Below, piece after piece: positions 1-64,000 of a DNA stretch of 64,000 nucleotides; position 1 is the first letter of the stretch, and every line of letters starts with the position of its first letter. The notes beneath the pieces were generated by a model that worked only from the letters and a program-made list of their open reading frames with translations, had not been told where the DNA came from and did not search any database. A program made the translations under genes and the position numbers. Origin of the DNA: Octopus vulgaris (taxonomy: Eukaryota); contig OX597839.1 of the NCBI GenBank assembly GCA_951406725.2, forward strand, positions 32,922,001 through 32,986,000, read 5' to 3'.

Positions 1-41
<41 letters not shown>

Positions 42-497
42 AAATATTAAGATATATAATTTCAGTTTATCCTTACTATAAAAGCTAAATAAAAAATGCT
101 CACTAGTACAACTTTAATTTTACACACACAGTTGTAATAATGAAGTGAAATTATTTAATATGTGTGTTTCAGGTTCGTAACACGAAATGAATCCATTACG
201 TAATACTTTTCTCAGTTAAACTATTTCATTTATGCAATGGCTGCATCTCCTGTTACATATTACAAAAATCTGAAGCATAAGTCTTAAATGATTTCAAAAT
301 ATCCATATTTGGTTTGACTTCCTGATTACAACTTATATGACTTGATACCAGGACAAATCATTCGGTCGAGACTCCACTTATGTGGACGTTCTAGCAATGG
401 TTTGGAGTAGGTTGTTAGATTTGACACAAGTCAAAAATTCTAGTACTGTGCCCTGCTTCTTAGCAAAACACAAAATTTGTGTGTGTGTGTGTGTTTA

Positions 498-536
<39 letters not shown>

Positions 537-770
537 ATATATACATAGAGACAGAGAGAAAGAGAGATGCATATGTATATTTATGTGTGTGAATATATGC
601 ATATATATTTTTTTTTGTTGAACCCTAATTATAATTATACTCATAATTATAAAAAAATTGCTGTTTAAGTTTACCGATAATGGTTCTTTTAACATGCCAA
701 AACTACTTGGTAAAATTATTAATAATTAATAATTATTAATTAATTAATTAATTTTACCCTTTATTATTAT

Positions 771-772
<2 letters not shown>

Positions 773-841
<69 letters not shown>

Positions 842-850
842 ATATATATG

Positions 851-900
<50 letters not shown>
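773..900. repeat. (TA)n microsatellite just downstream of the stop codon
   Basis: Direct reading. Confidence 0.95.
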
Positions 901-906
<6 letters not shown>

Positions 907-969
907 ATAATTTATGAATAAATTATTTTGGACTACTTTTAATTTGAAAGGAAAGAAAGGAAAAAACAA

Positions 970-2454
970 TCATCTGCTAAATTTATGACTTCTCAATCGT
1001 GGGGCAGGTCTTGCATATAATTCCGAATAATCAGTGTGGGGCTGAGGATAGTTCATATTTAAATTCATGTTACTATTGTACGGCCGTTGTGGGTATTGGA
1101 CTCCCTGCGGATAACCCCTGCTATGATTAGGGACAAGAAGATCATCTCTGTAGTAGCCATGTCCTGGATGGTTGAGCTGAGCTTGATACCGGAATACTTG
1201 CGGGGACACGTCATAATCGGGCGGAATTTCATATTTTGGTTTTGGCATTGTGGGCAGAGGGTTTCTAGGAGGATTGGAGTGGCGTGATGATCCACTGCGA
1301 TCGGAAGATACCGTGTTGTTTTTAGATTCGTTCTGTGGATAACGCTTATCAAATTGGAAAACGGCATTTTGCTCATGGTATGATATCTTTCTCTCTGGTG
1401 ATGTTGGAACCATCGAAGGTAGAGCACTGTTTCTGGTGCCACTATCACTTCCATGTGTGGAACCAGGCCTTTGATGCCTGTTATCCCTCAAATGCACTAA
1501 TTCTGGTGAACGAGGACTTTTGCTTTCAGGAGAAATAGATGAACTGGCTGGAGATTTTCTTATAGGGTAAAGAGGATAAGGTGAGCGCGGGCCTTGTCCA
1601 TTAGTACCATCATCATCATCATTGTTGTCATCGTCGACGTCATCATCATCATCATCATCCTCATCATCATCATCATTATCCTTAAAGTGGGATCTAAGTG
1701 CACCTACAACTCTTTCATTGCGGCACTTTCGTGTCCCCATTTTATCTATATGGCCTTGTTTCCGTCGAACGGTGTCGTAATCCTTTGCTGGAAGTAAGAT
1801 CGGAGTAGCTTTTGTCTTAAACTTTAGTTTTAATTCATCGGTGATTGCTTGTACCTGTGGGTCCTCTTGAACAACCGGCACATTCTCGTCAGATGCTGCA
1901 TTGCTTGAAGAGCCCCCACTCGAAACCGTTCCCGTTAAAGGTGATTTTGGTTGTATAGGAGGAGAGTTCCCTACAACTTCTCTACGTAGAAAGTCTTCAA
2001 TGTGTCTCACATGTGACAGATGGGCCTCCGTGGTGGTCATGAAGTGGATGTTCTGTACAAAATGTGAAGCAGTTGATGGTGAGTCAAATCGGTAAACGTG
2101 CACTTGTAGAAAATGCGCCTTCAGTGCATTGCGGTTGCGATAGATGCATGCCACTATGTCTGAGTCCATGCATTCTAAGGCCACAAACATTATGTCTTCG
2201 AGCATAATGGGAAAAATCCTTGGATTCGACGGCTTCTTCTTTGAATTATCATTGATTGGTGATACCTCAAGGCCTTCACTGTTTATTTTCAATGTCAATT
2301 TCGGAAGATTTGAATGTTCTTTCAATCTCTTTTTCAGTTCGGTAATCGCTGGTGTTGTGTACTCGGAACCTTGGATTCCAGTGCATGGTAACCAGCCAAG
2401 GAATTGAACATAAAATTGCCGACTGGACAACTGTTCCTTTTTTTTCCGAAACAT
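970..2454 (-). CDS. PTB/PID (phosphotyrosine-interaction) domain adaptor-like protein, 494 aa, single coding exon
   Basis: Long non-repetitive ORF. The N-terminal ~150 aa follow the PTB pattern (FYVQFLGW..C.G...T..AI.ELK, LTLKINSEGLEV, IMFVA, IVACIY, VHVYRFDSPSTA..F). Then Ser-rich, poly-Asp and Pro/Tyr-rich low-complexity tail. In-frame TGA at 2524-2526 upstream supports ATG 2452-2454 as start. Confidence 0.88.
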   Translation of the reverse strand: MFRKKKEQLSSRQFYVQFLGWLPCTGIQGSEYTTPAITELKKRLKEHSNLPKLTLKINSEGLEVSPINDNSKKKPSNPRIFPIMLEDIMFVALECMDSDIVACIYRNRNALKAHFLQVHVYRFDSPSTASHFVQNIHFMTTTEAHLSHVRHIEDFLRREVVGNSPPIQPKSPLTGTVSSGGSSSNAASDENVPVVQEDPQVQAITDELKLKFKTKATPILLPAKDYDTVRRKQGHIDKMGTRKCRNERVVGALRSHFKDNDDDDEDDDDDDDVDDDNNDDDDGTNGQGPRSPYPLYPIRKSPASSSISPESKSPRSPELVHLRDNRHQRPGSTHGSDSGTRNSALPSMVPTSPERKISYHEQNAVFQFDKRYPQNESKNNTVSSDRSGSSRHSNPPRNPLPTMPKPKYEIPPDYDVSPQVFRYQAQLNHPGHGYYRDDLLVPNHSRGYPQGVQYPQRPYNSNMNLNMNYPQPHTDYSELYARPAPRLRSHKFSR

Positions 2455-2575
2455 TCTTTGGCTTTTATTCTTCTTTCCCTTCTTTTTCTGGAACTTCTGT
2501 GTCCTCTTATCTCTCGATTGCAGTCAGTTCTGCCAAAGACAGGCACCAAGTGTGAAACCAAACTCAGTTGAAGAT

Positions 2576-2600
2576 CTAAAACAAGAAGAGAAACACAAAA
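2576..2600 (-). promoter_or_regulatory. Splice acceptor for the coding exon (polypyrimidine tract + AG)
   Basis: Minus strand reads ttttgtgtttctcttcttgttttAG|atcttcaac, about 120 nt upstream of the ATG. Confidence 0.7.
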
Positions 2601-2649
2601 AATTGAAATATGTAAATATATACAGATGTTATATATACATTATATATGC

Positions 2650-2654
<5 letters not shown>

Positions 2655-2731
<77 letters not shown>

Positions 2732-2772
2732 GTAATGATAATAATAATAATAGTAATGATAAAAATAATAAC

Positions 2773-2819
<47 letters not shown>

Positions 2820-2876
2820 TAATAATAATAATAATAGTAATGATAATAATAATAATAATAATAATAGTAATATAAA

Positions 2877-2936
<60 letters not shown>

Positions 2937-2999
2937 TAATAATAATAATAATAGCTTAATAATAATAATAATAATAATAGTAATGATAAAAATAATAAC

Positions 3000-3043
<44 letters not shown>

Positions 3044-3080
3044 TAATAATAATAATAATAGTAATGATAAAAATAATAAC

Positions 3081-3145
<65 letters not shown>

Positions 3146-3165
3146 TAATAATAATAATAATAATG

Positions 3166-3214
<49 letters not shown>

Positions 3215-3227
3215 TAAAAATAATAAC

Positions 3228-3271
<44 letters not shown>
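2655..3271. repeat. (AAT)n microsatellite, ~600 bp, with repeated AGT/GAT/AAC interruptions
   Basis: Direct reading; source of the poly-N/I/L/Y ORFs. Confidence 0.97.
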
Positions 3272-3274
<3 letters not shown>

Positions 3275-4059
3275 GCCCTGATGCAGTACCAGGCAGTGGC
3301 TGGCTTCTGATCTTAACATTGAAGTCCAATCTTGTTTTGTCTTGGTATAAAAGATGGGCTACAGCAAATATTCTGCTCAATACCACAGATTTGCTTGTCA
3401 GTTGTTTGGCCTTAACCAGTTGAGCATGTCCCTTAGACGATATGTGCATCTCTGATCACGAGCAGAAGTAGTGGGGAGCATCATAGCCAAGAGGGATCTT
3501 TGGGGTTTGAATAACCACCTCTGGAAACATAGGTGTTTTGTTCAACATCCTAAAGCAACCCTTAGGACCTTTGAGCAGGATGGGCTACTCAACCTGAAGA
3601 AAATTCTAACTGGGCCCCACCTGCAAGGTCATGTGCCGTTTATCTTGATATGAGATCACCATGTCGCGCAGGCGTGTATGTGCTGGATTTATCAGACGGG
3701 TAAATGGTAAATATTTTACCCCAGTGTCACTTTGATGGCATGAACTGCTCTCTCACCTAATAATAATAATAATAATAATCATCGTTTAACTCCGCTTTCC
3801 ATGCTAATGGGTGGGCGAGACTGAGGACTGGCAACCAGATGGCTGCACCAGACTCCAATCTTGATCTGCAGAGTTTCTACAGCTGGAGTGCTAATTATTT
3901 TTTACGTGCCACCGGCACGAGGCCAGGCAGGCGGTACTGGATGAAAGGTAAATTTGCCTTTGGTGGAACTTGACTCACAATGTGCAGACAGATGAAATAA
4001 TTATTTTACTAGCTCACCATCTTAATCATCAATAATAATAATAATAATAAGAAGAAGAA

Positions 4060-4550
4060 GAAGAAGACCAAAACAATAAAGTTTGCTTATTGATCGACAT
4101 GAGCATCCCCTGTGATCATAATATCTCGGTGAAAGAGTTTGACAAGCTCAGAAAGTATAAAGACCTGCTCATTGAAATTGAGAAAATGTGGCATCTCAAG
4201 GCGGTTACAATACCAGTGATCGTAGGAGCACTAGGAATGATCAAGAAGGGAACCGAAAATTATATGAGAATGATCCCTGGCTTACCATCCCTGCAAGAAG
4301 TGCAAAAGATTGTCTTAACTGGTACATCACACGTATTGAGAAGAGCATTGTCGATGTGAGAACTATTACTACCCATGTATTTTAATTTAACTTTATTTCT
4401 ATAAAAAAAAAAAAAATTAACGAACTAGTGAGTTTAGTTTAATGGTCTACCAATGTATACTATGAGTTTCTTTGCCCTAGGAGTCGGGAAGACACTCGGC
4501 AAGAAATGGAAGCAAATTTGAAAGAAGAAAAAATAAAGATAATAATAATA
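4060..4550 (+). mobile_element. 5'-truncated R4/Dong-type non-LTR retrotransposon (restriction-like endonuclease C-terminus + 3' UTR)
   Basis: Translates to LIDMSIPCDHNISVKEFDKLRKYKDL..EIEKMW....TIPVIVGALG..LQEVQKIVLTGTSHVLRRAL; (TAA)n on both sides. Confidence 0.85.
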
Positions 4551-4554
4551 ACAA

Positions 4555-5320
4555 CGGTTTCGTTTATTTGCCGCCAGGATAAAGGATGAGGGGGGACAAA
4601 ACAAAGATAGACATAAAGTGGGGGGGGGGGGGTTACATATAATAATGAAATGATAAAAAGAAAGGAAAGAAAGAAAGAAAGTAAGTATATACTGAAAAAG
4701 AGGAGATATATATGCATAGTATACAAAAATTAAAGAAAAATAAAGTTGGCTGGGAGGATGATAGAGACGTGGCCTTCCTGATACAGGAATGCCTTGAGGG
4801 GTAATCGAGGAACCCCACTGTCCGAGATCTCCCTGAAACCCCTAGAGCGAGTGACCTTTCCAATTCCTTCTCCCTGACTTAAAGGTCTACACTTAGAGAC
4901 GTACCATCCACTCTTGCCATTTTCGCAACTTTCACTCACCTTTCGATAAATTCATTCGAGGACAGCACTTCACTCTCCACTCTCAATTTCCTTTTCGAGT
5001 GAAACTTGAAAAGGTCAGTGAGAGCTCTACCAAAGAGGAAAGGATCTGTCCTCATGCCTTTCAGCCTTGTCCACCAAACAACTTCTTTCGCCACTGCCAC
5101 CAGGCAAAGGAGAACTGCCTTGCCTGCCTGATTGAAGGAGGGTGGCGGTGCAATCACCGCTACAGACTTGGCCGACAGACGGATCCTGCCCACACCTGAC
5201 AACAACTGCTCAACATAACCCCACGAGTCAGCAATGCCCGGACACTGAATGAGGGCGTGCAGAACGGTTTCCTCACTTAGCGCGCACCTCAGACAAGTCT
5301 GTCTGGCAACACATCCATTC
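4555..5320 (-). mobile_element. 5'-truncated Tx1/L1-group LINE (ORF2 C-terminus + 3' UTR)
   Basis: Minus strand translates TCLRCALSEETVLHALIQCPG (CCHC zinc knuckle) then VAVAKEVVWWTRLKG; internal stop; pyrimidine-rich 3' UTR. Confidence 0.75.
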
Positions 5321-5970
5321 CTGTAGAGAAGTGGTTCTCAAACTTTTTGGGGGTTGCTGTGCCTGTGGCACCCAGGCCATATTCCTAGTGCCCTCACCCC
5401 CAACTAACCACCACAAACACAGACCCCTTTCTGAAGCAAATTCAGAGCGACTGTATTTCACAAATAAAACATAATCTCATGAACTCATTATTTTGTTGTT
5501 TTTACATGAATCATAACCCCGCTCCATTTTCTTCAATGCCCTCTTGGAGATTTTCAGCATCCCCCTGGCACGTTTTAGGCTATGGAGATTCCGATTCTGA
5601 AAAATTTTTTTTCAAAAATCACAACTTCAAACTCCCCCCCCCCCCCCACTGCTCCCCATTTCTTAATTTTTCGCTTTTTCCGGAAATTTTTTTTTTTGGG
5701 GTGAAATACATACAAAAAAAAAAATACGGAGATTATGACTCTGAAAAAAAAAAAAAAGAAGCACGTTTGGAAAATTTCAATTTTTTTAACCCCCACCCCC
5801 ACCTCCCAGCATGCTATTCACATGCCAGAAATAACATCCAAATCTCACAAAACTGCGATAACATAAGGAATTTAAATGTATAATCAATCTATTTGCCTTT
5901 CTGCATAGATTTCTTTCAGAGTAATTTCCCCGCAGTAATTACGACAAAGTGAAATTAAAATATTCCTTTT

Positions 5971-6409
5971 TGGCAATCTTCCGTCTCTAGTAGACCTTTC
6001 CGTCGATTTCCGTAAATAAATTTTTATTTTTTATTTTTTTTACATATGGGCTTGCGGGAACTTTTGAAGTAATGAGAGCGAAAGAGACTAAGAGAAAGCG
6101 ATTGTATGACGAGGGAAGTTCTTTTGAAGTTACCGTGCATGGACTCTCTGTCTCTTCACACACACTAACAGAAGCACTTCACTTACACAACATACTTTCT
6201 GTCTCCCACACCCCATCAAACACACACACACATGTACATTAATGCTCCCATGCACGGTAACTTCAAAAGAACTTCCCTCGTCATAGAATCGCTTTCTCTT
6301 AGTCTCTTTCGCTCTCATTACTTCAAAAGTTCCCGCAAGCCCATATGTAAAAAAAGAAAATTTTTTTACGGAAATCGACGGAAAGGTCTAATAGAGACGA
6401 AAGATCGCC
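5971..6409. mobile_element. Fold-back/MITE-like element with ~165-bp inverted arms
   Basis: 5971-6142 is the reverse complement of 6248-6409, around a ~105-bp spacer. Confidence 0.75.
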
Positions 6410-7308
6410 TCCTTTTTTTTTTTAATTGTTTTGAAAGTTAGAAAAAAAAAAAAAATAAGAGTTCCACAAAGTTCCTTCCGACCATGTGGCCATTTCAGTT
6501 GCTCATTACTGCGGTTCAAATTACACACAAGGTGCTCCCTCGGCACTTGTAGAATTCCCTTTTTTATGCCCCTGTACTCTAACCAACCATGCTTTTAAGA
6601 ATCGAACCCTTTTGGGTTTATGAGGTGAGTAAAAAACGTTTTGTAAATATTTTCAGTCAATTAATATTTGATTTTACTTCGTAGCATGACACGCTTTGGA
6701 ATTTTTATCAAGTTTTATTCGTTTGTATTTTCCTTTTTGCTAGACTGTTCCATATATGTGTATTTTATTCGCATATATAATAATAATAATAATAATGAAA
6801 TTATTGTATACAGTGCCCAGGTGCACCACAAATATATCTTTACTTTCTGTGGTTTTATGTATATGTACAAAACAAGCACCTGAGAAATATTGGCGCCAAT
6901 ATTTCTTTGGCGCCTGTTTCGTCAGAATGTTTCGAGACATTGTCTTGTCACAAAAAGGTCAAAAATTTACGAACTTGATCGATTTGTGACTAAACCTTCA
7001 TTTAATATCATTTTATACCAACTTTATTATCAATTATATAGATAATTGCAATTAAGGTCTGTAAAGAAAACTTATTTATTTGTACATTTTCATAAATGTT
7101 TCTCTTTTGCGACCAACATTACAAATACACGTAAATTTCTTGGGAGCTGAACAATCTATAGAGCTGGGCCCAATAGACTACCCCTGACCCCTTTTCTACG
7201 TTTCAAGGAATGCTTCAATAGTATCTAAGTGTTTCATCCATCAGTGCCATGCTGACAACATATTAATTGAAAGGGGACTTCCACCTTCCCAGGGTTAATT
7301 GGTCCACA

Positions 7309-7617
7309 GTGCCGGTGGCACGTAAAAAGTTCGTGTCCGTTGCCAGCCTCGCCTGGCCCCCGTGCCGGTGGCACATAAAAAGCACCATCCGTTCGTAGCC
7401 GTTTGCCATCTCTGTCTGGCACCTGTGCGGGTGGCACGTAAGAAGCACCCACTACACTCACGGAGTGGTTGGCGTTAGGAAGGGCATCCAGCCGTAGAAA
7501 CACTGCCAGATCTGACTAGGTCTGATGAAGCCTTCGGGCTTCCCAGACCCCAGTTGAACCGTCCAACCCATGCTAGCATGGAAAGCGGACGCTAAACGAT
7601 GATGATGATGATGATGA
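7309..7617 (+). mobile_element. RTE-LINE 3' UTR fragment ending in (GAT)n
   Basis: Same 3' end as the ORF-bearing copy at 31307-32103 (gagtggttggcgttaggaagggcatccagc...catgctagcatggaaagcggacgctaaacgatgatg). Confidence 0.8.
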
Positions 7618-8812
7618 CAGACAGCTTGAAAGCGGGTTTTCTCATCTCGACCCCCATTCGTGCAGAATACTTAGAAATAGAAGAGCGATTATTAAAAGAA
7701 ATAAAAAGGATCAACAAGAAAGTAAAGCATGGTGACCATCATTAACGCTGATGTAGAAACTGGAGTCCGTGGGAAGAGTGAATGTTTCAGGACCAACATA
7801 ACCCAACATGTTGTGGTTGAGGGGTTTTTGCAATTAAGAAAGTTATGTAAAAAGTAGATTTTTAAAAAATTTCTCTTTTGGTAATTCGTATTTAGAAAGT
7901 TGATCCTCGATTTGGTTGTTGTTTCTAGCTTGTCAGATTTTCGATTTGAAGATTTTTGAAAACTCCCAAAATACGTTTTCAAAATTTGCCCCTCTGCCAA
8001 AGAAAAAAAAGGATTGGGGAAATTTCACTTTCTGTTAAAGGGTGGAAGGGAGGGGTATTTATTAAATTTTTTTAGAATCAAAATCTCCGTAATATTTCGC
8101 CAAAATATATTTCTAAATTAAGAAATTAGTGTTGTGTGTGTGTGTTAAATTTTGATATTTTTTCTTCTTTGGTAATTCGTAAATTTTTGCAATGCAGAGT
8201 TTTTTGCAGATTCGGAATCTCCGCATTCGATATAAGTGGGTTCCTGTAAAAAAAAAACCCAATCCCAAAAGAGGTGCGATCCATTCTCTTTACCTTCGCC
8301 TTTATATGTCTAAGAACGATGGTAATATTTATATATGATCAAATGTTTGGAGGTATGGTGTTAGATATAAAGTCGTTGACTCGAATTTGATGTTTGTTCT
8401 ATGATCAATGTTTCTTTATCTCTGTCTCAATCACATTTGAGCACTTCTTTTTTGCAGTCCTATAAACCCTTTTGTTTCCATAAAAAGAGACAAAATTTCT
8501 TTTATTATATATATATAGGTATAATGGATAAACACTCCAGTTGGTCAGAACAACTTTATATCATTCTCAAATTATCAAAAATTTATTTATTTATTCATAT
8601 ATAAATATACGACATATCTTATAATTATAACGTAAAGTGTACTAGCCATCTGAATGTATGTGGTTAGCCACTGGGGGTGGGTGTTACTGAAGCTTATAGC
8701 CCCAGGAGATCATCGTCTCCAGCTGGCTTTAGACACACTTTTTGTGCTCTTCTGATATTCGCAAAGGGTGGTCATCCCCTCTCAAAAACCTAAGTGATAC
8801 ATACGGAATATA

Positions 8813-8838
8813 GTTTCGAGGTATTTGCCTCTCGTCAG
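8813..8838 (-). ncRNA. Hammerhead core with stem II; stems I/III unclear
   Basis: Minus strand CTGACGA-GAGG(CAAATA)CCTC-GAAAC. Confidence 0.5.
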
Positions 8839-8963
8839 GCAAAATATAAACCACTGCCTGAATCCAACTTTCCTAATAAAAGCTCGTACTAAAAATAACT
8901 ATACCCATCTGTCCACTACTAGATGTGAAATATGTATGTGTCTATGTATATATATATACAAAA

Positions 8964-9001
8964 CTGTCCGACGAACGGGAACGTGAAACTCCGAGTAACA
9001 G
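8964..9001 (+). ncRNA. Minimal type-I hammerhead ribozyme motif (U4C core)
   Basis: CTGT-CCGACGA-ACG(GGAA)CGT-GAAAC-TCCGA-GTA-ACAG: stems I, II and III pair; GUA cleavage triplet. Confidence 0.75.
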
Positions 9002-9108
9002 GTTTTTGTTGAATTTCTGCTGCTTTTAAATAAAGCATATTACTCTACCCCTGGTATTTCAGTACTCTTTTTTTTTCCACCTTGTTTCACATCTATGTGT
9101 TTACTCCG

Positions 9109-9164
<56 letters not shown>

Positions 9165-9404
9165 GAAATATGTTCCAAAAAGAAAATAGAAACTACACGT
9201 GGTAATGTAAAATCATCGAAAATGCACATTGTAAATAAAAAAGAAGTAAAGGCTTTTTATGAAAAGTAAGGAACACATTTCCTTTCATATACCTTTTCCT
9301 TTCTACAAAGTTGTACTCCTCTCAAACTCTATTGGTTGCTCCTATTTTGCCCTTATACACTCTTTAATAAGAATAATGTACTGTACCTACTAGTAACTGA
9401 TTCT

Positions 9405-9900
<496 letters not shown>

Positions 9901-9994
9901 TTTATCTATACTTGTATTAGTCCTCTGAACATTTTAGACCCTCTTTTAGACTCTCTGATGAAGCCTAGAGTGTTCTATGCATTTATATATATGA

Positions 9995-10331
9995 CTATGA
10001 CCCCTTTCAGTCATGAATGACCATGGGATTGCACCTAGAAATTTACCCTCCGAAGCACAAGTCCGGGCAATGTTGTTTATGGAAGACCAGCAGTCGCGCA
10101 TGCATATCAGCCTCTCTTCTCCATGCCACTGATGTTATCCAAGGGAAAGGCAAAGGGTTCGATACAGCTTGGCACCAGTCATGTCGCAACTCATTTCTAC
10201 AGCTGAGTGAACTGGAGCAACGTGAAATAAAGTGTCTTGCTCAAGAACACAACATGCAACCTGGCCCGGGAATTGAACTCACAACCTCACGATCGTAAAC
10301 TCGACGCTCTAACCACTGAGCCATACACCTT

Positions 10332-10333
<2 letters not shown>
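9995..10333 (-). mobile_element. tRNA-derived SINE, family D
   Basis: Minus-strand A box tggctcagtggttagagc, B box gagttcaattcc; homologous to 43700-44046. Confidence 0.8.
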
Positions 10334-10363
<30 letters not shown>

Positions 10364-10379
10364 CACATACACACACACT

Positions 10380-11712
10380 AGGGGAAGTTAAAAATTATCA
10401 GTGCTTTTGCTGAAATTTTCTTTAGGTTGGCCATATTTGGGTTGGCCTTTAGATCTTGCTAAAGGTTGATTGTCTTGTTTGTCTTTGATTGCTTCTGGTT
10501 TCTTTAAATGTGTTCCAGAGTAAACATCACTGCTCCACTGGCTGAGTGCACCAAGGAAGAACAGAGATCATTGATCCGATTTCTCTGTTTGAAGGAATCT
10601 CAAGGGTTGGAGTTCATTGTGGGCTTTCAGTATAACATGAAGACAACGTTCTTATTTCTTTATTGCCCACAAGGGGCTAAACATAGAGGGGACAAACAAG
10701 GACAGACAAAGGGATTAAGTCGATTACATCAACCCCAGTGCATAACTGGTACTTAATTTATCGACCCTAAAAGGATAAATCGCAAAGTCGACCTTGGCGG
10801 AATTTGAGCTCAGAACATAGTGGCCGATGAAAAACCGCTAAGCATTTCGCCCGGCGTGCTAACGATTCTACCAGCTCACCGCCTTATGAAGACAACATTC
10901 TACCATTTAGAAGAAAAGTTTATAAGTGGAACAAGATACAATAGGGCCTATATTGGAGCATAACCTGGAAAAGGAGGGGTGGTGGTCTATGATCACCAAT
11001 GTAGGCTGTGGTGAAATGAATGTTTGGTTGGCGAAAACAATGTGATGGACAACAAAAAACCTGGCTGATGACAGCCAAGGCTGATCTGGAACCCAACCTA
11101 GGCCCCCCATATCTATGGCGTTCGCCGCTGCAATAGGGAGTGGTTGGAGATCACGCGGTCGTTAGCCTCAAATTGCCAGGCCTGGTCGGCGTTTGTGAGA
11201 GATGCAGCATTGAGGATGAATGAAGCCAGCTCAACCCACCCCGGGTGAATGCTGTCTCAAGCAAGCTGTGGTGAAATGCTGGCCAATGAACTGAAACTAG
11301 CAATTCATGCCAAATGCTAAGATCTATTGTCAAAGCAAGTGTCAATGTTGTATGACAATACCTACCCACATATGACCACCCATTGAAAAATTGGGCTTTG
11401 AATTGCTGCAACTCCCTGTGTAAAGTCCAGATCTTGCCGCTTTTGACTATCACCTCTTTGGACAGCTCAGACATACCTTACGAGGTCATTGATTTGCTTC
11501 CGATGGAGAAGCACAGGAAGCAGTGCAGAATGGCTGTGCAACTGACCGAGAAACCTTCTTCTTTCATGGTGTAAGCAAGCTTGTAAACCACTGGAAGAGG
11601 TGCATCAGACAGCAAGGAGACTCTCAAAAGATGATGGAATTGCTCAATTCCTGTTTTTGGTTTCATAAAAAATAAATTACAGAAACAAGAGGGCATATAA
11701 TTTCTGAGTTCA

Positions 11713-11715
<3 letters not shown>
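10380..11715 (+). mobile_element. Degenerate mariner transposon remnant with nested insertions
   Basis: N-terminal CTKEEQRSLIRFL. C-terminal frame LYDNTYPH...LGFELLQLPV*SPDLAAFDYHLFGQLR...FFFHGVSKLVNHWKRCI (mariner HDNARPH and YSPDLAPSDYHLF motifs) with stops and frameshifts. Confidence 0.85.
10652..10885 (-). mobile_element. tRNA-derived SINE, family B, inserted in the mariner
   Basis: Family body gcctttcatcctttcggggtcgataaattaagtaccag; near-perfect TSD atgaagacaac(g/a)ttct. Other copies near 11941, 13540, 14194, 34178-34830, 52088, 53323, 55368. Confidence 0.85.
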
Positions 11716-11748
<33 letters not shown>

Positions 11749-12205
11749 TACTCCCACGGGCTAAACACAGAGGGGACTTATGTCTACTCTAGGCACAAGG
11801 CCTGAAATTTTTGGGGGAGAGCACCAGTCTATTAGATCGACTTCATTACGCAACTGGTACTTAATTTATCGACCCTGAAAGGATGAAAAGCAAAGTCAAC
11901 CTGGGTGGAATTTGAACTCAGAACGTAAATACAGTATATCTATTTCTTTACTACCCACAAGGGGCTAAACACAGAGGGGACAGACAAACGGATTAAGTGC
12001 GTAACTGGTACTTAATTTATCGACCCTGAAAGGATGAAAGGCAAAGTCAACCTCTGTGGAGTTTGAACTCAGAACATAGCAACAGACGAAATACCACGAA
12101 GCATTTCACCCGGTGTGCTAATGATTCTGCCAGCTCGCCATCTTCATATATAAAAATACTGGAATGAATGATAAGGCCACATATACCATCCAAAGGTAAC
12201 CCTTT

Positions 12206-12303
12206 TTCCTCTGGTGAAATTATACTCATGTCACATAAATGTAAATTTAATGTAAAAATTTGTAATTAAATTATTGAGTATTAATTGAAACGCCTGTAAG
12301 AAG
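12206..12303 (+). ncRNA. Degenerate hammerhead with long stem II
   Basis: TTCCT-CTGGTGA-AATTATACTCA...TGAGTATTAATT-GAAAC-GCCT-GTA-AGAAG (A6G in the core). Confidence 0.55.
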
Positions 12304-12375
12304 CGAAGGCGACCAATTTGTCAATAATAAACAATTAACATACTTATCTCCATTTTCTTTTCTTTTATATACATA

Positions 12376-12761
12376 CTAGCAGTATCGCCCGGCGTTGCTC
12401 AGGTTTGTAAGGGAAATAACTATAAAGCATTTTTAGAGATTTATAGCCAAAAAACAGCAAAAAAATGGAAAAAAATGATGGTAAATTTTTTTTTTGGTAG
12501 TTAAAAAAGGTGGAGTTGCGTCCCCTACACAGTTTGTGGTTTGTGTTTCTGATTCTCGACCCCATGTCGAATTTATCGATTTTTTTCAGAACTGGAGGAA
12601 CTTTTCAAAATTTTCGCTGCGTTAGTTTTGAATTATGACATTAGGCTATGTGTGTGTCAAGTTTCATCAGAATCGGTTGAAAGCCGTGGTCAGGGTGAGG
12701 GTACAAGCAAACAGACACACAGAAACACGCACAGACAAACTGCCGTTTATATAGAGAGAGA
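12376..12761 (-). mobile_element. Non-autonomous Helitron
   Basis: Minus strand starts TC and ends CTAG after a GC-rich subterminal stretch (gcaacgccgggcgatactgctag). Inserted between A and T, no TSD, internal (ACAG)-type repeat. Confidence 0.75.
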
Positions 12762-15148
12762 TATATATAATATCAATAATAATGATAAGAATTATTCAAA
12801 GTGGCATACTAATGCTATGCCACTTTGAATAATTCTTATCATTATTATTGATATTATATATATCACACATACACGCACATATATATATATAGGTTGTGTC
12901 AAACAATAAAACTGCCCAACCCTTGCCTGCAGGGAAAAGTAGATGTTAAAACCGCGATGACAATGATGATGATAATAAGCTTTGATGTAAGAAAGCGGAC
13001 GAACATAATGCCTCAACAATTAGCTTTTGATAAAGAGTGTACTGCCCGAAATGTTAGACTCGCTGTCTTCTTCCACAGGAAAGCATTATATCCCAGTCTC
13101 AAACTGTTTATACAAATGAAGTGTTCTGGCATAAATCTATTTGAATCATTTGTAATCAGGTTGAAAAATAGGTGAATGCATAATATGGACATTCAGAAAA
13201 CACAATAGGATTATATTCTTTTATGCTTTTATGAATTTCAGCTCTAATGATGTTGCCATGCTGGAGCACCAAAGAAATAAAAATAAAAGGAAAGAAAATT
13301 AGTTATATATTACGGAAACACTGACAGTTTTTTTTTTTTTTTTTAAAATGTCTTGACTAATGACAAACAAACTTATAAGATACTAAATAAATGTTAGATG
13401 ACTAACGTAATTTAGAAACATATGTCAAAAGCTTTAGTATACCCTGTACACACCCTGGAAACAATGGACACCGAATCTAGGCTGTGTAACCCAGTTTTCA
13501 ACTGGGATCCATATAAGATTTTTAGGGATCCATCATCATCTATTTCTTTACTACCCACAAGGGGCTAAACACAGAGAGGACAAACAAGGACAGACAAACG
13601 GATTAAGTCGATTATATTGACCCCAGTGCGTGACTGGTACTTATTTAATCGACCCCGAAAGGATGAAAGGCAAAGTTGACCTCGGCGGAATTTGAACTCA
13701 GAACGTAGCGGCAGAGGAAATACTGCTAAGCATCTCGCTCAGCGTGCTAACGTTTCTGCCAGCTTCCCCCGCCTATACCATCATCATCATCATCATCATT
13801 ATTTAACATCCGTTTCTTTTTTTTTTCCATGCTGGCATGGATTGGATGTTTTGACAGGAGTTGGCAAGGCTGGAGAGCTACACCAGGCTCCTTTTGTCTG
13901 TTTTCGCCTGGTTTCTACACCTGGATGCCCTTCCAAATGCCAGCCACTTTACAATGTGTGGACTGGGTGATTTTTACCTGGCAACATCACCAGTGCTATT
14001 AAGTGGTTCTGGCATGATTACTTTTTATGTGACACCAGCACAGGTGCAGCATGCATGGCACCAGCACAGGTGCATCTTATGTGACACCAACTCAGGTGAT
14101 TTTTACATGGCACCAGTGTGACCCAACACAAACAAAATACTGTATTAAAGTTCCTCAAAAATTTGGTTTGGAGTGGCCATGTGGTAAGAAGCTGGGCGAA
14201 ATGTGTAGCCGTATTTCATCTGTCGTTACGTTCTGAGTTCAAGTTCCGCTGAGGTCAACTTTGCCTTTCATCCTTTCAGGGTATTTAAATTAAGTACCAG
14301 TTAGGCACTGGGGTCGATGTAATCGACTTAATCCCTTTGTCTGTCCTTGTTTGTCCCCTCTATGTTTAGCCCCTTGTGGGCAGTAAAGAAATAAGAAGCT
14401 TGCTTTCCAACCACATGGTTCCGGGTTCAGTCCCACTGCGTGGCACCTTGGGCAAGTGTCTTCTACTATCGCCTCGGGCCAACCAAAACCTTGTGAGTGG
14501 ATTTGGTAGATGGAAACTGAAAGAAGCCTGTCGTATGTGTGTGTATATATATATATATATATTTGTGTGTGTATGTGTTTGTGTCCCCTCCATCACTTGA
14601 CTGATGCTGGTGTGTTTACGTCCTTGTAACTTAGCAGTTCAGCAAAGGAGACAAATAGAATAAGTACTAGGCCTGCAAAGAATAAGTAGTGGGGTCGATT
14701 TCTTCGACTAAAAACCTTTTAAGGTGGTGCTCCAGCATGACCCGAGTCAAATGACTGAAACAAGTAAAAGAATAAAAGAGAATATATTGATTTTTTTCAA
14801 AAACAAACTGTACTGAGATCATATTCTCTCACCTGACATTTTCAGGTGATCCATTTTAGTCAGGAACCGTTGAGTCATGTTTGTTGTGTAAGAGTTTATA
14901 TAATAATAATAGTAATGATGATGATACAGAAATTATTGTGTATAGTGCTCAGGTGCAGTAAGTCAAAGGTGTATGGGTATGATTAATGTTAACGCTTGAA
15001 GGGAAAATATATATACTGGGAGCAAACAGTCAGAAAATACTTCAGAGAAAAACAGAAATTAATCAGAAAAGAAAAGAAAAAGTCCTGAGGAGCGGGAAGA
15101 AAGCAAATTGGAAAGATCAAAGAAACTGTTGAGAAAAATGGGACATAT

Positions 15149-15320
15149 AGGTGCAGGAGTGGCTGTGTGGTAAGTAGCTTGCTAACCAACCACATGGTTC
15201 CGGGTTCAGTCCCACTGCGTGGCATCTTGGGCAAGTGTCTTCTGCTATAGCCCTGGGCCGACCAATGCCTTGTGAGTGGATTTGGTAGACGGAAACTGAA
15301 AGAAGCCTGTCATATATATG

Positions 15321-15363
<43 letters not shown>

Positions 15364-15560
15364 TTGTCCCCCTAGCATTGCTTGACAACCGATGCTGGTG
15401 TGTTTACGTCCCCGTCACTTAGCGGTTCGGCAAAAGAAACCGATAGAATAAGTACTGGGCTTACAAAAGAATAAGTCCTGGGGTCGAGTTGCTCGATTAA
15501 AGGCGGTGCTCCAGCATGGCCGCAGTCAAATGGCTGAAACAAGTAAAATAAAGAAAAGAA
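15149..15560 (+). mobile_element. tRNA-derived CORE-like SINE, family A (full length)
   Basis: Head gagtggctgtgtggtaag...gggttcagtccc, CORE-like gtggcatcttgggcaagtg, internal TA/TG tract, tail gactgaaacaagtaaaa. Confidence 0.85.
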
Positions 15561-15602
15561 TACACCTGTGGAATATGACTCACCTGGCAGGAAAGTCTAA
15601 GG

Positions 15603-15868
15603 CAGTGGCTCCCAAAGTTCTTTGGGTTGCTGTGCCCTTGGCACCCAGGCCATATTCCTAGTGCCCTCACCACCCAGTTAACCATCACAAACAGACTCCT
15701 TTCTGAAGTAAAGACCCCTTCACAAGTAAAACTTAACCCAATGAATCTATTATTTTGTTGTTTTTACATGAATCACTGCCCCATTATCACCACACTTTTC
15801 TTTGATGTCCCCTTGGAACTTTCAACTGCCTCCAGCCGGGGGTAATACCACCCACTTTTGGAACCACT
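15603..15868. mobile_element. hAT-type MITE (related partial copy at ~5330-5570)
   Basis: TIRs cagtggctcccaaa / tttggaaccactg; degenerate 8-bp TSD gtctaagg/gtttaaag. Confidence 0.7.
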
Positions 15869-16055
15869 GGTTTAAAGTGACCTCATATGTTATATGTGTT
15901 GTTGTGCACACACACACACATTCAAGATGGAGACGAGTACCAACATTGCCATGTGACAGGCTTGAGGTTTATTGAGAAATTTCTCTCGGTATGAAACAAA
16001 TGGTAGCCCTGTTGTATGTATGTGTTTGTATGTATCTGTGTGTGTGTGTGTGTGT

Positions 16056-16101
<46 letters not shown>

Positions 16102-17958
16102 GACAGGCTTCCTTCAGTTTCCGTCAACCAAATCCACTCACAAGGTTTGGTCGGCCTCAGGCTATAGTAGAAGACACTTGCCCAAGGTGCCACGCAGTGG
16201 GACTGAATCTGGAACCATGTGGTTGGTAAGCAAGCTACTTACCACACAGCCACTCCTGCACCTACCTGCATGCATGCATACATACATACATACATACGGG
16301 CTTCTTTCAGTTTCCTTTTACCAAATCCAGCCACAAGGCTTTGGTTAGCCTGAGACAATAGTAGAAGATAATTGCCCAAGGTACCACTCAGCGAAACTGA
16401 TCCGTGGTTGGTCAGCAAGCTTCTTACTACATTGCCACTCTTGCACCTATGTTTACATTTAATGGAAATTTCAGATCTGAAATTTTGTAGGTCAGTAGAG
16501 ATCTTAAATCTAAAAAGAACATGAAAACTTTCAACCATGTTGTAAACTTGTGCCTGAAAAATTGTTCAGAAACACGAGGCATGCTATACAGGCTTGTCTG
16601 TTTGTCTTTCGAGAGCATGAAACCAATAGTGTTCAGTTGCTATAGCAATAATCTCAAACCACAATCACTTGGCAACGAAAGCAGCAACAACAACAACAAC
16701 AACAACAAACAGACAGTCAAGACTCTCCCACATAAATGAAGACTTGTAGTGAACAGTACCAGCCCCATCACCACTGCCATTGCCACCACCGTCCCTACTG
16801 TTACCCCCCCGTAATTACTACTACCACCATCACCCTTTCCCCCTCCCTACCCCAATATTTGTTAAAACTTTTGATACCTCCCCCTCTCCCTCATTTATCA
16901 ATTGTTTCTGATTTAGCTGCAAATCCAGCAGTTTTCAAGGCACAGATTATGATACGAGGTTTTGTCTAGACTCTGGACCACCGATCCAGTTTTTGACCGG
17001 AATTTTCCGTTATTGACACCAAACTCCCACTTCCACCAGGTAGACGAAAGGTTCAAGTCGACTCTGGCATGATTTGAACTCAGTGTGTCAGAATCCAGAA
17101 CCAACACTGCAGGGGATTTTTCTCTTTCAACACTCCTCACCTTTATTAACGAGAAGGTACAATAGGGTCCACTTTCTATTTACTGAGACCCTTCAATCCC
17201 TGTAGACCATGGGTTTGCAACCTGGCTCCATTATGACCCCCTGGGGGTCCATATCAGATACTTATGTGCAATAATTATTTTTTATACTCTGGTTGTGTGT
17301 TGTGTTCTTGAGCAAGACACTTTATTTCATGTTTGCTCCACGTCATTCAGCGGTAGAAATGAGTTGTAACATCATTAGTGCCAAGCTGTATCAGAGGGGA
17401 GGCTGGTATGCATGGCCAGCTACTGGTCTTCTGTAAGCAACCTTGCCCAGACTTGTGCCTTGGAAGGGAACTTTCTAGGTGCAATCCCATGGTCATTCAT
17501 GACCGAAGGGGGTCTTTACACTTAGTCATATATATATATAATTAACTCCCATGCTGGTGGCACCTAAAAAGCACTATCCAAACGTGATCGATGCCAGGGC
17601 TGCCTGACTGGCTCCTGTGCCAGTGGCACGTAAAAAGCACCATCTGAATGTGGTCGAAGCCAGTGCCCCCTGACTGGCTCCCGTGCTAGTGGCACATAAA
17701 AAGCACTATCCAAACGTGATTGATGCTAGTCACCTAACTGGCTCCTATGCCAGTGGCATGTAAAAAGCACACACTCCACTCTTGGAGTAGTTGTCATTAG
17801 GAAGGGCATCCAGCTGTAGAAACCTTACCAAATCAGATTGGAGCCTGGTGCAACCTTCTGGCTTGACAGTCCTCGGTCAAACAATCCAACCCATGCCAGC
17901 ATGGAAAACGGACGTTAAACAATGATGATATATGTATATATATGGTCAGTGGTTAGAG

Positions 17959-18177
17959 CAGTGGTTTTCAACCAGGGTTCTGCGGAACCTTAGGGTTCCG
18001 CTAGTACAGTCCAGGGGTTCCACAAGAAGTTACAAAACTGCTAAAATCGGCAGTAATTTTTAATTCTCCTGTGCAGATATTTGTGCATAAAACTATTAAA
18101 TTATTGCACAGGGGTTCCCCAAGCCAGTGGAATGTTTCCTTGGGATTCCACTCCAGCAAAAAGGTTGAAAAGCACTG
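17959..18177. mobile_element. hAT-type MITE inserted in a SINE head
   Basis: TIRs cagtggttttcaacc / ggttgaaaagcactg with perfect 8-bp TSD ggttagag. Confidence 0.9.
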
Positions 18178-18323
18178 GGTTAGAGCATCGGACTCACAAT
18201 CATGAGGTAGTGAGTTTGATTCCTGGACTGGGCTGTGTGTTGTGTTCTTGAACAAGACACTTTATTTCATGCTGCTTTGAATTAATCCTGCATTATTTAG
18301 TAGCTTCACGATTAATATAATGT

Positions 18324-18961
18324 ACAGTAATCCTTCACCATATTGTGGTTCACCTGTCATGGGTCACCTGTTGCAGTTTATTATTTAAGCTTAAGTCAGT
18401 TCCTCCATGTTGTTGCTTTGCATTTATAACAAAATAAATAAATACAAATTATAAAAATAATAAAAAATAATACAATACAGTACACTGTTTCTACTTCATG
18501 GATTTTCACCTTTCGTAGGGGCTTTTGGAACGTAATACCCGCAGGAGTGGCTGTGTGGTAAGTAGCATGTTTACCAACCACATGGTTCCGGGTTCAGTTC
18601 CACTGCGTGGCACCTTGGGCAAGTGTCTTCTACTATAGCCTCGGGCCGACCAAAGCCTTGTGAGTGGATTTGGTAGACGGAAACTGAAAGAAGCCCGTCG
18701 TATATATGTATGTATGTGTGCATGTATGTTTGTGTGTCTGTGTTTGTCCCCCTAGCATCGCTTGACAACCGATGCTGGTGTGTTTATGTCCCCGTTACTC
18801 AGCGGTTCGGCAAAAGAGACCGATAGAATAAGTACTGGGCTTACAAAAGAATAAGTCCTGGGGTTGAGTTGCTCGATTAAAGGCGGTGCTCCAGCATGGC
18901 CGCAGTCAAAATGACTGAAACAAGTAAAAGAGAGAGTAAAGAGTAATAGTTGAGGGATTAC
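18324..18961. mobile_element. Tc1/mariner (Tigger-like) MITE interrupted by a family A SINE (18540-18942)
   Basis: ta-cagtaatccttc ... gagggattaccg-ta ends. Confidence 0.65.
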
Positions 18962-20287
18962 CGTAATTGGTTATTTTTAGGTTGGCAGTGTAGGGTAAGT
19001 GTGAGAGGCCTGATCTGGCTGGTTTAAACGTAAAACAGGTTGGTGATTTGGTCAAGATATGGTCAGTCTAAATGCTAAAGGGTTAGGAGGACATTTGGGT
19101 CCTGTGAGGGATCTACATTGAGTAAAAGGGATTTTTCGAAAGAGGAACGCCATATAACTGTGGTCTTTGTCTTCAGAGATCTTTTACAACTCAATGATTC
19201 TTTAAGCATCAAATACATCTGTAGTAGTAGTAGTAGGAGGAGGAGGAAGAGGAGGAGTTGTGGTTGTAGAGAGAGACAGACAGAAAAAAGGGAAATGTCC
19301 CTTGCATTTGAAAGCTATGGAAATATTTTTAAAAAGCATTTCATTTAATTTTTCCGCAATTTAATTGTTTTTGATGCTTTACTCTAAGTTGAAAAAGTCA
19401 CAAAGACTGAAACCGGTACTAAAATGTTCTTCATGATAAAATTATCTTAGCATTTTCTACTTTGCCTTATTTTCCTTATATCTGGCTTCCCAGACCCCAG
19501 TAGAACCGTCCAACCCATGCTAGCATGGAAAACGGACGCTAAACGATGATGATGATGATGATGATGTGTGTGTGTGTGTTTATATGTGTGTGTTTGTGTA
19601 TTTATATGTATGTGTTTGTGTGTGTGTGTGTGTGTATTTATATGTATGTGTTTGTGTGTGTGTGTGTGTGTGTGTATTTATATGTATGTGTGTGTTTATA
19701 TGTATGTGTTTGTGTGTTTATATGTATGTGTTTGTGTGTGTGTGTGTATTTATATGTATGTGTGTGTGTGTTTATATGTATGTGTTTGTGTGTTTATATG
19801 TATGTATGTATGTGTTTGTACCCGACCACCACTTGACAATCAGTGTCCTTGTGTCTATGTCCCCATAACTTAGCAGTTCAACAAAACAGACCAATAAAAT
19901 AATAAGTGCCAGGCCTTAAAAGGAAATAAATACCGGGGTTGATTCCTTCCTCTAAAAATTCTTCAACGTGGTGCCCCAGCATGGCCACAGTCTAATGTTC
20001 CAAAAACAAGTAAAAGATTAAAAGACAACAGTATGATAGAACGTGTTTCAGCCATAACTCTTTGGGGGTTTTTTTCTTCTTCTCTCTTTGGCTACGTGTA
20101 TCTAAGACAACTTTATGCAATGTTTGTCTCTCTTTCTGAAGACAGCAAAGACGAGATGAGCAACTGGCCAAGATGTTCCTTTATAATGAAAATAGGCTAA
20201 TGTCTTATAGGAGGGTGTATAAATTTATTAGGATGTAGAAAATGTGTTTATGTTATTCAGAAAGGTGTATAATTTTGTCCGATTTTT

Positions 20288-20491
20288 CTCTTTTACTTGT
20301 TTCAGTCATTTGACTGCGGCCATGCTGGAGCACCGCCTTTAATCGAGCAACTCGACCCCAGGACTTATTCTTTTTGTAAGCCCAGTACTTATTCTATCGG
20401 TCTCTTTTTGCCGAACCGCTAAGTGACGGGGACGTAAACACACCAGCATCGGTTGTCAAGCAATGCTAGAGGGACAAACACAGACACACAA

Positions 20492-20533
<42 letters not shown>

Positions 20534-20695
20534 TACTGGCTTCTTTCAGTTTCCGTCTACCAAATCCACTCACAAGGCATTGGTCGGCCCGAGGCTATAG
20601 CAGAAGACACTTGCCCAAGATGCCACGCAGTGGGACTGAACCCGGAACCATGTGGTTGGTAAGCAAGCTACTTACCACACAGCCATTCCTGCGCC
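20288..20695 (-). mobile_element. SINE family A
   Basis: Reverse complement of 15149-15560. Confidence 0.9.
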
Positions 20696-21045
20696 AATTG
20701 AAGAAAATGCTTTTATATTTTAAAATGATGTATAGTTTTGTTAGAGTGTAGAAAATGTGCTTATGTTGGTCAGGGAGCTGTATAATTTTGTTCGATTGTA
20801 AAAAAAGGTTGTTTTTTTTATTTTGTTCGAAATGTTTTTTTATATAGTATTAGAGCATAGAAAATGTGCTAATGTTATTCAGGAAGGTGTATAATTTTGT
20901 TAGAGCATAAAAACAAATTCAGGAATTACAATGAGAGAAAACAAAGAAAAAAAGGTTGTGGAGCACTGGGCTACACTGTGGGGGAGGATATGGTGGAGGT
21001 GGTGTTGTTTGGTTGTGTTATAAGTATTTGAAGTTAAGTGACTAA

Positions 21046-21418
21046 TAGGCGCAGGAATGGCTGTGTGGTAAGTAGCTTGCTAACCAACCACATGGTTCCA
21101 GGCTCAGTCCCACTGCGTGGCATCTTGGGCAAGTGTCTTCTGCTATAGCCCCGGGCTGATCAATGCCTTGTGAGTGGATTTGGTAGACGGAAACTGAAAG
21201 AAGCCTGTCGTATATATGTATATGTTTGTGTATCTGTGTTTGTCCCCCTAGCATTGCTTGACAACCGATGCTGGTGTGTTTACGTCCCCGTCACTTAGCG
21301 GTTCGGCTAAGTACTGGGCTTACAAAGAATAAGTCCCGGGATCGATTTGCTCGACTAAAGGCGGTGCTCCAGCATGGCCACAGTCAAATGACTGAAACAA
21401 GTAAAAAGAGTAAAAGAA
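21046..21418 (+). mobile_element. SINE family A
   Basis: Homologous to 15149-15560, with a small internal deletion. Confidence 0.9.
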
Positions 21419-22175
21419 TAGCTGTGGAATTGGTAGTGAATAGGTGATGGTAGTGCTGCTGCTGCCGATGGGGATGTCGATAATGTTGGTGGTGGTGGTG
21501 GTGATAGTAGTGGTAGTGGTGGTGGTGGTGCTATTGTTGTTGTTGTTAAGCAACAAGGCGGGTAAGGGTGATAAGGTGATGGTCTAAGGGCTTAGGGGCG
21601 GGAGACCCCAGACCTTAGAAAAAAACAAAAAAAACTTTGGTCGTCTTGTTGTAGTCGAGGGCTCTTCGTTGACGCCTGACACCACTGGGAGGTGGCCCTC
21701 GAAGTCGCTGGGAATGGAGATCTCCAGGTCCAAATTCTTGAACGGCTACTGTGGCTCTTGGAAGCGATAGTCGTGGTGGTGGTGTTGGAGGAGGTAGCTG
21801 TTGTGTTTGTCAGTTGATGTAAAGAGTATATCACATGATTCACTACCAAAAGTTGCCAAATTTCCCTCAAAACACAGCAGTGTCAGAAAAATATATTAAA
21901 GAAAAGGAGTTTGGCTTGGGTAAACTGATTCATTAGACATGTCATTACAGCCTCAAGTCCCAGGACCCATAGGGACCAATTACCCAAATTCCTTGGCATA
22001 TAAGGGACCAAAACCACAACTCTCCCTCTGAATGGAATGCCAGTTTGCCACACATGGTTACTAATTTACAGCTGAGTGGACTGAGCAACATGGAATTGAT
22101 TTATGCAGTAACATAATGCAGTGCCCGATCCAGGAATTGAGACCACAATCTTATAATCACGTGTGCCTTCATTTA

Positions 22176-22700
22176 ATGGATAAAATCGGGTATAGCTGAA
22201 AAATGGAGACCACCTCCCTCTGTGGGATGAAGTTTGAAATAATAGACAGAGAACACGGTTGGAAAATACGAAAGCTAAAAGAAGCAGCACATATGCTAGG
22301 ACACAACAACCTCCTAAGCAGACCAAGTGCAGATATGAGTGGCATATGGGAACCAGTATTAGGGAAGGATAGAAAAATATTAAATTTATAAGCCCTAAAA
22401 TTAACTCCGTAGTTGCCCACGGGCATATGGCGCAGTGGGTAAAAGTGCGGGCTACTAAACCCAAGATTCCGAGTTCGATTCCAGGCAATGATCTGAATAA
22501 TAATAATTTACATCAAATGAGAACCCAGGTTTGAAATTTCCCCAAAGACACCTGATGAAGGCTGGAGGGTACATCAGCCGAAACATTGTGTTAACAACAA
22601 ACAAGATGAGGACAAATATCTGTCAAATGTAAATAATGTAAATAATGTAAATAAACTGTGATATATCAACCATGAAAACTAAAAGAAGCAGCACATGGTG
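22176..22700 (+). mobile_element. Penelope-like element 3' fragment: GIY-YIG C-terminus + pLTR with tRNA-like module and hammerhead
   Basis: Frameshift-corrected KSGIA..KNGDHLPLWDEV-EIIDREHGWKIRKLKEAAHMLGHNNLLSRPSADMSGIWEPVL. A box 22428-22438, B box 22471-22482, HHR 22547-22592. Partial tandem restart (ctaaaagaagcagcacat) at ~22679. Confidence 0.8.
22547..22592 (+). ncRNA. Minimal type-I hammerhead ribozyme motif
   Basis: GACAC-CTGATGA-A-GGCTG(loop)CAGCC-GAAAC-ATT-GTGTT; ATT is probably CpG decay of GTT. Confidence 0.75.
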
Positions 22701-23792
22701 GGAAAGGACCTACAAATGTTGGGATTCATAAAGGGGATGACAGGGAAGCAAGACTCCTGGTGTTAATTAAAAGTGGTTACCCTTGCATACAGGCTTGTCC
22801 TGTTGAGCATTTCTAATCTTGTGGGTCGTGAGTGTTGGTACCAGGTAAAAGCATCCGTACTGGTGCTACAAAAAAAGCACCCAGTACATTCTGTAAAGTG
22901 GTTGGTACTAGGAAGGGACCCAAACTGATGGTCAGCTCCATGCCTAACCAGAAGTCCCTTCTCAGCTTGAAAGCTAACCTGCAGTGAATGTCCCTGTCCA
23001 CAGTTTGTCTGCTATGAGTTCCTGACAGAGCTCTACACTGTACCTTTGAAATGCTTTCAAAGATATTTAAACATGAGTGCTAAATATCAAACTTTAACAA
23101 TGAAATACTGTGAAAATGCAAAACAAATTATTTTAAACAGTATGCAGGTTGATTTTTTGAAATATTTGCTTATTTGCTGTCACCGGAAAGTTCCTGTAAC
23201 AGGCTGTGGCTGATAATGTGTTAAATACTGAAATATAATCGGTATTTTCCAGGGAAAAGTTTTCCTGAGACAAAATTCTACAGCAAATGCTATTTCCCTG
23301 TTTAAGTGTGCAGACACGTTATGAATTGATGTCTGCCTCATTATTTCAATCCTCACTGCTTTGTGTACATAGAATGATTTAACAACAGCTTGGCAAGACT
23401 CTGCCCACAACCTTTCTGCTATAGGCACAAGGCCTGAAATTATGGGGGGAGGGGGTCCAGTTGATTTGATTGATCCCAGTATGCAATTGGTATGTAATTT
23501 ACTGACCGCGAAAAGATGAAAGGCAAAGTCGACCTAGATGGAATTTTAACTCAGGATGTAGCGCAGATGAAATACCGCTAAGCATTTCATTCGGTGTGCT
23601 AACCATTCTACCAGCTCAATGTTTTAAGACTTTGCACACATCACCAAATATTTTGATGATGATGACTAAGATGACGATGATGATGAGGATGATTGCAATG
23701 AAAATGATGATGATGATAATGATGAGGAAGAGAAAGATAACGATGAAGATGATGATGAGGCTGATCTTGGAAATGATGACAATGATTTTTAA

Positions 23793-24012
23793 CCCTTTTG
23801 CTACTGTATTTATTTTGAAATGCTCTGTGTTTCTTTCAGTTACTTTAAATATTACAAAGAATTTAGTAAAATAACTTAGTTATCATTCAGCTAGTGTTAG
23901 GAACATAAATTGTGACTAAGGTTTGGTGGAAGATTTTAATTCAGAACTGATGAAAACAAGACATTTGTACTCAGAGCCAGAGCTGGTTTCAGCTGGGTTG
24001 GTATTGAAAGGG
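23793..24012. mobile_element. TTAA-flanked piggyBac-like MITE
   Basis: TTAA-CCCTTT...AAAGGG-TTAA; same family at 24044-24263, 28707-28927, 63041-63250. Confidence 0.85.
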
Positions 24013-24043
24013 TTAAGAATTGTTTCTTTATTATATATTTTAA

Positions 24044-24263
24044 CCCTTTCGCTACTGTGTTTATCTTGAGATGCTCTGTGTTTCTTTCAGTTACTTTAAA
24101 TATAACAAAGAATTTAGTAAAATAACTTAGTTATCATTAAGCTAGTGTTAGGAACATAAATTGTGACTAAGATTTGGTGGAAGATTTTAATTCAAAACTT
24201 AAGAAAATAAGACATTTGTACTCAGAGCCAGAGCCGGTTTCAGCCGGGTTGGTAACAAAAGGG
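24044..24263. mobile_element. TTAA-flanked piggyBac-like MITE
   Basis: TTAA-CCCTTT...AAAGGG-TTAA. Confidence 0.85.
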
Positions 24264-24904
24264 TTAAGACTGCTTGCTCCGGGCTTAAACTGCAGGAGTT
24301 GCTCTGAGGCACAACAATATTCAAACAACAGCATGATCAAATACCTGTTGGGTGCAATTTACCCTTAATGTAAAGCACAGGTGGACTTTGGGTAGCACTG
24401 TGTCGAATGGTGTGTAACATGGCTGACCCTGGGGAATTACTGGTAGGGTGTATGTTGTACAACAGTGGTTTTTGAATATTCCACAGACGTTGGTATTGTT
24501 AATGCAATCCCTTCCGGTGGCGGGTAGATTCAGGGTGGCAAATGTGAGATAAAACTTAAGAAAATAAGACATTTGTACTCAGAGCCAGAGCCGGTTTCAG
24601 CCGGGTTGGTAACAAAAGGGTTAAGACTGCTTGCTCCGGGCTTAAACTGCAGGAGTTGCTCTGAGGCACAACAATATTCAAACAACAGCATGATCAAATA
24701 CCTGTTGGGTGCAATTTACCTAATGTAAAGCACAGGTGGACTTTGGGTAGCACTGTGTCGAATGGTGTGTAACATGGCTGACCCTGGGGAATTACTGGTA
24801 GGGTGTATGTTGTACAACAGTGGTTTTTGAATATTCCACAGACGTTGGTATTGTTAATGCAATCCCTTCCGGTGGCGGGTAGATTCAGGGTGGCAAATGT
24901 GAGA
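24194..24904. repeat. Near-identical ~357-bp tandem duplication
   Basis: aaaacttaagaaaataagac...gggtggcaaatgtgaga occurs twice (from ~24194 and ~24551). Confidence 0.92.
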
Positions 24905-26572
24905 ATGTTGTCTCACACACACACACACACACACAGACATACATGCATAAAGAGCACACACTCATAAACATACACGTACACTAGCAGACATTTGCACACA
25001 CACATACACACGCACAGACATCCACAAACACACAGCTACACACGCATACACAAACACACACAGACACATGCATAAAGACACACATTCACGAAGATACACA
25101 CGCCTACACATATGAACACCAAGACATGCACATACACACGTAAACTTATGCATAGAATGACACACGCACAAACACACACATGTACACAGACAAACACACA
25201 CACACACACACACACATTTGCACAGACAGCCACAGGTATGTAATTCTATTACCTGGACAGGTAAAAAGATAGCAGCAATCTAGTGGCAGCAGCAGGTGGC
25301 TAGTGAGTTGATTACCGACCAGAAAACAAGGGTATCTCAGGTTTTTTAGGTCAGTGGAAAGAAAAGATAACATCTAGGGTGGAAATGCCAGGGTGGAGCA
25401 GATGGGGAGGGATTGGGGTAAGAGATAGAGTGAGGGGAGAAGAGAGGGGAAGACAGTAGTATGCGTGAGTGTGTTGAGTGTGTACGCAGAGACAGGATGT
25501 TTCCAAGATACACACACACACACACACACACACAGATAATAATTATATATATATGTATATAGCTATATATATCATTTCATCATCATCATCATTGCTTAAT
25601 GTCCACTTTCCATGCTGGCATGGGTTGGATGGTTTAACTGAGGACTGGCAAGCTAGGAGGCTGCACCAGGCTTCAATCTGATCTGTCAAGGTTTCTATGG
25701 CTGGAGGCTCTTCCTGACACCATATATAGGCACAAATCTAATTCTTTTTTCCCCAAATAAATTGCACTTCATATTTCCTGGATCCAATAAAGCTGTAGGA
25801 TGTTATTCGGGCACTCAACTATGGGTCCACTGCATCTTATAACCGAAACAGCTGTAAGCTAATGAAGATCATAACATAACTACTGTTTTTTCCGGTGTCA
25901 TCACTTTTTCTTATACAATTATATATATAATATCATCATCATCGTTTAACATCCACTTTCCATCCATACACACACACACACGGCTGCCGTTATGTTCTGA
26001 GTTCAAATTCTGCTGAGATTGACTTTGCCTTTCGTCCTTTCGGGGTCAGTAAATTAAGTACAATTTGAATACTGGGGTTGATGTAATCAACTGACCCCCG
26101 CCTTCCCTCAAATTCCAGGCCTTGTGCCGAAAGTAGAAAGGATTATGTTACAAGTCAATGGGGTTGAAGTGACCCCCCAAATGGATTTAATAATAAAGCG
26201 ATTTTTTTCCTTATCTGTTCAATATTTAATTAATTCATAACAGATGCAGATCAGGCTAGTTATGGGTTTTTATTATCTCGTTTCTTCGGTTGCATGTGGT
26301 TAATCAATATAAAGAAACAGAAACCAATTAAAATTTTATGTGGCTGCCATGTAGTAAGACATCTGCTTCCCTACCTGATGGCTTTGGGTTCAGTCCCACT
26401 GTGTGGCACCTTGGGCAAGTGTCTTTTACGATAGCACTGAGCCGACAAAAGACTTGTGAGTGGATTTGGTAGATGGAAACAGAATTAAGTGCATTGTGTG
26501 TGGATATATCTATCTATCTATCCACTTGTCTATCTATCTGTCTGTCTGTCTATCTATCTATCCACTTGTCTA

Positions 26573-26606
<34 letters not shown>

Positions 26607-26637
26607 CACTTGTCTATCTGTCTGTTATCTATCTATC

Positions 26638-26685
<48 letters not shown>

Positions 26686-26692
26686 AAGCATA

Positions 26693-26950
26693 TGTGAGCT
26701 GGTATTAAGGAAAGATAGGAAAATATTAAATTTATAAGTCCTAAAATTCACTCCATAATTGCCCACATGCATATGGCATAGTGGTTAAGAGCGTGGGCTA
26801 CGAACCCCAAGATTCCGAATTCAATTCCTGAACAATAATAATAACGTCGAAAATATCTTAGGAATGGGAATCCAGGTTCGAAATCTCTCCAAGACACCTG
26901 ATGAAGGCTGGAGGGTATATCAGCCAAAATATTGTGCTAACAACAAACAA
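26693..26950 (+). mobile_element. Second, more decayed copy of the Penelope pLTR (tRNA-like module + hammerhead)
   Basis: Collinear with 22350-22605; HHR 26893-26938 with GAAAC mutated to AAAAT. Confidence 0.8.
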
Positions 26951-27424
26951 TTAATTTGAACTCAGAATGTAAAGAAAGAGAAAATGTCGGTAAGCATTTT
27001 ACCCAACGGGCTAACAATTCTGCCAACTCACTACCTTATGATAGATCTGTACTATTGTATGGTATACACATTAACATATCCACTGATTTACGCATTAATA
27101 TACCAGCGCCGCCTAGACTGGCTTCCGTGCCGGTGGCATGTAAAATGCACCAATCCGATCGTGGCCATTGCCAGCCTCGCCTGGCACCTGTGCTGGTGGC
27201 ACGTAAAAAGCACCCACTACACTCACGGAGTGGTTGGCATTAGGAAGGGCATCCAGCTGTAGAAACACTGCCAGATCAGACTGGAGCCTGGTGCAGCCGT
27301 CTGGCTTCCCAGATCCCCAGTCGAACCGTCCAACCCATGCTAGCATGGAGAATGGACGTTAAACGATGATGATGATGATGATGTTTAATATACCCACTAA
27401 TTTATGCATTAAGATGTGTATTAA

Positions 27425-27650
27425 CCCATTAAGTCCCAGTGAACTTAAATTTCTGAATATTACTTGTAAATTTTTACAAATGATTGAAAATGAAAGATTA
27501 AAATGAAAAAAATAATTGTTAAAACTCCTTTACTTCAAGTAGAAATGGAAATACTTGATGTCCTATAAACAGGACACTGAGACAATGTGATATAGCTTAT
27601 TCAATGTTCTCATTTAGTGTCCTATTTATAGGACAGTGGGACTTAATGGG
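27425..27650. mobile_element. TTAA-flanked MITE (second family)
   Basis: TTAA-cccattaagtccca...tgggacttaatggg-TTAA; truncated second copy from ~27691. Confidence 0.8.
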
Positions 27651-27767
27651 TTAATATACCCCCTAATTTAGGCATTAACATGTGTATTAACCCATTAAGT
27701 CCCAGATACTTATATTTCTGAATATTACTTTTAAATTTTTACAACAGATTGAAAATAGGTTAAAATA

Positions 27768-28155
27768 ATATACCCACTAATTTATGCATTAATGTGTGTA
27801 TTAATGTACCCCCTAATTTATGCATTAATGTGTGTATTAATGTACCCCCTAATTTATGCATTAATGTGTGTATTAATGTACCCCCTAATTTATGCATTAA
27901 TGTGTGTATTAATGTACCCCTAATTTATGCATTAATGTGTGTATTAATGTACCCCCTAATTTATGCATTAATGTGTGTATTAATGTACCCCCTAATTTAT
28001 GCATTAATGTGTGTATTAATGTACCCCCTAATTTATGCATTAATGTGTGTATTAATGTACCCCCTAATTTATGCATTAATGTGTGTATTAATGTACCCCC
28101 TAATTTATGCATTAATGTGTGTATTAATGTACCCCCTAATTTAGGCATTAATATC
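27768..28155. repeat. 36-bp minisatellite, ~10 copies
   Basis: Unit taatgtgtgtattaatgtaccccctaatttatgcat. Confidence 0.95.
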
Positions 28156-28706
28156 CCCTCTCTATTGACAAATGCACGAGTGCTTGTTTCTTCTGACTCA
28201 TGGATTCAGAACTGACTCATCCCTGTCCATTCCATCATCATTTCAGTGTTAAACCTTCCATGTTTGTATGGGTTGCATGGAGTTTGTATGGGTTGCAGGG
28301 TTTTCTGCAGATAGATGCCCTTTCTGTTGTCAACCCTCACCCGTTTCCAAATAAGGTAAATATTACTCCATGGCCAGACATGTTTCCTATCGATACATCT
28401 TCTGTTGTTTGAAAACATTTACAACCAATAGAAAATGTGTACCTCTTTCCCAGATAAATTTTAAATGTAAGTTGAGCTCATTGTTTGAAAGGTTTTGTCG
28501 TCAACCCCTAATAATTCTACAAGGATGATGTATAAGGAGTCTTTTAGATAAAAGTAATTGTCTTTTTAGCACTTCAGTTAGTCCATATACTCTTCTTATC
28601 TTACCTGGTTCTTGCACCCCTTTCTAAATTTTTAAGATTTTACTTTTATTATTATACAAAATATAATAATACACAGATTTTGTTCTACACCCTTCTATAC
28701 CCTTAA

Positions 28707-28927
28707 CCCTTTCGTTACTAACCCGGCTGAAACCGGCTCTGGCTCTGAATACAAATGTCTTGTTTTCATAAGTTTTGAATTAAAATCTTCCACCAAATCT
28801 TAGTCACAGTTTATGGTTCCTAACACTAGCTGAATGATAACTAAGTTATTTTACTAAATTCTTTGTTATATTTAAAGTAATTGAAAGAAACACAGAGCAT
28901 CTCAACAGAAATAGGGTAACGAAAGGG
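28707..28927. mobile_element. TTAA-flanked piggyBac-like MITE (inverted relative to 23793)
   Basis: TIRs and TTAA TSD. Confidence 0.85.
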
Positions 28928-30075
28928 TTAATGCCCATCTAACTCTCATTATAGCATCCTATGTTTTCTATTGTAGGCCCCTTTAATTGATAATAATAAA
29001 CGGGTTTATGTCACCCTTACCCTCTTTGTCTAGGTGTATAACACAATCTAATTGACTCCTTCTAAGATTTGTTTGTTTATGTAGCAAGGGAGCTCATAGC
29101 CATTAGAAACTAAGATTCGAAACAACATCTAACGTTATTTATTTATGACCAGCATCTAGTTCTGAACTGTCACCTCTCTGTGCTCTCAATTCTCAATAAA
29201 CATAGTGTACTAGCTGCATTAGATCTTTCAGTGGAGATAAGGAGGTAGATAAAAATTTGAAATTAATTACAATCCCATGACCCCCCCCACCACCGTGGTC
29301 TATTTCTGCCACTCCAAAATTGTTGTTTTCCTCTTAGTTTACTTCTGCTGCCATAGTAGCGGCATGGAATTCTTTCATTCTCTAGCTCTGATAAAATATT
29401 TGCGAAAAATTATATTTGGATATCCTGTCTGTTGAAAATCCATATTTTTGCAACTGAAGATGGTGCTGTATTTTAAATTGATGTAATGCATGCATTGTTT
29501 GATTAAATGGAGCTGCCTGAAACGGCTGTATTGCATTAGTATCTTGACATCATTGTTACTTATTTGACTTTTATTCATATTTATATTTATGTACATATGC
29601 ACATATATATTTACATATATACATAAATATATATATGTGTGTGTGTGTGTGTATATATTTATATAGCTACACACACCTACAACATGTATATATACACACC
29701 AGCCATAATACAAGTTTGGTTGTAAATCCCTTTTAAGAAGACAAGTCTTCCTATAAATCAATTATATTTATTGACACCAACGACGTTTTCAAATTTATTC
29801 ACCATGCCTCATATTTTATTAAATGGCAGACACAGCTGTAGACAAAGATGAATTTAATGTGAGTAAACATCTCACCAGGTGACCTATCAATAAAGTAGAG
29901 ATATGGGGGGGGGTCTTGTCATTTACTTTGCTTGTTTTGTTTCTGGCTTGAGTTTATCTTAATTCTAAGAAATACAAAAGTAGCCAAGGTGTCTATACAC
30001 ACACACACACACACACACATATACATATATATATGTGTGTATGTATGTATGTATATATATATATATATATATATA

Positions 30076-30274
30076 GTTAATCCAAACATGAAAACACAAA
30101 GAGAAAGCACAACAGGAGTACGTGGAACAAATATAGTATTATTGGACGCTAAGGAAAGAAGGAGGGTTCAACGTTTCGAGTGGAGAGCTCTTCGTCGGAA
30201 ACATAGGAAAAGGAAAGGGCCCAGGAAGGGAAGACGGAGGAAAAAAATCGCCAACGGTACCCACGCGGTCACAT
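30076..30274 (-). mobile_element. ~200-bp hammerhead-containing element in (TA)n
   Basis: Reverse complement of 36550-36756; HHR 30166-30202. Confidence 0.8.
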
Positions 30275-30317
30275 TTATCATATATATATATATATATATG
30301 ATGATAATAATAATAAT

Positions 30318-30685
30318 AATATTAGGGAGTATAACTCCAAACTTACAAGGAAAAATTCAATTTAGCATTAAATCAAATTTCACAATATAAATATATAATA
30401 TATATAAATTAGAGAAAAACCATTATTATGCAATTCAAACAATGATAGACATAAACCAAATCATAAAGAATAAATAAAATATATAATAAAACATATAACT
30501 GGATCACAAAAAGTAGAAAATGTTAAATGGAAAGCCTACTATAATATTCATTTTTGTACTTTTTGTGATCTAGTTATATGTTTTAAAATATATTTTATTT
30601 TTTATTTATGATTTGGTTTATGTCTATCATTGTTTGAATTACATAATAGTGGTTTTTCTCCAATTTATATATATTACATATTTTG
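30318..30685. mobile_element. AT-rich fold-back insertion (same family as 58985-59350)
   Basis: Arms ~30390-30522 and ~30549-30684 are inverted; unique leader gggagtataactccaaacttaca. Confidence 0.75.
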
Positions 30686-30701
30686 GTAGGTTATAGTGAT
30701 A

Positions 30702-31040
30702 CAGGTACCAAACCTCTTATCTGGCAACCTTGGGGCCAGAGGTGGTCCAGATTTCAGGATTTTCCAGATTTCTGGACACATGCTAAATATATACTGAAAA
30801 TATAAAATAAAGAACGAAAAGTAAAGAACAAAATTGTATAAGATATGCAAATTAATACATTTCTAAAGCTGGGTCTGTTTGCTCTTGCATCATGTGATGC
30901 ATATGCCATGGAGACCAAAATGAAGAGGCCACATGGTGAACTACTACAGCCCATGAAATTCAAAGCTAACCAGTTTCAAAAATAACTGGATTTCTGGTAA
31001 TTCCAGATTTCTGGATTCCGGATAAGAGGTTCCGTACCTG
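30702..31040. mobile_element. Tc1/mariner-type MITE
   Basis: TA-caggtaccaaacctcttatc...gataagaggttccgtacctg-TA. Confidence 0.85.
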
Positions 31041-31147
31041 TACTAATAACCTAAAACTCAATGTCCATATGCTTCGGAATAAAGTGTTAAGCAGTAGTAA
31101 ATAATTAGAATGAAAAAGGAATAAACAATTTTGTTATGAACTTCATC

Positions 31148-31228
31148 AGCTTACAGCTGTTTCTGCTGCTTGGTGTAATGCACTCATAGTTAAATACTTG
31201 TGTATCACCTTACAGCTTCATCAGAGCT
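31148..31228 (-). ncRNA. Type-I hammerhead ribozyme motif, canonical core, long stem II
   Basis: Minus strand AGCT-CTGATGA-A-GCTG..GGTG...CACC..CAGC-A-GAAAC-AGCT-GTA-AGCT. Confidence 0.75.
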
Positions 31229-31259
31229 TCAAAAACGAAGTGCAATTTTATTTGGGAAG

Positions 31260-31306
<47 letters not shown>

Positions 31307-31308
<2 letters not shown>

Positions 31309-32103
31309 GCATCAGATGTGGTGTGCAAGAGAGACGACTGCACTGGTATGGTCATGTGGTGAGAATGGATGAGGATAGCTGTGTGAAAAAGTGCCGCACC
31401 CTAGCGGTCGAGGGAACCTGTGGAAGAGGTAGACCCAGGAAGACCTGGGATGAGGTGGTGAGACACGACCTTCGAACATTAGGCCTCACCGAGGCAATGA
31501 CTAATGACCGAGACCTTTGGAAATATACTGTGCCAGGGGTGTAACCAGCCCTCTTATGCATACCTTTCCTTTATTGGACACTGCTTTCGAAGACCTGTTG
31601 AGGCAAGTGAAATCGAAATCGAATTTGGTGACAGCACTGCATGACTGGCATCCGAGCTAGTGGAGTGCGAAGAGCACCATCCAAGTGTGATTGTTGCCAG
31701 GGCCGCTGACAGGCTCCCATGCCAGTGGCACATAAAAAGCACCATTCAAGTGTGATCGTTACCAGCGTCGCCTTACTGGCACTTGTGCTGGTGGCACTTG
31801 AAAAACAACATTCGAGCAAGGTCGTTGCCAGTGCCGCTGGACTGGCTCCTGTGCAGGTGGCACATAAAAAGCACCATTTGAGCGTGGCTGTTGCCAGTAC
31901 TGCCTGTCTGGCTCTCGTGCCGGTGGCACGTAAAAGCACCCACTACACTCTCGGAGTGGTTGGCATTAGGAAGGGCATCTAGCTGTAGAAACTTTGCCAG
32001 ATCAGATTGGAGCCTGGTGCAGCCATCTGGTTTGCCAGTCCTCAGTCAAACCGTCCAACCCAGGCCAGCATGGAAAGCGGACGTTAAACGATGATGATGA
32101 TGA
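31307..32103 (+). mobile_element. 5'-truncated RTE-clade LINE
   Basis: QERRLHWYGHVVRMDEDSCVKKCRTLAVEGTCGRGRPRKTWDEVV..DL (RTE ORF C-terminus), then a 3' UTR with repeated gtgccggtggcac hairpins and (GAT)n tail. Confidence 0.9.
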
Positions 32104-32649
32104 TATATATATATGTATATATATATATATCTTGAATTTGTTTATGTAATAACAGGCAAATTGGATATGTGAGAATAACAATTGAAAGTCTGTCTGAAGT
32201 GACATGAAAGGCATCGTCATTCATGGTATATGGGTGAATACGTCACTAATGGAAATAGGTGGAGCTATTGTTGAGGAAAGTACTATTTACCTGTTTAAAG
32301 GTGGTTCTGGGTAAAGTGTGAAAATAACCCTAACAGGTGAAATACCATAAAAAGACACCTAATTTGCGCACCTGTTCAATTTACGCAGGTGGTTTTCAGG
32401 ATAAAATTTGTTATAAGCTTTTTCTCATGTAAAATTCGCTCCCAAAAGTTTTCAGAATTGCCAATATGGCCAGGGGCTAAAGGTTTTCAATTCAGTTGTG
32501 TTTAGCATAAATTCTGAATGTGCAAATAAAGCTGCTCCAATATGCCGGCCACAGTCTAATGATGGCAACCGGTGAACCAGATTGTTGGGGTTGCATGGAG
32601 CTGTACTGATATAATGGAGGATAAACATAATAATAATAATAATAACAAT

Positions 32650-32650
32650 A

Positions 32651-32700
<50 letters not shown>

Positions 32701-32760
32701 TACATATACATACATGTATATATATGTATATATATGCATGTATGTATGTATATATATATG

Positions 32761-32791
<31 letters not shown>

Positions 32792-32792
32792 G

Positions 32793-32823
<31 letters not shown>

Positions 32824-33030
32824 GTATGTATATATATATGTATATATATATATGTATATATATATATATGTATGTATGTATATATATATGTATGTATATA
32901 TATATGTATATATATATATGTATATATATATATATGCATGTATGTATGTATATATATATGTATGTATATATATATGTATATATATATATGTATATATATA
33001 TATATGCATGTATGTATGTATATATATATG

Positions 33031-33062
<32 letters not shown>

Positions 33063-33082
33063 TGCATGTATGTATGTATATA

Positions 33083-33126
<44 letters not shown>

Positions 33127-33162
33127 TGTATGTATATATATGCATGTATGTATATATATATG

Positions 33163-33193
<31 letters not shown>

Positions 33194-33218
33194 GCATGTA
33201 TGTATGTATATATATATG

Positions 33219-33250
<32 letters not shown>

Positions 33251-33312
33251 TGCATGTATGTATGTATATATATATGTATATATATATGCATGTATGTATG
33301 TATATATATATG

Positions 33313-33344
<32 letters not shown>

Positions 33345-33370
33345 TGCATGTATGTATGTATATATATATG

Positions 33371-33402
<32 letters not shown>

Positions 33403-33630
33403 TATGCATGTATGTATGTATATATATATGTATATATATATATGCATGTATATATATATGTATATATATATATATGCATGTATGTATGTATATATATATG
33501 TATATATATATATATATATATGCATGTATGTATGTATATATATATGTATATATATATATATATGCATGTATGTATGTATATATATATGTATATATATATA
33601 TATGCATGTATGTATGTATATATATATAGA
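32650..33630. repeat. (TA)n/(TATG)n compound microsatellite with recurring tgcatgtatgtatg
   Basis: Direct reading. Confidence 0.97.
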
Positions 33631-35139
33631 TAGATTTGTGTGTTTGTGTATTGTCAGTAAGTCATAAATCCAAAACAGAAGGACCCATGTAGAATAGGTC
33701 ATTCAGCCATTGTGGTGTGAAGAAACAGCATAAGGCTAAACACTTTATGGGACTTGAAACCCAGGGTGACCCCACAGGCTGGCCATAATTATCTTCATCT
33801 AATTATGTGTTTTTATATATGTATGTAGATATGGATAATTATTTGTGTAGGAACAAAGAAATAAAAAGAATAAGGTGAAAACACCAAAACATGAAACACC
33901 CCACCCAACTCAGTAACTATTGTTCATGCATGACTAAACCACCCAACCCAGTAAACTATTGTTATGCATGACTAAACACCCTACAAACTGACATATACAC
34001 ACACACAAATGTCAAACAATAGAAGTTGTATATAATGGAGATGAATGTGAAAATGGAGGATCATCCTAATATGAAGTAGAGTGAAAGAGGTGAATGGCAA
34101 CAGGTGATTGATGAGGTGAGATTATAGGGTTTGATAAAAAGGGCTCTGAGGAACCTACTGGAAGATTAACTGAGATATTTATTTCTTTATTGCCCACAAG
34201 GGGGCTAAACACAGAGGGGTCAAACAAGGACAGACAAAGGGATTAAGTCGATTATATTGACTCCAGTGCATAACTGGTACTTATTTTAATCAACCCCGAA
34301 AAGGATGAAAGGCAAAATCAACCTTGGCGGAATTTGAACTCGGAACATAGCGGCAGATAAAATAGCTATTTCTTTACTACCCATAAGGGGCTAAACACAG
34401 AGGGGACGAACAAGGAAAGACAAATGGATTAAGTTGATTACATCAACCCCAGTGCGTAACGGGTACTTATTTTTCAAAGTGGCGAGCTGGCAGAAACGTT
34501 AGCACGTCGGGCGAAATTCGTATTTCGTCTGCCGTTACGTTGTGAGTTCAAATTCCGCCGAGGTCGACTTTGCCTTTCATCCTTTCGGGGTCGATAAATT
34601 AAGTACCAGTTACGCACTGGGGTCAATGTAATCGACTTAATACCCATGTCTGTCCTTGTTTGTCTCCTCTGTGTTTAGCCCCTTGTGGGTAGTAAAGAAA
34701 TAGGTACTTATTTAATCAAACCCGAAAGGATGAAAGGCAAAGTGGAATTTGAACTCTGAACATAGCAGCAGATGAAATACCACTTAGCATTTCACCAGGT
34801 GTGCTAACGATTCTACCAGCTCGCCACCTTATTGATCTATCGGAGACCAGTTAATTAATCATATACTTTAAAATGTTGACAATGAAAAAGGAACTGAAAT
34901 ATCATCATCATCATCATCATCATCATCAATGAGTGCATCATTTTTTCCCAGAAGGCTCAGAATGCTCCCAACGGAAGTGAATAGAATTTCTTGTCTCTCT
35001 GGTCCAGTGATTCATGTGTTCGTTGATGTGACCCAAGGGTCTGGTCACTAATATTCATTGTGAGATGGCATGAAACCCTGAGTAACTCAGTGGATTAACA
35101 GGATTTAATAAACTTACAAAGCTGTGTTACTCTCTCTCC

Positions 35140-35174
<35 letters not shown>

Positions 35175-35179
35175 TATAC

Positions 35180-35402
35180 TCTTACTCTTTTACTTGTTTC
35201 AGTCATTTGACTGTGGCCATGCTGGAGCACCGCCTTTAGTCGATCAAATCGACCCCGGGACTTATTCTTTGTAAGCCCAGTACTTATTCTATCGGTCTCT
35301 TTTGCCAAACCGCTAAGTGACGGCGACGTAAACACACCAACATTGGTTGTCAAGCAATGCTAGGGGGACAAACACAGACACACAAACCCACAAACACACA
35401 CA

Positions 35403-35446
<44 letters not shown>

Positions 35447-35622
35447 CATATATATATACGACAGGCTTCTTTCAGTTTTCGTCTACCAAATCCACTCACA
35501 AGGCATTGGTTGGCCTGGGGCTATAGTAGAAGACACTTGCCCAAGATGCCATGCAGTGGGACTGAACCCGGAATCATGTGGTTGGTTAGCAAGCTTCTTA
35601 CCACACAGCCACTCCTGCGCCT
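35180..35622 (-). mobile_element. SINE family A
   Basis: Family homology. Confidence 0.9.
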
Positions 35623-35629
35623 ATATATA

Positions 35630-36420
35630 TGTGATCAGCATTGCCTTACTGGCACATGAAAAACAACATTTGAGCGAGGTCCTTGCCAAGTGCCACTGGA
35701 GTGCTCCTGTGCAGGTGGCACATAAAAACAACATTTGAGCGAGGCCCTTGCCAAGTGCCACTGGAGTGCTCCTGTGCAGGTGGCACATAAAAAAACAACA
35801 TTTGAGCGAGGCCCTTGCCAAGTGCCACTGGAGTGCTCCTGTGCAGGTGGCACATAAAAAAACAACATTTGAGCGAGGCCCTTGCCAAGTGCCACTGGAG
35901 TGCTCCTGTGCAGGTGGCACATAAAAAAACAACATTTGAGCGAGGTCCTTGCCAAGTGCCACTGGAGTGCTCCTGTGCAGGTGGCACATAAAAACAACAT
36001 TTGAGCGAGGCCCTTGCCAAGTGCCACTGGAGTGCTCCTGTGCAGGTGGCACATAAAAAAACAACATTTGAGCGAGGCCCTTGCCAAGTGCCACTGGAGT
36101 GCTCCTGTGCAGGTGGCACATAAAAAAACAACATTTGAGCGAGGCCCTTGCCAAGTGCCACTGGAGTGCTCCTGTGCAGGTGGCACATAAAAAAAAACCC
36201 ATTTGAGCATGGCCGTCGCCAGAACTGCTTGACTGACTCTCGTGCCAGTGGAACATAAAAGCACCCGTACACTCTGAGTGGTTGGTGTTAGGAAGGGCAT
36301 CCAGCTGTAGAGACTCTGCCAGATCAGACTGGAGTCTGGTGCAGCCTTGTGGCTCACCAGTCCTCAGCCAAACCATCCAACTCATGCTAGCATGGAAAGC
36401 GGACATTAAACGATGATGAT
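35630..36420 (+). mobile_element. RTE 3' UTR with ~9 tandem 60-bp units
   Basis: Unit catttgagcgaggcccttgccaagtgccactggagtgctcctgtgcaggtggcacataaaaaaacaa, then the standard RTE tail. Confidence 0.9.
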
Positions 36421-36439
36421 ATATATATATATATGTATG

Positions 36440-36473
<34 letters not shown>

Positions 36474-36549
36474 TGCATGTATATATATACACACACACAT
36501 ATATATAATATATATTTATATATACACACACACATGTATGTATATTTAT

Positions 36550-36756
36550 ATGTGACTGCGTGTGTACCATTGGTGATTTTTTTTTCCTCCGTCTTCCCTT
36601 CTCTGGATCTTTCCTTCTCCTATGTTTCCGACGAAGAGCTCCGCTCGAAACGTTAAACCCTCCTTCTTTCCTTCTTTCCTGAGCGTCCAATAATACTATA
36701 TTTGTTCCACGTCCTTGGGTTGTTGTGTTTTTTTGTGCCTTCTTGTTTGGATTAAC
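36550..36756 (+). mobile_element. ~200-bp hammerhead-containing element in (TA)n
   Basis: HHR 36624-36658: GTTT-CCGACGA-A-GAGC(TCC)GCTC-GAAACGTT-AAAC; TA tracts on both sides. Confidence 0.85.
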
Positions 36757-36973
36757 TATATATATATATATACACACACACACACGCATATATACATATA
36801 GAATATATATGTGCTTATAGATACTGAGAGATGCAGAAGGGACTTGGAAGGAGGTTGGGAGGTAGAGAAAGATATATATATATTAGCTACAGTGAGGTTT
36901 TGGTGGCTATCTTTTTCTTTAATCAGTGTAAGTCATTGGAGCATGACCACGACAGATAAAACATACATACATA

Positions 36974-37028
<55 letters not shown>

Positions 37029-37301
37029 TGATTAAGCATACACATACAGAATCAAACAAATAAATGCAGGTGGTTATTTGTGAAGCAGTGGACATCATGC
37101 TGGGCTTTTACTGGGTTTTCTGTTTTATTTGGCTCTGACCAAATACCTGGTCAGTTTAATTTTCGCCTGCCCCTCCTTCCATTGGGCATAAAATATTTAT
37201 GTGTATACACAGGTAGCTACTGTGCTTTGTCAATATATTGAATATAATGAGGAAACTGGACACACCCTGCAAGACCACTGACCATTGGTTAAATCCAATA
37301 A

Positions 37302-37334
<33 letters not shown>

Positions 37335-37369
37335 CATGTGTGTGTGTATATGCACAAAACATACAAACA

Positions 37370-38070
37370 GATGTATATATATATATGTATGTATATATAT
37401 ATGTGTATATGTGTGTGTATATATATGTGTGTGTATATATATATATGTATATACATATATGTATATACATATATATGTATATACATGTATATATATATGT
37501 ATATACATGTATATATATATGTATATACATGTATATATATATGTATATATATGTATATACATATATGTATATACATATATATGTATATACATGTATATAT
37601 ATATGTATATACATGTATATATATATGTATATACATGTATATATATATATGTATATACATGTAAATATATATGTATATACACGTATATATATATGTATAT
37701 ACACATATATATATATATGTATATACATGTGTATATATATATGTATATACATGTATATATATATGTATATACATGTGTATATATATATGTATATACATGT
37801 ATATATATATATGTATATACATGTAAATATATATTTATATACACGTATATATATATGTATATACACGTATATATATATGTATATACACGTATATATATAT
37901 GTATATACACATATATATATATATGTATATACATGTGTATATATATATGTATATACATGTATATATATATGTATATACATGTGTATATATATATGTATAT
38001 ACATGTATATATATATGTATATATATATATGTATATATATATATGTATATGTATATATATATATGTATAT

Positions 38071-38104
<34 letters not shown>

Positions 38105-38170
38105 ATACATATATCATCATCATCATCATATATATGGGTATATATATATATATGTATGTATGTATATATA
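37370..38170. repeat. (TA)n compound microsatellite with gtatatacat units
   Basis: Direct reading. Confidence 0.97.
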
Positions 38171-38517
38171 CATATTTGTTCAGAATGATGAAAGCGCATT
38201 TAAATTAAAGGGCTCAATTAACCGCCCCAATTACACTGATTGGCGATATGAGAGTTCGCATATTACGGTGGGACATCATGTTCATTTACCAGAAATTACA
38301 GAATGGATAGGTAGATAGATAGATAGAGATATGGATAGGTAGGAAAAAGATAGATAGATAGATATAGGTAGATATAAAACAGATAGGTATATTCACAGAC
38401 AGGTATAGTTAGAAATACAGATTGATAGATAGAAAGATAAAAGATTGCAGATGAAAGTAAAAAAAAAAGAAAAAAATTCATTAAAAAAAAATATATATAG
38501 ATATAAATATTACCCAC

Positions 38518-38634
38518 CTAATTTTATAATCCAATCCAACGGACCCGTATAAAGGATATTAAATCCAGTGAATCAGGATGAAATTAAAAAATTAACCAGA
38601 AAGATCAAATATCGTTATACTTATGATTATAAGG

Positions 38635-38665
<31 letters not shown>

Positions 38666-39035
38666 TTTTGTTTTAATATTAACCGTGTAATGTTCCTTTT
38701 CCGTCGATGTATTATTCTTCGTTCCCACGTTCTTCCTTATAAACTTATTTTTGGGGTTTTCTTTTTAAATCCGCCAATTTTTAGTCCGAATTGAATTTTG
38801 AAATATCTTCCCGGGTTTTACTGTTTCTTTTTTTTTTGTCGTTCTGATTGTGTTTTGTTAATGTTTATTTTAATTCTTTATGCTGTTGTTGTTGTTGTTA
38901 AAAGTGACTTAAGTGTTTTTGTGTAGTGTTAAGTCCAACTCCTCTGGTGCTGCGCTGTTTGTGTGGTAGAGGTAGGCTTGTCCTCTCTGTTCCACTCACT
39001 CGCTCGACTGCTGGCCCAGCACCACAAGCACACTA
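38518..39035 (-). other. Candidate non-coding first exon (5' UTR) of the PTB gene
   Basis: Unique, non-repeat, CpG-retaining, A-rich on minus strand. Ends in a donor AG|GTGGGT (38517-38512); Inr-like CTAGTG near 39031-39036. Same strand as the orphan acceptor at 2576. Confidence 0.5.
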
Positions 39036-39452
39036 GTTTTCTGTGTGTGTTGTGTGTGTGTTTAGTGAATGCAGGTGAATAAGAAGAGAGAGAGGTGTGA
39101 CAGCAGTATAGGTGTGTGCTGGAAGGACAGGTAGAGTGATTACAGGTGAGTGATTGAGAAATGGGACAATCAGAAGAGAATGTCTCAGGTGGATAGGAGG
39201 AAGGTGATGGGAAGAGTTATTATGGAGAGGAAGTGAGAGGGGGAGAAAATGCAAGGGAAAGACAAAGAAAGGGAGGCACATAGACAGGTAGATAGATAGA
39301 TAGGTGGATAGCTACAAGCAGGTATATAAATAGGTATATACAGATTGGTATAAAGATAAAGATATCAATATAAATAGGTATTTATAGATAAATATAGATA
39401 TATATGTAAATATGTGTGTGTATGCATTATTTCTCTCACTCTCTTTCTCTCC

Positions 39453-39531
<79 letters not shown>

Positions 39532-39683
39532 TAGATAGATAGATAGATAGATATATACATACACACTCAGCCGAAATTGTGAAGATGATCCGGTTCTTGA
39601 CCGATGATTGAGGGCTTTGAATGTCCCGTCCGTGTTTTTTGTGTCGTCTTCTAAATGTTTCACGCTCTTGTCCCAGTTTGTAA

Positions 39684-39730
<47 letters not shown>

Positions 39731-39759
39731 TTTTAATTAATTTTACCCTTTATTATTAT

Positions 39760-40141
39760 GAGTGGCTGTGTGGTAAGAAGCTTGCTTACCAACCACATGG
39801 TTCCGGGTTCAGTCCTACTGCGTGGCACCTTGGGCAAGTGTCTTCTACTATAGCCTCGGGCCGACCAAAACCTTGTGAGTGGATTTGGTAGACAGAAACT
39901 GAAAGAAGCCCGTCGTATATAAGTATACATATATATATGTATATGTGTGTATATGTTTGTGTGTCTGTGTTTGTCCGCCCAACATCGCTTGACAACCGAT
40001 GGTGGTGTGTTTATGTCCCTGTAACTTAGCAGTTCGGCAAAAGAGACCGATAGAATAAGTACTAGGCTTACAAAGAATAAGTCCTGGGGTTGATTTGCTC
40101 GATGAAAGGCGGTGCTCCAGCACCACCGAAACAAGTAAAAG
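39760..40141 (+). mobile_element. SINE family A
   Basis: Family homology. Confidence 0.88.
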
Positions 40142-40532
40142 ATATATATATATATATGTGTGTGTATATATATATGAATATATATGTATTTGTGTATATA
40201 TATATGAATATATATGTATATATATATATGTATATGTATGTATGTATATATATATATATGTATGTGTATATGTATATATGTATGTGTATATATATGCATG
40301 TATACATATGTATGTATGTATGTATATAAATATATTTGTATATAAGAATTTTTTGCGTAATAAGATAAAAAAACCCAAGGCTGTGTAGATATTAGAGCAT
40401 TTATAGATAGAAGGTCTTACAGTTGTTTCTTGGATATTAATTAATAATATCCTTTCATCGGAGAAGGTGTGAGAGGAAAATTAAGTTATAGTTAGTTTAG
40501 ACTGACTATGACTTAATTTTTCCTCTCACACC

Positions 40533-40588
40533 GTCTCCGATGAAGGGATATTATTAATTAATTAATATCCTCGAAACAGCTGTAAGAC
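40533..40588 (+). ncRNA. Type-I hammerhead ribozyme motif (U4C core)
   Basis: GTCT-CCGATGA-AG-GGATATTA...TAATATCC-TC-GAAAC-AGCT-GTA-AGAC. Confidence 0.78.
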
Positions 40589-40814
40589 CTATCTATAAAT
40601 TTTCTTTTTCTTTTCTTTTCTTCTTTTGCTTGTTTCAGTCATTTGACTGCGGCCATGCTGGAGCACTGCCTTTAGTCGAGCAAATCGACCCCGGGACTTA
40701 TTCTTTGTAAGCCCAGTACTTATTCTATCGGTCTCTTTTTGCCGAACTGCTAAGTGACGGGGGCGTAAACACACCAGCATCGGTTGTCAAGCAATGCTAG
40801 GGGGACAAACACAG

Positions 40815-40872
<58 letters not shown>

Positions 40873-40874
<2 letters not shown>

Positions 40875-41069
40875 TCCTGGGTTGAGTCGGGGTTAACCAC
40901 AGTAAATAAGGTACTCAATACATTGCAGAGTAAAGTAATTTATTTTATAGAAGGAGCTTCTACAGGACTAGAACTGTTTCATTCAGATGAAATCTTCAGG
41001 AAGCTTCTTGAAGATTTCATCTGAATGAAACAGTTCTAGTCCTGTAGAAGCTCCTTCTATAAAATAAAA
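40873..41069. mobile_element. Palindromic insertion in the (TA)n of a SINE, with a hammerhead-like core on each arm
   Basis: Near-perfect palindrome 40939-41068 centred on aagctt; minus strand CTGAAGA-TTTCATCTGAAT-GAAAC-AGTTCTA-GTC. Confidence 0.7.
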
Positions 41070-41783
41070 TATATATATATATATACATATATACGACAGG
41101 CTTCTTTCAGTTTCCGTCTACCAAATCCACTCACAAGGCTTTGGTCGGCCCGGGGCTATAGCAGAAGACACTTGCCCAAGGTGCCACGCAGTGGGACTGA
41201 ACCCGGAACCATGTGGTTGGTAAACAAGCTACTTACCACACAGCCACTCCTGTGCCTATAAATGCTCTAATATCTACACAGCCTTGGTTTTCTTATATCT
41301 TATTACGCAAAAAATTCTTATATCCTCACGCTGACATAGAACCAACATTGAACCCTTTATTCGTAATATTACTGAATCTGGAACTTAACTATGGTCTGTC
41401 TGCAGCACTTATTCAGCATTACCTGACACCTTTGGGTCTCAATGACACCATTATCTCTTATATATATGTATGTATATATATATTTGTGTGTGTGTGTGTT
41501 GTGAGAAGAGAATAGTAGTAGTAGTAATAGCGGTGGTAGTAAAGTAGCCAGAGGTTGATGAATGGGAAAGAATGAGGGTGGGGCGCGTGTGGGGAGGACG
41601 GAGGAGATGGATTGAAGTGGACCTGGAGGTGGGGGGGATAAGCCTGGGGTGACTTGAGAACTTGGCGGAGAGGGAGGGGATTAGAGAAGGGCTCAACTGA
41701 GGTTGAATAGTAGTCGTGGTGATGGTGGTGGTGGCGGCAGTGGTAGGAAGACTCAAGTCATTGGGTAGAAGAGGGGAGGAACC

Positions 41784-41822
<39 letters not shown>

Positions 41823-43699
41823 GCTACTACTACTACTACTACTTTTAGTGTGGTTCTCTCTTCTCTGGATGTTTCCTACATAACACTTAAAAATCGAAAT
41901 AAGTTTATGGTGGAGGGGGAGGGTGGGGAGATGATGATGATGGCGGTGGTGGTGGTGGTGGTGATGGCAGCGGGGGTGGCGGCGGTTTGGTGTGATGATT
42001 GAGGTAAATGTGGTAGTGGTGGTGGTGGTGGGGGGGTTTGGCATTTGTGGTCCTTGACCGAGAACTACTACGTTGAGGACAGACTCACGTGTCCTCAATG
42101 TGGTTCTCGGAGAGATTCAGCATGGCTGGCACTTTGTCGGTTACAACGACGTGGGTTCCAGTTGGTCCGATCGATATGGAACAGCCTGCTCGTGAAATTA
42201 ACATGGCAAGTGGCTGAGTACTCCACAGAGATGCTGATGCAGAATGTGACAAGGCCGGTCCTTTTGAATTACAAATACAATTAATTTTCACCAGCTAGGT
42301 CTGCAATATATACACCGTCATCATCATCATCATTACCATCATCATCATAATCATCATTTAATGCCCATTGTCCATGCTGGCATGGGTTGGACGGTTTGAC
42401 CAGGGCTGGTAAGCTGGAAGGTTGCACTAGACTCCGGTCTGATTTCGCATGGTTTTCTATGGCTGGATGCCCTTCCTAATGCCAACCACTCTGAGAGTGT
42501 AATGGGTGCTTTTATGTGCCATGGGCACAGGTGTCATTTATGTGACACTGGGGTGTTTTTACGTGCCACCAGCTCAGGCACCAATTTGCCTGACACCAGT
42601 ATCTGCCACAACTGCACTTTTACTCTGCTTGCTGGGTCTTCTTCTCAGGTACGACATAATGCCAAAGGTCTCAGTCATTGCCTCCATGGGACCGAACACT
42701 TGAAAGGACCTCCGCCACTCATATGTATATCATCATCATCATCATCGTTTAACGTCCGTTTTCCATGCTAGCATGGGTTGGACGGTTCAACTGGGGTCTG
42801 GGAAGCCAGGAGGCTACGCCAGGTCCAGTCTGATCTGGCAGTGTTTCTACAGCTGGATGCCCTTCCTAACGCCAACCACTCCAAGAGTGTAGTGGGTGCT
42901 TTTTATGTGCCACCTGCACAGGTGCCAGACGAGGCTGGCAAACGGCCATGATTGGATGGTGCTTTTTACGTGCCACCGGCACAGAGACCAGTCGGGGCGG
43001 CGCTGGCAACGGCCACGTTCAGATGGTTCGCTTACATGCCACCGGCACTGGTATCTCAGCTACAATTTCCATTGATGTTGAGAGATTTTGATTTTCATTT
43101 TGATTTTCACTTGCCTCAACAGATATATATAAATCTGGCTTTCCATTGGTTACAACAATGAGGGTCCTGGTTGATCCAATCAATGGAATAGTCTGCTTCT
43201 GAAATTAGCATGAAGTGGCTGAGTACTCCACAGACATGCATACCCTTAACCCTTTAGCATTTTAAACTGGCAATATCTCGCCAAAATATTCTACTTGTTT
43301 TATGTTCGTCTTCATATATATATATATATATACTTTTTTACTTGTTTCAGTCATTTGACTGTGGCCATGCTGGAGCACTGCCTTTACTCGAATAAACCAA
43401 CCCCTGGACTTATTCTTTGTAAGCCTCGTATTTATTCTATTGGTCTTTTTCGTGAAACCACTAAGTTACGGGGATGTAAACACACCAACATCAGTTGTCG
43501 AGTGATGGCGGCAGTCAAACACAGATATATAGATATATGTACATATATACAACAGGCTTCTTTTAGTTTCCGTCTACCAAATCTACTCACAAAGCCTTGG
43601 TCAGCGAGAGGCTATAGTAGAGGATACTTACCCAAGGTGCCACCCGGTCGGACTAAACCTGGAACCATCTGGTTGGGAAGCAAGCTTCTTATATATATA

Positions 43700-44043
43700 A
43701 AAGGGTAAAGACCCCCTTCGGTCATGAATGACCATGGGATTGCACCTAGAAAGTTACCCTCCTAGACACAAGTCCGGGCAAGGTTGTTTATGGAAGACCA
43801 GCAGTCGCCCATGCATACCAGCCTCCCCTCTCCACGCCACCAGTGTTGTCCAAGAGAAAGGCAAAGGGGCCAATACAGCTTGGCACCTGTGACGTCGCAA
43901 CTCATTTCTACAGCTGAGTGAACTGGAGCAACGTGAAATAAAGTGCCTTGCTCAAGAACACAACATGCAGCCCGGTCCGGGATTCGAGCTCACAACCTCA
44001 CGATCGTAAGCTCGACGCTCTAACCACTGAGCCATGCGCCTTC

Positions 44044-44046
<3 letters not shown>
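43700..44046 (-). mobile_element. tRNA-derived SINE, family D (full length)
   Basis: Head ggtgaaggcgcatggctcagtggttagagcgtc...gagctcgaatccc. Confidence 0.85.
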
Positions 44047-44107
<61 letters not shown>

Positions 44108-44109
44108 AA

Positions 44110-45015
44110 ACTGGTACTCTGTCAGTTACGACAACAAGGGTTCCACTTGATTTGATCAACAGAACAGCCTGCTTGTGAAATTAATGTGCAAGTGGCTGAG
44201 CGCTCCACAGATACATGTATACCCTTAATGTAGTTCTCTGGGAGATTCAGTGTGACTGGCTCTCCTTCGGTTATGACAATGAGGTTCTAGTCGATCCGAT
44301 TAACAGAACAGCCTGCTCGTGAAAATAACACACAAGTGGCTGAGTACTCCACAGACACACATACTCTTAACATAGTCCTCAGGGAGATTCATTGTGACAA
44401 GGCTGGCTCCTTTGAATTACTGGTATTACTTATTTTTGTTCACTGAGTGAACGAGAGTAACATGAAATAAAGTGTCTTGCCCAAGGACAGAGTGCCCTGC
44501 AGGGAATTGAACTCACAAGCTTAGAATTATTAGCCAAGCCTTCTCACCACATGCCTTCAATAGACTGGCACTTCATTGGTTACAACGACAAGTATATTCC
44601 AGTTGAATTTGATCAACGGAACAGCCTGCTTATTAACATGAAAGTGGCCGAGTACTCCACAGATACTCTTTACTCTTTTACTTGTTTCAGTCATTTGACT
44701 GCGGCCATGCTGGAGCACCGCCTTTAGTCGAGCAAATCGACACCAGGTCTTATTCTTTGTAAGCCCAGTACTTATTCTATCGGTCTCTTTTGCCGAACCG
44801 CTAAGTTCTCAGGGAGATTCAGCGTGATCCAGAATGTGTCATGGTTGGGCCCTTTGAATAACAGCTACAACTCATTTTTAGCGGCTGAGTGGACCACAGC
44901 AACGTGACATAAAGTGTCTTGCTCAAGGATATAATGTGCCCCTGGGAAGAATTGAACTTTAGGACATTATAATCATGATCCAAATACTCCTAACCACCAA
45001 GCTACATGCCTTCAC
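44110..45015 (-). mobile_element. Cluster of degenerate SINE-like copies (family F) with reiterated 3' segments
   Basis: Repeated aacagcctgctcgtgaaattaac..gtggctgagtactccacaga; also at ~42110-42300, 43135-43250, 48540-48660. Confidence 0.65.
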
Positions 45016-45737
45016 CAGTTATTGACCCCCCCCAAGGCCAGTGGTAGATGTGGGTAGAGGGCAGAGGAGACGCTTTTATGGCTTGTTCCCCCCCCCATGT
45101 TTGTGTTGCAAACTTGAACAGTGCAGGAGATGTCAGTGGCACTTGTAGCAGAGGCAAGAGGTCACTGTTGGGTTGTCTTTTGTTCAGAGAAATACCCAGA
45201 CAAGACGCGGTTCCGCTTGGCGGACTGTGTTGTTTGAAGAGAGAGAGAGAAGAAAACAGACAGACAGTATTCTGTGGGGGAGAGAGAGAGAGAGAGAGAG
45301 AGAGAATAAATGTTCTGTGTGAGGGAGAGAAAGAATAAGATAGAATACCTGTAGGTGTGTGTGTGTAAATAGGAAAGAGGGAGGGAGATAGACAGGTAGA
45401 GAGAGAGGGAGGGAGGGCGATAGACATGTAGAGGAAGGGGAGGCAGAGAGCAGATGCAGGGGAGGGTGGGTGCAGAGGTGGTGATGGAAGGTTGTGGGGA
45501 TTTGAACAAACATCCATGTGTGCGTATGTATGCATATGTATGTATGTGTGTGTGTGTGAGCAAGTATGGAAGAAAGAGGGAGAGAGAGAGAGACATGGAG
45601 CAGAGAACGAGGTGATAGGTATGTTGAGTGTACTCATACATACAGATATGTGTTTGTGTGTGTATATGAGCAAGTATGAGAGAGATAGAGAGACAAGGAG
45701 AGAGAGGTGGTGATGGAAATATGAATGCACTTGTACA

Positions 45738-47350
45738 GACTCACACTGGTATTCTTTGGCTCCCACTAGCACCCACTGACTCACACAGGCTCTCACTAGC
45801 ACCCACTGGCTCACACAGGCTCCCACTGACTCCCACTGGCTCACACAGGCTCTCACTAGCACCCACTGGCTCTCACTAGCACCCACTGGCTCACACAGGC
45901 TCCCACTGGCTCACAGAGGCTCCCACTGACTCCCACTGGCTCACACAGGCTCCCACTGACTCCCACTGGTTCACACAGGCTCTCACTAGCACCCACTGAC
46001 TCCCACTGGTTCACACAGGCTCTCACTGACTCCCACTGGTTCACACAGGCTCTCACAGAGGCTCCCACTGGTTCACACAGGCTCTCACTGACTCCCACTG
46101 GTTCACACAGGCTCTCACAGAGGCTCCCACTGGTTCACACAGGCTCTCACTAGCACCCACTGACTCCCACTGGCTCACACAGCCTCCCACTAGCACCCAC
46201 TGGTTCACACAGGCTCCCACTAGCACCCTCTGACTCCCACTGGCTCACACAGGCTCCCACTGGCTCTCACAAGCTCCCACTGGCTCACACAGCCTCCCAC
46301 TAGCATCCACTGGCTCACACAGGCTCCCACTAGCACCCACTGACTCCCACTGGTTCACACAGGCTCCCACTAGCACCCACTGGCTCACACAGGCTCTCAC
46401 TAGCACCAACTGGCTCACACAGGCTCCCACTAGCATCCACTGGCTCACACAGGCTCCCACTAGCACCCTCTGACTCCCACTGGCTCACACAGGCTCCCAC
46501 TGGCTCTCACAAGCTCCCACTGGCTCACACAGCCTCCCACTAGCATCCACTGGCTCACACAGGCTCCCACTAGCACCCACTGACTCCCACTGACTCCCAC
46601 TGGCTCACACAGGCTCCCACTAGCACCCACTGGCTCACACAGGCTCTCACTAGCACCAACTGGCTCACACAGCCTCCCACTAGCATCCACTGGCTCACAC
46701 AGGCTCCCACTAGCACCCACTGACTCCCACTGGCTCACACAGGCTCCCACTAGCACCCACTGGCTCACACAGGCTCTCACTAGCACCCACTGGCTCACAC
46801 AGGCTCTCACTAGCACCAACTGGCTCACACAGGCTCCCACTAGCACCCACTGGCTCACACAGGCTCCCACTAGCACCCACTGGCTCACACAGGCTCCCAC
46901 TAGCACCCACTGGCTCACACAGGCTCTCACTAGCACCAACTGGCTCACACAGGCTCCCACTGGCTCACACAGGCTCTCACTAGCACCCACTGGCTCACAC
47001 ACGCTCCCACTAGCACCCACTGGCTCACACAGGCTCCCACTAGCACCCACTGGCTCACACAGGCTCTCACTAGCACCCACTGGCTCACACAGGCTCCCAC
47101 TAGCACCCACTGGCTCACACAGGCTCTCACTAGCACCCACTGGCTCACACACGCTCCCACTAGCACCCACTGGCTCACACAGGCTCCCACTAGCACCCAC
47201 TGGCTCACACAGGCTCCCACTAGCACCCACTGGCTCACACAGGCTCCCACTAGCTCCCACTGGCTCTCACAAGCTCCCACTAGCATCCACTGACTCACAC
47301 TGGTATTCTCTGGCTCCCACTGGCACCCTCTGGCTCACACAGGCTCCCGC
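45738..47350. repeat. 1.6-kb minisatellite of 30-bp units made of 10-bp subunits
   Basis: Unit tagcacccac-tggctcacac-aggctcccac. Confidence 0.97.
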
Positions 47351-48136
47351 AGTTTCTTTCTGTCTACAAAACTAGGTCGTTCCAAGTCAATAACAAAAGG
47401 CATTTTCCACTAGGTCCCCACACAGTACAACCAACCTGGAAACAACAGATTTGCCGAAGTGACTTTCTTAATCAAATCACTGACTTGTTTGTCCTGGAGT
47501 TTCTCATCCTTAAACGTAATTGCTCCGCTTTATATTTATGCTCTCACCGATTGGAGTCACTGATGTGCGTCTTTTCATTTCCATTGACTTCATTGGTGCA
47601 TGGATTTCATCTTCTCTTCCGAGCAGGAATTTCTCCTTTATCAAATAACAGGTGACACTTTCGTGTTTTGTATTAGACACATAATAATGTTGTACTGAAT
47701 AGATCTATAGATTGTAGCCGACACTCTATGCACAAACAAATATATATATTTTATTGCAATGCAATATACTGTACCGCAGAATATATCTATAGATTTATTG
47801 ATAATATATGTATGTATATATATGTGTGTGTGTATATATGTGTATATATATATGTATATATATATGTGTGTGTATGTAAATGTGTATATATATATATTAT
47901 CGTGGCCGTTTGCCAGCCTCGTCTGGCACCTGTGCTGGTAGCACGTAAAAAGGACCCACTACACTCACGGAGTGGTTGGCGTTAGGAAGGGCATCCAGCC
48001 GTAGAAACACTGCCAGATCAGACTGGGCCTGATGCAGCCTTCTGGCTTCACAGACCCCAGTTGAACCGTCCAACCCATGCTAGCATGGAAAACGGACGCT
48101 AAATGATGATGATGATATATGTCTGTGTATGTAAAG

Positions 48137-48183
<47 letters not shown>

Positions 48184-49739
48184 CGTGGCCGTTTGCCAGC
48201 CTCGTCTGGCACCTGTGCTGGTGGAACATAAAAGGCACTGAGGCCATGCTGGAGCACCGCCTTTAGTCAAGCAAATCGACCCCGGGACTTATTCTTTGTA
48301 AGCCCAGTACTTATTCTATCGGTTGTCAAGCAATGCTAGGGGAACAAACACAGACACTCAGAGTGGTTGGCGTTAGGAAGGGCATCCAGCCGTAGAAACA
48401 TTGCCAGATCAGGCTGGGCCTGGTGCAGCCTTCTGGCTTCCCAGACCCCAGTTGAACTGTCCAACCCATGCTAGCATGGAAAGCGGACGCTAAACGATGA
48501 TGATGATGATATATATATATATACGTGTGTGTGTGTGTGTTTAGCACTGTACCAGTTATGATGTCAAGGATTCCAGCTGCTGTGATGAGTGGAAGAGCCA
48601 GTTCATGAAATTTACATTCTAGTGGCTGAGTACTCCACAGATACACGTATCCTTAGTGTCGTCATTGCTGTTGTCATCATGATCAGTAAATTGCCACGCT
48701 TCCATTTCTTTCTGCTTCCATAGTTTCCTCTGTGCCGAGTCGACAGAACACCTGGACGAGTCAGCATGGCGCCGTCCACATTCCGTTCTACTCTTTTCAG
48801 TCATTAGTCCGTGGCCATGCTGGAGCACCACCTTGCAACACTAGTTTTAAAAGAGCAGCTGACTGAGATGGACTGGGAGGAGGAGGAAAAGAGGAGGAGT
48901 GGGGTGGTTTGAAGACAGCAAAGAATGAGAGGAATGTTGTGCTAATTCTTTTTTACCTGTCCTCAGGTGAAATGTCTAATTGAGTTGTCTGGTGGGCTTT
49001 TGTCATAGGTGTGAAGGACTGTGTGTTAACAAGGGTGGCTTATTGTATGTGAGGCGCTGGGGTAGGGGTGCACTCTTCATCGGGTGACTGGATAACAGTG
49101 TAACCATGCTCTGAGACAAACAGACAGACACATAATAGATGCATAGACGGATTTGCAGGTAAATATCATCATCATTGTCATTACCATCATCATCATCATC
49201 GTTGTCATCCTCATCATCACCATCCCCAATGGTTTAACATCCGCTTTTCCATGCTTGCATGGGTTGGACAGAATTTTTGAAGCAAATTTTTTTCCCTCCG
49301 TGGCTGGATTCCTTTCCTGTTGCCAACCTGTTGAAAATTATCTAAAAATAATCAAGAATTAATCATATACCGGTTTCGTCAACGAATCTACGGACGAAGG
49401 ATTATGAAAGTAATATATTCGGTAATAGACGAAACCGGTATTCGATTAATTCTTGATTTTTATATAATTTGCATCTGCCTTGCCTGCCTATGTTCTGGTG
49501 TTTGCTGAATTTTCTCTGGAGAACATTCTTTCTTTGTAGTTAGATCGTATGTAATCTTCTTCTAGCATATGGTTATCCACCTAGTGGTCTTAGCCCTAAA
49601 TATAACACATGTATTGAAATTTTTTCTGATTTTTCAGATTTTTTGTATGCTAGGCTATTGGTTTTAAATTGATATTAATTAAATTAATATTCAATTTATC
49701 TCCCTCATTATTTAAATATATATATATATTTTTTTTTTT

Positions 49740-50142
49740 ATTTTGCTTGTTTCAGTCATTTGACTGCGGCCATGCTGGAGCACCGCCTTTCGTCGAGCAA
49801 ATCGACCCCGGGACTTACTCTTTGTAAGCCCAGTACTTATTCTATCGGTCTCTTTTGCCAAACCGCTAAGTGACGGGGGCGTAAACACACCAGCATCGGT
49901 TGTCAAGCAATGTTGGGGGGACAAACACAGACACACAAACACACACATACACACACACATATATATATATATACATATATACGACAGGCTTCTTTCAGTT
50001 TCCGTCTACCAAATCCACTCACAAGGCATTGGTCAGCCCGGGGCTATAGCAGAAGACACTTGCCCAAGATGCCACGCAGTGGGACTGAACCCGGAACCAT
50101 GTGGTTGGTTAGCAAGCTACTTACCACACAGCCACTCCTGTG

Positions 50143-50146
<4 letters not shown>
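49740..50146 (-). mobile_element. SINE family A
   Basis: Family homology. Confidence 0.9.
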
Positions 50147-50195
<49 letters not shown>

Positions 50196-50769
50196 TAAGC
50201 AACAAGGATATCCAGAGGTAATACAGCATAACCTCTGGATATCCTTGTTGCTTATTTTGTGCATATATATATATATATAGAATGCCCACTATGATAGTGG
50301 AGGATTGGTAAAGACCCTCACAAGTGCAACAACCAAGGACCAAGGGGTCTCCTCTTCATCAAGATCTGGTCCTTTATTTCAGAATTACAGAGTTCTTTTA
50401 TGTCAGTTCATTCAGGTTTGGGGGTCGATACAACCACTTTTCCTGTCTGATGAAAGGGATACAGGTCTGAATGAAGGATGGCTGGACAGACGGACGGACG
50501 GACGGATGAGCGGAGAGATGAATGGATAATAGTATTTATAGACGAGCAGAATAAAAGAATAATGGATTAGTAGATTGACATGCAGAATGTATCAGAAAAG
50601 TGATTGACTGAATGGTGTGTAATTGATTCAAAAGACAAAAGAACCAGGAAGGGGGGAAAAAGAAGGAAAACAATTAATAAGAGTGATAGGTGTGTGTGTA
50701 GATGTATGAATGTGTGTATATGCAATATATGTGTGTTTGTGTTTGTGTGTGCATAATATATCTATATCT

Positions 50770-50822
50770 GTATGGATGGATATATATATATATATATATA
50801 TATCTGGATGGATGGATGGATA

Positions 50823-50858
<36 letters not shown>

Positions 50859-51633
50859 TGTATATATGTATGTATGTATATATATATGTATGTATGTATA
50901 TATATATGTATGTATGTATATATATATGTATGTATGTATATATATATGTATGTATGTATATATATATATATGTATGTATATATATGTATATGTATGTATA
51001 TATATGTATATGTATGTATATATATGTATATATATGTATATGTATGTATATATATGTATATATATGTATGTATGTATATATATATGTATGTATGTATATA
51101 TATATGTATGTATATATATATGTATGTATGTATATATATATATGTATGTATGTATATATATATGTATGTATGTATATATATATATGTATGTATGTATATA
51201 TATGTATGTATGTATATATATATATATGTATGTATGTATATATATATATGTATGTATATATATATATGTATGTATGTATATATATATATGTATGTATGTA
51301 TATATATATATGTATGTATGTATATATATGTATGTATGTATATATATGTATGTATGTATGTATATATATGTATGTATGTATATATATATATGTATGTATA
51401 TATATATATGTATGTATGTGTATATATATGTATGTATGTATATATATATATGTATGTATGTGTATATATATGTATGTATGTATATATATATATGTATGTA
51501 TGTGTATATATATATATATGTATGTATGTATGTATATATATATATATATGTATGTATATATATGTATATATGTATGTATATATAAATATATGTATGTATA
51601 TATATACATACATATATGTATGTATATGTATGT
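50770..51633. repeat. (TATG)n/(TA)n compound microsatellite
   Basis: Direct reading. Confidence 0.97.
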
Positions 51634-52564
51634 ATTAGCTGAACGGATAATTATATTAATGAGTGCGCAACAGCAATTACTTCCTGAACAGCAGAAATAC
51701 GGCCACGCTATATAATGGGTTTTGAATGCAATATCCATTAGAAGAGTATGGTCAGTGTTTTGTTGGACATGTGAGCCACAGGAGTATGAATGAGAGGACA
51801 GACATGACAGAACAGAGACGTGGACGGATGGATGGATGGATAGACAGACGGATAGGAAGATAGCGAGATAGATGGATAGAAGGATAAACATAGATAGACT
51901 GACAGATAGAAGTCGGTCAACCATCAGAGGTGGCTTGAGTTCAACAGAAAAATTACGTGACAATATCCTGGAGCAGAGAAATCAAAAAATCTTGCCACCC
52001 AAACTGAGATTTGGCAAACTGTTCTGCTCTGAACCCTTATCGTGCATTTACCCCTCTTTTGTCGTTTGTCACCGAGCATAAGATATTTATTTCTTTACTG
52101 CCCTCAAGGGGCTAAACATAGAGGGGACAAACAAGGGCAGACAAAGGGATTAAGTCGATTACATCGACCCAGTGCGAAACTGGTACTTTATTTATCGACC
52201 CCGTGAGGATGAAAGGCAAAGTCGACCTCGACGGAATTTGAACTCAGAACGTAACAGCAGACGAAATACGGCTACGCATTTCGCCCGCCGTGCTAACGAT
52301 TCTGCCAGCTTGCCGCCTTTAAGATATTACCTGTTTGAGGTTCATGGTCTTGCAAACTGCACCACAGCTTGGTGATGGTTGGTGTTTGGAAGGGCATCCA
52401 GTCATAGAAATCCTGTCCATTGGTCCCTGTCGAATCCTCCAAACTATGTGAACTTAGAACATGAACTGCTTGAAGTGGTTGTGAAAACAAGGTTTTGGAT
52501 GCTCATGGGCCTTACCTCCAGTTTTGATCTCGCTAAAGAGGACCATCTTTGGGAGCTTTTTTTT

Positions 52565-52957
52565 TTTTTTTTTTTACTTGTTTCAGTCATTTGACTGCGG
52601 CCATGCTGGAGCACCACCTTTAGTCGAGCAAATCGACCCCGGGACTTATTCTTTTGTAAGCCCAGTACTTATTCTATCGTTCTCTTTTGCTGAACCGCTA
52701 AGTGACGGGGACGTAAACACACCAGCATCGGTTGTCAAGCAATGTTGGGGGGACAAACACAGACACACAAACATATATATATATACATATATACGACAGG
52801 CTTCTTTCAGTTTCCGTCTACCAAATCCACTCACAGGGCATTGGTCGGCCCAAAGCTATAGCAGAAGACACTTGCTCAAGATGCCACACAGTGGGACTGA
52901 ACCCGGAACCATGTGGTTGGTTAGCAAGCTACTTACCACACAGCCACTCCTACGCCT
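52565..52957 (-). mobile_element. SINE family A
   Basis: Family homology. Confidence 0.9.
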
Positions 52958-53795
52958 TTATTATATTTGGTTATATTTCTCCAGCATTTGCTATTTTACC
53001 CTCGTTCTGGTCTAACGACCATCCATGTTTTGTTTCCATTCGGTTTCGTTGTATGTCTCCACTGTCCTTTTTTTCTTCCCAACTTTGACCCTCCATAAAT
53101 CCCAAATTTTATTTTGGTATTTGTGGGAGCAACTGCCTTCGAAGACTCATATTATCATTCAATACTCGAAATAAGGGAGTAGCCAGGCAGCCGACAACTG
53201 ATGAAGGGACGTTTTTTGTGTTACTTGTCCTGTTTTCCATTTTTGTGTATTCAACTCATTTGTTTTCATATTTCGTGTTGTTTACTATTTGTGATGTCCT
53301 GTACCCATATATGCATATATCTGTTTCTTTACTACCCACAAGGGGCTACACACTGAGGGGATAGACAAACGGATTAAGTCGATTATATCGACCCCAGTGC
53401 GTAACTGGTAACTTAATTTATCGACCCTGAAAGGATGAAAGGCAAAGTTGACCTCGACGGAATTTGAACTCAGAATGTAACGGCAGACGAAATATGGCTA
53501 TGCATTTCGCCCGACGTGCTAACGTTTCTGCCAGCTTGCCGCCTATATCATCATCATCATCGTTGCTTAATGTCCGTTTTCCATGCTGGCATGGGTTGGA
53601 CGGTTTGATTGGTATTCGAGTACTATGTTTTCCACCTTGTTTCACATTTATGTGCTTACTCTGGTATGTATGTTTGTATATCCCTCTCTCTTTCTTTCGG
53701 AGAGGCACTGAACAGCTATACGCACACATACACACACGGCAGTAACTTCCACCTACCGAATTCAATCACAAAGCTCCGGTTGGCTCGGGGCTATA

Positions 53796-53843
<48 letters not shown>

Positions 53844-53844
53844 A

Positions 53845-54042
53845 ATGTGACCTCGTGTGCACCGTTGGCGATTTTTTTTCCTCTGTCTTCCCTTCTCTGG
53901 ATCTTTCCTTTTCCTATGTTTCCGATGAAGAGCTCCGCTCGAAACGTTAAACCCTCCTTCTTTCCTGAGCGTCCAATAATACTATATTTGTTCTACGTCC
54001 TCGCGGTATTGTGTCTTTTTGTGCTTTCTTGTTTGGATTAAC
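53845..54042 (+). mobile_element. ~200-bp hammerhead-containing element in (TA)n
   Basis: HHR 53918-53952: GTTT-CCGATGA-A-GAGC(TCC)GCTC-GAAACGTT-AAAC; TA flanks. Confidence 0.85.
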
Positions 54043-54651
54043 TATATATATATATATATATATATTGATAGATAAACAAATTAAATAAATTAATAAATAA
54101 ATAAACAAGGCAAACATAAAAATAGGAATTGCTGTTGATAGAAGGAAATTTGATTAGGGATTTTTTTCTTCTTTTTATATCAATTTTATATGTTCTGAAG
54201 AGTTTAACGAGAGATCGAGTGGTTCTTATCTGCTGCTCTTCATATTAGAACTTCAAACCAGTGTTAAAACACTCACACACATGCCCATACACACACATGT
54301 ACATACACATATGGGCAAGTGTAGATATATATACACACATACTAATGGAATTTACACACACATACAGACATGTATACACTTCATGCATGAAAGTGTAGAC
54401 ATGGTACAATACTTTACATACATATGTACACACTTGTGTCTAAACACACAAACACACACGCATGTGCACATATGCATTCATGCATACGTACACACACATG
54501 TACAGAAAATCGCACACACACACACACACACACACAATAGGAAATGAGCAAGCATTCAATGATTTACTGAAGAAATAGAGAAAAGGGAAAGAAATAGAAT
54601 AAATAAATAGATAAGGAAATGAATGAATGAAATGGAAAGAAACATACGTTA

Positions 54652-55047
54652 TAGGTGCAGGAGTGGCTGTGTGGTAAGTAGCTTGCTTACCAACCACATG
54701 GTTCCGGGTTCAGTCCCACTGCGTGGCATCTTGAGCAAGTGTCTTCTGCTATAGCCTTGGGCCGACCAAAGCCTTGTGAGTGGATTTGGTAGACGGAAAC
54801 TGAAAGAAGCCCATCGTATATATGTATGTGTATATGTTTGTGTGTCTGTGTTTGTCCCCCTAGCATTGCTTGACAACCGATGCTGGTGTGTTTATGTCCC
54901 CGTCACTTAGCGGTTCGGCAAAAAGAGACCGATAGAATAAGTACTGGGCTTACAAAGAATAAATCCCGGGGTCGAGTTGCTCAACTAAAGGCGGTGCTCC
55001 AGCATGGCCACAGTCAAATGACTGAAACAAGTAAAAGAGTAAAGAGT
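54652..55047 (+). mobile_element. SINE family A
   Basis: Family homology. Confidence 0.9.
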
Positions 55048-55564
55048 ATAGAAGGACAGAGTGAATGAAATTGAAGAAAGAGCAAAAGTAAAAGAATTAA
55101 TAAATAAATAATGAAATGAATGAACGAATGAAATGAAAGGAAGGAAATGTAAAAAGAAAGACAGAATGAATGAAAAGAAGGAAATAGAAAAATACACGAA
55201 TAAAGAGAAAAGGAAGGAAAAAGAATAGAAAGAACAAGTGATAGGAGGGGGCAGAAAAAGAAAGAAAGTTTGAACAAGGAAGGAAAATACAGAAACAATG
55301 GAATAAAGAAAGAGAGTGAATGAGTGAATGAATGAAAGGATGAATGGACAAATAATCCTTTGTATTATAGGCACAAGGTCTGAAATTTAGGGGGAGTGGG
55401 GCTAGCTGATTATTTTGACCCCCAGGGCTCAGCTGGTACTTATTTCATTGACCCCTGAAAGGATAAAAGGTTAAGTCAGCCTCCGTGGAATTTGAACTCA
55501 AAATGTAAAGACAGACGAAGGGCTGTTAAGCATTTTGCCCTGTGTGCTAACAGTTCTGCCAGCT

Positions 55565-55948
55565 TAGATGTCTTGCAAACGCCTTGCACATGCAAGTGCT
55601 ACCAGTTAAAAGCTCCGTATACCGGAAACTAGCAAGTGTATGGGGTCATCAGGAGAGAATGCGCACGGTTTCGGGGCCTACCTCTCGACAGCATCAATGC
55701 GCACCGGCCCCCCTCACTGATATGAGGCCCCGCTTGCTAGATCAGCTGGTTATGAAGAACTCAATATACTTCTAGCCATCGCTCATCATCTCTTTTTAAC
55801 CAAATCCAGTGGCTAGCCTTCTCCACTGTAGATTGGATATCAGTCATGGTGGTATTGACTTTATGATGAGTTAAGCCTATCGATAACAACAGTCGTCTCA
55901 CGCTGTGTCCAACAAATCCTCTACATCTGACTTCGATAGGAAAATTTC
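55565..55948 (-). mobile_element. Hero/NeSL-like RLE retrotransposon 3' fragment
   Basis: FPIEVRCRGFVGHSVRRLL.SIG...VEKASHWIWLKR matches the PVEVGCRGF...ASxWLWLKR C-terminus. Confidence 0.75.
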
Positions 55949-56400
55949 CAGACAAAGTGTTAGAGCACCAAAGGCCGGATATAGTAACCTTTAAGAGGGA
56001 CAAACAAGAGGGCCTAATAATCGACGTGGCAGTGCCTAATAATCAACATATTATCATGAAAGAAAGAGGGAGACCTGAGAATTGAGATTGCTAAGATGTG
56101 GCAGCTACGAGAGTCAGACGTAAAGGTTATCCCTGTTGTCATCAGAGCATTGGGTTCAATACCACCCAACCTGAAGAAAAAACATCTGGAAACCTTAGAA
56201 ATACCCTACAATCTAGATGTATTGCAAAAGTTGGCATTACATGGAACTGCATGCACATTGCGTAAAGTAGTGTCTGTCTGAGGTCCTTGGTGTGACTTGA
56301 CAAAACAGTACAACCCCCCCCTCCCGGCAGACACAATATCTTCAATCAACAACATCATGATATTGGATACTGTGTGATGTCTATAATGATGATGATGATA
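55949..56400 (+). mobile_element. R4/Dong-type RLE fragment (divergent family)
   Basis: RPDIV..IIDVAVP...LRIEIAKMW....VIPVVIRALG..LQKLALHGTACTLRKV. Confidence 0.75.
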
Positions 56401-56412
56401 ATAATAATAATA

Positions 56413-57040
56413 AAAGGTCACAGAAAATGAGAAGGCAACCATACTCTGGGATATGCCAATGCACACAGATAGAGAAATTAAGGCCAATAGGCCGGATATA
56501 GTTGTCAGAGATCATGAAGAAAAAAAAATGTTTTCTAATCGACATATCAATACCAGCAGATGACAACGTTTCTCTAAAAGAAATGGAGAAACTTTCAAAA
56601 TACAAAGACCTGGAAATAGAGATAACTCGAATGTGGAATCTAAAAACAGAAACAATTCCTATCATAGTAAGCGCATTAGGAATGATAAAAAAATATTCAG
56701 ACAAATACATAACAAAAACACCAGGACTTACAAACACATATAACATACAGAAAATAGCACTACTGGGTACTGCACATTTCCTACGTAAAACACTTTCAAT
56801 ACAGTGAAAATAAGAGCACCACAACAAACTACAGCACATACCCAAGGTACACAGAGCTTTGCTTGGTAGTGCAGTGAAAGCAAGTGGTGAAAATTGACTA
56901 CTGAATAATAATAATAATAATAATATTAATAATGAAAATAGCACTACTAGGAACCGCACACATCCTATGTAAAACACTTTCAATACAGTGAAAATAAGAA
57001 CACCACAACAAACTACAGCACATGCCCAAGGTACACAGAG
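56413..57040 (+). mobile_element. R4/Dong-type RLE fragment in (TAA)n, plus a short duplicated 3' end
   Basis: ILWDMPMHTDREIKANRPDIVV..FLIDISIPADDNVSLKEMEKLSKYKDLEIEITRMW...QKIALLGTAHFLRKTL; TAA flanks. Confidence 0.88.
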
Positions 57041-57824
57041 GTACAAAGAGAGGATGAGAGAGTGAGAGAGGAAGGAGGGAAGGAGAAGGATTAAAAGAGG
57101 AAACGGTTAAAATGGGTTTTTTTTTTAACCATTATCACTGCCACCTTCAAGACCACCACTGACACTGTCACTATGGCAACCACATACCCCATCATTATCA
57201 TCGCCACCAACACTACCATCACCACCACCACCACTATCAGCATCACCATCGCCACCAACACCGCCATCACTGCTACCATCACCACCACCATCATCAACAC
57301 AGTCACTAGCGCCACCACCATAACCCTAACATCCAGGTAACCCCTATTTCCCCCCTCCCATTAAATAAACAGGAGTCCCAAGTCAACACTTCAGTTAAGC
57401 CTATATTATTTCTTGAACACAATATGATCCCTTTAAGTAGGGAAAAGGGGAGAAGAAAGTAGGACCTGTCCATCCCTAGCCTCCCCCCCACTGTCCCACC
57501 TCTCCTTAAATCCACTCCTCTGCTTAGGGGTGCTTTAGGGGTGATGAGTGCAGGGAGGGGTGGGGTGGGATTTTAACAACCTGTTCTGTTGAATGTATAG
57601 GACTTGATTAACCAGACAGGTTATTGCTGTGTGTAGGGGTGTGAGACGGGGTATGAGGGTAGATAGATAGGAAGCCCTGTATAAATATATTTACCTAAGC
57701 AAATATATATATTATCACATATATTATCATATATATGTGTGTATATGTATATATATATATATATATTATCACATATATAAATCGTATGTATGTATGTATG
57801 TGTGTTATATACAGTATATATGAT

Positions 57825-58155
57825 AATATTTAAAAAATAGGATAAAATCTTCATAAGAATTTATCAAGTAGTTAGCGTGTAAAACCTCATAAGAGAAAAA
57901 ATCTGTAAATTTTTTCACTTGAAAATATTTATTTATATTATATAGAGGGCATTATTACACATAAATGCCGCACGCTAGGAGGGACTTCTAAAGTCATAAC
58001 TACCAAATATAAACAGAATGTAGCTAAATTCTGTTTTTAAATGACTCGCTTCGAGAATTGCATTCGGTACGATTTGTTTATATTTGGTAGTTATGACTTT
58101 AAAAGTCCCTCCTAGCGTGCGGCATTTATGTGTAATAATGCCCTCTATATAATAT
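57825..58155. mobile_element. Fold-back insertion in TA-rich sequence
   Basis: ~80-bp inverted arms (~57937-58018 / ~58072-58153). Confidence 0.75.
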
Positions 58156-58676
58156 ATATGATAATATGTGGTTGTATGTATATATATATATATCGTCATC
58201 ATTGTTTAACGTACGCTTTCCATGCTGGCATGTGTTGGACAATTTTGACTGAGGGCTGGCAAACCAGATGGCCGCACCAGGCTCCAATCTTGATCTGGCA
58301 GAGTTTCTACAGCTGGATGCCCTTCCTAACGCCAACCACTCCGAGAGTGTAGTGGGTGCTTTTATGTGCCACCAGCACAGGGGCCAGTCAGGCGGTACTG
58401 TCAACGACCTCGCTCGAATGTTTTTTCACGTGCCAGTAAGGTGACGCTGGTAACGATCACACTGGAATAGTGTCTTTTACATGCCACCGGTGCTCAAGCC
58501 AGTTAGCCGCTCTGGCAACGATCATGCTCAGATGGTAATCTTAGCACCCTACTAGCACAGGGTAATGATCACATTCAAATGGTACCTTTTATGTGCCACT
58601 CGCACGGAAGCCAGTTGGAGAATTCACAAAAAAACAAAAGACGAAGACAGGTGGTGATAAACAACAAATAAATTAT

Positions 58677-58725
<49 letters not shown>

Positions 58726-58727
<2 letters not shown>

Positions 58728-58908
58728 TAATCCAAACAAGAAAACACAGAAAAAAAGAAAAAAACACAGCAACGCAGGACGTGGAACAATTAAAGTATTA
58801 TTGACGCTCAGGAAAGAAGGAAAGAAGGAGGGTTTAACGTTTTGAGCGGAGCTCTTCGTCGGAAACAAGGAGAAGGAAAGATCCCAAGGAGGGAAGACAG
58901 AGGAGACA
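58726..58908 (-). mobile_element. ~200-bp hammerhead element, decayed copy
   Basis: HHR 58832-58866 with G12A. Confidence 0.75.
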
Positions 58909-58937
58909 ATATTTGAGCTGGTAGTGCTTAAGGGATC

Positions 58938-58968
<31 letters not shown>

Positions 58969-58984
58969 CATATAATAATAATAA

Positions 58985-59350
58985 TATTAAGGAGTATAAC
59001 TCCAAACTTACAGGGAAAAATTCAATTTAGTATTAAATCAAATTTCACAATATAAATATGTAATATCTATAAATTAGAGAAAAAACACCATTATGTAATT
59101 CAAACAATGATAGACATGAACCAAATCATAAAGAAGAAATAAAATATATTTTAAAACATATAACTAGATCACTAAAAGTACAAAAAAATGAATAAACTGC
59201 TTATTCATTTTTTTGTACTTTTTGTGATCTAGTTATATGTTATATAATATGTTATATAATATATTTAATTTTTTTCTATATGGTATGGTTTATGACTAGC
59301 ATTGTTTGAATTACATGATAGTGCTTTTTCTCTAATTTATTAATATTATA
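58985..59350. mobile_element. AT-rich fold-back insertion (same family as 30318-30685)
   Basis: Same leader and inverted arms. Confidence 0.75.
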
Positions 59351-59364
59351 CATACATATATATA

Positions 59365-59396
<32 letters not shown>

Positions 59397-59647
59397 CATA
59401 CATACAACAATATAAGCAATGTTAATATTTTTTAACAAAGAGCTGAATAAGAAGCAACAGACCGTTAACCTGGCTTATAGAAAACAAGTGAAAAGAGACG
59501 AAACTTGATGAGAAATATGAAGGAATTATACTCAGGATATTATCTGTTTATGAGCCATGATTTGGTAAAAAGAAGGTAAAAGTCACCTTCTCGAATCATG
59601 CTATCTCTTAAGGGCCGGTTTCCCGGTTCCCATGGTGCATATATTCC

Positions 59648-59878
59648 TATTTCTTTATTGCCCACAAGGGGCTAAACACAGAGAGGACAAACTAGGACAG
59701 ACATAGGTATTAAGTCGATTACATCGACCCCAGTGCGTAACTGGTACTTAATTTATCGACCCCGAAAGGATGAAAGGCAAAGTCGACCTCGGCGGAATTT
59801 GAACTCACAACGTAACGCAGATGAAATACCGCTGAGCATTTTGCCTGGCGTGCTAGCATTTCTGCCAGCTCGTCGCCT
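59648..59878 (-). mobile_element. SINE family B nested in another SINE
   Basis: Perfect 15-bp TSD tggtgcatatattcc (59633-59647 / 59879-59893). Confidence 0.9.
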
Positions 59879-60287
59879 TGGTGCATATATTCCGCCAGCT
59901 GGATGGGACGCCAGTCTGTCTCAGCGTTACTCATTTTTGCCGGCTGAGCGGACTGGACTGATGTGAAAATGAAGTGTCTTGCTGAAGGAGACAATGTGCC
60001 GCCCGGTCCAGGAATCGAAACCACAATTTTACAATCTCGAGTCCAACATCCTAACCACTAAGCCACGCACCTCTACAGTGAGTGGTGGTCATGATGATTG
60101 TCTGTGACAAAACAAGGAATGGAAAGAAATGAAGCAGAACTATTTGTTCAATGATTGGAAGAACTGAATAATGGAATACAGGTAGTTGCTGATTGTTTGG
60201 GGTATTGATCTGTTCTATATTTGATCTGTTGGATCTTATTGATCACACTGATTGCTGCCATTTTCTCATTTCTTGCTACACACGGAC

Positions 60288-60795
60288 ATCATCATCATCA
60301 TCGTTTAATGTCCGCTTTCCATGCTAGCATGGGTTGGATGGTTCGACTGGGGTCTGGGAAGCCAGGAGGCTGCACCAGGCTCCAGTCTGATCTGGCAGTG
60401 TTTCTATGGCTGGATGCCCTTCCTAACGCCAACCACTCCGTGAGTGTAGTGGGTGCTTTTTATGTGCCACTGGCAGGCTGGCAACAGCCACAATCGTTTG
60501 GTGCTTTTTATGTGCCAGGGGAGGCTGGCAATGGCCACAATCGGTTGGTGCTTTTTATGTGCCACCGGCACAGGTATCACAACTACAATTTCTATTTGAT
60601 TTTTTGGTGTTGATGTACTTGACTCAATAGGTCTCCAAGGTAAGCACAGCAGGCCATCTTGCGATCCAAGGTACTTTGGATGGGCTGGGGCTGGTTATGT
60701 GAAGCTGGTGCAGGAAACAGCCATGAACTCACGTTGTTTGTCGGGTCTTCGCAGTCTTCGGTCTTTCGTTATTGCCTCTGTGAGACCCAACGTTC
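60288..60795 (-). mobile_element. RTE-LINE 3' fragment
   Basis: (CAT)n tail on plus strand; minus strand TLGLTEAITKDR. Similar tails at ~13780, 17545, 27105, 42320, 42730, 47900, 58195. Confidence 0.8.
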
Positions 60796-61205
60796 CAGGT
60801 AAAAAGGTAAAGAACCCTTCGGTCATGAATGACCATGGGATTGCACCTAGAAAGTTCCCCACTGAGTTACAAATCTGGGCAAGGAATGTTTTTATGGAAG
60901 ACCTGCAGTCATCCATGCATATCAGCTTCCCTTCTCCATGCCACCGATGTTATCCGAGGGAGAGGCAAACATTCGAGTGAGGTCGTTGCCAGTGCCACTC
61001 GACTGGCTCCTGTGCAGGTGGCACATAAAAAACACCATTTGAGCGTGGCCGTTGCCAGTACCACCTGACTGGCCCTTGTGCCGGTGGCATGTAAAAGCAC
61101 CCACTCTGTAGCAATCACGGCCTATAAAGAGCAAAGACGTGGTATAAGCAAACCCCAGAAGCAGTCACCGATAATGAAGATTGCAAAATCCTGGGAGAGT
61201 CAGCC

Positions 61206-62373
61206 AGATAGATAGATACATAGATAGACAGACAGATAGACCTACAGATATACAGATAGATAGATAGATACATAGATAGACAGACAGATAGACCTACAGA
61301 TATACAGATAGATAGATAGATACATAGATAGACAGACAGATAGACAGATCAATAGATAGATACATAGATAGACAGACAGATAGACAGATCAATAGATAGA
61401 TACATAGATAGACAGACAGATAGACAGATCAATAGATAGATACATAGGTAGACAGACAGATAGACAGATCAATAGATAGATACATAGATAGACAGACAGA
61501 TAGACCTACAGATATACAGATAGATAGATAGATAGACAGATCAATAGATAGATACATAGATAGACAGACAGATAGACAGACAGATAGACAGATCAATAGA
61601 TAGATACATAGGTAGACAGACAGATATACAGATCAATAGATAGATACATAGATAGACAGACAGATAGACCTACAGATATACAGATAGATAGATAGATACA
61701 TAGATAGACAGACAGATCAATAGATAGATACATAGGTAGACAGACAGATAGACAGATCAATAGATAGATACATAGATAGACAGACAGATAGACCTACAGA
61801 TATACAGATAGATAGATAGATACATAGATAGACAGACAGATAGACAGATCAATAGATAGATACATAGATAGACAGACAGATATACAGATCAATAGATAGA
61901 TACATAGATAGACAGACAGATAGACCTACAGATATACAGATAGATAGATAGATACATAGATAGACAGACAGATCAATAGATAGATACATAGGTAGACAGA
62001 CAGATAGACAGATCAATAGATAGATACATAGATAGACAGACAGATAGACCTACAGATATACAGATAGATAGATAGATACATAGATAGACAGACAGATCAA
62101 TAGATAGATACATAGGTAGACAGACAGATAGACAGATCAATAGATAGATACATAGATAGACAGACAGATAGACCTACAGATATACAGATAGATAGATACA
62201 TAGATAGACAGACAGATCAATAGATAGATACATAGGTAGACAGACAGATAGACAGATCAATAGATAGATACATAGATAGACAGACAGATAGACCTACAGA
62301 TATACAGATAGATAGATAGATACATAGATAGACAGACAGATAGACCTACAGATATACAGATAGATAGATAGAT
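61206..62373. repeat. (GATA)/(GACA) compound satellite with higher-order units
   Basis: Recurring gatcaata and gacctacagatataca blocks. Confidence 0.97.
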
Positions 62374-63040
62374 GGTGGTGGTACCAAACGAGTGGACAGT
62401 TTCTTGCCAAGGGAAGGGACATCAGCGGCACTTGTAGGTCACATTTTTTGTTGAAGTGAGCATACTGTTTAGAAGCAAACACAGACCCACATTATATACG
62501 TAATCGTTTCCCCGCTGGTTTTATCTTATCATTTTATGTATTCAAAACCCAATTTATAAATGCTTTGCAAATATTTTTGTTCATTTTGTTTTTTGACACT
62601 TTTTGGGGGTTTTTTGTTTGGTTTTTATCGTCTTTTGGTTTTTATCGTCTTTTGTTTTTTATTTCTTTCACACTCTTTTGGAATGTAGCAAATTCCTACA
62701 CACGCACACACTCATTTAAATACCTGTACACAAGCTTGTACACACATATTTATTGTAAAAATAGGGTGTTGGATTCAGAAAATCCAGGTGACTACACACA
62801 CACACACACACACACGTCACAATTCTCTCCCTCTCCGTTCTCTACCCTTTAGGATATCTTCTGTTACCCACTATTCTTGTTTTCTTGGCCCTAGGGCCAT
62901 ATTTTGCTCATCTGTTCATCCTTGTCCACCGTCCTAAACCACATTCTGTGTTGTTTTGTTTGCTCTTGGCCCTGAATTCTCCACAAAAAAATTTTTTTGC
63001 AGGCATCACCAATATGGGAAGTCCTCACTCTTACCATTAA

Positions 63041-63250
63041 CCCTTTCCTTACTGTATTTATTTTGAGATGCTCTGTGTTTCTTTCAATTAATTTTAAATA
63101 TAATAAAGAATTTAGTGAAATCATTAAGCTAGTGTTAGGAACATAAATTGTGACTAAGGTTCGGTGGAAGATCTTTATTCAAAACTTATGAAAACAAGAC
63201 ATTTGTACTCAGAGCCAGAGCCGGTTTCAGCTGAGTTGGTAATGAAAGGG
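63041..63250. mobile_element. TTAA-flanked piggyBac-like MITE
   Basis: TIRs and TTAA TSD. Confidence 0.85.
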
Positions 63251-63462
63251 TTAATGGTACAAAACTGAGTATTACCATTTGGTTGATAACTGATGAAGAA
63301 TTAGGGACCCTCTGTGTTTGCCTCCTCTCTGGTTGTGTACTCCATACATGTTATATAATTTCTTTATTTACCATACATTTTTTCATTTTTTTTCATTTAA
63401 GTAATGGAACGCCACACGCACCAAATTTGTATTAACAAGTAAGTTTTATATATATATATATA

Positions 63463-63733
63463 TGTGGAGGTGCAATGGCCCAGTGGATCGTAGGATCATG
63501 GTTTCGATTCCCAGACCGGGCGTTGTGAGTGTTTATTGAGCGAAAACACCTAAAGCTCCACAAGGGGGTGGTGGCGGTCCCTGCTGTACTCTTTCGTCCC
63601 AACTTTCTCTCACTCTTTCTTCTGTTGGCCTGCTCGCTTAGCCAGCAGGGTGGCGTCATTTGAAAGCTAAAGCAATGCGAAGCGCATTGTGACCAGCGAT
63701 GTGTAGCAACATCTGATAGCCTGGTCGGTCACG

Positions 63734-63738
<5 letters not shown>
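63463..63738 (+). mobile_element. tRNA-derived SINE (family E) in (TA)n
   Basis: A-box-like tggcccagtgg, B-box-like ggtttcgattccc. Confidence 0.6.
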
Positions 63739-63773
<35 letters not shown>

Positions 63774-64000
63774 AACGCAAAATAGGCGACCCTTAACAGG
63801 CTGCCTTATATGCTAGAAGGAGCAGTCAAAACGTCCAAAATCACATTTAGGAGCGATTTCGAAGGGAATGAAAAACTTTTACCATGTTTTTTTCGGTCAG
63901 ACCTAAGTTTTGAACTTAGTGTTTAAATGTAGACTAATTTTATATGGAAAATATGTTGTCTATTGGCTCATTATACATTGTAGGTCACTGGTAGGGAAAT

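Follow-up and report, generated by a model that had tools for sequence, protein, structure and literature searches.

A tRNA-derived head with Pol III boxes in the pLTR of an octopus Penelope/Poseidon family

Main finding

A tRNA-derived head with canonical Pol III A and B boxes is a family-wide component of the pLTR of an octopus Penelope/Poseidon-type element, in which it lies between the end of the coding sequence and a minimal hammerhead. Two copies of this arrangement are present in the window, i.e. the whole stretch of 64,000 nucleotides analyzed here, and all features described below are located on its forward (+) strand.

The explanation favored here, with moderate confidence, is that a captured tRNA or SINE head has been amplified as a passenger in the Penelope/Poseidon element. 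The capture would have occurred once, in the 3′ UTR of an ancestral octopus element, 29 nt past the stop codon, and its source would be a tRNA-derived sequence tailed by (AAT)n, either a simple SINE head or a tRNA retrocopy. Since the pLTR consists of the 3′ UTR and the start of the ORF of the next unit, the head would thereby come to lie upstream of the ATG (by 96 nt) and of the hammerhead core (by ∼130 nt). The RT-endonuclease of the element would begin cDNA ∼50 codons into the ORF-start repeat and copy leftwards, which would generate many 5′-truncated copies, among which the tail is commonest, followed by the hammerhead and then the head. The full-length mRNA most likely still originates from Pol II, and the intact boxes would give rise at most to a short Pol III RNA (head, hammerhead and ORF start) as a by-product. 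Cleavage by the minimal hammerhead of such an RNA would require dimerization or the protein of the element.

Two truncated ends of a Penelope/Poseidon element

Sequence comparison identifies both loci as 5′-truncated 3′ ends of the octopus element. Copy 1 (22177..22654) comprises the coding end and the pLTR. The family depth is confined to ∼22183-22665 in all four runs, and the copy lacks the last ∼24 nt of the family, with loose ends behind 22646-22654 in the read and contig mapping. Copy 2 (26688..26950), also a 3′ end of this family, is shorter and more decayed, and retains the last ORF codons, the head (26767-26839), the ATG (26864) and the hammerhead (26893-26938). The two copies share 79.8% identity over 272 columns and an identical order of parts, in agreement with the first-pass annotation, which had placed a second copy with the same order at 26693-26950. 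They are separate truncated insertions and not two pLTRs of one element, since a distance of 4 kb, which includes other repeats, separates them and tblastn finds no other PLE coding match in the window.

The coding end of copy 1 (22176..22391) corresponds to a GIY-YIG endonuclease C-terminus matched by tblastn in two frames. Two lesions interrupt it, namely a deletion of 11 nt after 22197 and one additional base at 22235/6, and it terminates with the TAA at 22389-22391, the stop previously noted at 22391. The 22200-22388 segment is 80% identical to the Octopus vulgaris protein P0001 over 73% of the length (E 1.7e-14). Relatives of P0001 contain RVT_1, then a GIY-YIG-type C-terminus, and the window peptide aligns to the C-terminus of P0002-P0004, all RVT_1-bearing, which places the GIY-YIG part after the RT. 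The RT domain itself is absent from the window. Pfam detects no domain in the window peptide, the GIY-YIG domain included; the latter is read from the motifs CIYSIPC-x-C-x2-YKG, R, H and E.

The element displays the features of the Penelope/Poseidon group, namely a pLTR with hammerhead, 5′ truncation, an inverted truncated partner and an optional 3′ tail. A DKG motif and an RT-EN linker without an extra Zn-finger, which distinguish this group from Naiad, Neptune and Nematis (PMC8557442), were recognized by eye in the RT of the relatives P0004, P0013 and P0023, and hence in relatives rather than in the whole RT of the octopus family itself. An exact search for the hammerhead stretch in viral, metagenome and prokaryote contigs gave 0 matches, and protein-based locus searches of contig collections gave no relative.

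The tRNA-derived head and its Pol III boxes

The head of copy 1 (22421..22493) is tRNA-derived and has the full length of a tRNA (73 nt), although its stems are decayed, and is tentatively closest to tRNA-Arg(ACG). With a profile of 50 distinct tRNA-Arg(ACG) sequences, the two best places in the window are 22421-22488 (E 3.3e-7) and 26771-26830 (E 7.1e-4). The alignment score of the head is 77 against tRNA-Arg, compared with 44-58 or less against the seven other SINE heads of the window. The A box is located at 22428..22438, where it reads TGGCGCAGTGG in copy 1 and TGGCGTAGTGG in the family majority, and the B box, GTTCGATTCC, at 22473..22482, with no differing row among the 40 of 118 listed. 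In copy 2, the B box has decayed to ATTCAATTCC. Pairs of A and B boxes at tRNA spacing occur twice in the window (at 22428 and in an unrelated SINE head), compared with an average of 0.03 in 100 shuffles, which supports the A and B boxes initially proposed after the stop codon. In all four runs (two DNA and two RNA), the boxes A and B spelled by the majority letters are canonical, so that a consensus devoid of conserved boxes, named at the outset as grounds for abandoning the module, is not what is found. As in SINE2 elements, a tRNA-derived head thus carries both boxes.

The head is not a tRNA gene, as an intact cloverleaf is absent. ARAGORN reports 0 tRNAs and misses the head, Rfam matches neither head nor hammerhead, and the head's own fold is no better than that of shuffles (z +1.8). 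In copy 1, 2/7, 0/3, 2/5 and 3/5 of the stem pairs are formed. In the family majority, 8 of the 17 acceptor, anticodon and T-stem pairs survive while the boxes are intact, a combination that implies selection on the promoter at some stage, before or after capture, and weighs against the passenger explanation. A comparison of identity to tRNA-Arg within the boxes and in the rest (18/21 versus 30/52, p 0.03) was set aside because every tRNA has such boxes and the search pattern itself included the A box.

The head is followed by an (AAT)n tract of variable length that resembles a SINE tail (22496..22507), with loose ends behind 22507 in all four runs. No free parent SINE was found in the window or in the 124 metagenome loci searched, and the spaced tRNA motif gave 0 matches in viral contigs. 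Three weak tRNA matches of the head to phages (E 2-7) were discounted. In the sister family, the upstream region, back-translated in two frames, has no tRNA profile match (293 of 1,000 shuffles score as well), which would be in line with a family-specific capture. One A-box-like word, one base short, is present in that region.

The head as a family feature

Statements about the family rest on a single mapping onto 22120-22720 (30,925 and 26,748 contigs; 9,381 and 7,178 RNA reads), in which contig depth does not equate with copy number and is skewed locally by mismatches in the window copy. Two insect metagenome runs with shares of 0.04-0.06 were left out of this mapping and count as no evidence. 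Among the 16 of 58,128 pieces listed, six, all of them single-locus contigs, begin in the coding part at 22342 or earlier and continue beyond the A box, and one more enters the A box. Both window copies likewise extend upstream of the head into coding sequence. No joint that skips the head at its borders occurs among the 15 of 130 joints listed, and no cluster of loose ends at 22413-22421 among the 24 of 1,457 loose ends listed. With these contigs, the majority boxes and no head-less form among the pieces listed, the initial view of the head as a family feature rather than a local insertion is upheld.

DNA depth rises ×3.6 and ×2.6 from the coding end to the B box, and ×3.6 and ×3.3 from the B box to the tail, a steady gradient without an extra step, and the profile reveals no excess of copies beginning at the head. 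The B-box depth, below that of the hammerhead and above that of the coding part, is as for a fixed part of the element. This pattern makes it very improbable that the head is a free SINE confined to a minor subfamily of which both window copies are members, even though head and (AAT)n tract together resemble a SINE, and the 1,433 loose ends and 115 joints beyond those listed could include head-less ends or free heads. The same reading is opposed by the independent contigs that link the coding end to the head, by P0053, in which the head start is joined to the hammerhead at another locus, and by the lack of any match to the other SINEs of the window. A free SINE with its own TSD had been cited beforehand as a possible refutation; no TSD of at least 6 nt surrounds the head in either copy.

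Ten of the 15 joints listed among 130 are opposite-strand joints into 22544-22616, seven of them in DNA contigs, with the other side of the joint in the coding end or UTR. Such joints match the pattern of inverted 5′-truncated copies (PMC8557442, section 6).

Hammerhead and ORF start

The minimal type I hammerhead of copy 1 (22547..22592), recognized by motif match, comprises a stem I of 5 bp, CUGAUGA at 22552-58, an unpaired A, a stem II of 6 bp and GAAA at 22580-83. It is devoid of helix III and is predicted to cut after 22587, consistent with the hammerhead and the cut at ∼22587 already placed after the head at first pass. The minimal-HHR motif has one match in the window (22552) and 0 in 30 shuffles. 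In the family majority, the min-HHR core (CUGANGA, GAAA, helix I of 4-5 bp and a long helix II) is accompanied by an unpaired base after A9 and the palindromic 15.2-16.2 (ACGU), with G at 22585 in 69-72% of the DNA depth. Both window ribozymes are damaged, judging from their letters: copy 1 has lost the ACGU palindrome (ACAU, broken at 22585) and copy 2 has G12 changed to A. No pile-up of read ends is seen at 22587 in the two RNA runs. The same is reported for the anole element (PMC11167929).

A frame that starts at ATG 22517 and passes through the hammerhead (22517..22654) has protein matches, including P0031. It probably represents the first ∼50 codons of the ORF of the element, duplicated in the pLTR, which would put the head at the promoter position of the pLTR. 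In copy 1 the frame carries one extra base at 22544. In P0031, a natural copy from O. bimaculoides, it stays open across the hammerhead, from M as far as SSSLKYR, and the full-length relative P0013 has SSQKYR at residue 16. The match is short: 447, 46, 221 and 301 of 1,000 shuffles reach its score against the whole of P0013, and 27, 0, 3 and 5 of 1,000 against only the first 30 residues. A word-index search with the ORF-start peptide gave nothing, while a HMMER scan gave 42 matches, of which P0038, P0043, P0046 and P0052 were dismissed by eye as unrelated repeats. The anole element has the same layout, with an RT start 111-118 nt into its ORF (PMC11167929).

Within this frame, a second B-box-like word is found at 22528..22536 (GGTTTGAAA in copy 1, GGTTCGAAA in copy 2 and the family majority). 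The word reported at first pass is therefore present, with the letters of copy 2 and the majority, but it is not a canonical B box, as the closing C is missing. It seems better read as part of the ORF-start frame. The V-R codons from which the word arises are present in 6 of the 26 translations that could be scored. An origin as a second tRNA remnant was rejected (E 0.67 in copy 2 with the tRNA profile).

Transcription and tandem units

RNA depth increases from 22412 to 22433 by ×1.95 and ×2.74. This step is compatible with copies or transcripts beginning at the head, and also with alignment clipping at three nearby mismatches. In the former case, the head could be a working Pol III promoter under selection, and an RNA of ∼250 nt with the hammerhead and the RT start region would be copied in trans by the PLE protein into SINE-like copies beginning at the head. 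This is considered rather doubtful. The boxes are indeed canonical despite the decayed stems, and no TTTT terminator separates the head from the end of the element in either copy, but such an absence is expected by chance (1,175 and 1,394 of 2,000 shuffles also lack it). In the Drosophila pLTR, a TATA-less Pol II-type internal promoter is described at the position upstream of the ORF that the head occupies here (PMC2377424), and for the anole protein a template with the first 172 nt of the ORF suffices (PMC11167929). On the other hand, DNA depth has no step at the head, and no pile-up of RNA starts or ends is visible in the two RNA runs, which are poorly suited cDNA libraries with 6% read and both directions equal.

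Tandem hammerhead units also argue against a working promoter. One head-to-tail joint of 147 nt attests them in the family, with the tRNA head left out, and units of 126-129 nt exist in the sister family. No RNA back-joint occurs among the 15 of 130 joints listed, from a library unsuited to circular RNA. The first-pass annotation had envisaged short self-cleaving, possibly circular RNAs able to seed SINE-like retrozymes. This idea is not sustained by the data, in which there is neither an RNA pile-up nor a DNA excess and the tandem units seen are head-less; the RNA ends sought near 22421 or ∼22587 do not appear in these poorly suited libraries. It is unlikely that the family is a coding Penelope family with an active tRNA-type Pol III promoter in its pLTR, each copy of which can launch PLE-dependent SINE-like progeny.

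Extra-TFIIIC sites can act as insulators and are not known to need an A box. The B box could accordingly bind TFIIIC without transcription and serve as an insulator or as a helper of the Pol II promoter of the element, a role compatible with conserved boxes, with a head 96 nt before the ATG and with no small RNA start detected. The A box is conserved too, however, and such a role is judged improbable. Amplification of the captured head as a passenger remains the preferred explanation.

Significance

Known SINEs have LINEs as their described partners, and it is in non-autonomous LTR elements that terminal repeats with Pol III modules have been recognized. Here, a coding PLE family represented by thousands of contigs combines a tRNA head, a hammerhead and an RT start region within 250 nt, an arrangement that is directly testable and bears on the origin of Pol III-driven hammerhead elements (Sm-alpha) and on retrozyme transcription. 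An active promoter would make the family the PLE counterpart of Cassandra/Helenus, and would make visible a route by which an autonomous PLE can give rise to Sm-alpha-like elements and to non-coding PLE parasites that bear a tRNA. Should the head be a passenger only, the case still cautions that PLE ends of this kind may be mistaken for tRNA SINEs in annotation.

Comparison with known systems

Minimal hammerheads in PLE pLTRs have been described by Cervera and de la Pena in 2014 (PMC4209133). According to the available parts of that article and of the report on Anolis Poseidon (PMC11167929), Penelope/Poseidon PLEs share with the octopus element an RT followed by a C-terminal GIY-YIG, 5′ truncation and inverted truncated partners. 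They also share a min-HHR with a short helix I, a longer helix II, an unpaired base after A9 and a palindromic 15.2-16.2, as well as a hammerhead that overlaps the ORF start and an element end within the first ∼50 codons. In the octopus element, the pLTR additionally contains a tRNA-derived head of full length with its A and B boxes, which the available parts of both articles do not mention, and literature searches found no published report of a tRNA-type Pol III head in a PLE pLTR.

The Schistosoma elements Sm-alpha and Sj-alpha likewise combine a Pol III-type promoter with a type I hammerhead downstream. According to a review (PMC6765202), these SINE-like elements are non-coding, often tandem and equipped with canonical active ribozymes, whereas the octopus module belongs to the pLTR of a coding PLE, its ribozyme is minimal and its use of Pol III is putative. 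The window copies further differ from Sm-alpha and retrozymes in being single and coding-linked.

A small-RNA-derived Pol III module in the terminal repeat of a retroelement is also found in Helenus, Ajax and Cassandra (TRIMp3; Kojima 2024, PMC10886601), for which insertion of a SINE into the terminal repeat is the proposed origin. These LTR elements are non-autonomous and contain a PBS and a PPT, and their autonomous partners are argued not to share the module (PMC10886601); in octopus, the module is joined to a PLE coding end. Finally, animal non-LTR retrozymes (PMC7229834; bioRxiv 10.64898/2026.07.22.740005) have tandem pLTR-derived hammerhead units in common with the octopus family, in which the window copies are monomers with coding sequence and the tandem units seen exclude the tRNA head.

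Two truncated copies of one Penelope-like element

The window carries two separate, 5'-truncated 3' ends of a single Penelope-like element (PLE) family, copy 1 at ~22177-22654 and copy 2 at 26688-26950, which share 79.8% identity over 272 alignment columns; these are the two stretches named in the first-pass annotation. No further PLE coding sequence was found elsewhere in the window. The coding end of copy 1 closes with a stop codon at 22389-22391, and the peptide upstream of it is an 80% match to an Octopus vulgaris protein; in its longer relatives, a GIY-YIG-type C-terminus comes after the reverse transcriptase, and, as judged by eye, there is a DKG motif and no linker Zn-finger. The latter two traits are clade criteria used in the available text of PMC8557442 and, applied by eye without a tree, point to a placement in the Penelope/Poseidon clade. 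The named protein matches (P0001, P0006, P0031 and P0053) are all from Octopus.

One contig of run X1 crosses the left junction (22120-22288) without gaps and with 9 differences over 169 nt, so that the same insertion, deletion included, is present in a genome diverged by ~5%. Just past the 3' end of copy 1, 22674-22696 is a 23-nt near-copy (22/23) of coding positions 22270-22292, locus-specific as judged by depth. Elsewhere, a ~350-nt stretch is duplicated locally in tandem (24030-24540 and 24550-24900), and 27760-28150 is a minisatellite array of ~10 units of 38 nt.

A tRNA-derived head in the terminal repeat

A 73-nt stretch, the head (22421-22493), starts 29 bases downstream of the stop; its A and B boxes start at 22428 and 22473. 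The copy 1 head reaches a tRNA score of 77, against at most 47 for its shuffles (500 trials), and its sequence firmly supports a tRNA origin. The isotype, putatively Arg(ACG), is not firm. A spaced motif built from both copies gave 127 matches in metagenome contigs, all 127 called tRNA-Arg(ACG) by ARAGORN, a call that is biased since a presumed resemblance to tRNA-Arg guided the choice of the motif's free positions; the best of these loci align to the head without gaps at 48/73. Against the 23 isotypes drawn from them, the family's majority head (commonest letter per position) scores 75 for Arg(ACG), 72 for Ile(AAT), 71 for Arg(TCG) and 70 for Thr(AGT). For the head itself, neither ARAGORN nor Rfam made a tRNA call.

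In the majority, the cloverleaf has decayed (2/7 acceptor, 3/5 anticodon and 3/5 T pairs); its loss together with two canonical boxes reads as the pattern of a SINE head. An (AAT)n tract lies 3' of the head. A short inverted repeat, TGCCC-AC-GGGCA (22415-22426), spans the 5' border of the head; it may be a scar left by insertion or have arisen by chance.

Heads of another tRNA-derived SINE family lie at 44038-43976, 10325-10266, 44549-44501 and 60059-60004 on the minus strand and at 18175-18231 on the plus strand. In the profile search some of them resemble Ile(AAT), with E 4.5e-6 and 2.1e-5, and the one at 10323 keeps an intact pair of A and B boxes. Identity of the PLE head with one of the window's other SINE heads was ruled out by scores of 32-58 (seven tested).

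The head as a family feature

The main family evidence is one alignment that took in 4 of 24 listed runs, two with DNA contigs and two with RNA reads; the 24 bear four organism labels, besides two insect metagenomes in which the share is small. Tens of thousands of contigs cover the element, and outside ~22183-22665 depth falls to the single-copy level or below. Majority letters are concordant among runs, with TGGCGTAGTGG as A box and an unaltered B box (40 of 118 differing places listed), and in 6 of 16 pieces listed the coding part continues in one piece to beyond the A box. No head-less joint occurs among 15 of 130 joints listed, nor a loose-end cluster at the 5' border of the head among 24 of 1,457 loose ends listed. 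The earlier proposal that the head belongs to the family is upheld by its canonical majority boxes and its junction to the coding part; of the two outcomes named as fatal to it, a free SINE with its own target-site duplication (TSD) and unconserved boxes, neither was observed, no TSD having been found to flank the module.

DNA depth increases 3.6- and 2.6-fold to the B box and 3.6- and 3.3-fold from there to the tail; these depths, which are affected by local mismatches, are not copy numbers, and their steady 3' rise is predicted by 5' truncation. Strand switches into 22544-22616 account for 10 of the 15 joints listed (of 130) and represent the truncated partner copy in inverted orientation that is typical of PLEs (section 6 of PMC8557442). 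By eye, the N-terminus of protein match P0020 resembles a reverse-strand minimal hammerhead immediately before the ORF, that is, an inverted pLTR.

Family reads in the two RNA runs map equally in both directions, mostly at <95% identity to the window. No pile-up of molecule starts or ends was seen in the 6% read of these two cDNA libraries, from which short or circular RNAs would escape. From 22412 to 22433 the RNA depth rises twofold, a step that DNA lacks and that can be explained by individual loci being expressed and by reads being clipped at three mismatched positions. Variants at 22204-22287 reach ~50-60% in RNA and <4% in DNA contigs, which points to a family RNA signal dominated by one or two loci with high expression.

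Hammerhead and tandem units

The sole minimal type I hammerhead detected by scan in the window (22547-22592; 0 in 30 shuffles) has a helix I of 5 bp, a helix II of 6 bp and no helix III, and A9 is followed by an unpaired base. Its majority carries a palindromic ACGU; the palindrome is lost in copy 1 and one core G in copy 2, so both window ribozymes are probably dead. These traits are those given for minimal hammerheads in the available text of PMC4209133, which describes weak cleavage, as dimers; that of PMC11167929 describes cleavage with the element's protein.

An X1 contig joins 22644 back to 22516 via 18 letters, giving a head-to-tail 147-nt unit of ATG, hammerhead and tail whose joint has a depth of 305, roughly fivefold the ~50-60 of single loci. 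This joint runs through AAT repeats and, given the ATT preference of the anole endonuclease (PMC11167929, available text), also fits a new copy inserted in an old pLTR; it is a candidate for an octopus non-LTR retrozyme array or for self-insertion into the AAT tract. In a sister family, the tail motif recurs at 126-129 nt in 4 of 42 translations, and in P0029, P0032-P0035, P0042, P0050, P0051 and P0063 a hammerhead-tail unit of ~115-145 nt is present two or three times in tandem, retrozyme-like; tRNA likeness is not detectable in this family's upstream region. None of these tandem units contains the head.

A probable ORF start at the end of the pLTR

A point absent from the first-pass annotation is that the hammerhead sits inside a reading frame. 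In copy 2 the frame runs open from ATG 26864, and O. bimaculoides protein P0031 is open from the equivalent M across the hammerhead to SSSLKYR; the loose-end consensus past 22646 yields identical residues in frame (by eye). The copy 1 peptide, run with HMMER against 1.84 billion proteins, gave 42 matches, P0031 being one of them; 14 of the 42 end in an SSSLKYR-type motif (regex). In P0013, a relative close to full length, SSQKYR stands at residue 16. For four peptides, 27, 0, 3 and 5 of 1,000 shuffles reach the score against the first 30 residues of P0013, and 447, 46, 221 and 301 against the whole protein, this short match being significant solely against those 30 residues. The second B-box-like word of the first-pass annotation is better read as the Q-V-R-N codons of this frame; the C that closes a B box is missing from it.

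The gene model P0053 (XP_052825882.1, O. bimaculoides 'dystrobrevin beta isoform X1') opens with ~35 residues that are a translation of this element, its head start joined to the hammerhead; a deleted copy thus acts as a first exon here, or was annotated as one.

Origin of the head and comparison with known elements

The reading we favor, with some reserve, is that a tRNA or SINE head was captured, became fixed and multiplied along with the family, its boxes perhaps permitting a short Pol III by-product; Pol III activity of the head is putative. The main rival, a promoter selected inside the element and feeding PLE-dependent SINE-like copies, is considered rather unlikely.

A search of papers yielded no description of a PLE pLTR that bears a tRNA-derived module; a consensus of the family may already have been placed in Repbase, Dfam or the repeat library of O. 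vulgaris. For Sm-alpha, the available text of the review PMC6765202 states Pol III and does not state a tRNA-derived origin, and that of PMC13282606 mentions neither hammerhead nor ribozyme. In the anole element, the ORF begins at the hammerhead and reverse transcription starts 111-118 nt into it (PMC11167929), a layout with which the octopus frame agrees. Taken with the hammerhead-spanning frame and the P0013 match, this layout argues that the octopus pLTR terminates in the ORF start, which would put the head in promoter position, with 96 nt between it and the ATG downstream.

What the first reader, a model, noticed from the sequence alone, without database searches (positions are those of the whole stretch)
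30076..58908. A ~200-bp non-coding, (TA)n-homing ribozyme element (four copies)
Seen: copies at 30076-30274(-), 36550-36756(+), 53845-54042(+) and 58726-58908(-). All four end cttgtttggattaac-like directly into (TA)n, and the three complete copies start atgtgac. There is no ORF, TIR, poly-A or tRNA head. The central HHR has a loop-less palindromic stem III (GAAACGTT) that could only fold as a dimer. Inference: a solo-pLTR/retrozyme-like non-autonomous element mobilised by a Penelope RT/GIY-YIG that cuts TA microsatellites.
Basis: partly seen in the sequence, partly recalled or inferred. Interest (0 to 1): 0.75.

Follow-up and report, generated by a model that had tools for sequence, protein, structure and literature searches.

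The report
Octopus TA-homing mini Penelope ribozyme element
A very abundant 200-base repeat in an octopus genome sits in TA microsatellites and carries a minimal hammerhead-ribozyme motif, and is most likely a non-coding passenger copied around by a Penelope-type retrotransposon: a new family of an already described kind.

Summary
Four copies (86-92% identical) end at the same base and run into (TA)n. There is no ORF, TIR or tRNA head, and a type I minimal hammerhead with a loop-less ACGT helix III lies in the middle. The host is an Octopus. Corrections: copies 1 and 4 share about 380 bp of upstream flank and are probably one duplicated insertion. All four copies carry a U4C core change, and copy 4 also has G12A. 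No tandem array was listed, only single-locus head-to-tail pairs spaced by TA. The hammerhead is not better conserved than the rest. Every trait singled out is published for Penelope-like elements: palindromic dimer-type minimal hammerheads, mostly solitary copies, (TA)n targeting (including in Octopus), non-autonomous derivatives. Best reading: a SINE-like solo pseudo-LTR mobilised in trans by a TA-targeting Penelope-type RT/endonuclease. The partner, transcription and cleavage were not shown. New member of a known kind.

The parts
30076..30274 (-). Copy 1, 199 bp, full length; helix II weakened (3 bp, 7-nt loop)
36550..36756 (+). Copy 2, 207 bp, full length; carries an 8-bp internal duplication shared with copy 4
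53845..54042 (+). Copy 3, 198 bp, full length; reference for the read lay
58726..58908 (-). Copy 4, 183 bp; lacks the first ~30 bases; G12A in the core (58843), predicted inactive
36624..36658 (+). Type I minimal hammerhead of copy 2: helix I 36624-27/36655-58, core 36628-34 with U4C, bulged A 36635, helix II 36636-39/36643-46, GAA 36647-49, loop-less palindromic helix III 36650-53, predicted cut after 36654
   Evidence: sequence, descriptor scan, consensus in PMC4209133 Fig. S3
53918..53952 (+). Minimal hammerhead of copy 3; predicted cut after 53948, 94 nt before the 3' end
30166..30202 (-). Minimal hammerhead of copy 1
58832..58866 (-). Damaged hammerhead of copy 4
30052..30075 (.). (TA)n directly after the 3' end of copy 1; a second run at 30280-30299 lies on its 5' side
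36757..36772 (.). (TA)n directly after the 3' end of copy 2
54043..54065 (.). (TA)n directly after the 3' end of copy 3; 5' run at 53797-53836
58695..58723 (.). (TA)n 2 nt after the 3' end of copy 4; 5' run at 58938-58964
58909..58937 (-). 29 bases unrelated to the family head, between the TA run and copy 4; no 13-mer of it occurs elsewhere in the window
30300..30683 (-). AT-rich fold-back plus (ATT)n upstream of copy 1, shared with copy 4 (315 of 363 aligned bases, 86.8%)
58965..59340 (-). The same fold-back flank upstream of copy 4

Best explanation
This is a very abundant, dispersed, 200-bp non-coding octopus repeat with a minimal hammerhead motif and a fixed 3' end in (TA)n, most likely a solo pseudo-LTR of a Penelope-like element (PLE) that is copied in trans, SINE-fashion, by a TA-targeting PLE reverse transcriptase/GIY-YIG endonuclease. 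Shown: the repeat, its ends, its TA flanks, the hammerhead fold, very high abundance, and the lack of listed tandem arrays. Inferred steps: (1) short master copies are transcribed from about the 5' end; (2) the RNA mostly stays uncut, because a monomer cannot close helix III and about half the family carries the activity-lowering U4C; (3) the partner's endonuclease nicks a (TA)n array; (4) the RT starts at a fixed internal site about 95-110 nt after the hammerhead cut site, which makes the sharp 3' end, and copies to the RNA's 5' end, which makes a 5' end clustered within about 10 nt; (5) the copy splits the TA array, so no target duplication can be read. The hammerhead is then mostly inherited baggage, or part of the RT-binding region, rather than a required cutter. 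By hammerhead type the partner is more likely Neptune/Poseidon-like than Hydra-like.
For: Motif fits the PLE minimal-hammerhead consensus (U-rich leader, bulge after A9, G10.1-C11.1, palindromic 15.2/16.2); by eye the closest of the 56 listed examples is an Acropora Neptune pLTR. That paper says most such motifs are single, probably from truncated PLEs. Geometry: cut site to 3' end is 94, 102, 94 and 110 nt. In the Anolis PLE the cut is at +26 and RT starts at +111-118 of an ORF that begins in the hammerhead, i.e. 85-92 nt, and hammerhead mutants still insert. (TA)n targeting is reported for Naiad and for nearly all Hydra families, with Hydra-1_Obim and Naiad_Obim/Ovul in Octopus, and a microsatellite bias is cited for Neptune. 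Host gene is 96% identical to an Octopus sinensis protein. In 4 public runs 18,195, 19,316, 5,281 and 6,643 contigs lie on copy 3. No variant of 3% or more is listed from 54030 to 54060 (2 rows hidden), and 49-85% of the depth continues 4-11 nt into the TA run. The best-supported 5' loose ends converge on a short CATTCA-like lead-in preceded by heterogeneous AT/TA-rich sequence (agreement 0.46-0.55). At least two other hammerhead-bearing, TA-flanked PLE-type families occur in the same window.
Against: No autonomous partner found: 0 RT or GIY-YIG hits among the 150 longest of 253 ORF segments; no longer protein matches the element's open frame (weak); 0 of 5 internal motifs occur in the Craig et al. 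consensus files. The genome could not be searched. 648 loose-end rows were hidden and could hold a conserved upstream extension. Transcription and cleavage are not shown. The 5' flank is less strictly TA in 2 of 4 runs and in copy 2. Only 3 insertions in the window look independent.
Confidence: 0.62

Rival explanations
1. The copies are 5'-truncated 3' ends of an autonomous TA-targeting PLE with a preferred truncation point, not a separately propagating family.
For: PLE insertions are mostly 5'-truncated and leave single hammerheads. Copy 4 lacks the head. Joint rows re-enter the element at varied places (53846-54016), as truncated neighbours would.
Against: 3 of 4 window copies start at the same 7-mer. 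In all 4 runs the best-supported 5' loose ends fall at 53837-53843 and go on into heterogeneous AT-rich sequence rather than one conserved extension.
Confidence: 0.17
2. A true retrozyme: TA-spaced head-to-tail pairs, made when copies land in each other's TA run, are cut by the dimeric hammerhead and circularised. The circle, which contains (TA)n, is reverse-transcribed by a PLE RT and primes on nicked TA arrays.
For: Tail-(TA)n-head joints exist at single-locus depth; at least one shows the element's own head in the same orientation (table 5c). The canonical U4 makes up 34-53% of depth in 4 of 4 runs. The 3 common changes in the hammerhead (U4/C4, N7, a G-C to G-U in helix I) all keep the fold, and 0 of 12 invariant core positions vary at 10% or more in two runs. 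Monomer-rich retrozyme families are reported.
Against: No high-depth direct tail-to-head joint and no terminal redundancy listed. The core result is not significant (0 of 12 against 10 of 163, p=1) and the hammerhead varies at more sites overall (11 of 35 against 25 of 163, p=0.03; 6 of the 11 are CpG transitions). The active dimer scores -5.7 kcal/mol against about -22 for a competing dimer (the model ignores core tertiary contacts). U4C lowers activity in vitro. 8 of 9 tested Xenopus dimers did not cleave.
Confidence: 0.12
3. A SINE-like element of PLE ancestry now mobilised by a microsatellite-targeting LINE (for example Dong/R4 or Tx1 types), with (TA)n as a slippage tail.
For: Dong-R4, RTE, CR1 and Tx1 LINEs are active in O. 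vulgaris. The 3' TA junction is tighter than the 5' one.
Against: TA lies on both sides in 3 of 4 copies. No Pol III promoter. The cut-site-to-end distance matches PLE internal initiation. No similarity to the LINE-like fragments in the window.
Confidence: 0.07
4. A TA-inserting DNA element (MITE or Helitron derivative), or a chance hammerhead look-alike.
For: TA is the Tc1/mariner target (general knowledge). Rfam gives no hammerhead hit, and the whole RNA folds no better than shuffles (z +1.6).
Against: No inverted ends. Descriptor hits 5 against 0 in 40 shuffles. Position-by-position fit to the published minimal consensus.
Confidence: 0.02

Closest known systems
Minimal hammerheads (min-HHR) in pLTRs of metazoan Penelope-like elements (Cervera & De la Pena 2014, PMC4209133)
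   Same: Type I fold, short helix I, bulge after A9, G10.1-C11.1, loop-less palindromic C-G helix III, GUU cut site, U-rich leader; mostly solitary genomic copies; dimer-dependent, low activity. Closest listed example by eye: Acropora digitifera Neptune.
   Different: U4C in 4 of 4 window copies and about half the family (none of the 56 listed examples has it); fixed 5' and 3' ends; crude abundance of about 10^5 against thousands reported there; no parent ORF identified.
Hydra-clade PLEs, including Hydra-1_Obim; Naiad; non-autonomous Chlamys elements (Craig et al. 2021, PMC8557442)
   Same: (TA)n targeting, no readable target duplication, hammerhead about 80-200 nt from a fixed 3' end (Hydra), presence in Octopus, existence of non-autonomous PLE derivatives.
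   Different: Hydra hammerheads have a 3-4-bp helix III with a short loop; Naiads lack canonical hammerheads; no shared internal motif with their consensus sequences; this element has no ORF.
Non-LTR retrozymes (Cervera & de la Pena 2020, PMC7229834; Li, Clavereau & Pollet 2026, bioRxiv 10.64898/2026.07.22.740005)
   Same: Non-coding, 200-bp unit, type I hammerhead, proposed PLE mobilisation and pLTR origin, dispersed monomers reported.
   Different: Defined by tandem units and circular RNA; here no array is seen, the motif is minimal rather than canonical, and copies are strictly microsatellite-associated.
Poseidon_Ac of Anolis (Frangieh et al. 2024, PMC11167929)
   Same: Hammerhead about 90 nt upstream of the fixed 3' end; AT-rich targets; provides the internal-initiation mechanism proposed here.
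   Different: Autonomous, ORF begins in the hammerhead, prefers ATT; in this family position 7 is C in 86-97% of depth, so that ATG is mostly absent.

Membership tests
PLE minimal hammerhead (min-HHR) | Core CUGANGA ... GAAA ... UH | tested here: inconclusive
   All other core positions present in 3 of 4 copies, but U4 is C in 4 of 4; canonical U4 is 34-53% of family depth in 4 runs
PLE minimal hammerhead (min-HHR) | Unpaired base between A9 and G10.1; G10.1-C11.1 pair | tested here: met
   4 of 4 copies
PLE minimal hammerhead (min-HHR) | Loop-less or palindromic helix III | tested here: met
   ACGT in 4 of 4 copies
PLE minimal hammerhead (min-HHR) | Self-cleavage as a dimer or with protein | not testable with these tools
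   Only a nearest-neighbour estimate, unfavourable to the active dimer
PLE pseudo-LTR / non-autonomous PLE | Sequence shared with the end of an autonomous RT+GIY-YIG element of the same genome | tested here: inconclusive
   None in the window, in the Craig consensus files or by protein search; genome not held
PLE pseudo-LTR / non-autonomous PLE | Fixed 3' end about 80-130 nt after the hammerhead | tested here: met
   94-110 nt from the cut site; family-wide 3' conservation
PLE pseudo-LTR / non-autonomous PLE | Partial tandem or inverted 5'-truncated partner copies | tested here: inconclusive
   0 of 4 window copies; rare single-locus TA-spaced joints; a fold-back of unrelated sequence lies 5' of copies 1 and 4
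PLE pseudo-LTR / non-autonomous PLE | Insertion bias for microsatellites, (TA)n | tested here: met
   empty sites not seen
Non-LTR retrozyme | At least two consecutive tandem units with hammerheads | tested here: not met
   No array in the window; no high-depth tail-to-head joint listed in 4 runs (some rows hidden, contigs drop rare forms)
Non-LTR retrozyme | Expressed as linear and circular monomer RNA | not testable with these tools
   No listed holder is on record as RNA
Hydra-clade PLE derivative | Hammerhead with 3-4-bp helix III and short loop | tested here: not met
   Compared with File S2 of PMC8557442
tRNA/5S SINE | Pol III A and B boxes or small-RNA head | tested here: not met
MITE | Terminal inverted repeats | tested here: not met

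The most novel reading that the evidence does not exclude
A self-renewing microsatellite retrozyme: copies home into each other's (TA)n runs and so rebuild TA-spaced dimers, the only state in which the loop-less hammerhead can cut. The released circle carries its own target repeat and re-primes on TA arrays, so target choice itself switches the ribozyme on, at about 10^5 copies per octopus genome.
Probability: 0.12. Interest if true: 0.62.

Novelty: new member of a known kind. Interest (0 to 1): 0.3.

Why it matters
It is a clean, very high-copy example of a SINE-like parasite of Penelope-type elements with both ends defined. At a crude 10^5 copies it would be on the order of 0.5-1% of an octopus genome and may be filed as unknown or SINE in repeat libraries. 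With two core forms (U4 and C4) at similar abundance, it is a natural test of an open question: whether the hammerhead of PLEs is needed for mobility or merely rides along. It does not change the known picture of PLEs unless dimer cleavage and circles are shown.

Tried and rejected
Whole-genome search: no genome held. Rfam on the window gave only microsatellite-driven miRNA hits among the 150 rows shown; on copy 2, nothing meaningful. A degenerate hammerhead pattern found 0 matches in metagenome, viral and prokaryote contigs, as expected for an animal repeat. No RNA holder listed; run X8 is only guessed to be RNA and its variant profile resembles the DNA runs, so it was not used as evidence of transcription. 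Pfam on 150 of 253 ORF segments: no RT or GIY-YIG; one zf-RVT hit below cut-off at 4939-5337. Copy 3 has a frame open from an ATG inside the hammerhead to a stop at the 3' end (38 codons), recalling Poseidon_Ac; rejected as a conserved ORF because the ATG is ACG in 86-97% of family depth, indels break the frame in other copies, and a protein search found nothing. Hydra-1_Obim as partner: different hammerhead type and 3' end. Global RNA structure: none; monomer folds of the motif are no better than shuffles. The generic repeat finder was swamped by microsatellites. Earlier findings by sequence and by place: none. One paper on dimeric PLE hammerheads (Luense et al. 2017, recalled) is not held.
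Full report
Observation. A profile of them finds exactly four strong matches in the window, at 86.1-92.4% ungapped identity. All four end in TTTGGATTAAC and enter (TA)5+ after 0, 0, 0 and 2 bases. Only 2.9% of window positions are so placed. This genome is TA-rich, however: 20 of 93 other repeat segments also have a TA run within 25 nt of an end. Three of four copies start ATGTGAC; copy 4 has 29 unrelated bases in place of the head. There are no inverted ends, no tRNA gene or A/B box and no conserved frame. The host is an Octopus: the 517-codon frame at 973-2523 is 96% identical to an O. sinensis protein.

Independence of the copies. Copies 1 and 4 share about 380 bases of upstream flank: a fold-back followed by (ATT)n and (TA)n. 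Identity in that flank (315 of 363, 86.8%) equals identity in the element (143 of 166, 86.1%). The pair shares 5 diagnostic substitutions, against 1 and 3 for the other pairings (one gap column left out, and part of the alignment is ambiguous). They are probably one insertion duplicated or moved with its flank, which leaves three independent events.

The hammerhead. In copy 2 helix I is 36624-27/36655-58, the core 36628-34, a bulged A 36635, helix II four pairs with a 3-base loop, and helix III the loop-less palindrome ACGT, with the cut predicted after 36654. A descriptor found 5 motifs in the window (copies 1-3 and two other families) and none in 40 shuffles (U4C was allowed after the fact). 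Rfam misses it. It fits the minimal-hammerhead consensus of metazoan PLE pseudo-LTRs. That paper already describes the palindromic helix III, dimer dependence, low activity and mostly solitary copies (PMC4209133; main text parts 1-2 of 4 and supplement parts 1-2 of 3 read). By eye the closest of its 56 examples is an Acropora Neptune element. All four window copies carry U4C, a natural variant said to lower activity in vitro (PMC3088659, passages). Copy 4 also has G12A and copy 1 a weakened helix II. The active dimer scores -5.7 kcal/mol against about -22 for a competing dimer; the model ignores tertiary contacts, so this is weak evidence.

The family outside the window. The genome is not held. 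A run search listed 24 runs, 20 holding the element, from 10 studies and four coded organisms. I laid 4 of the 24 on copy 3 with short flanks, at 80% likeness: 18,195, 19,316, 5,281 and 6,643 contigs fit. Peak summed depth divided by the median depth of the eight listed pieces gives 0.94-1.17 x 10^5 in all four runs. The tool warns that this is not a copy number, but the window density (4 per 64 kb, in a 2.8-Gb genome as for O. vulgaris) gives the same order. The 3' end is fixed: no variant of 3% or more is listed from 54030 to 54060 (2 rows hidden), and 49-85% of depth continues 4-11 bases into the TA run. At the 5' end the best-supported loose ends (41-114 contigs per run at 53843) read CATTCA-like and then heterogeneous AT- or TA-rich sequence. 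No high-depth tail-to-head joint was listed. Joints from the TA run back into the element occur at single-locus depth (15-44), and at least one shows the element's own head in the same orientation: a TA-spaced pair.

Sites with a minor allele of 3% or more: 11 of 35 in the hammerhead against 25 of 163 elsewhere (p=0.03, in the wrong direction; 6 of the 11 are CpG transitions). At 10% or more in two runs: 3 of 35 against 10 of 163 (p=0.7), and 0 of 12 invariant core positions (p=1). The three common changes are U4/C4 (canonical U4 at 34-53%), N7 and a G-C to G-U in helix I, all compatible with the fold. So selection on the ribozyme is neither shown nor excluded. Copies decay neutrally after insertion, so only subfamily consensus sequences could show it.

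Mechanism. The cut site lies 94-110 nt before the 3' end. In the one PLE studied biochemically, the RT starts internally 85-92 nt after the hammerhead cut site, nicks AT-rich DNA, and inserts equally well with a dead ribozyme (PMC11167929, parts 1-2 of 4). (TA)n is the stated target of Naiads and of nearly all Hydra families, which carry hammerheads and include Hydra-1_Obim. A microsatellite bias is cited for Neptune, and non-autonomous Chlamys elements exist (PMC8557442; abstract, passages, sections 6 and 11, supplement parts 2, 52, 53 of 59 and term searches). Solo pLTRs and trans-mobilisation by pLTR sequence alone are described in Adineta (PMC3846280, passages). I therefore infer a short master transcript, left mostly uncut, bound by a PLE protein that nicks (TA)n and copies from a fixed internal start to the RNA's 5' end. 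The helix III type points to a Neptune/Poseidon-like partner rather than Hydra. None of these steps was observed. No partner was found in the window (150 of 253 ORF segments scanned), in the Craig consensus files or by protein search.

Relation to retrozymes. These are defined by tandem units and circular RNA (PMC7229834, passages and Discussion). A 2026 preprint derives them from pLTRs, reports monomer proportions from 0 to 1, and found cleavage in 1 of 9 tested dimers (main text parts 1-3 of 5; its supplements were not seen). The tandem criterion is not met here. The element works like a solo pLTR or monomeric derivative, but it is not filed as a retrozyme. The TA-spaced pairs keep a rolling-circle rival alive at low odds.

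Novelty. Ten literature searches (most results seen only as listings) showed no description of this octopus family. The O. vulgaris annotation reports 190 Penelope-like families covering 6.8% and 1,102 unknown families (PMC13282606, parts 1-2 of 3 and a supplement search). Its library, Repbase and Dfam could not be searched, so the family may already be catalogued. One supplementary file of PMC4209133 could not be searched. Two further papers gave nothing decisive (PMC6962438 and PMC12602865, passages). Earlier AI notes on other genomes reached similar readings and are not independent support. Verdict: a real, very abundant new member of a known kind. Its modest extras are two defined ends, the U4/C4 split and the scale.

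Noticed in passing
window 22342-22604 and 26688-26950 (+): Two copies (80% identical) of a ~265-bp repeat with a tRNA-like middle (A- and B-box-like stretches by eye; ARAGORN negative) followed by a minimal-hammerhead-like motif with canonical CTGATGA core: a possible tRNA-headed SINE with a Penelope-type tail. Helix III is imperfect in the first copy and G12 is changed in the second.
   Followed up: partly
window 8960-9115 (+), part repeated at 53610-53669: TA-flanked short element with a Hydra-type hammerhead (4-bp helix III, 1-base loop); helices I and III nearly match Hydra-2_aMil in File S2 of PMC8557442; core again U4C.
   Followed up: partly
window 40345-41318: Head-to-head inverted pair of another hammerhead element (U4C core, palindromic 8-base helix III), the classic inverted PLE arrangement, with a common repeat inserted in the right arm.
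   Followed up: partly
window 8968, 36628, 40537: Three unrelated hammerhead families in this window all carry U4C, which none of the 56 published minimal examples has; possibly an octopus-wide trend.
   Followed up: no
window 30300-30683 and 58965-59340 (-): AT-rich fold-back ending in (ATT)n, found twice, each time directly 5' of a copy in the same orientation: a duplicated or co-mobilised composite of about 700 bp.
   Followed up: partly
window 8520-8945 (-) and 6867-6935: Further CTGACGA...GAAA motifs, one between TA runs and one beside a short palindrome; they did not pass the full descriptor.
   Followed up: no
window 12760-12864, 40939-41068, 50192-50258, 57931-58159: Several short, nearly perfect palindromes in or next to TA-rich sequence, of unknown family.
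   Followed up: no
window 4051-4356 and 56502-56804 (+): Two similar LINE-like C-terminal fragments near (TAA)n runs; no Pfam hit; Dong/R4-like by recall only.
   Followed up: no
window 973-2523 (-): 517-codon host exon, 96% identical to an uncharacterised Octopus sinensis protein; a distant spider homologue is named PID domain-containing.
   Followed up: partly
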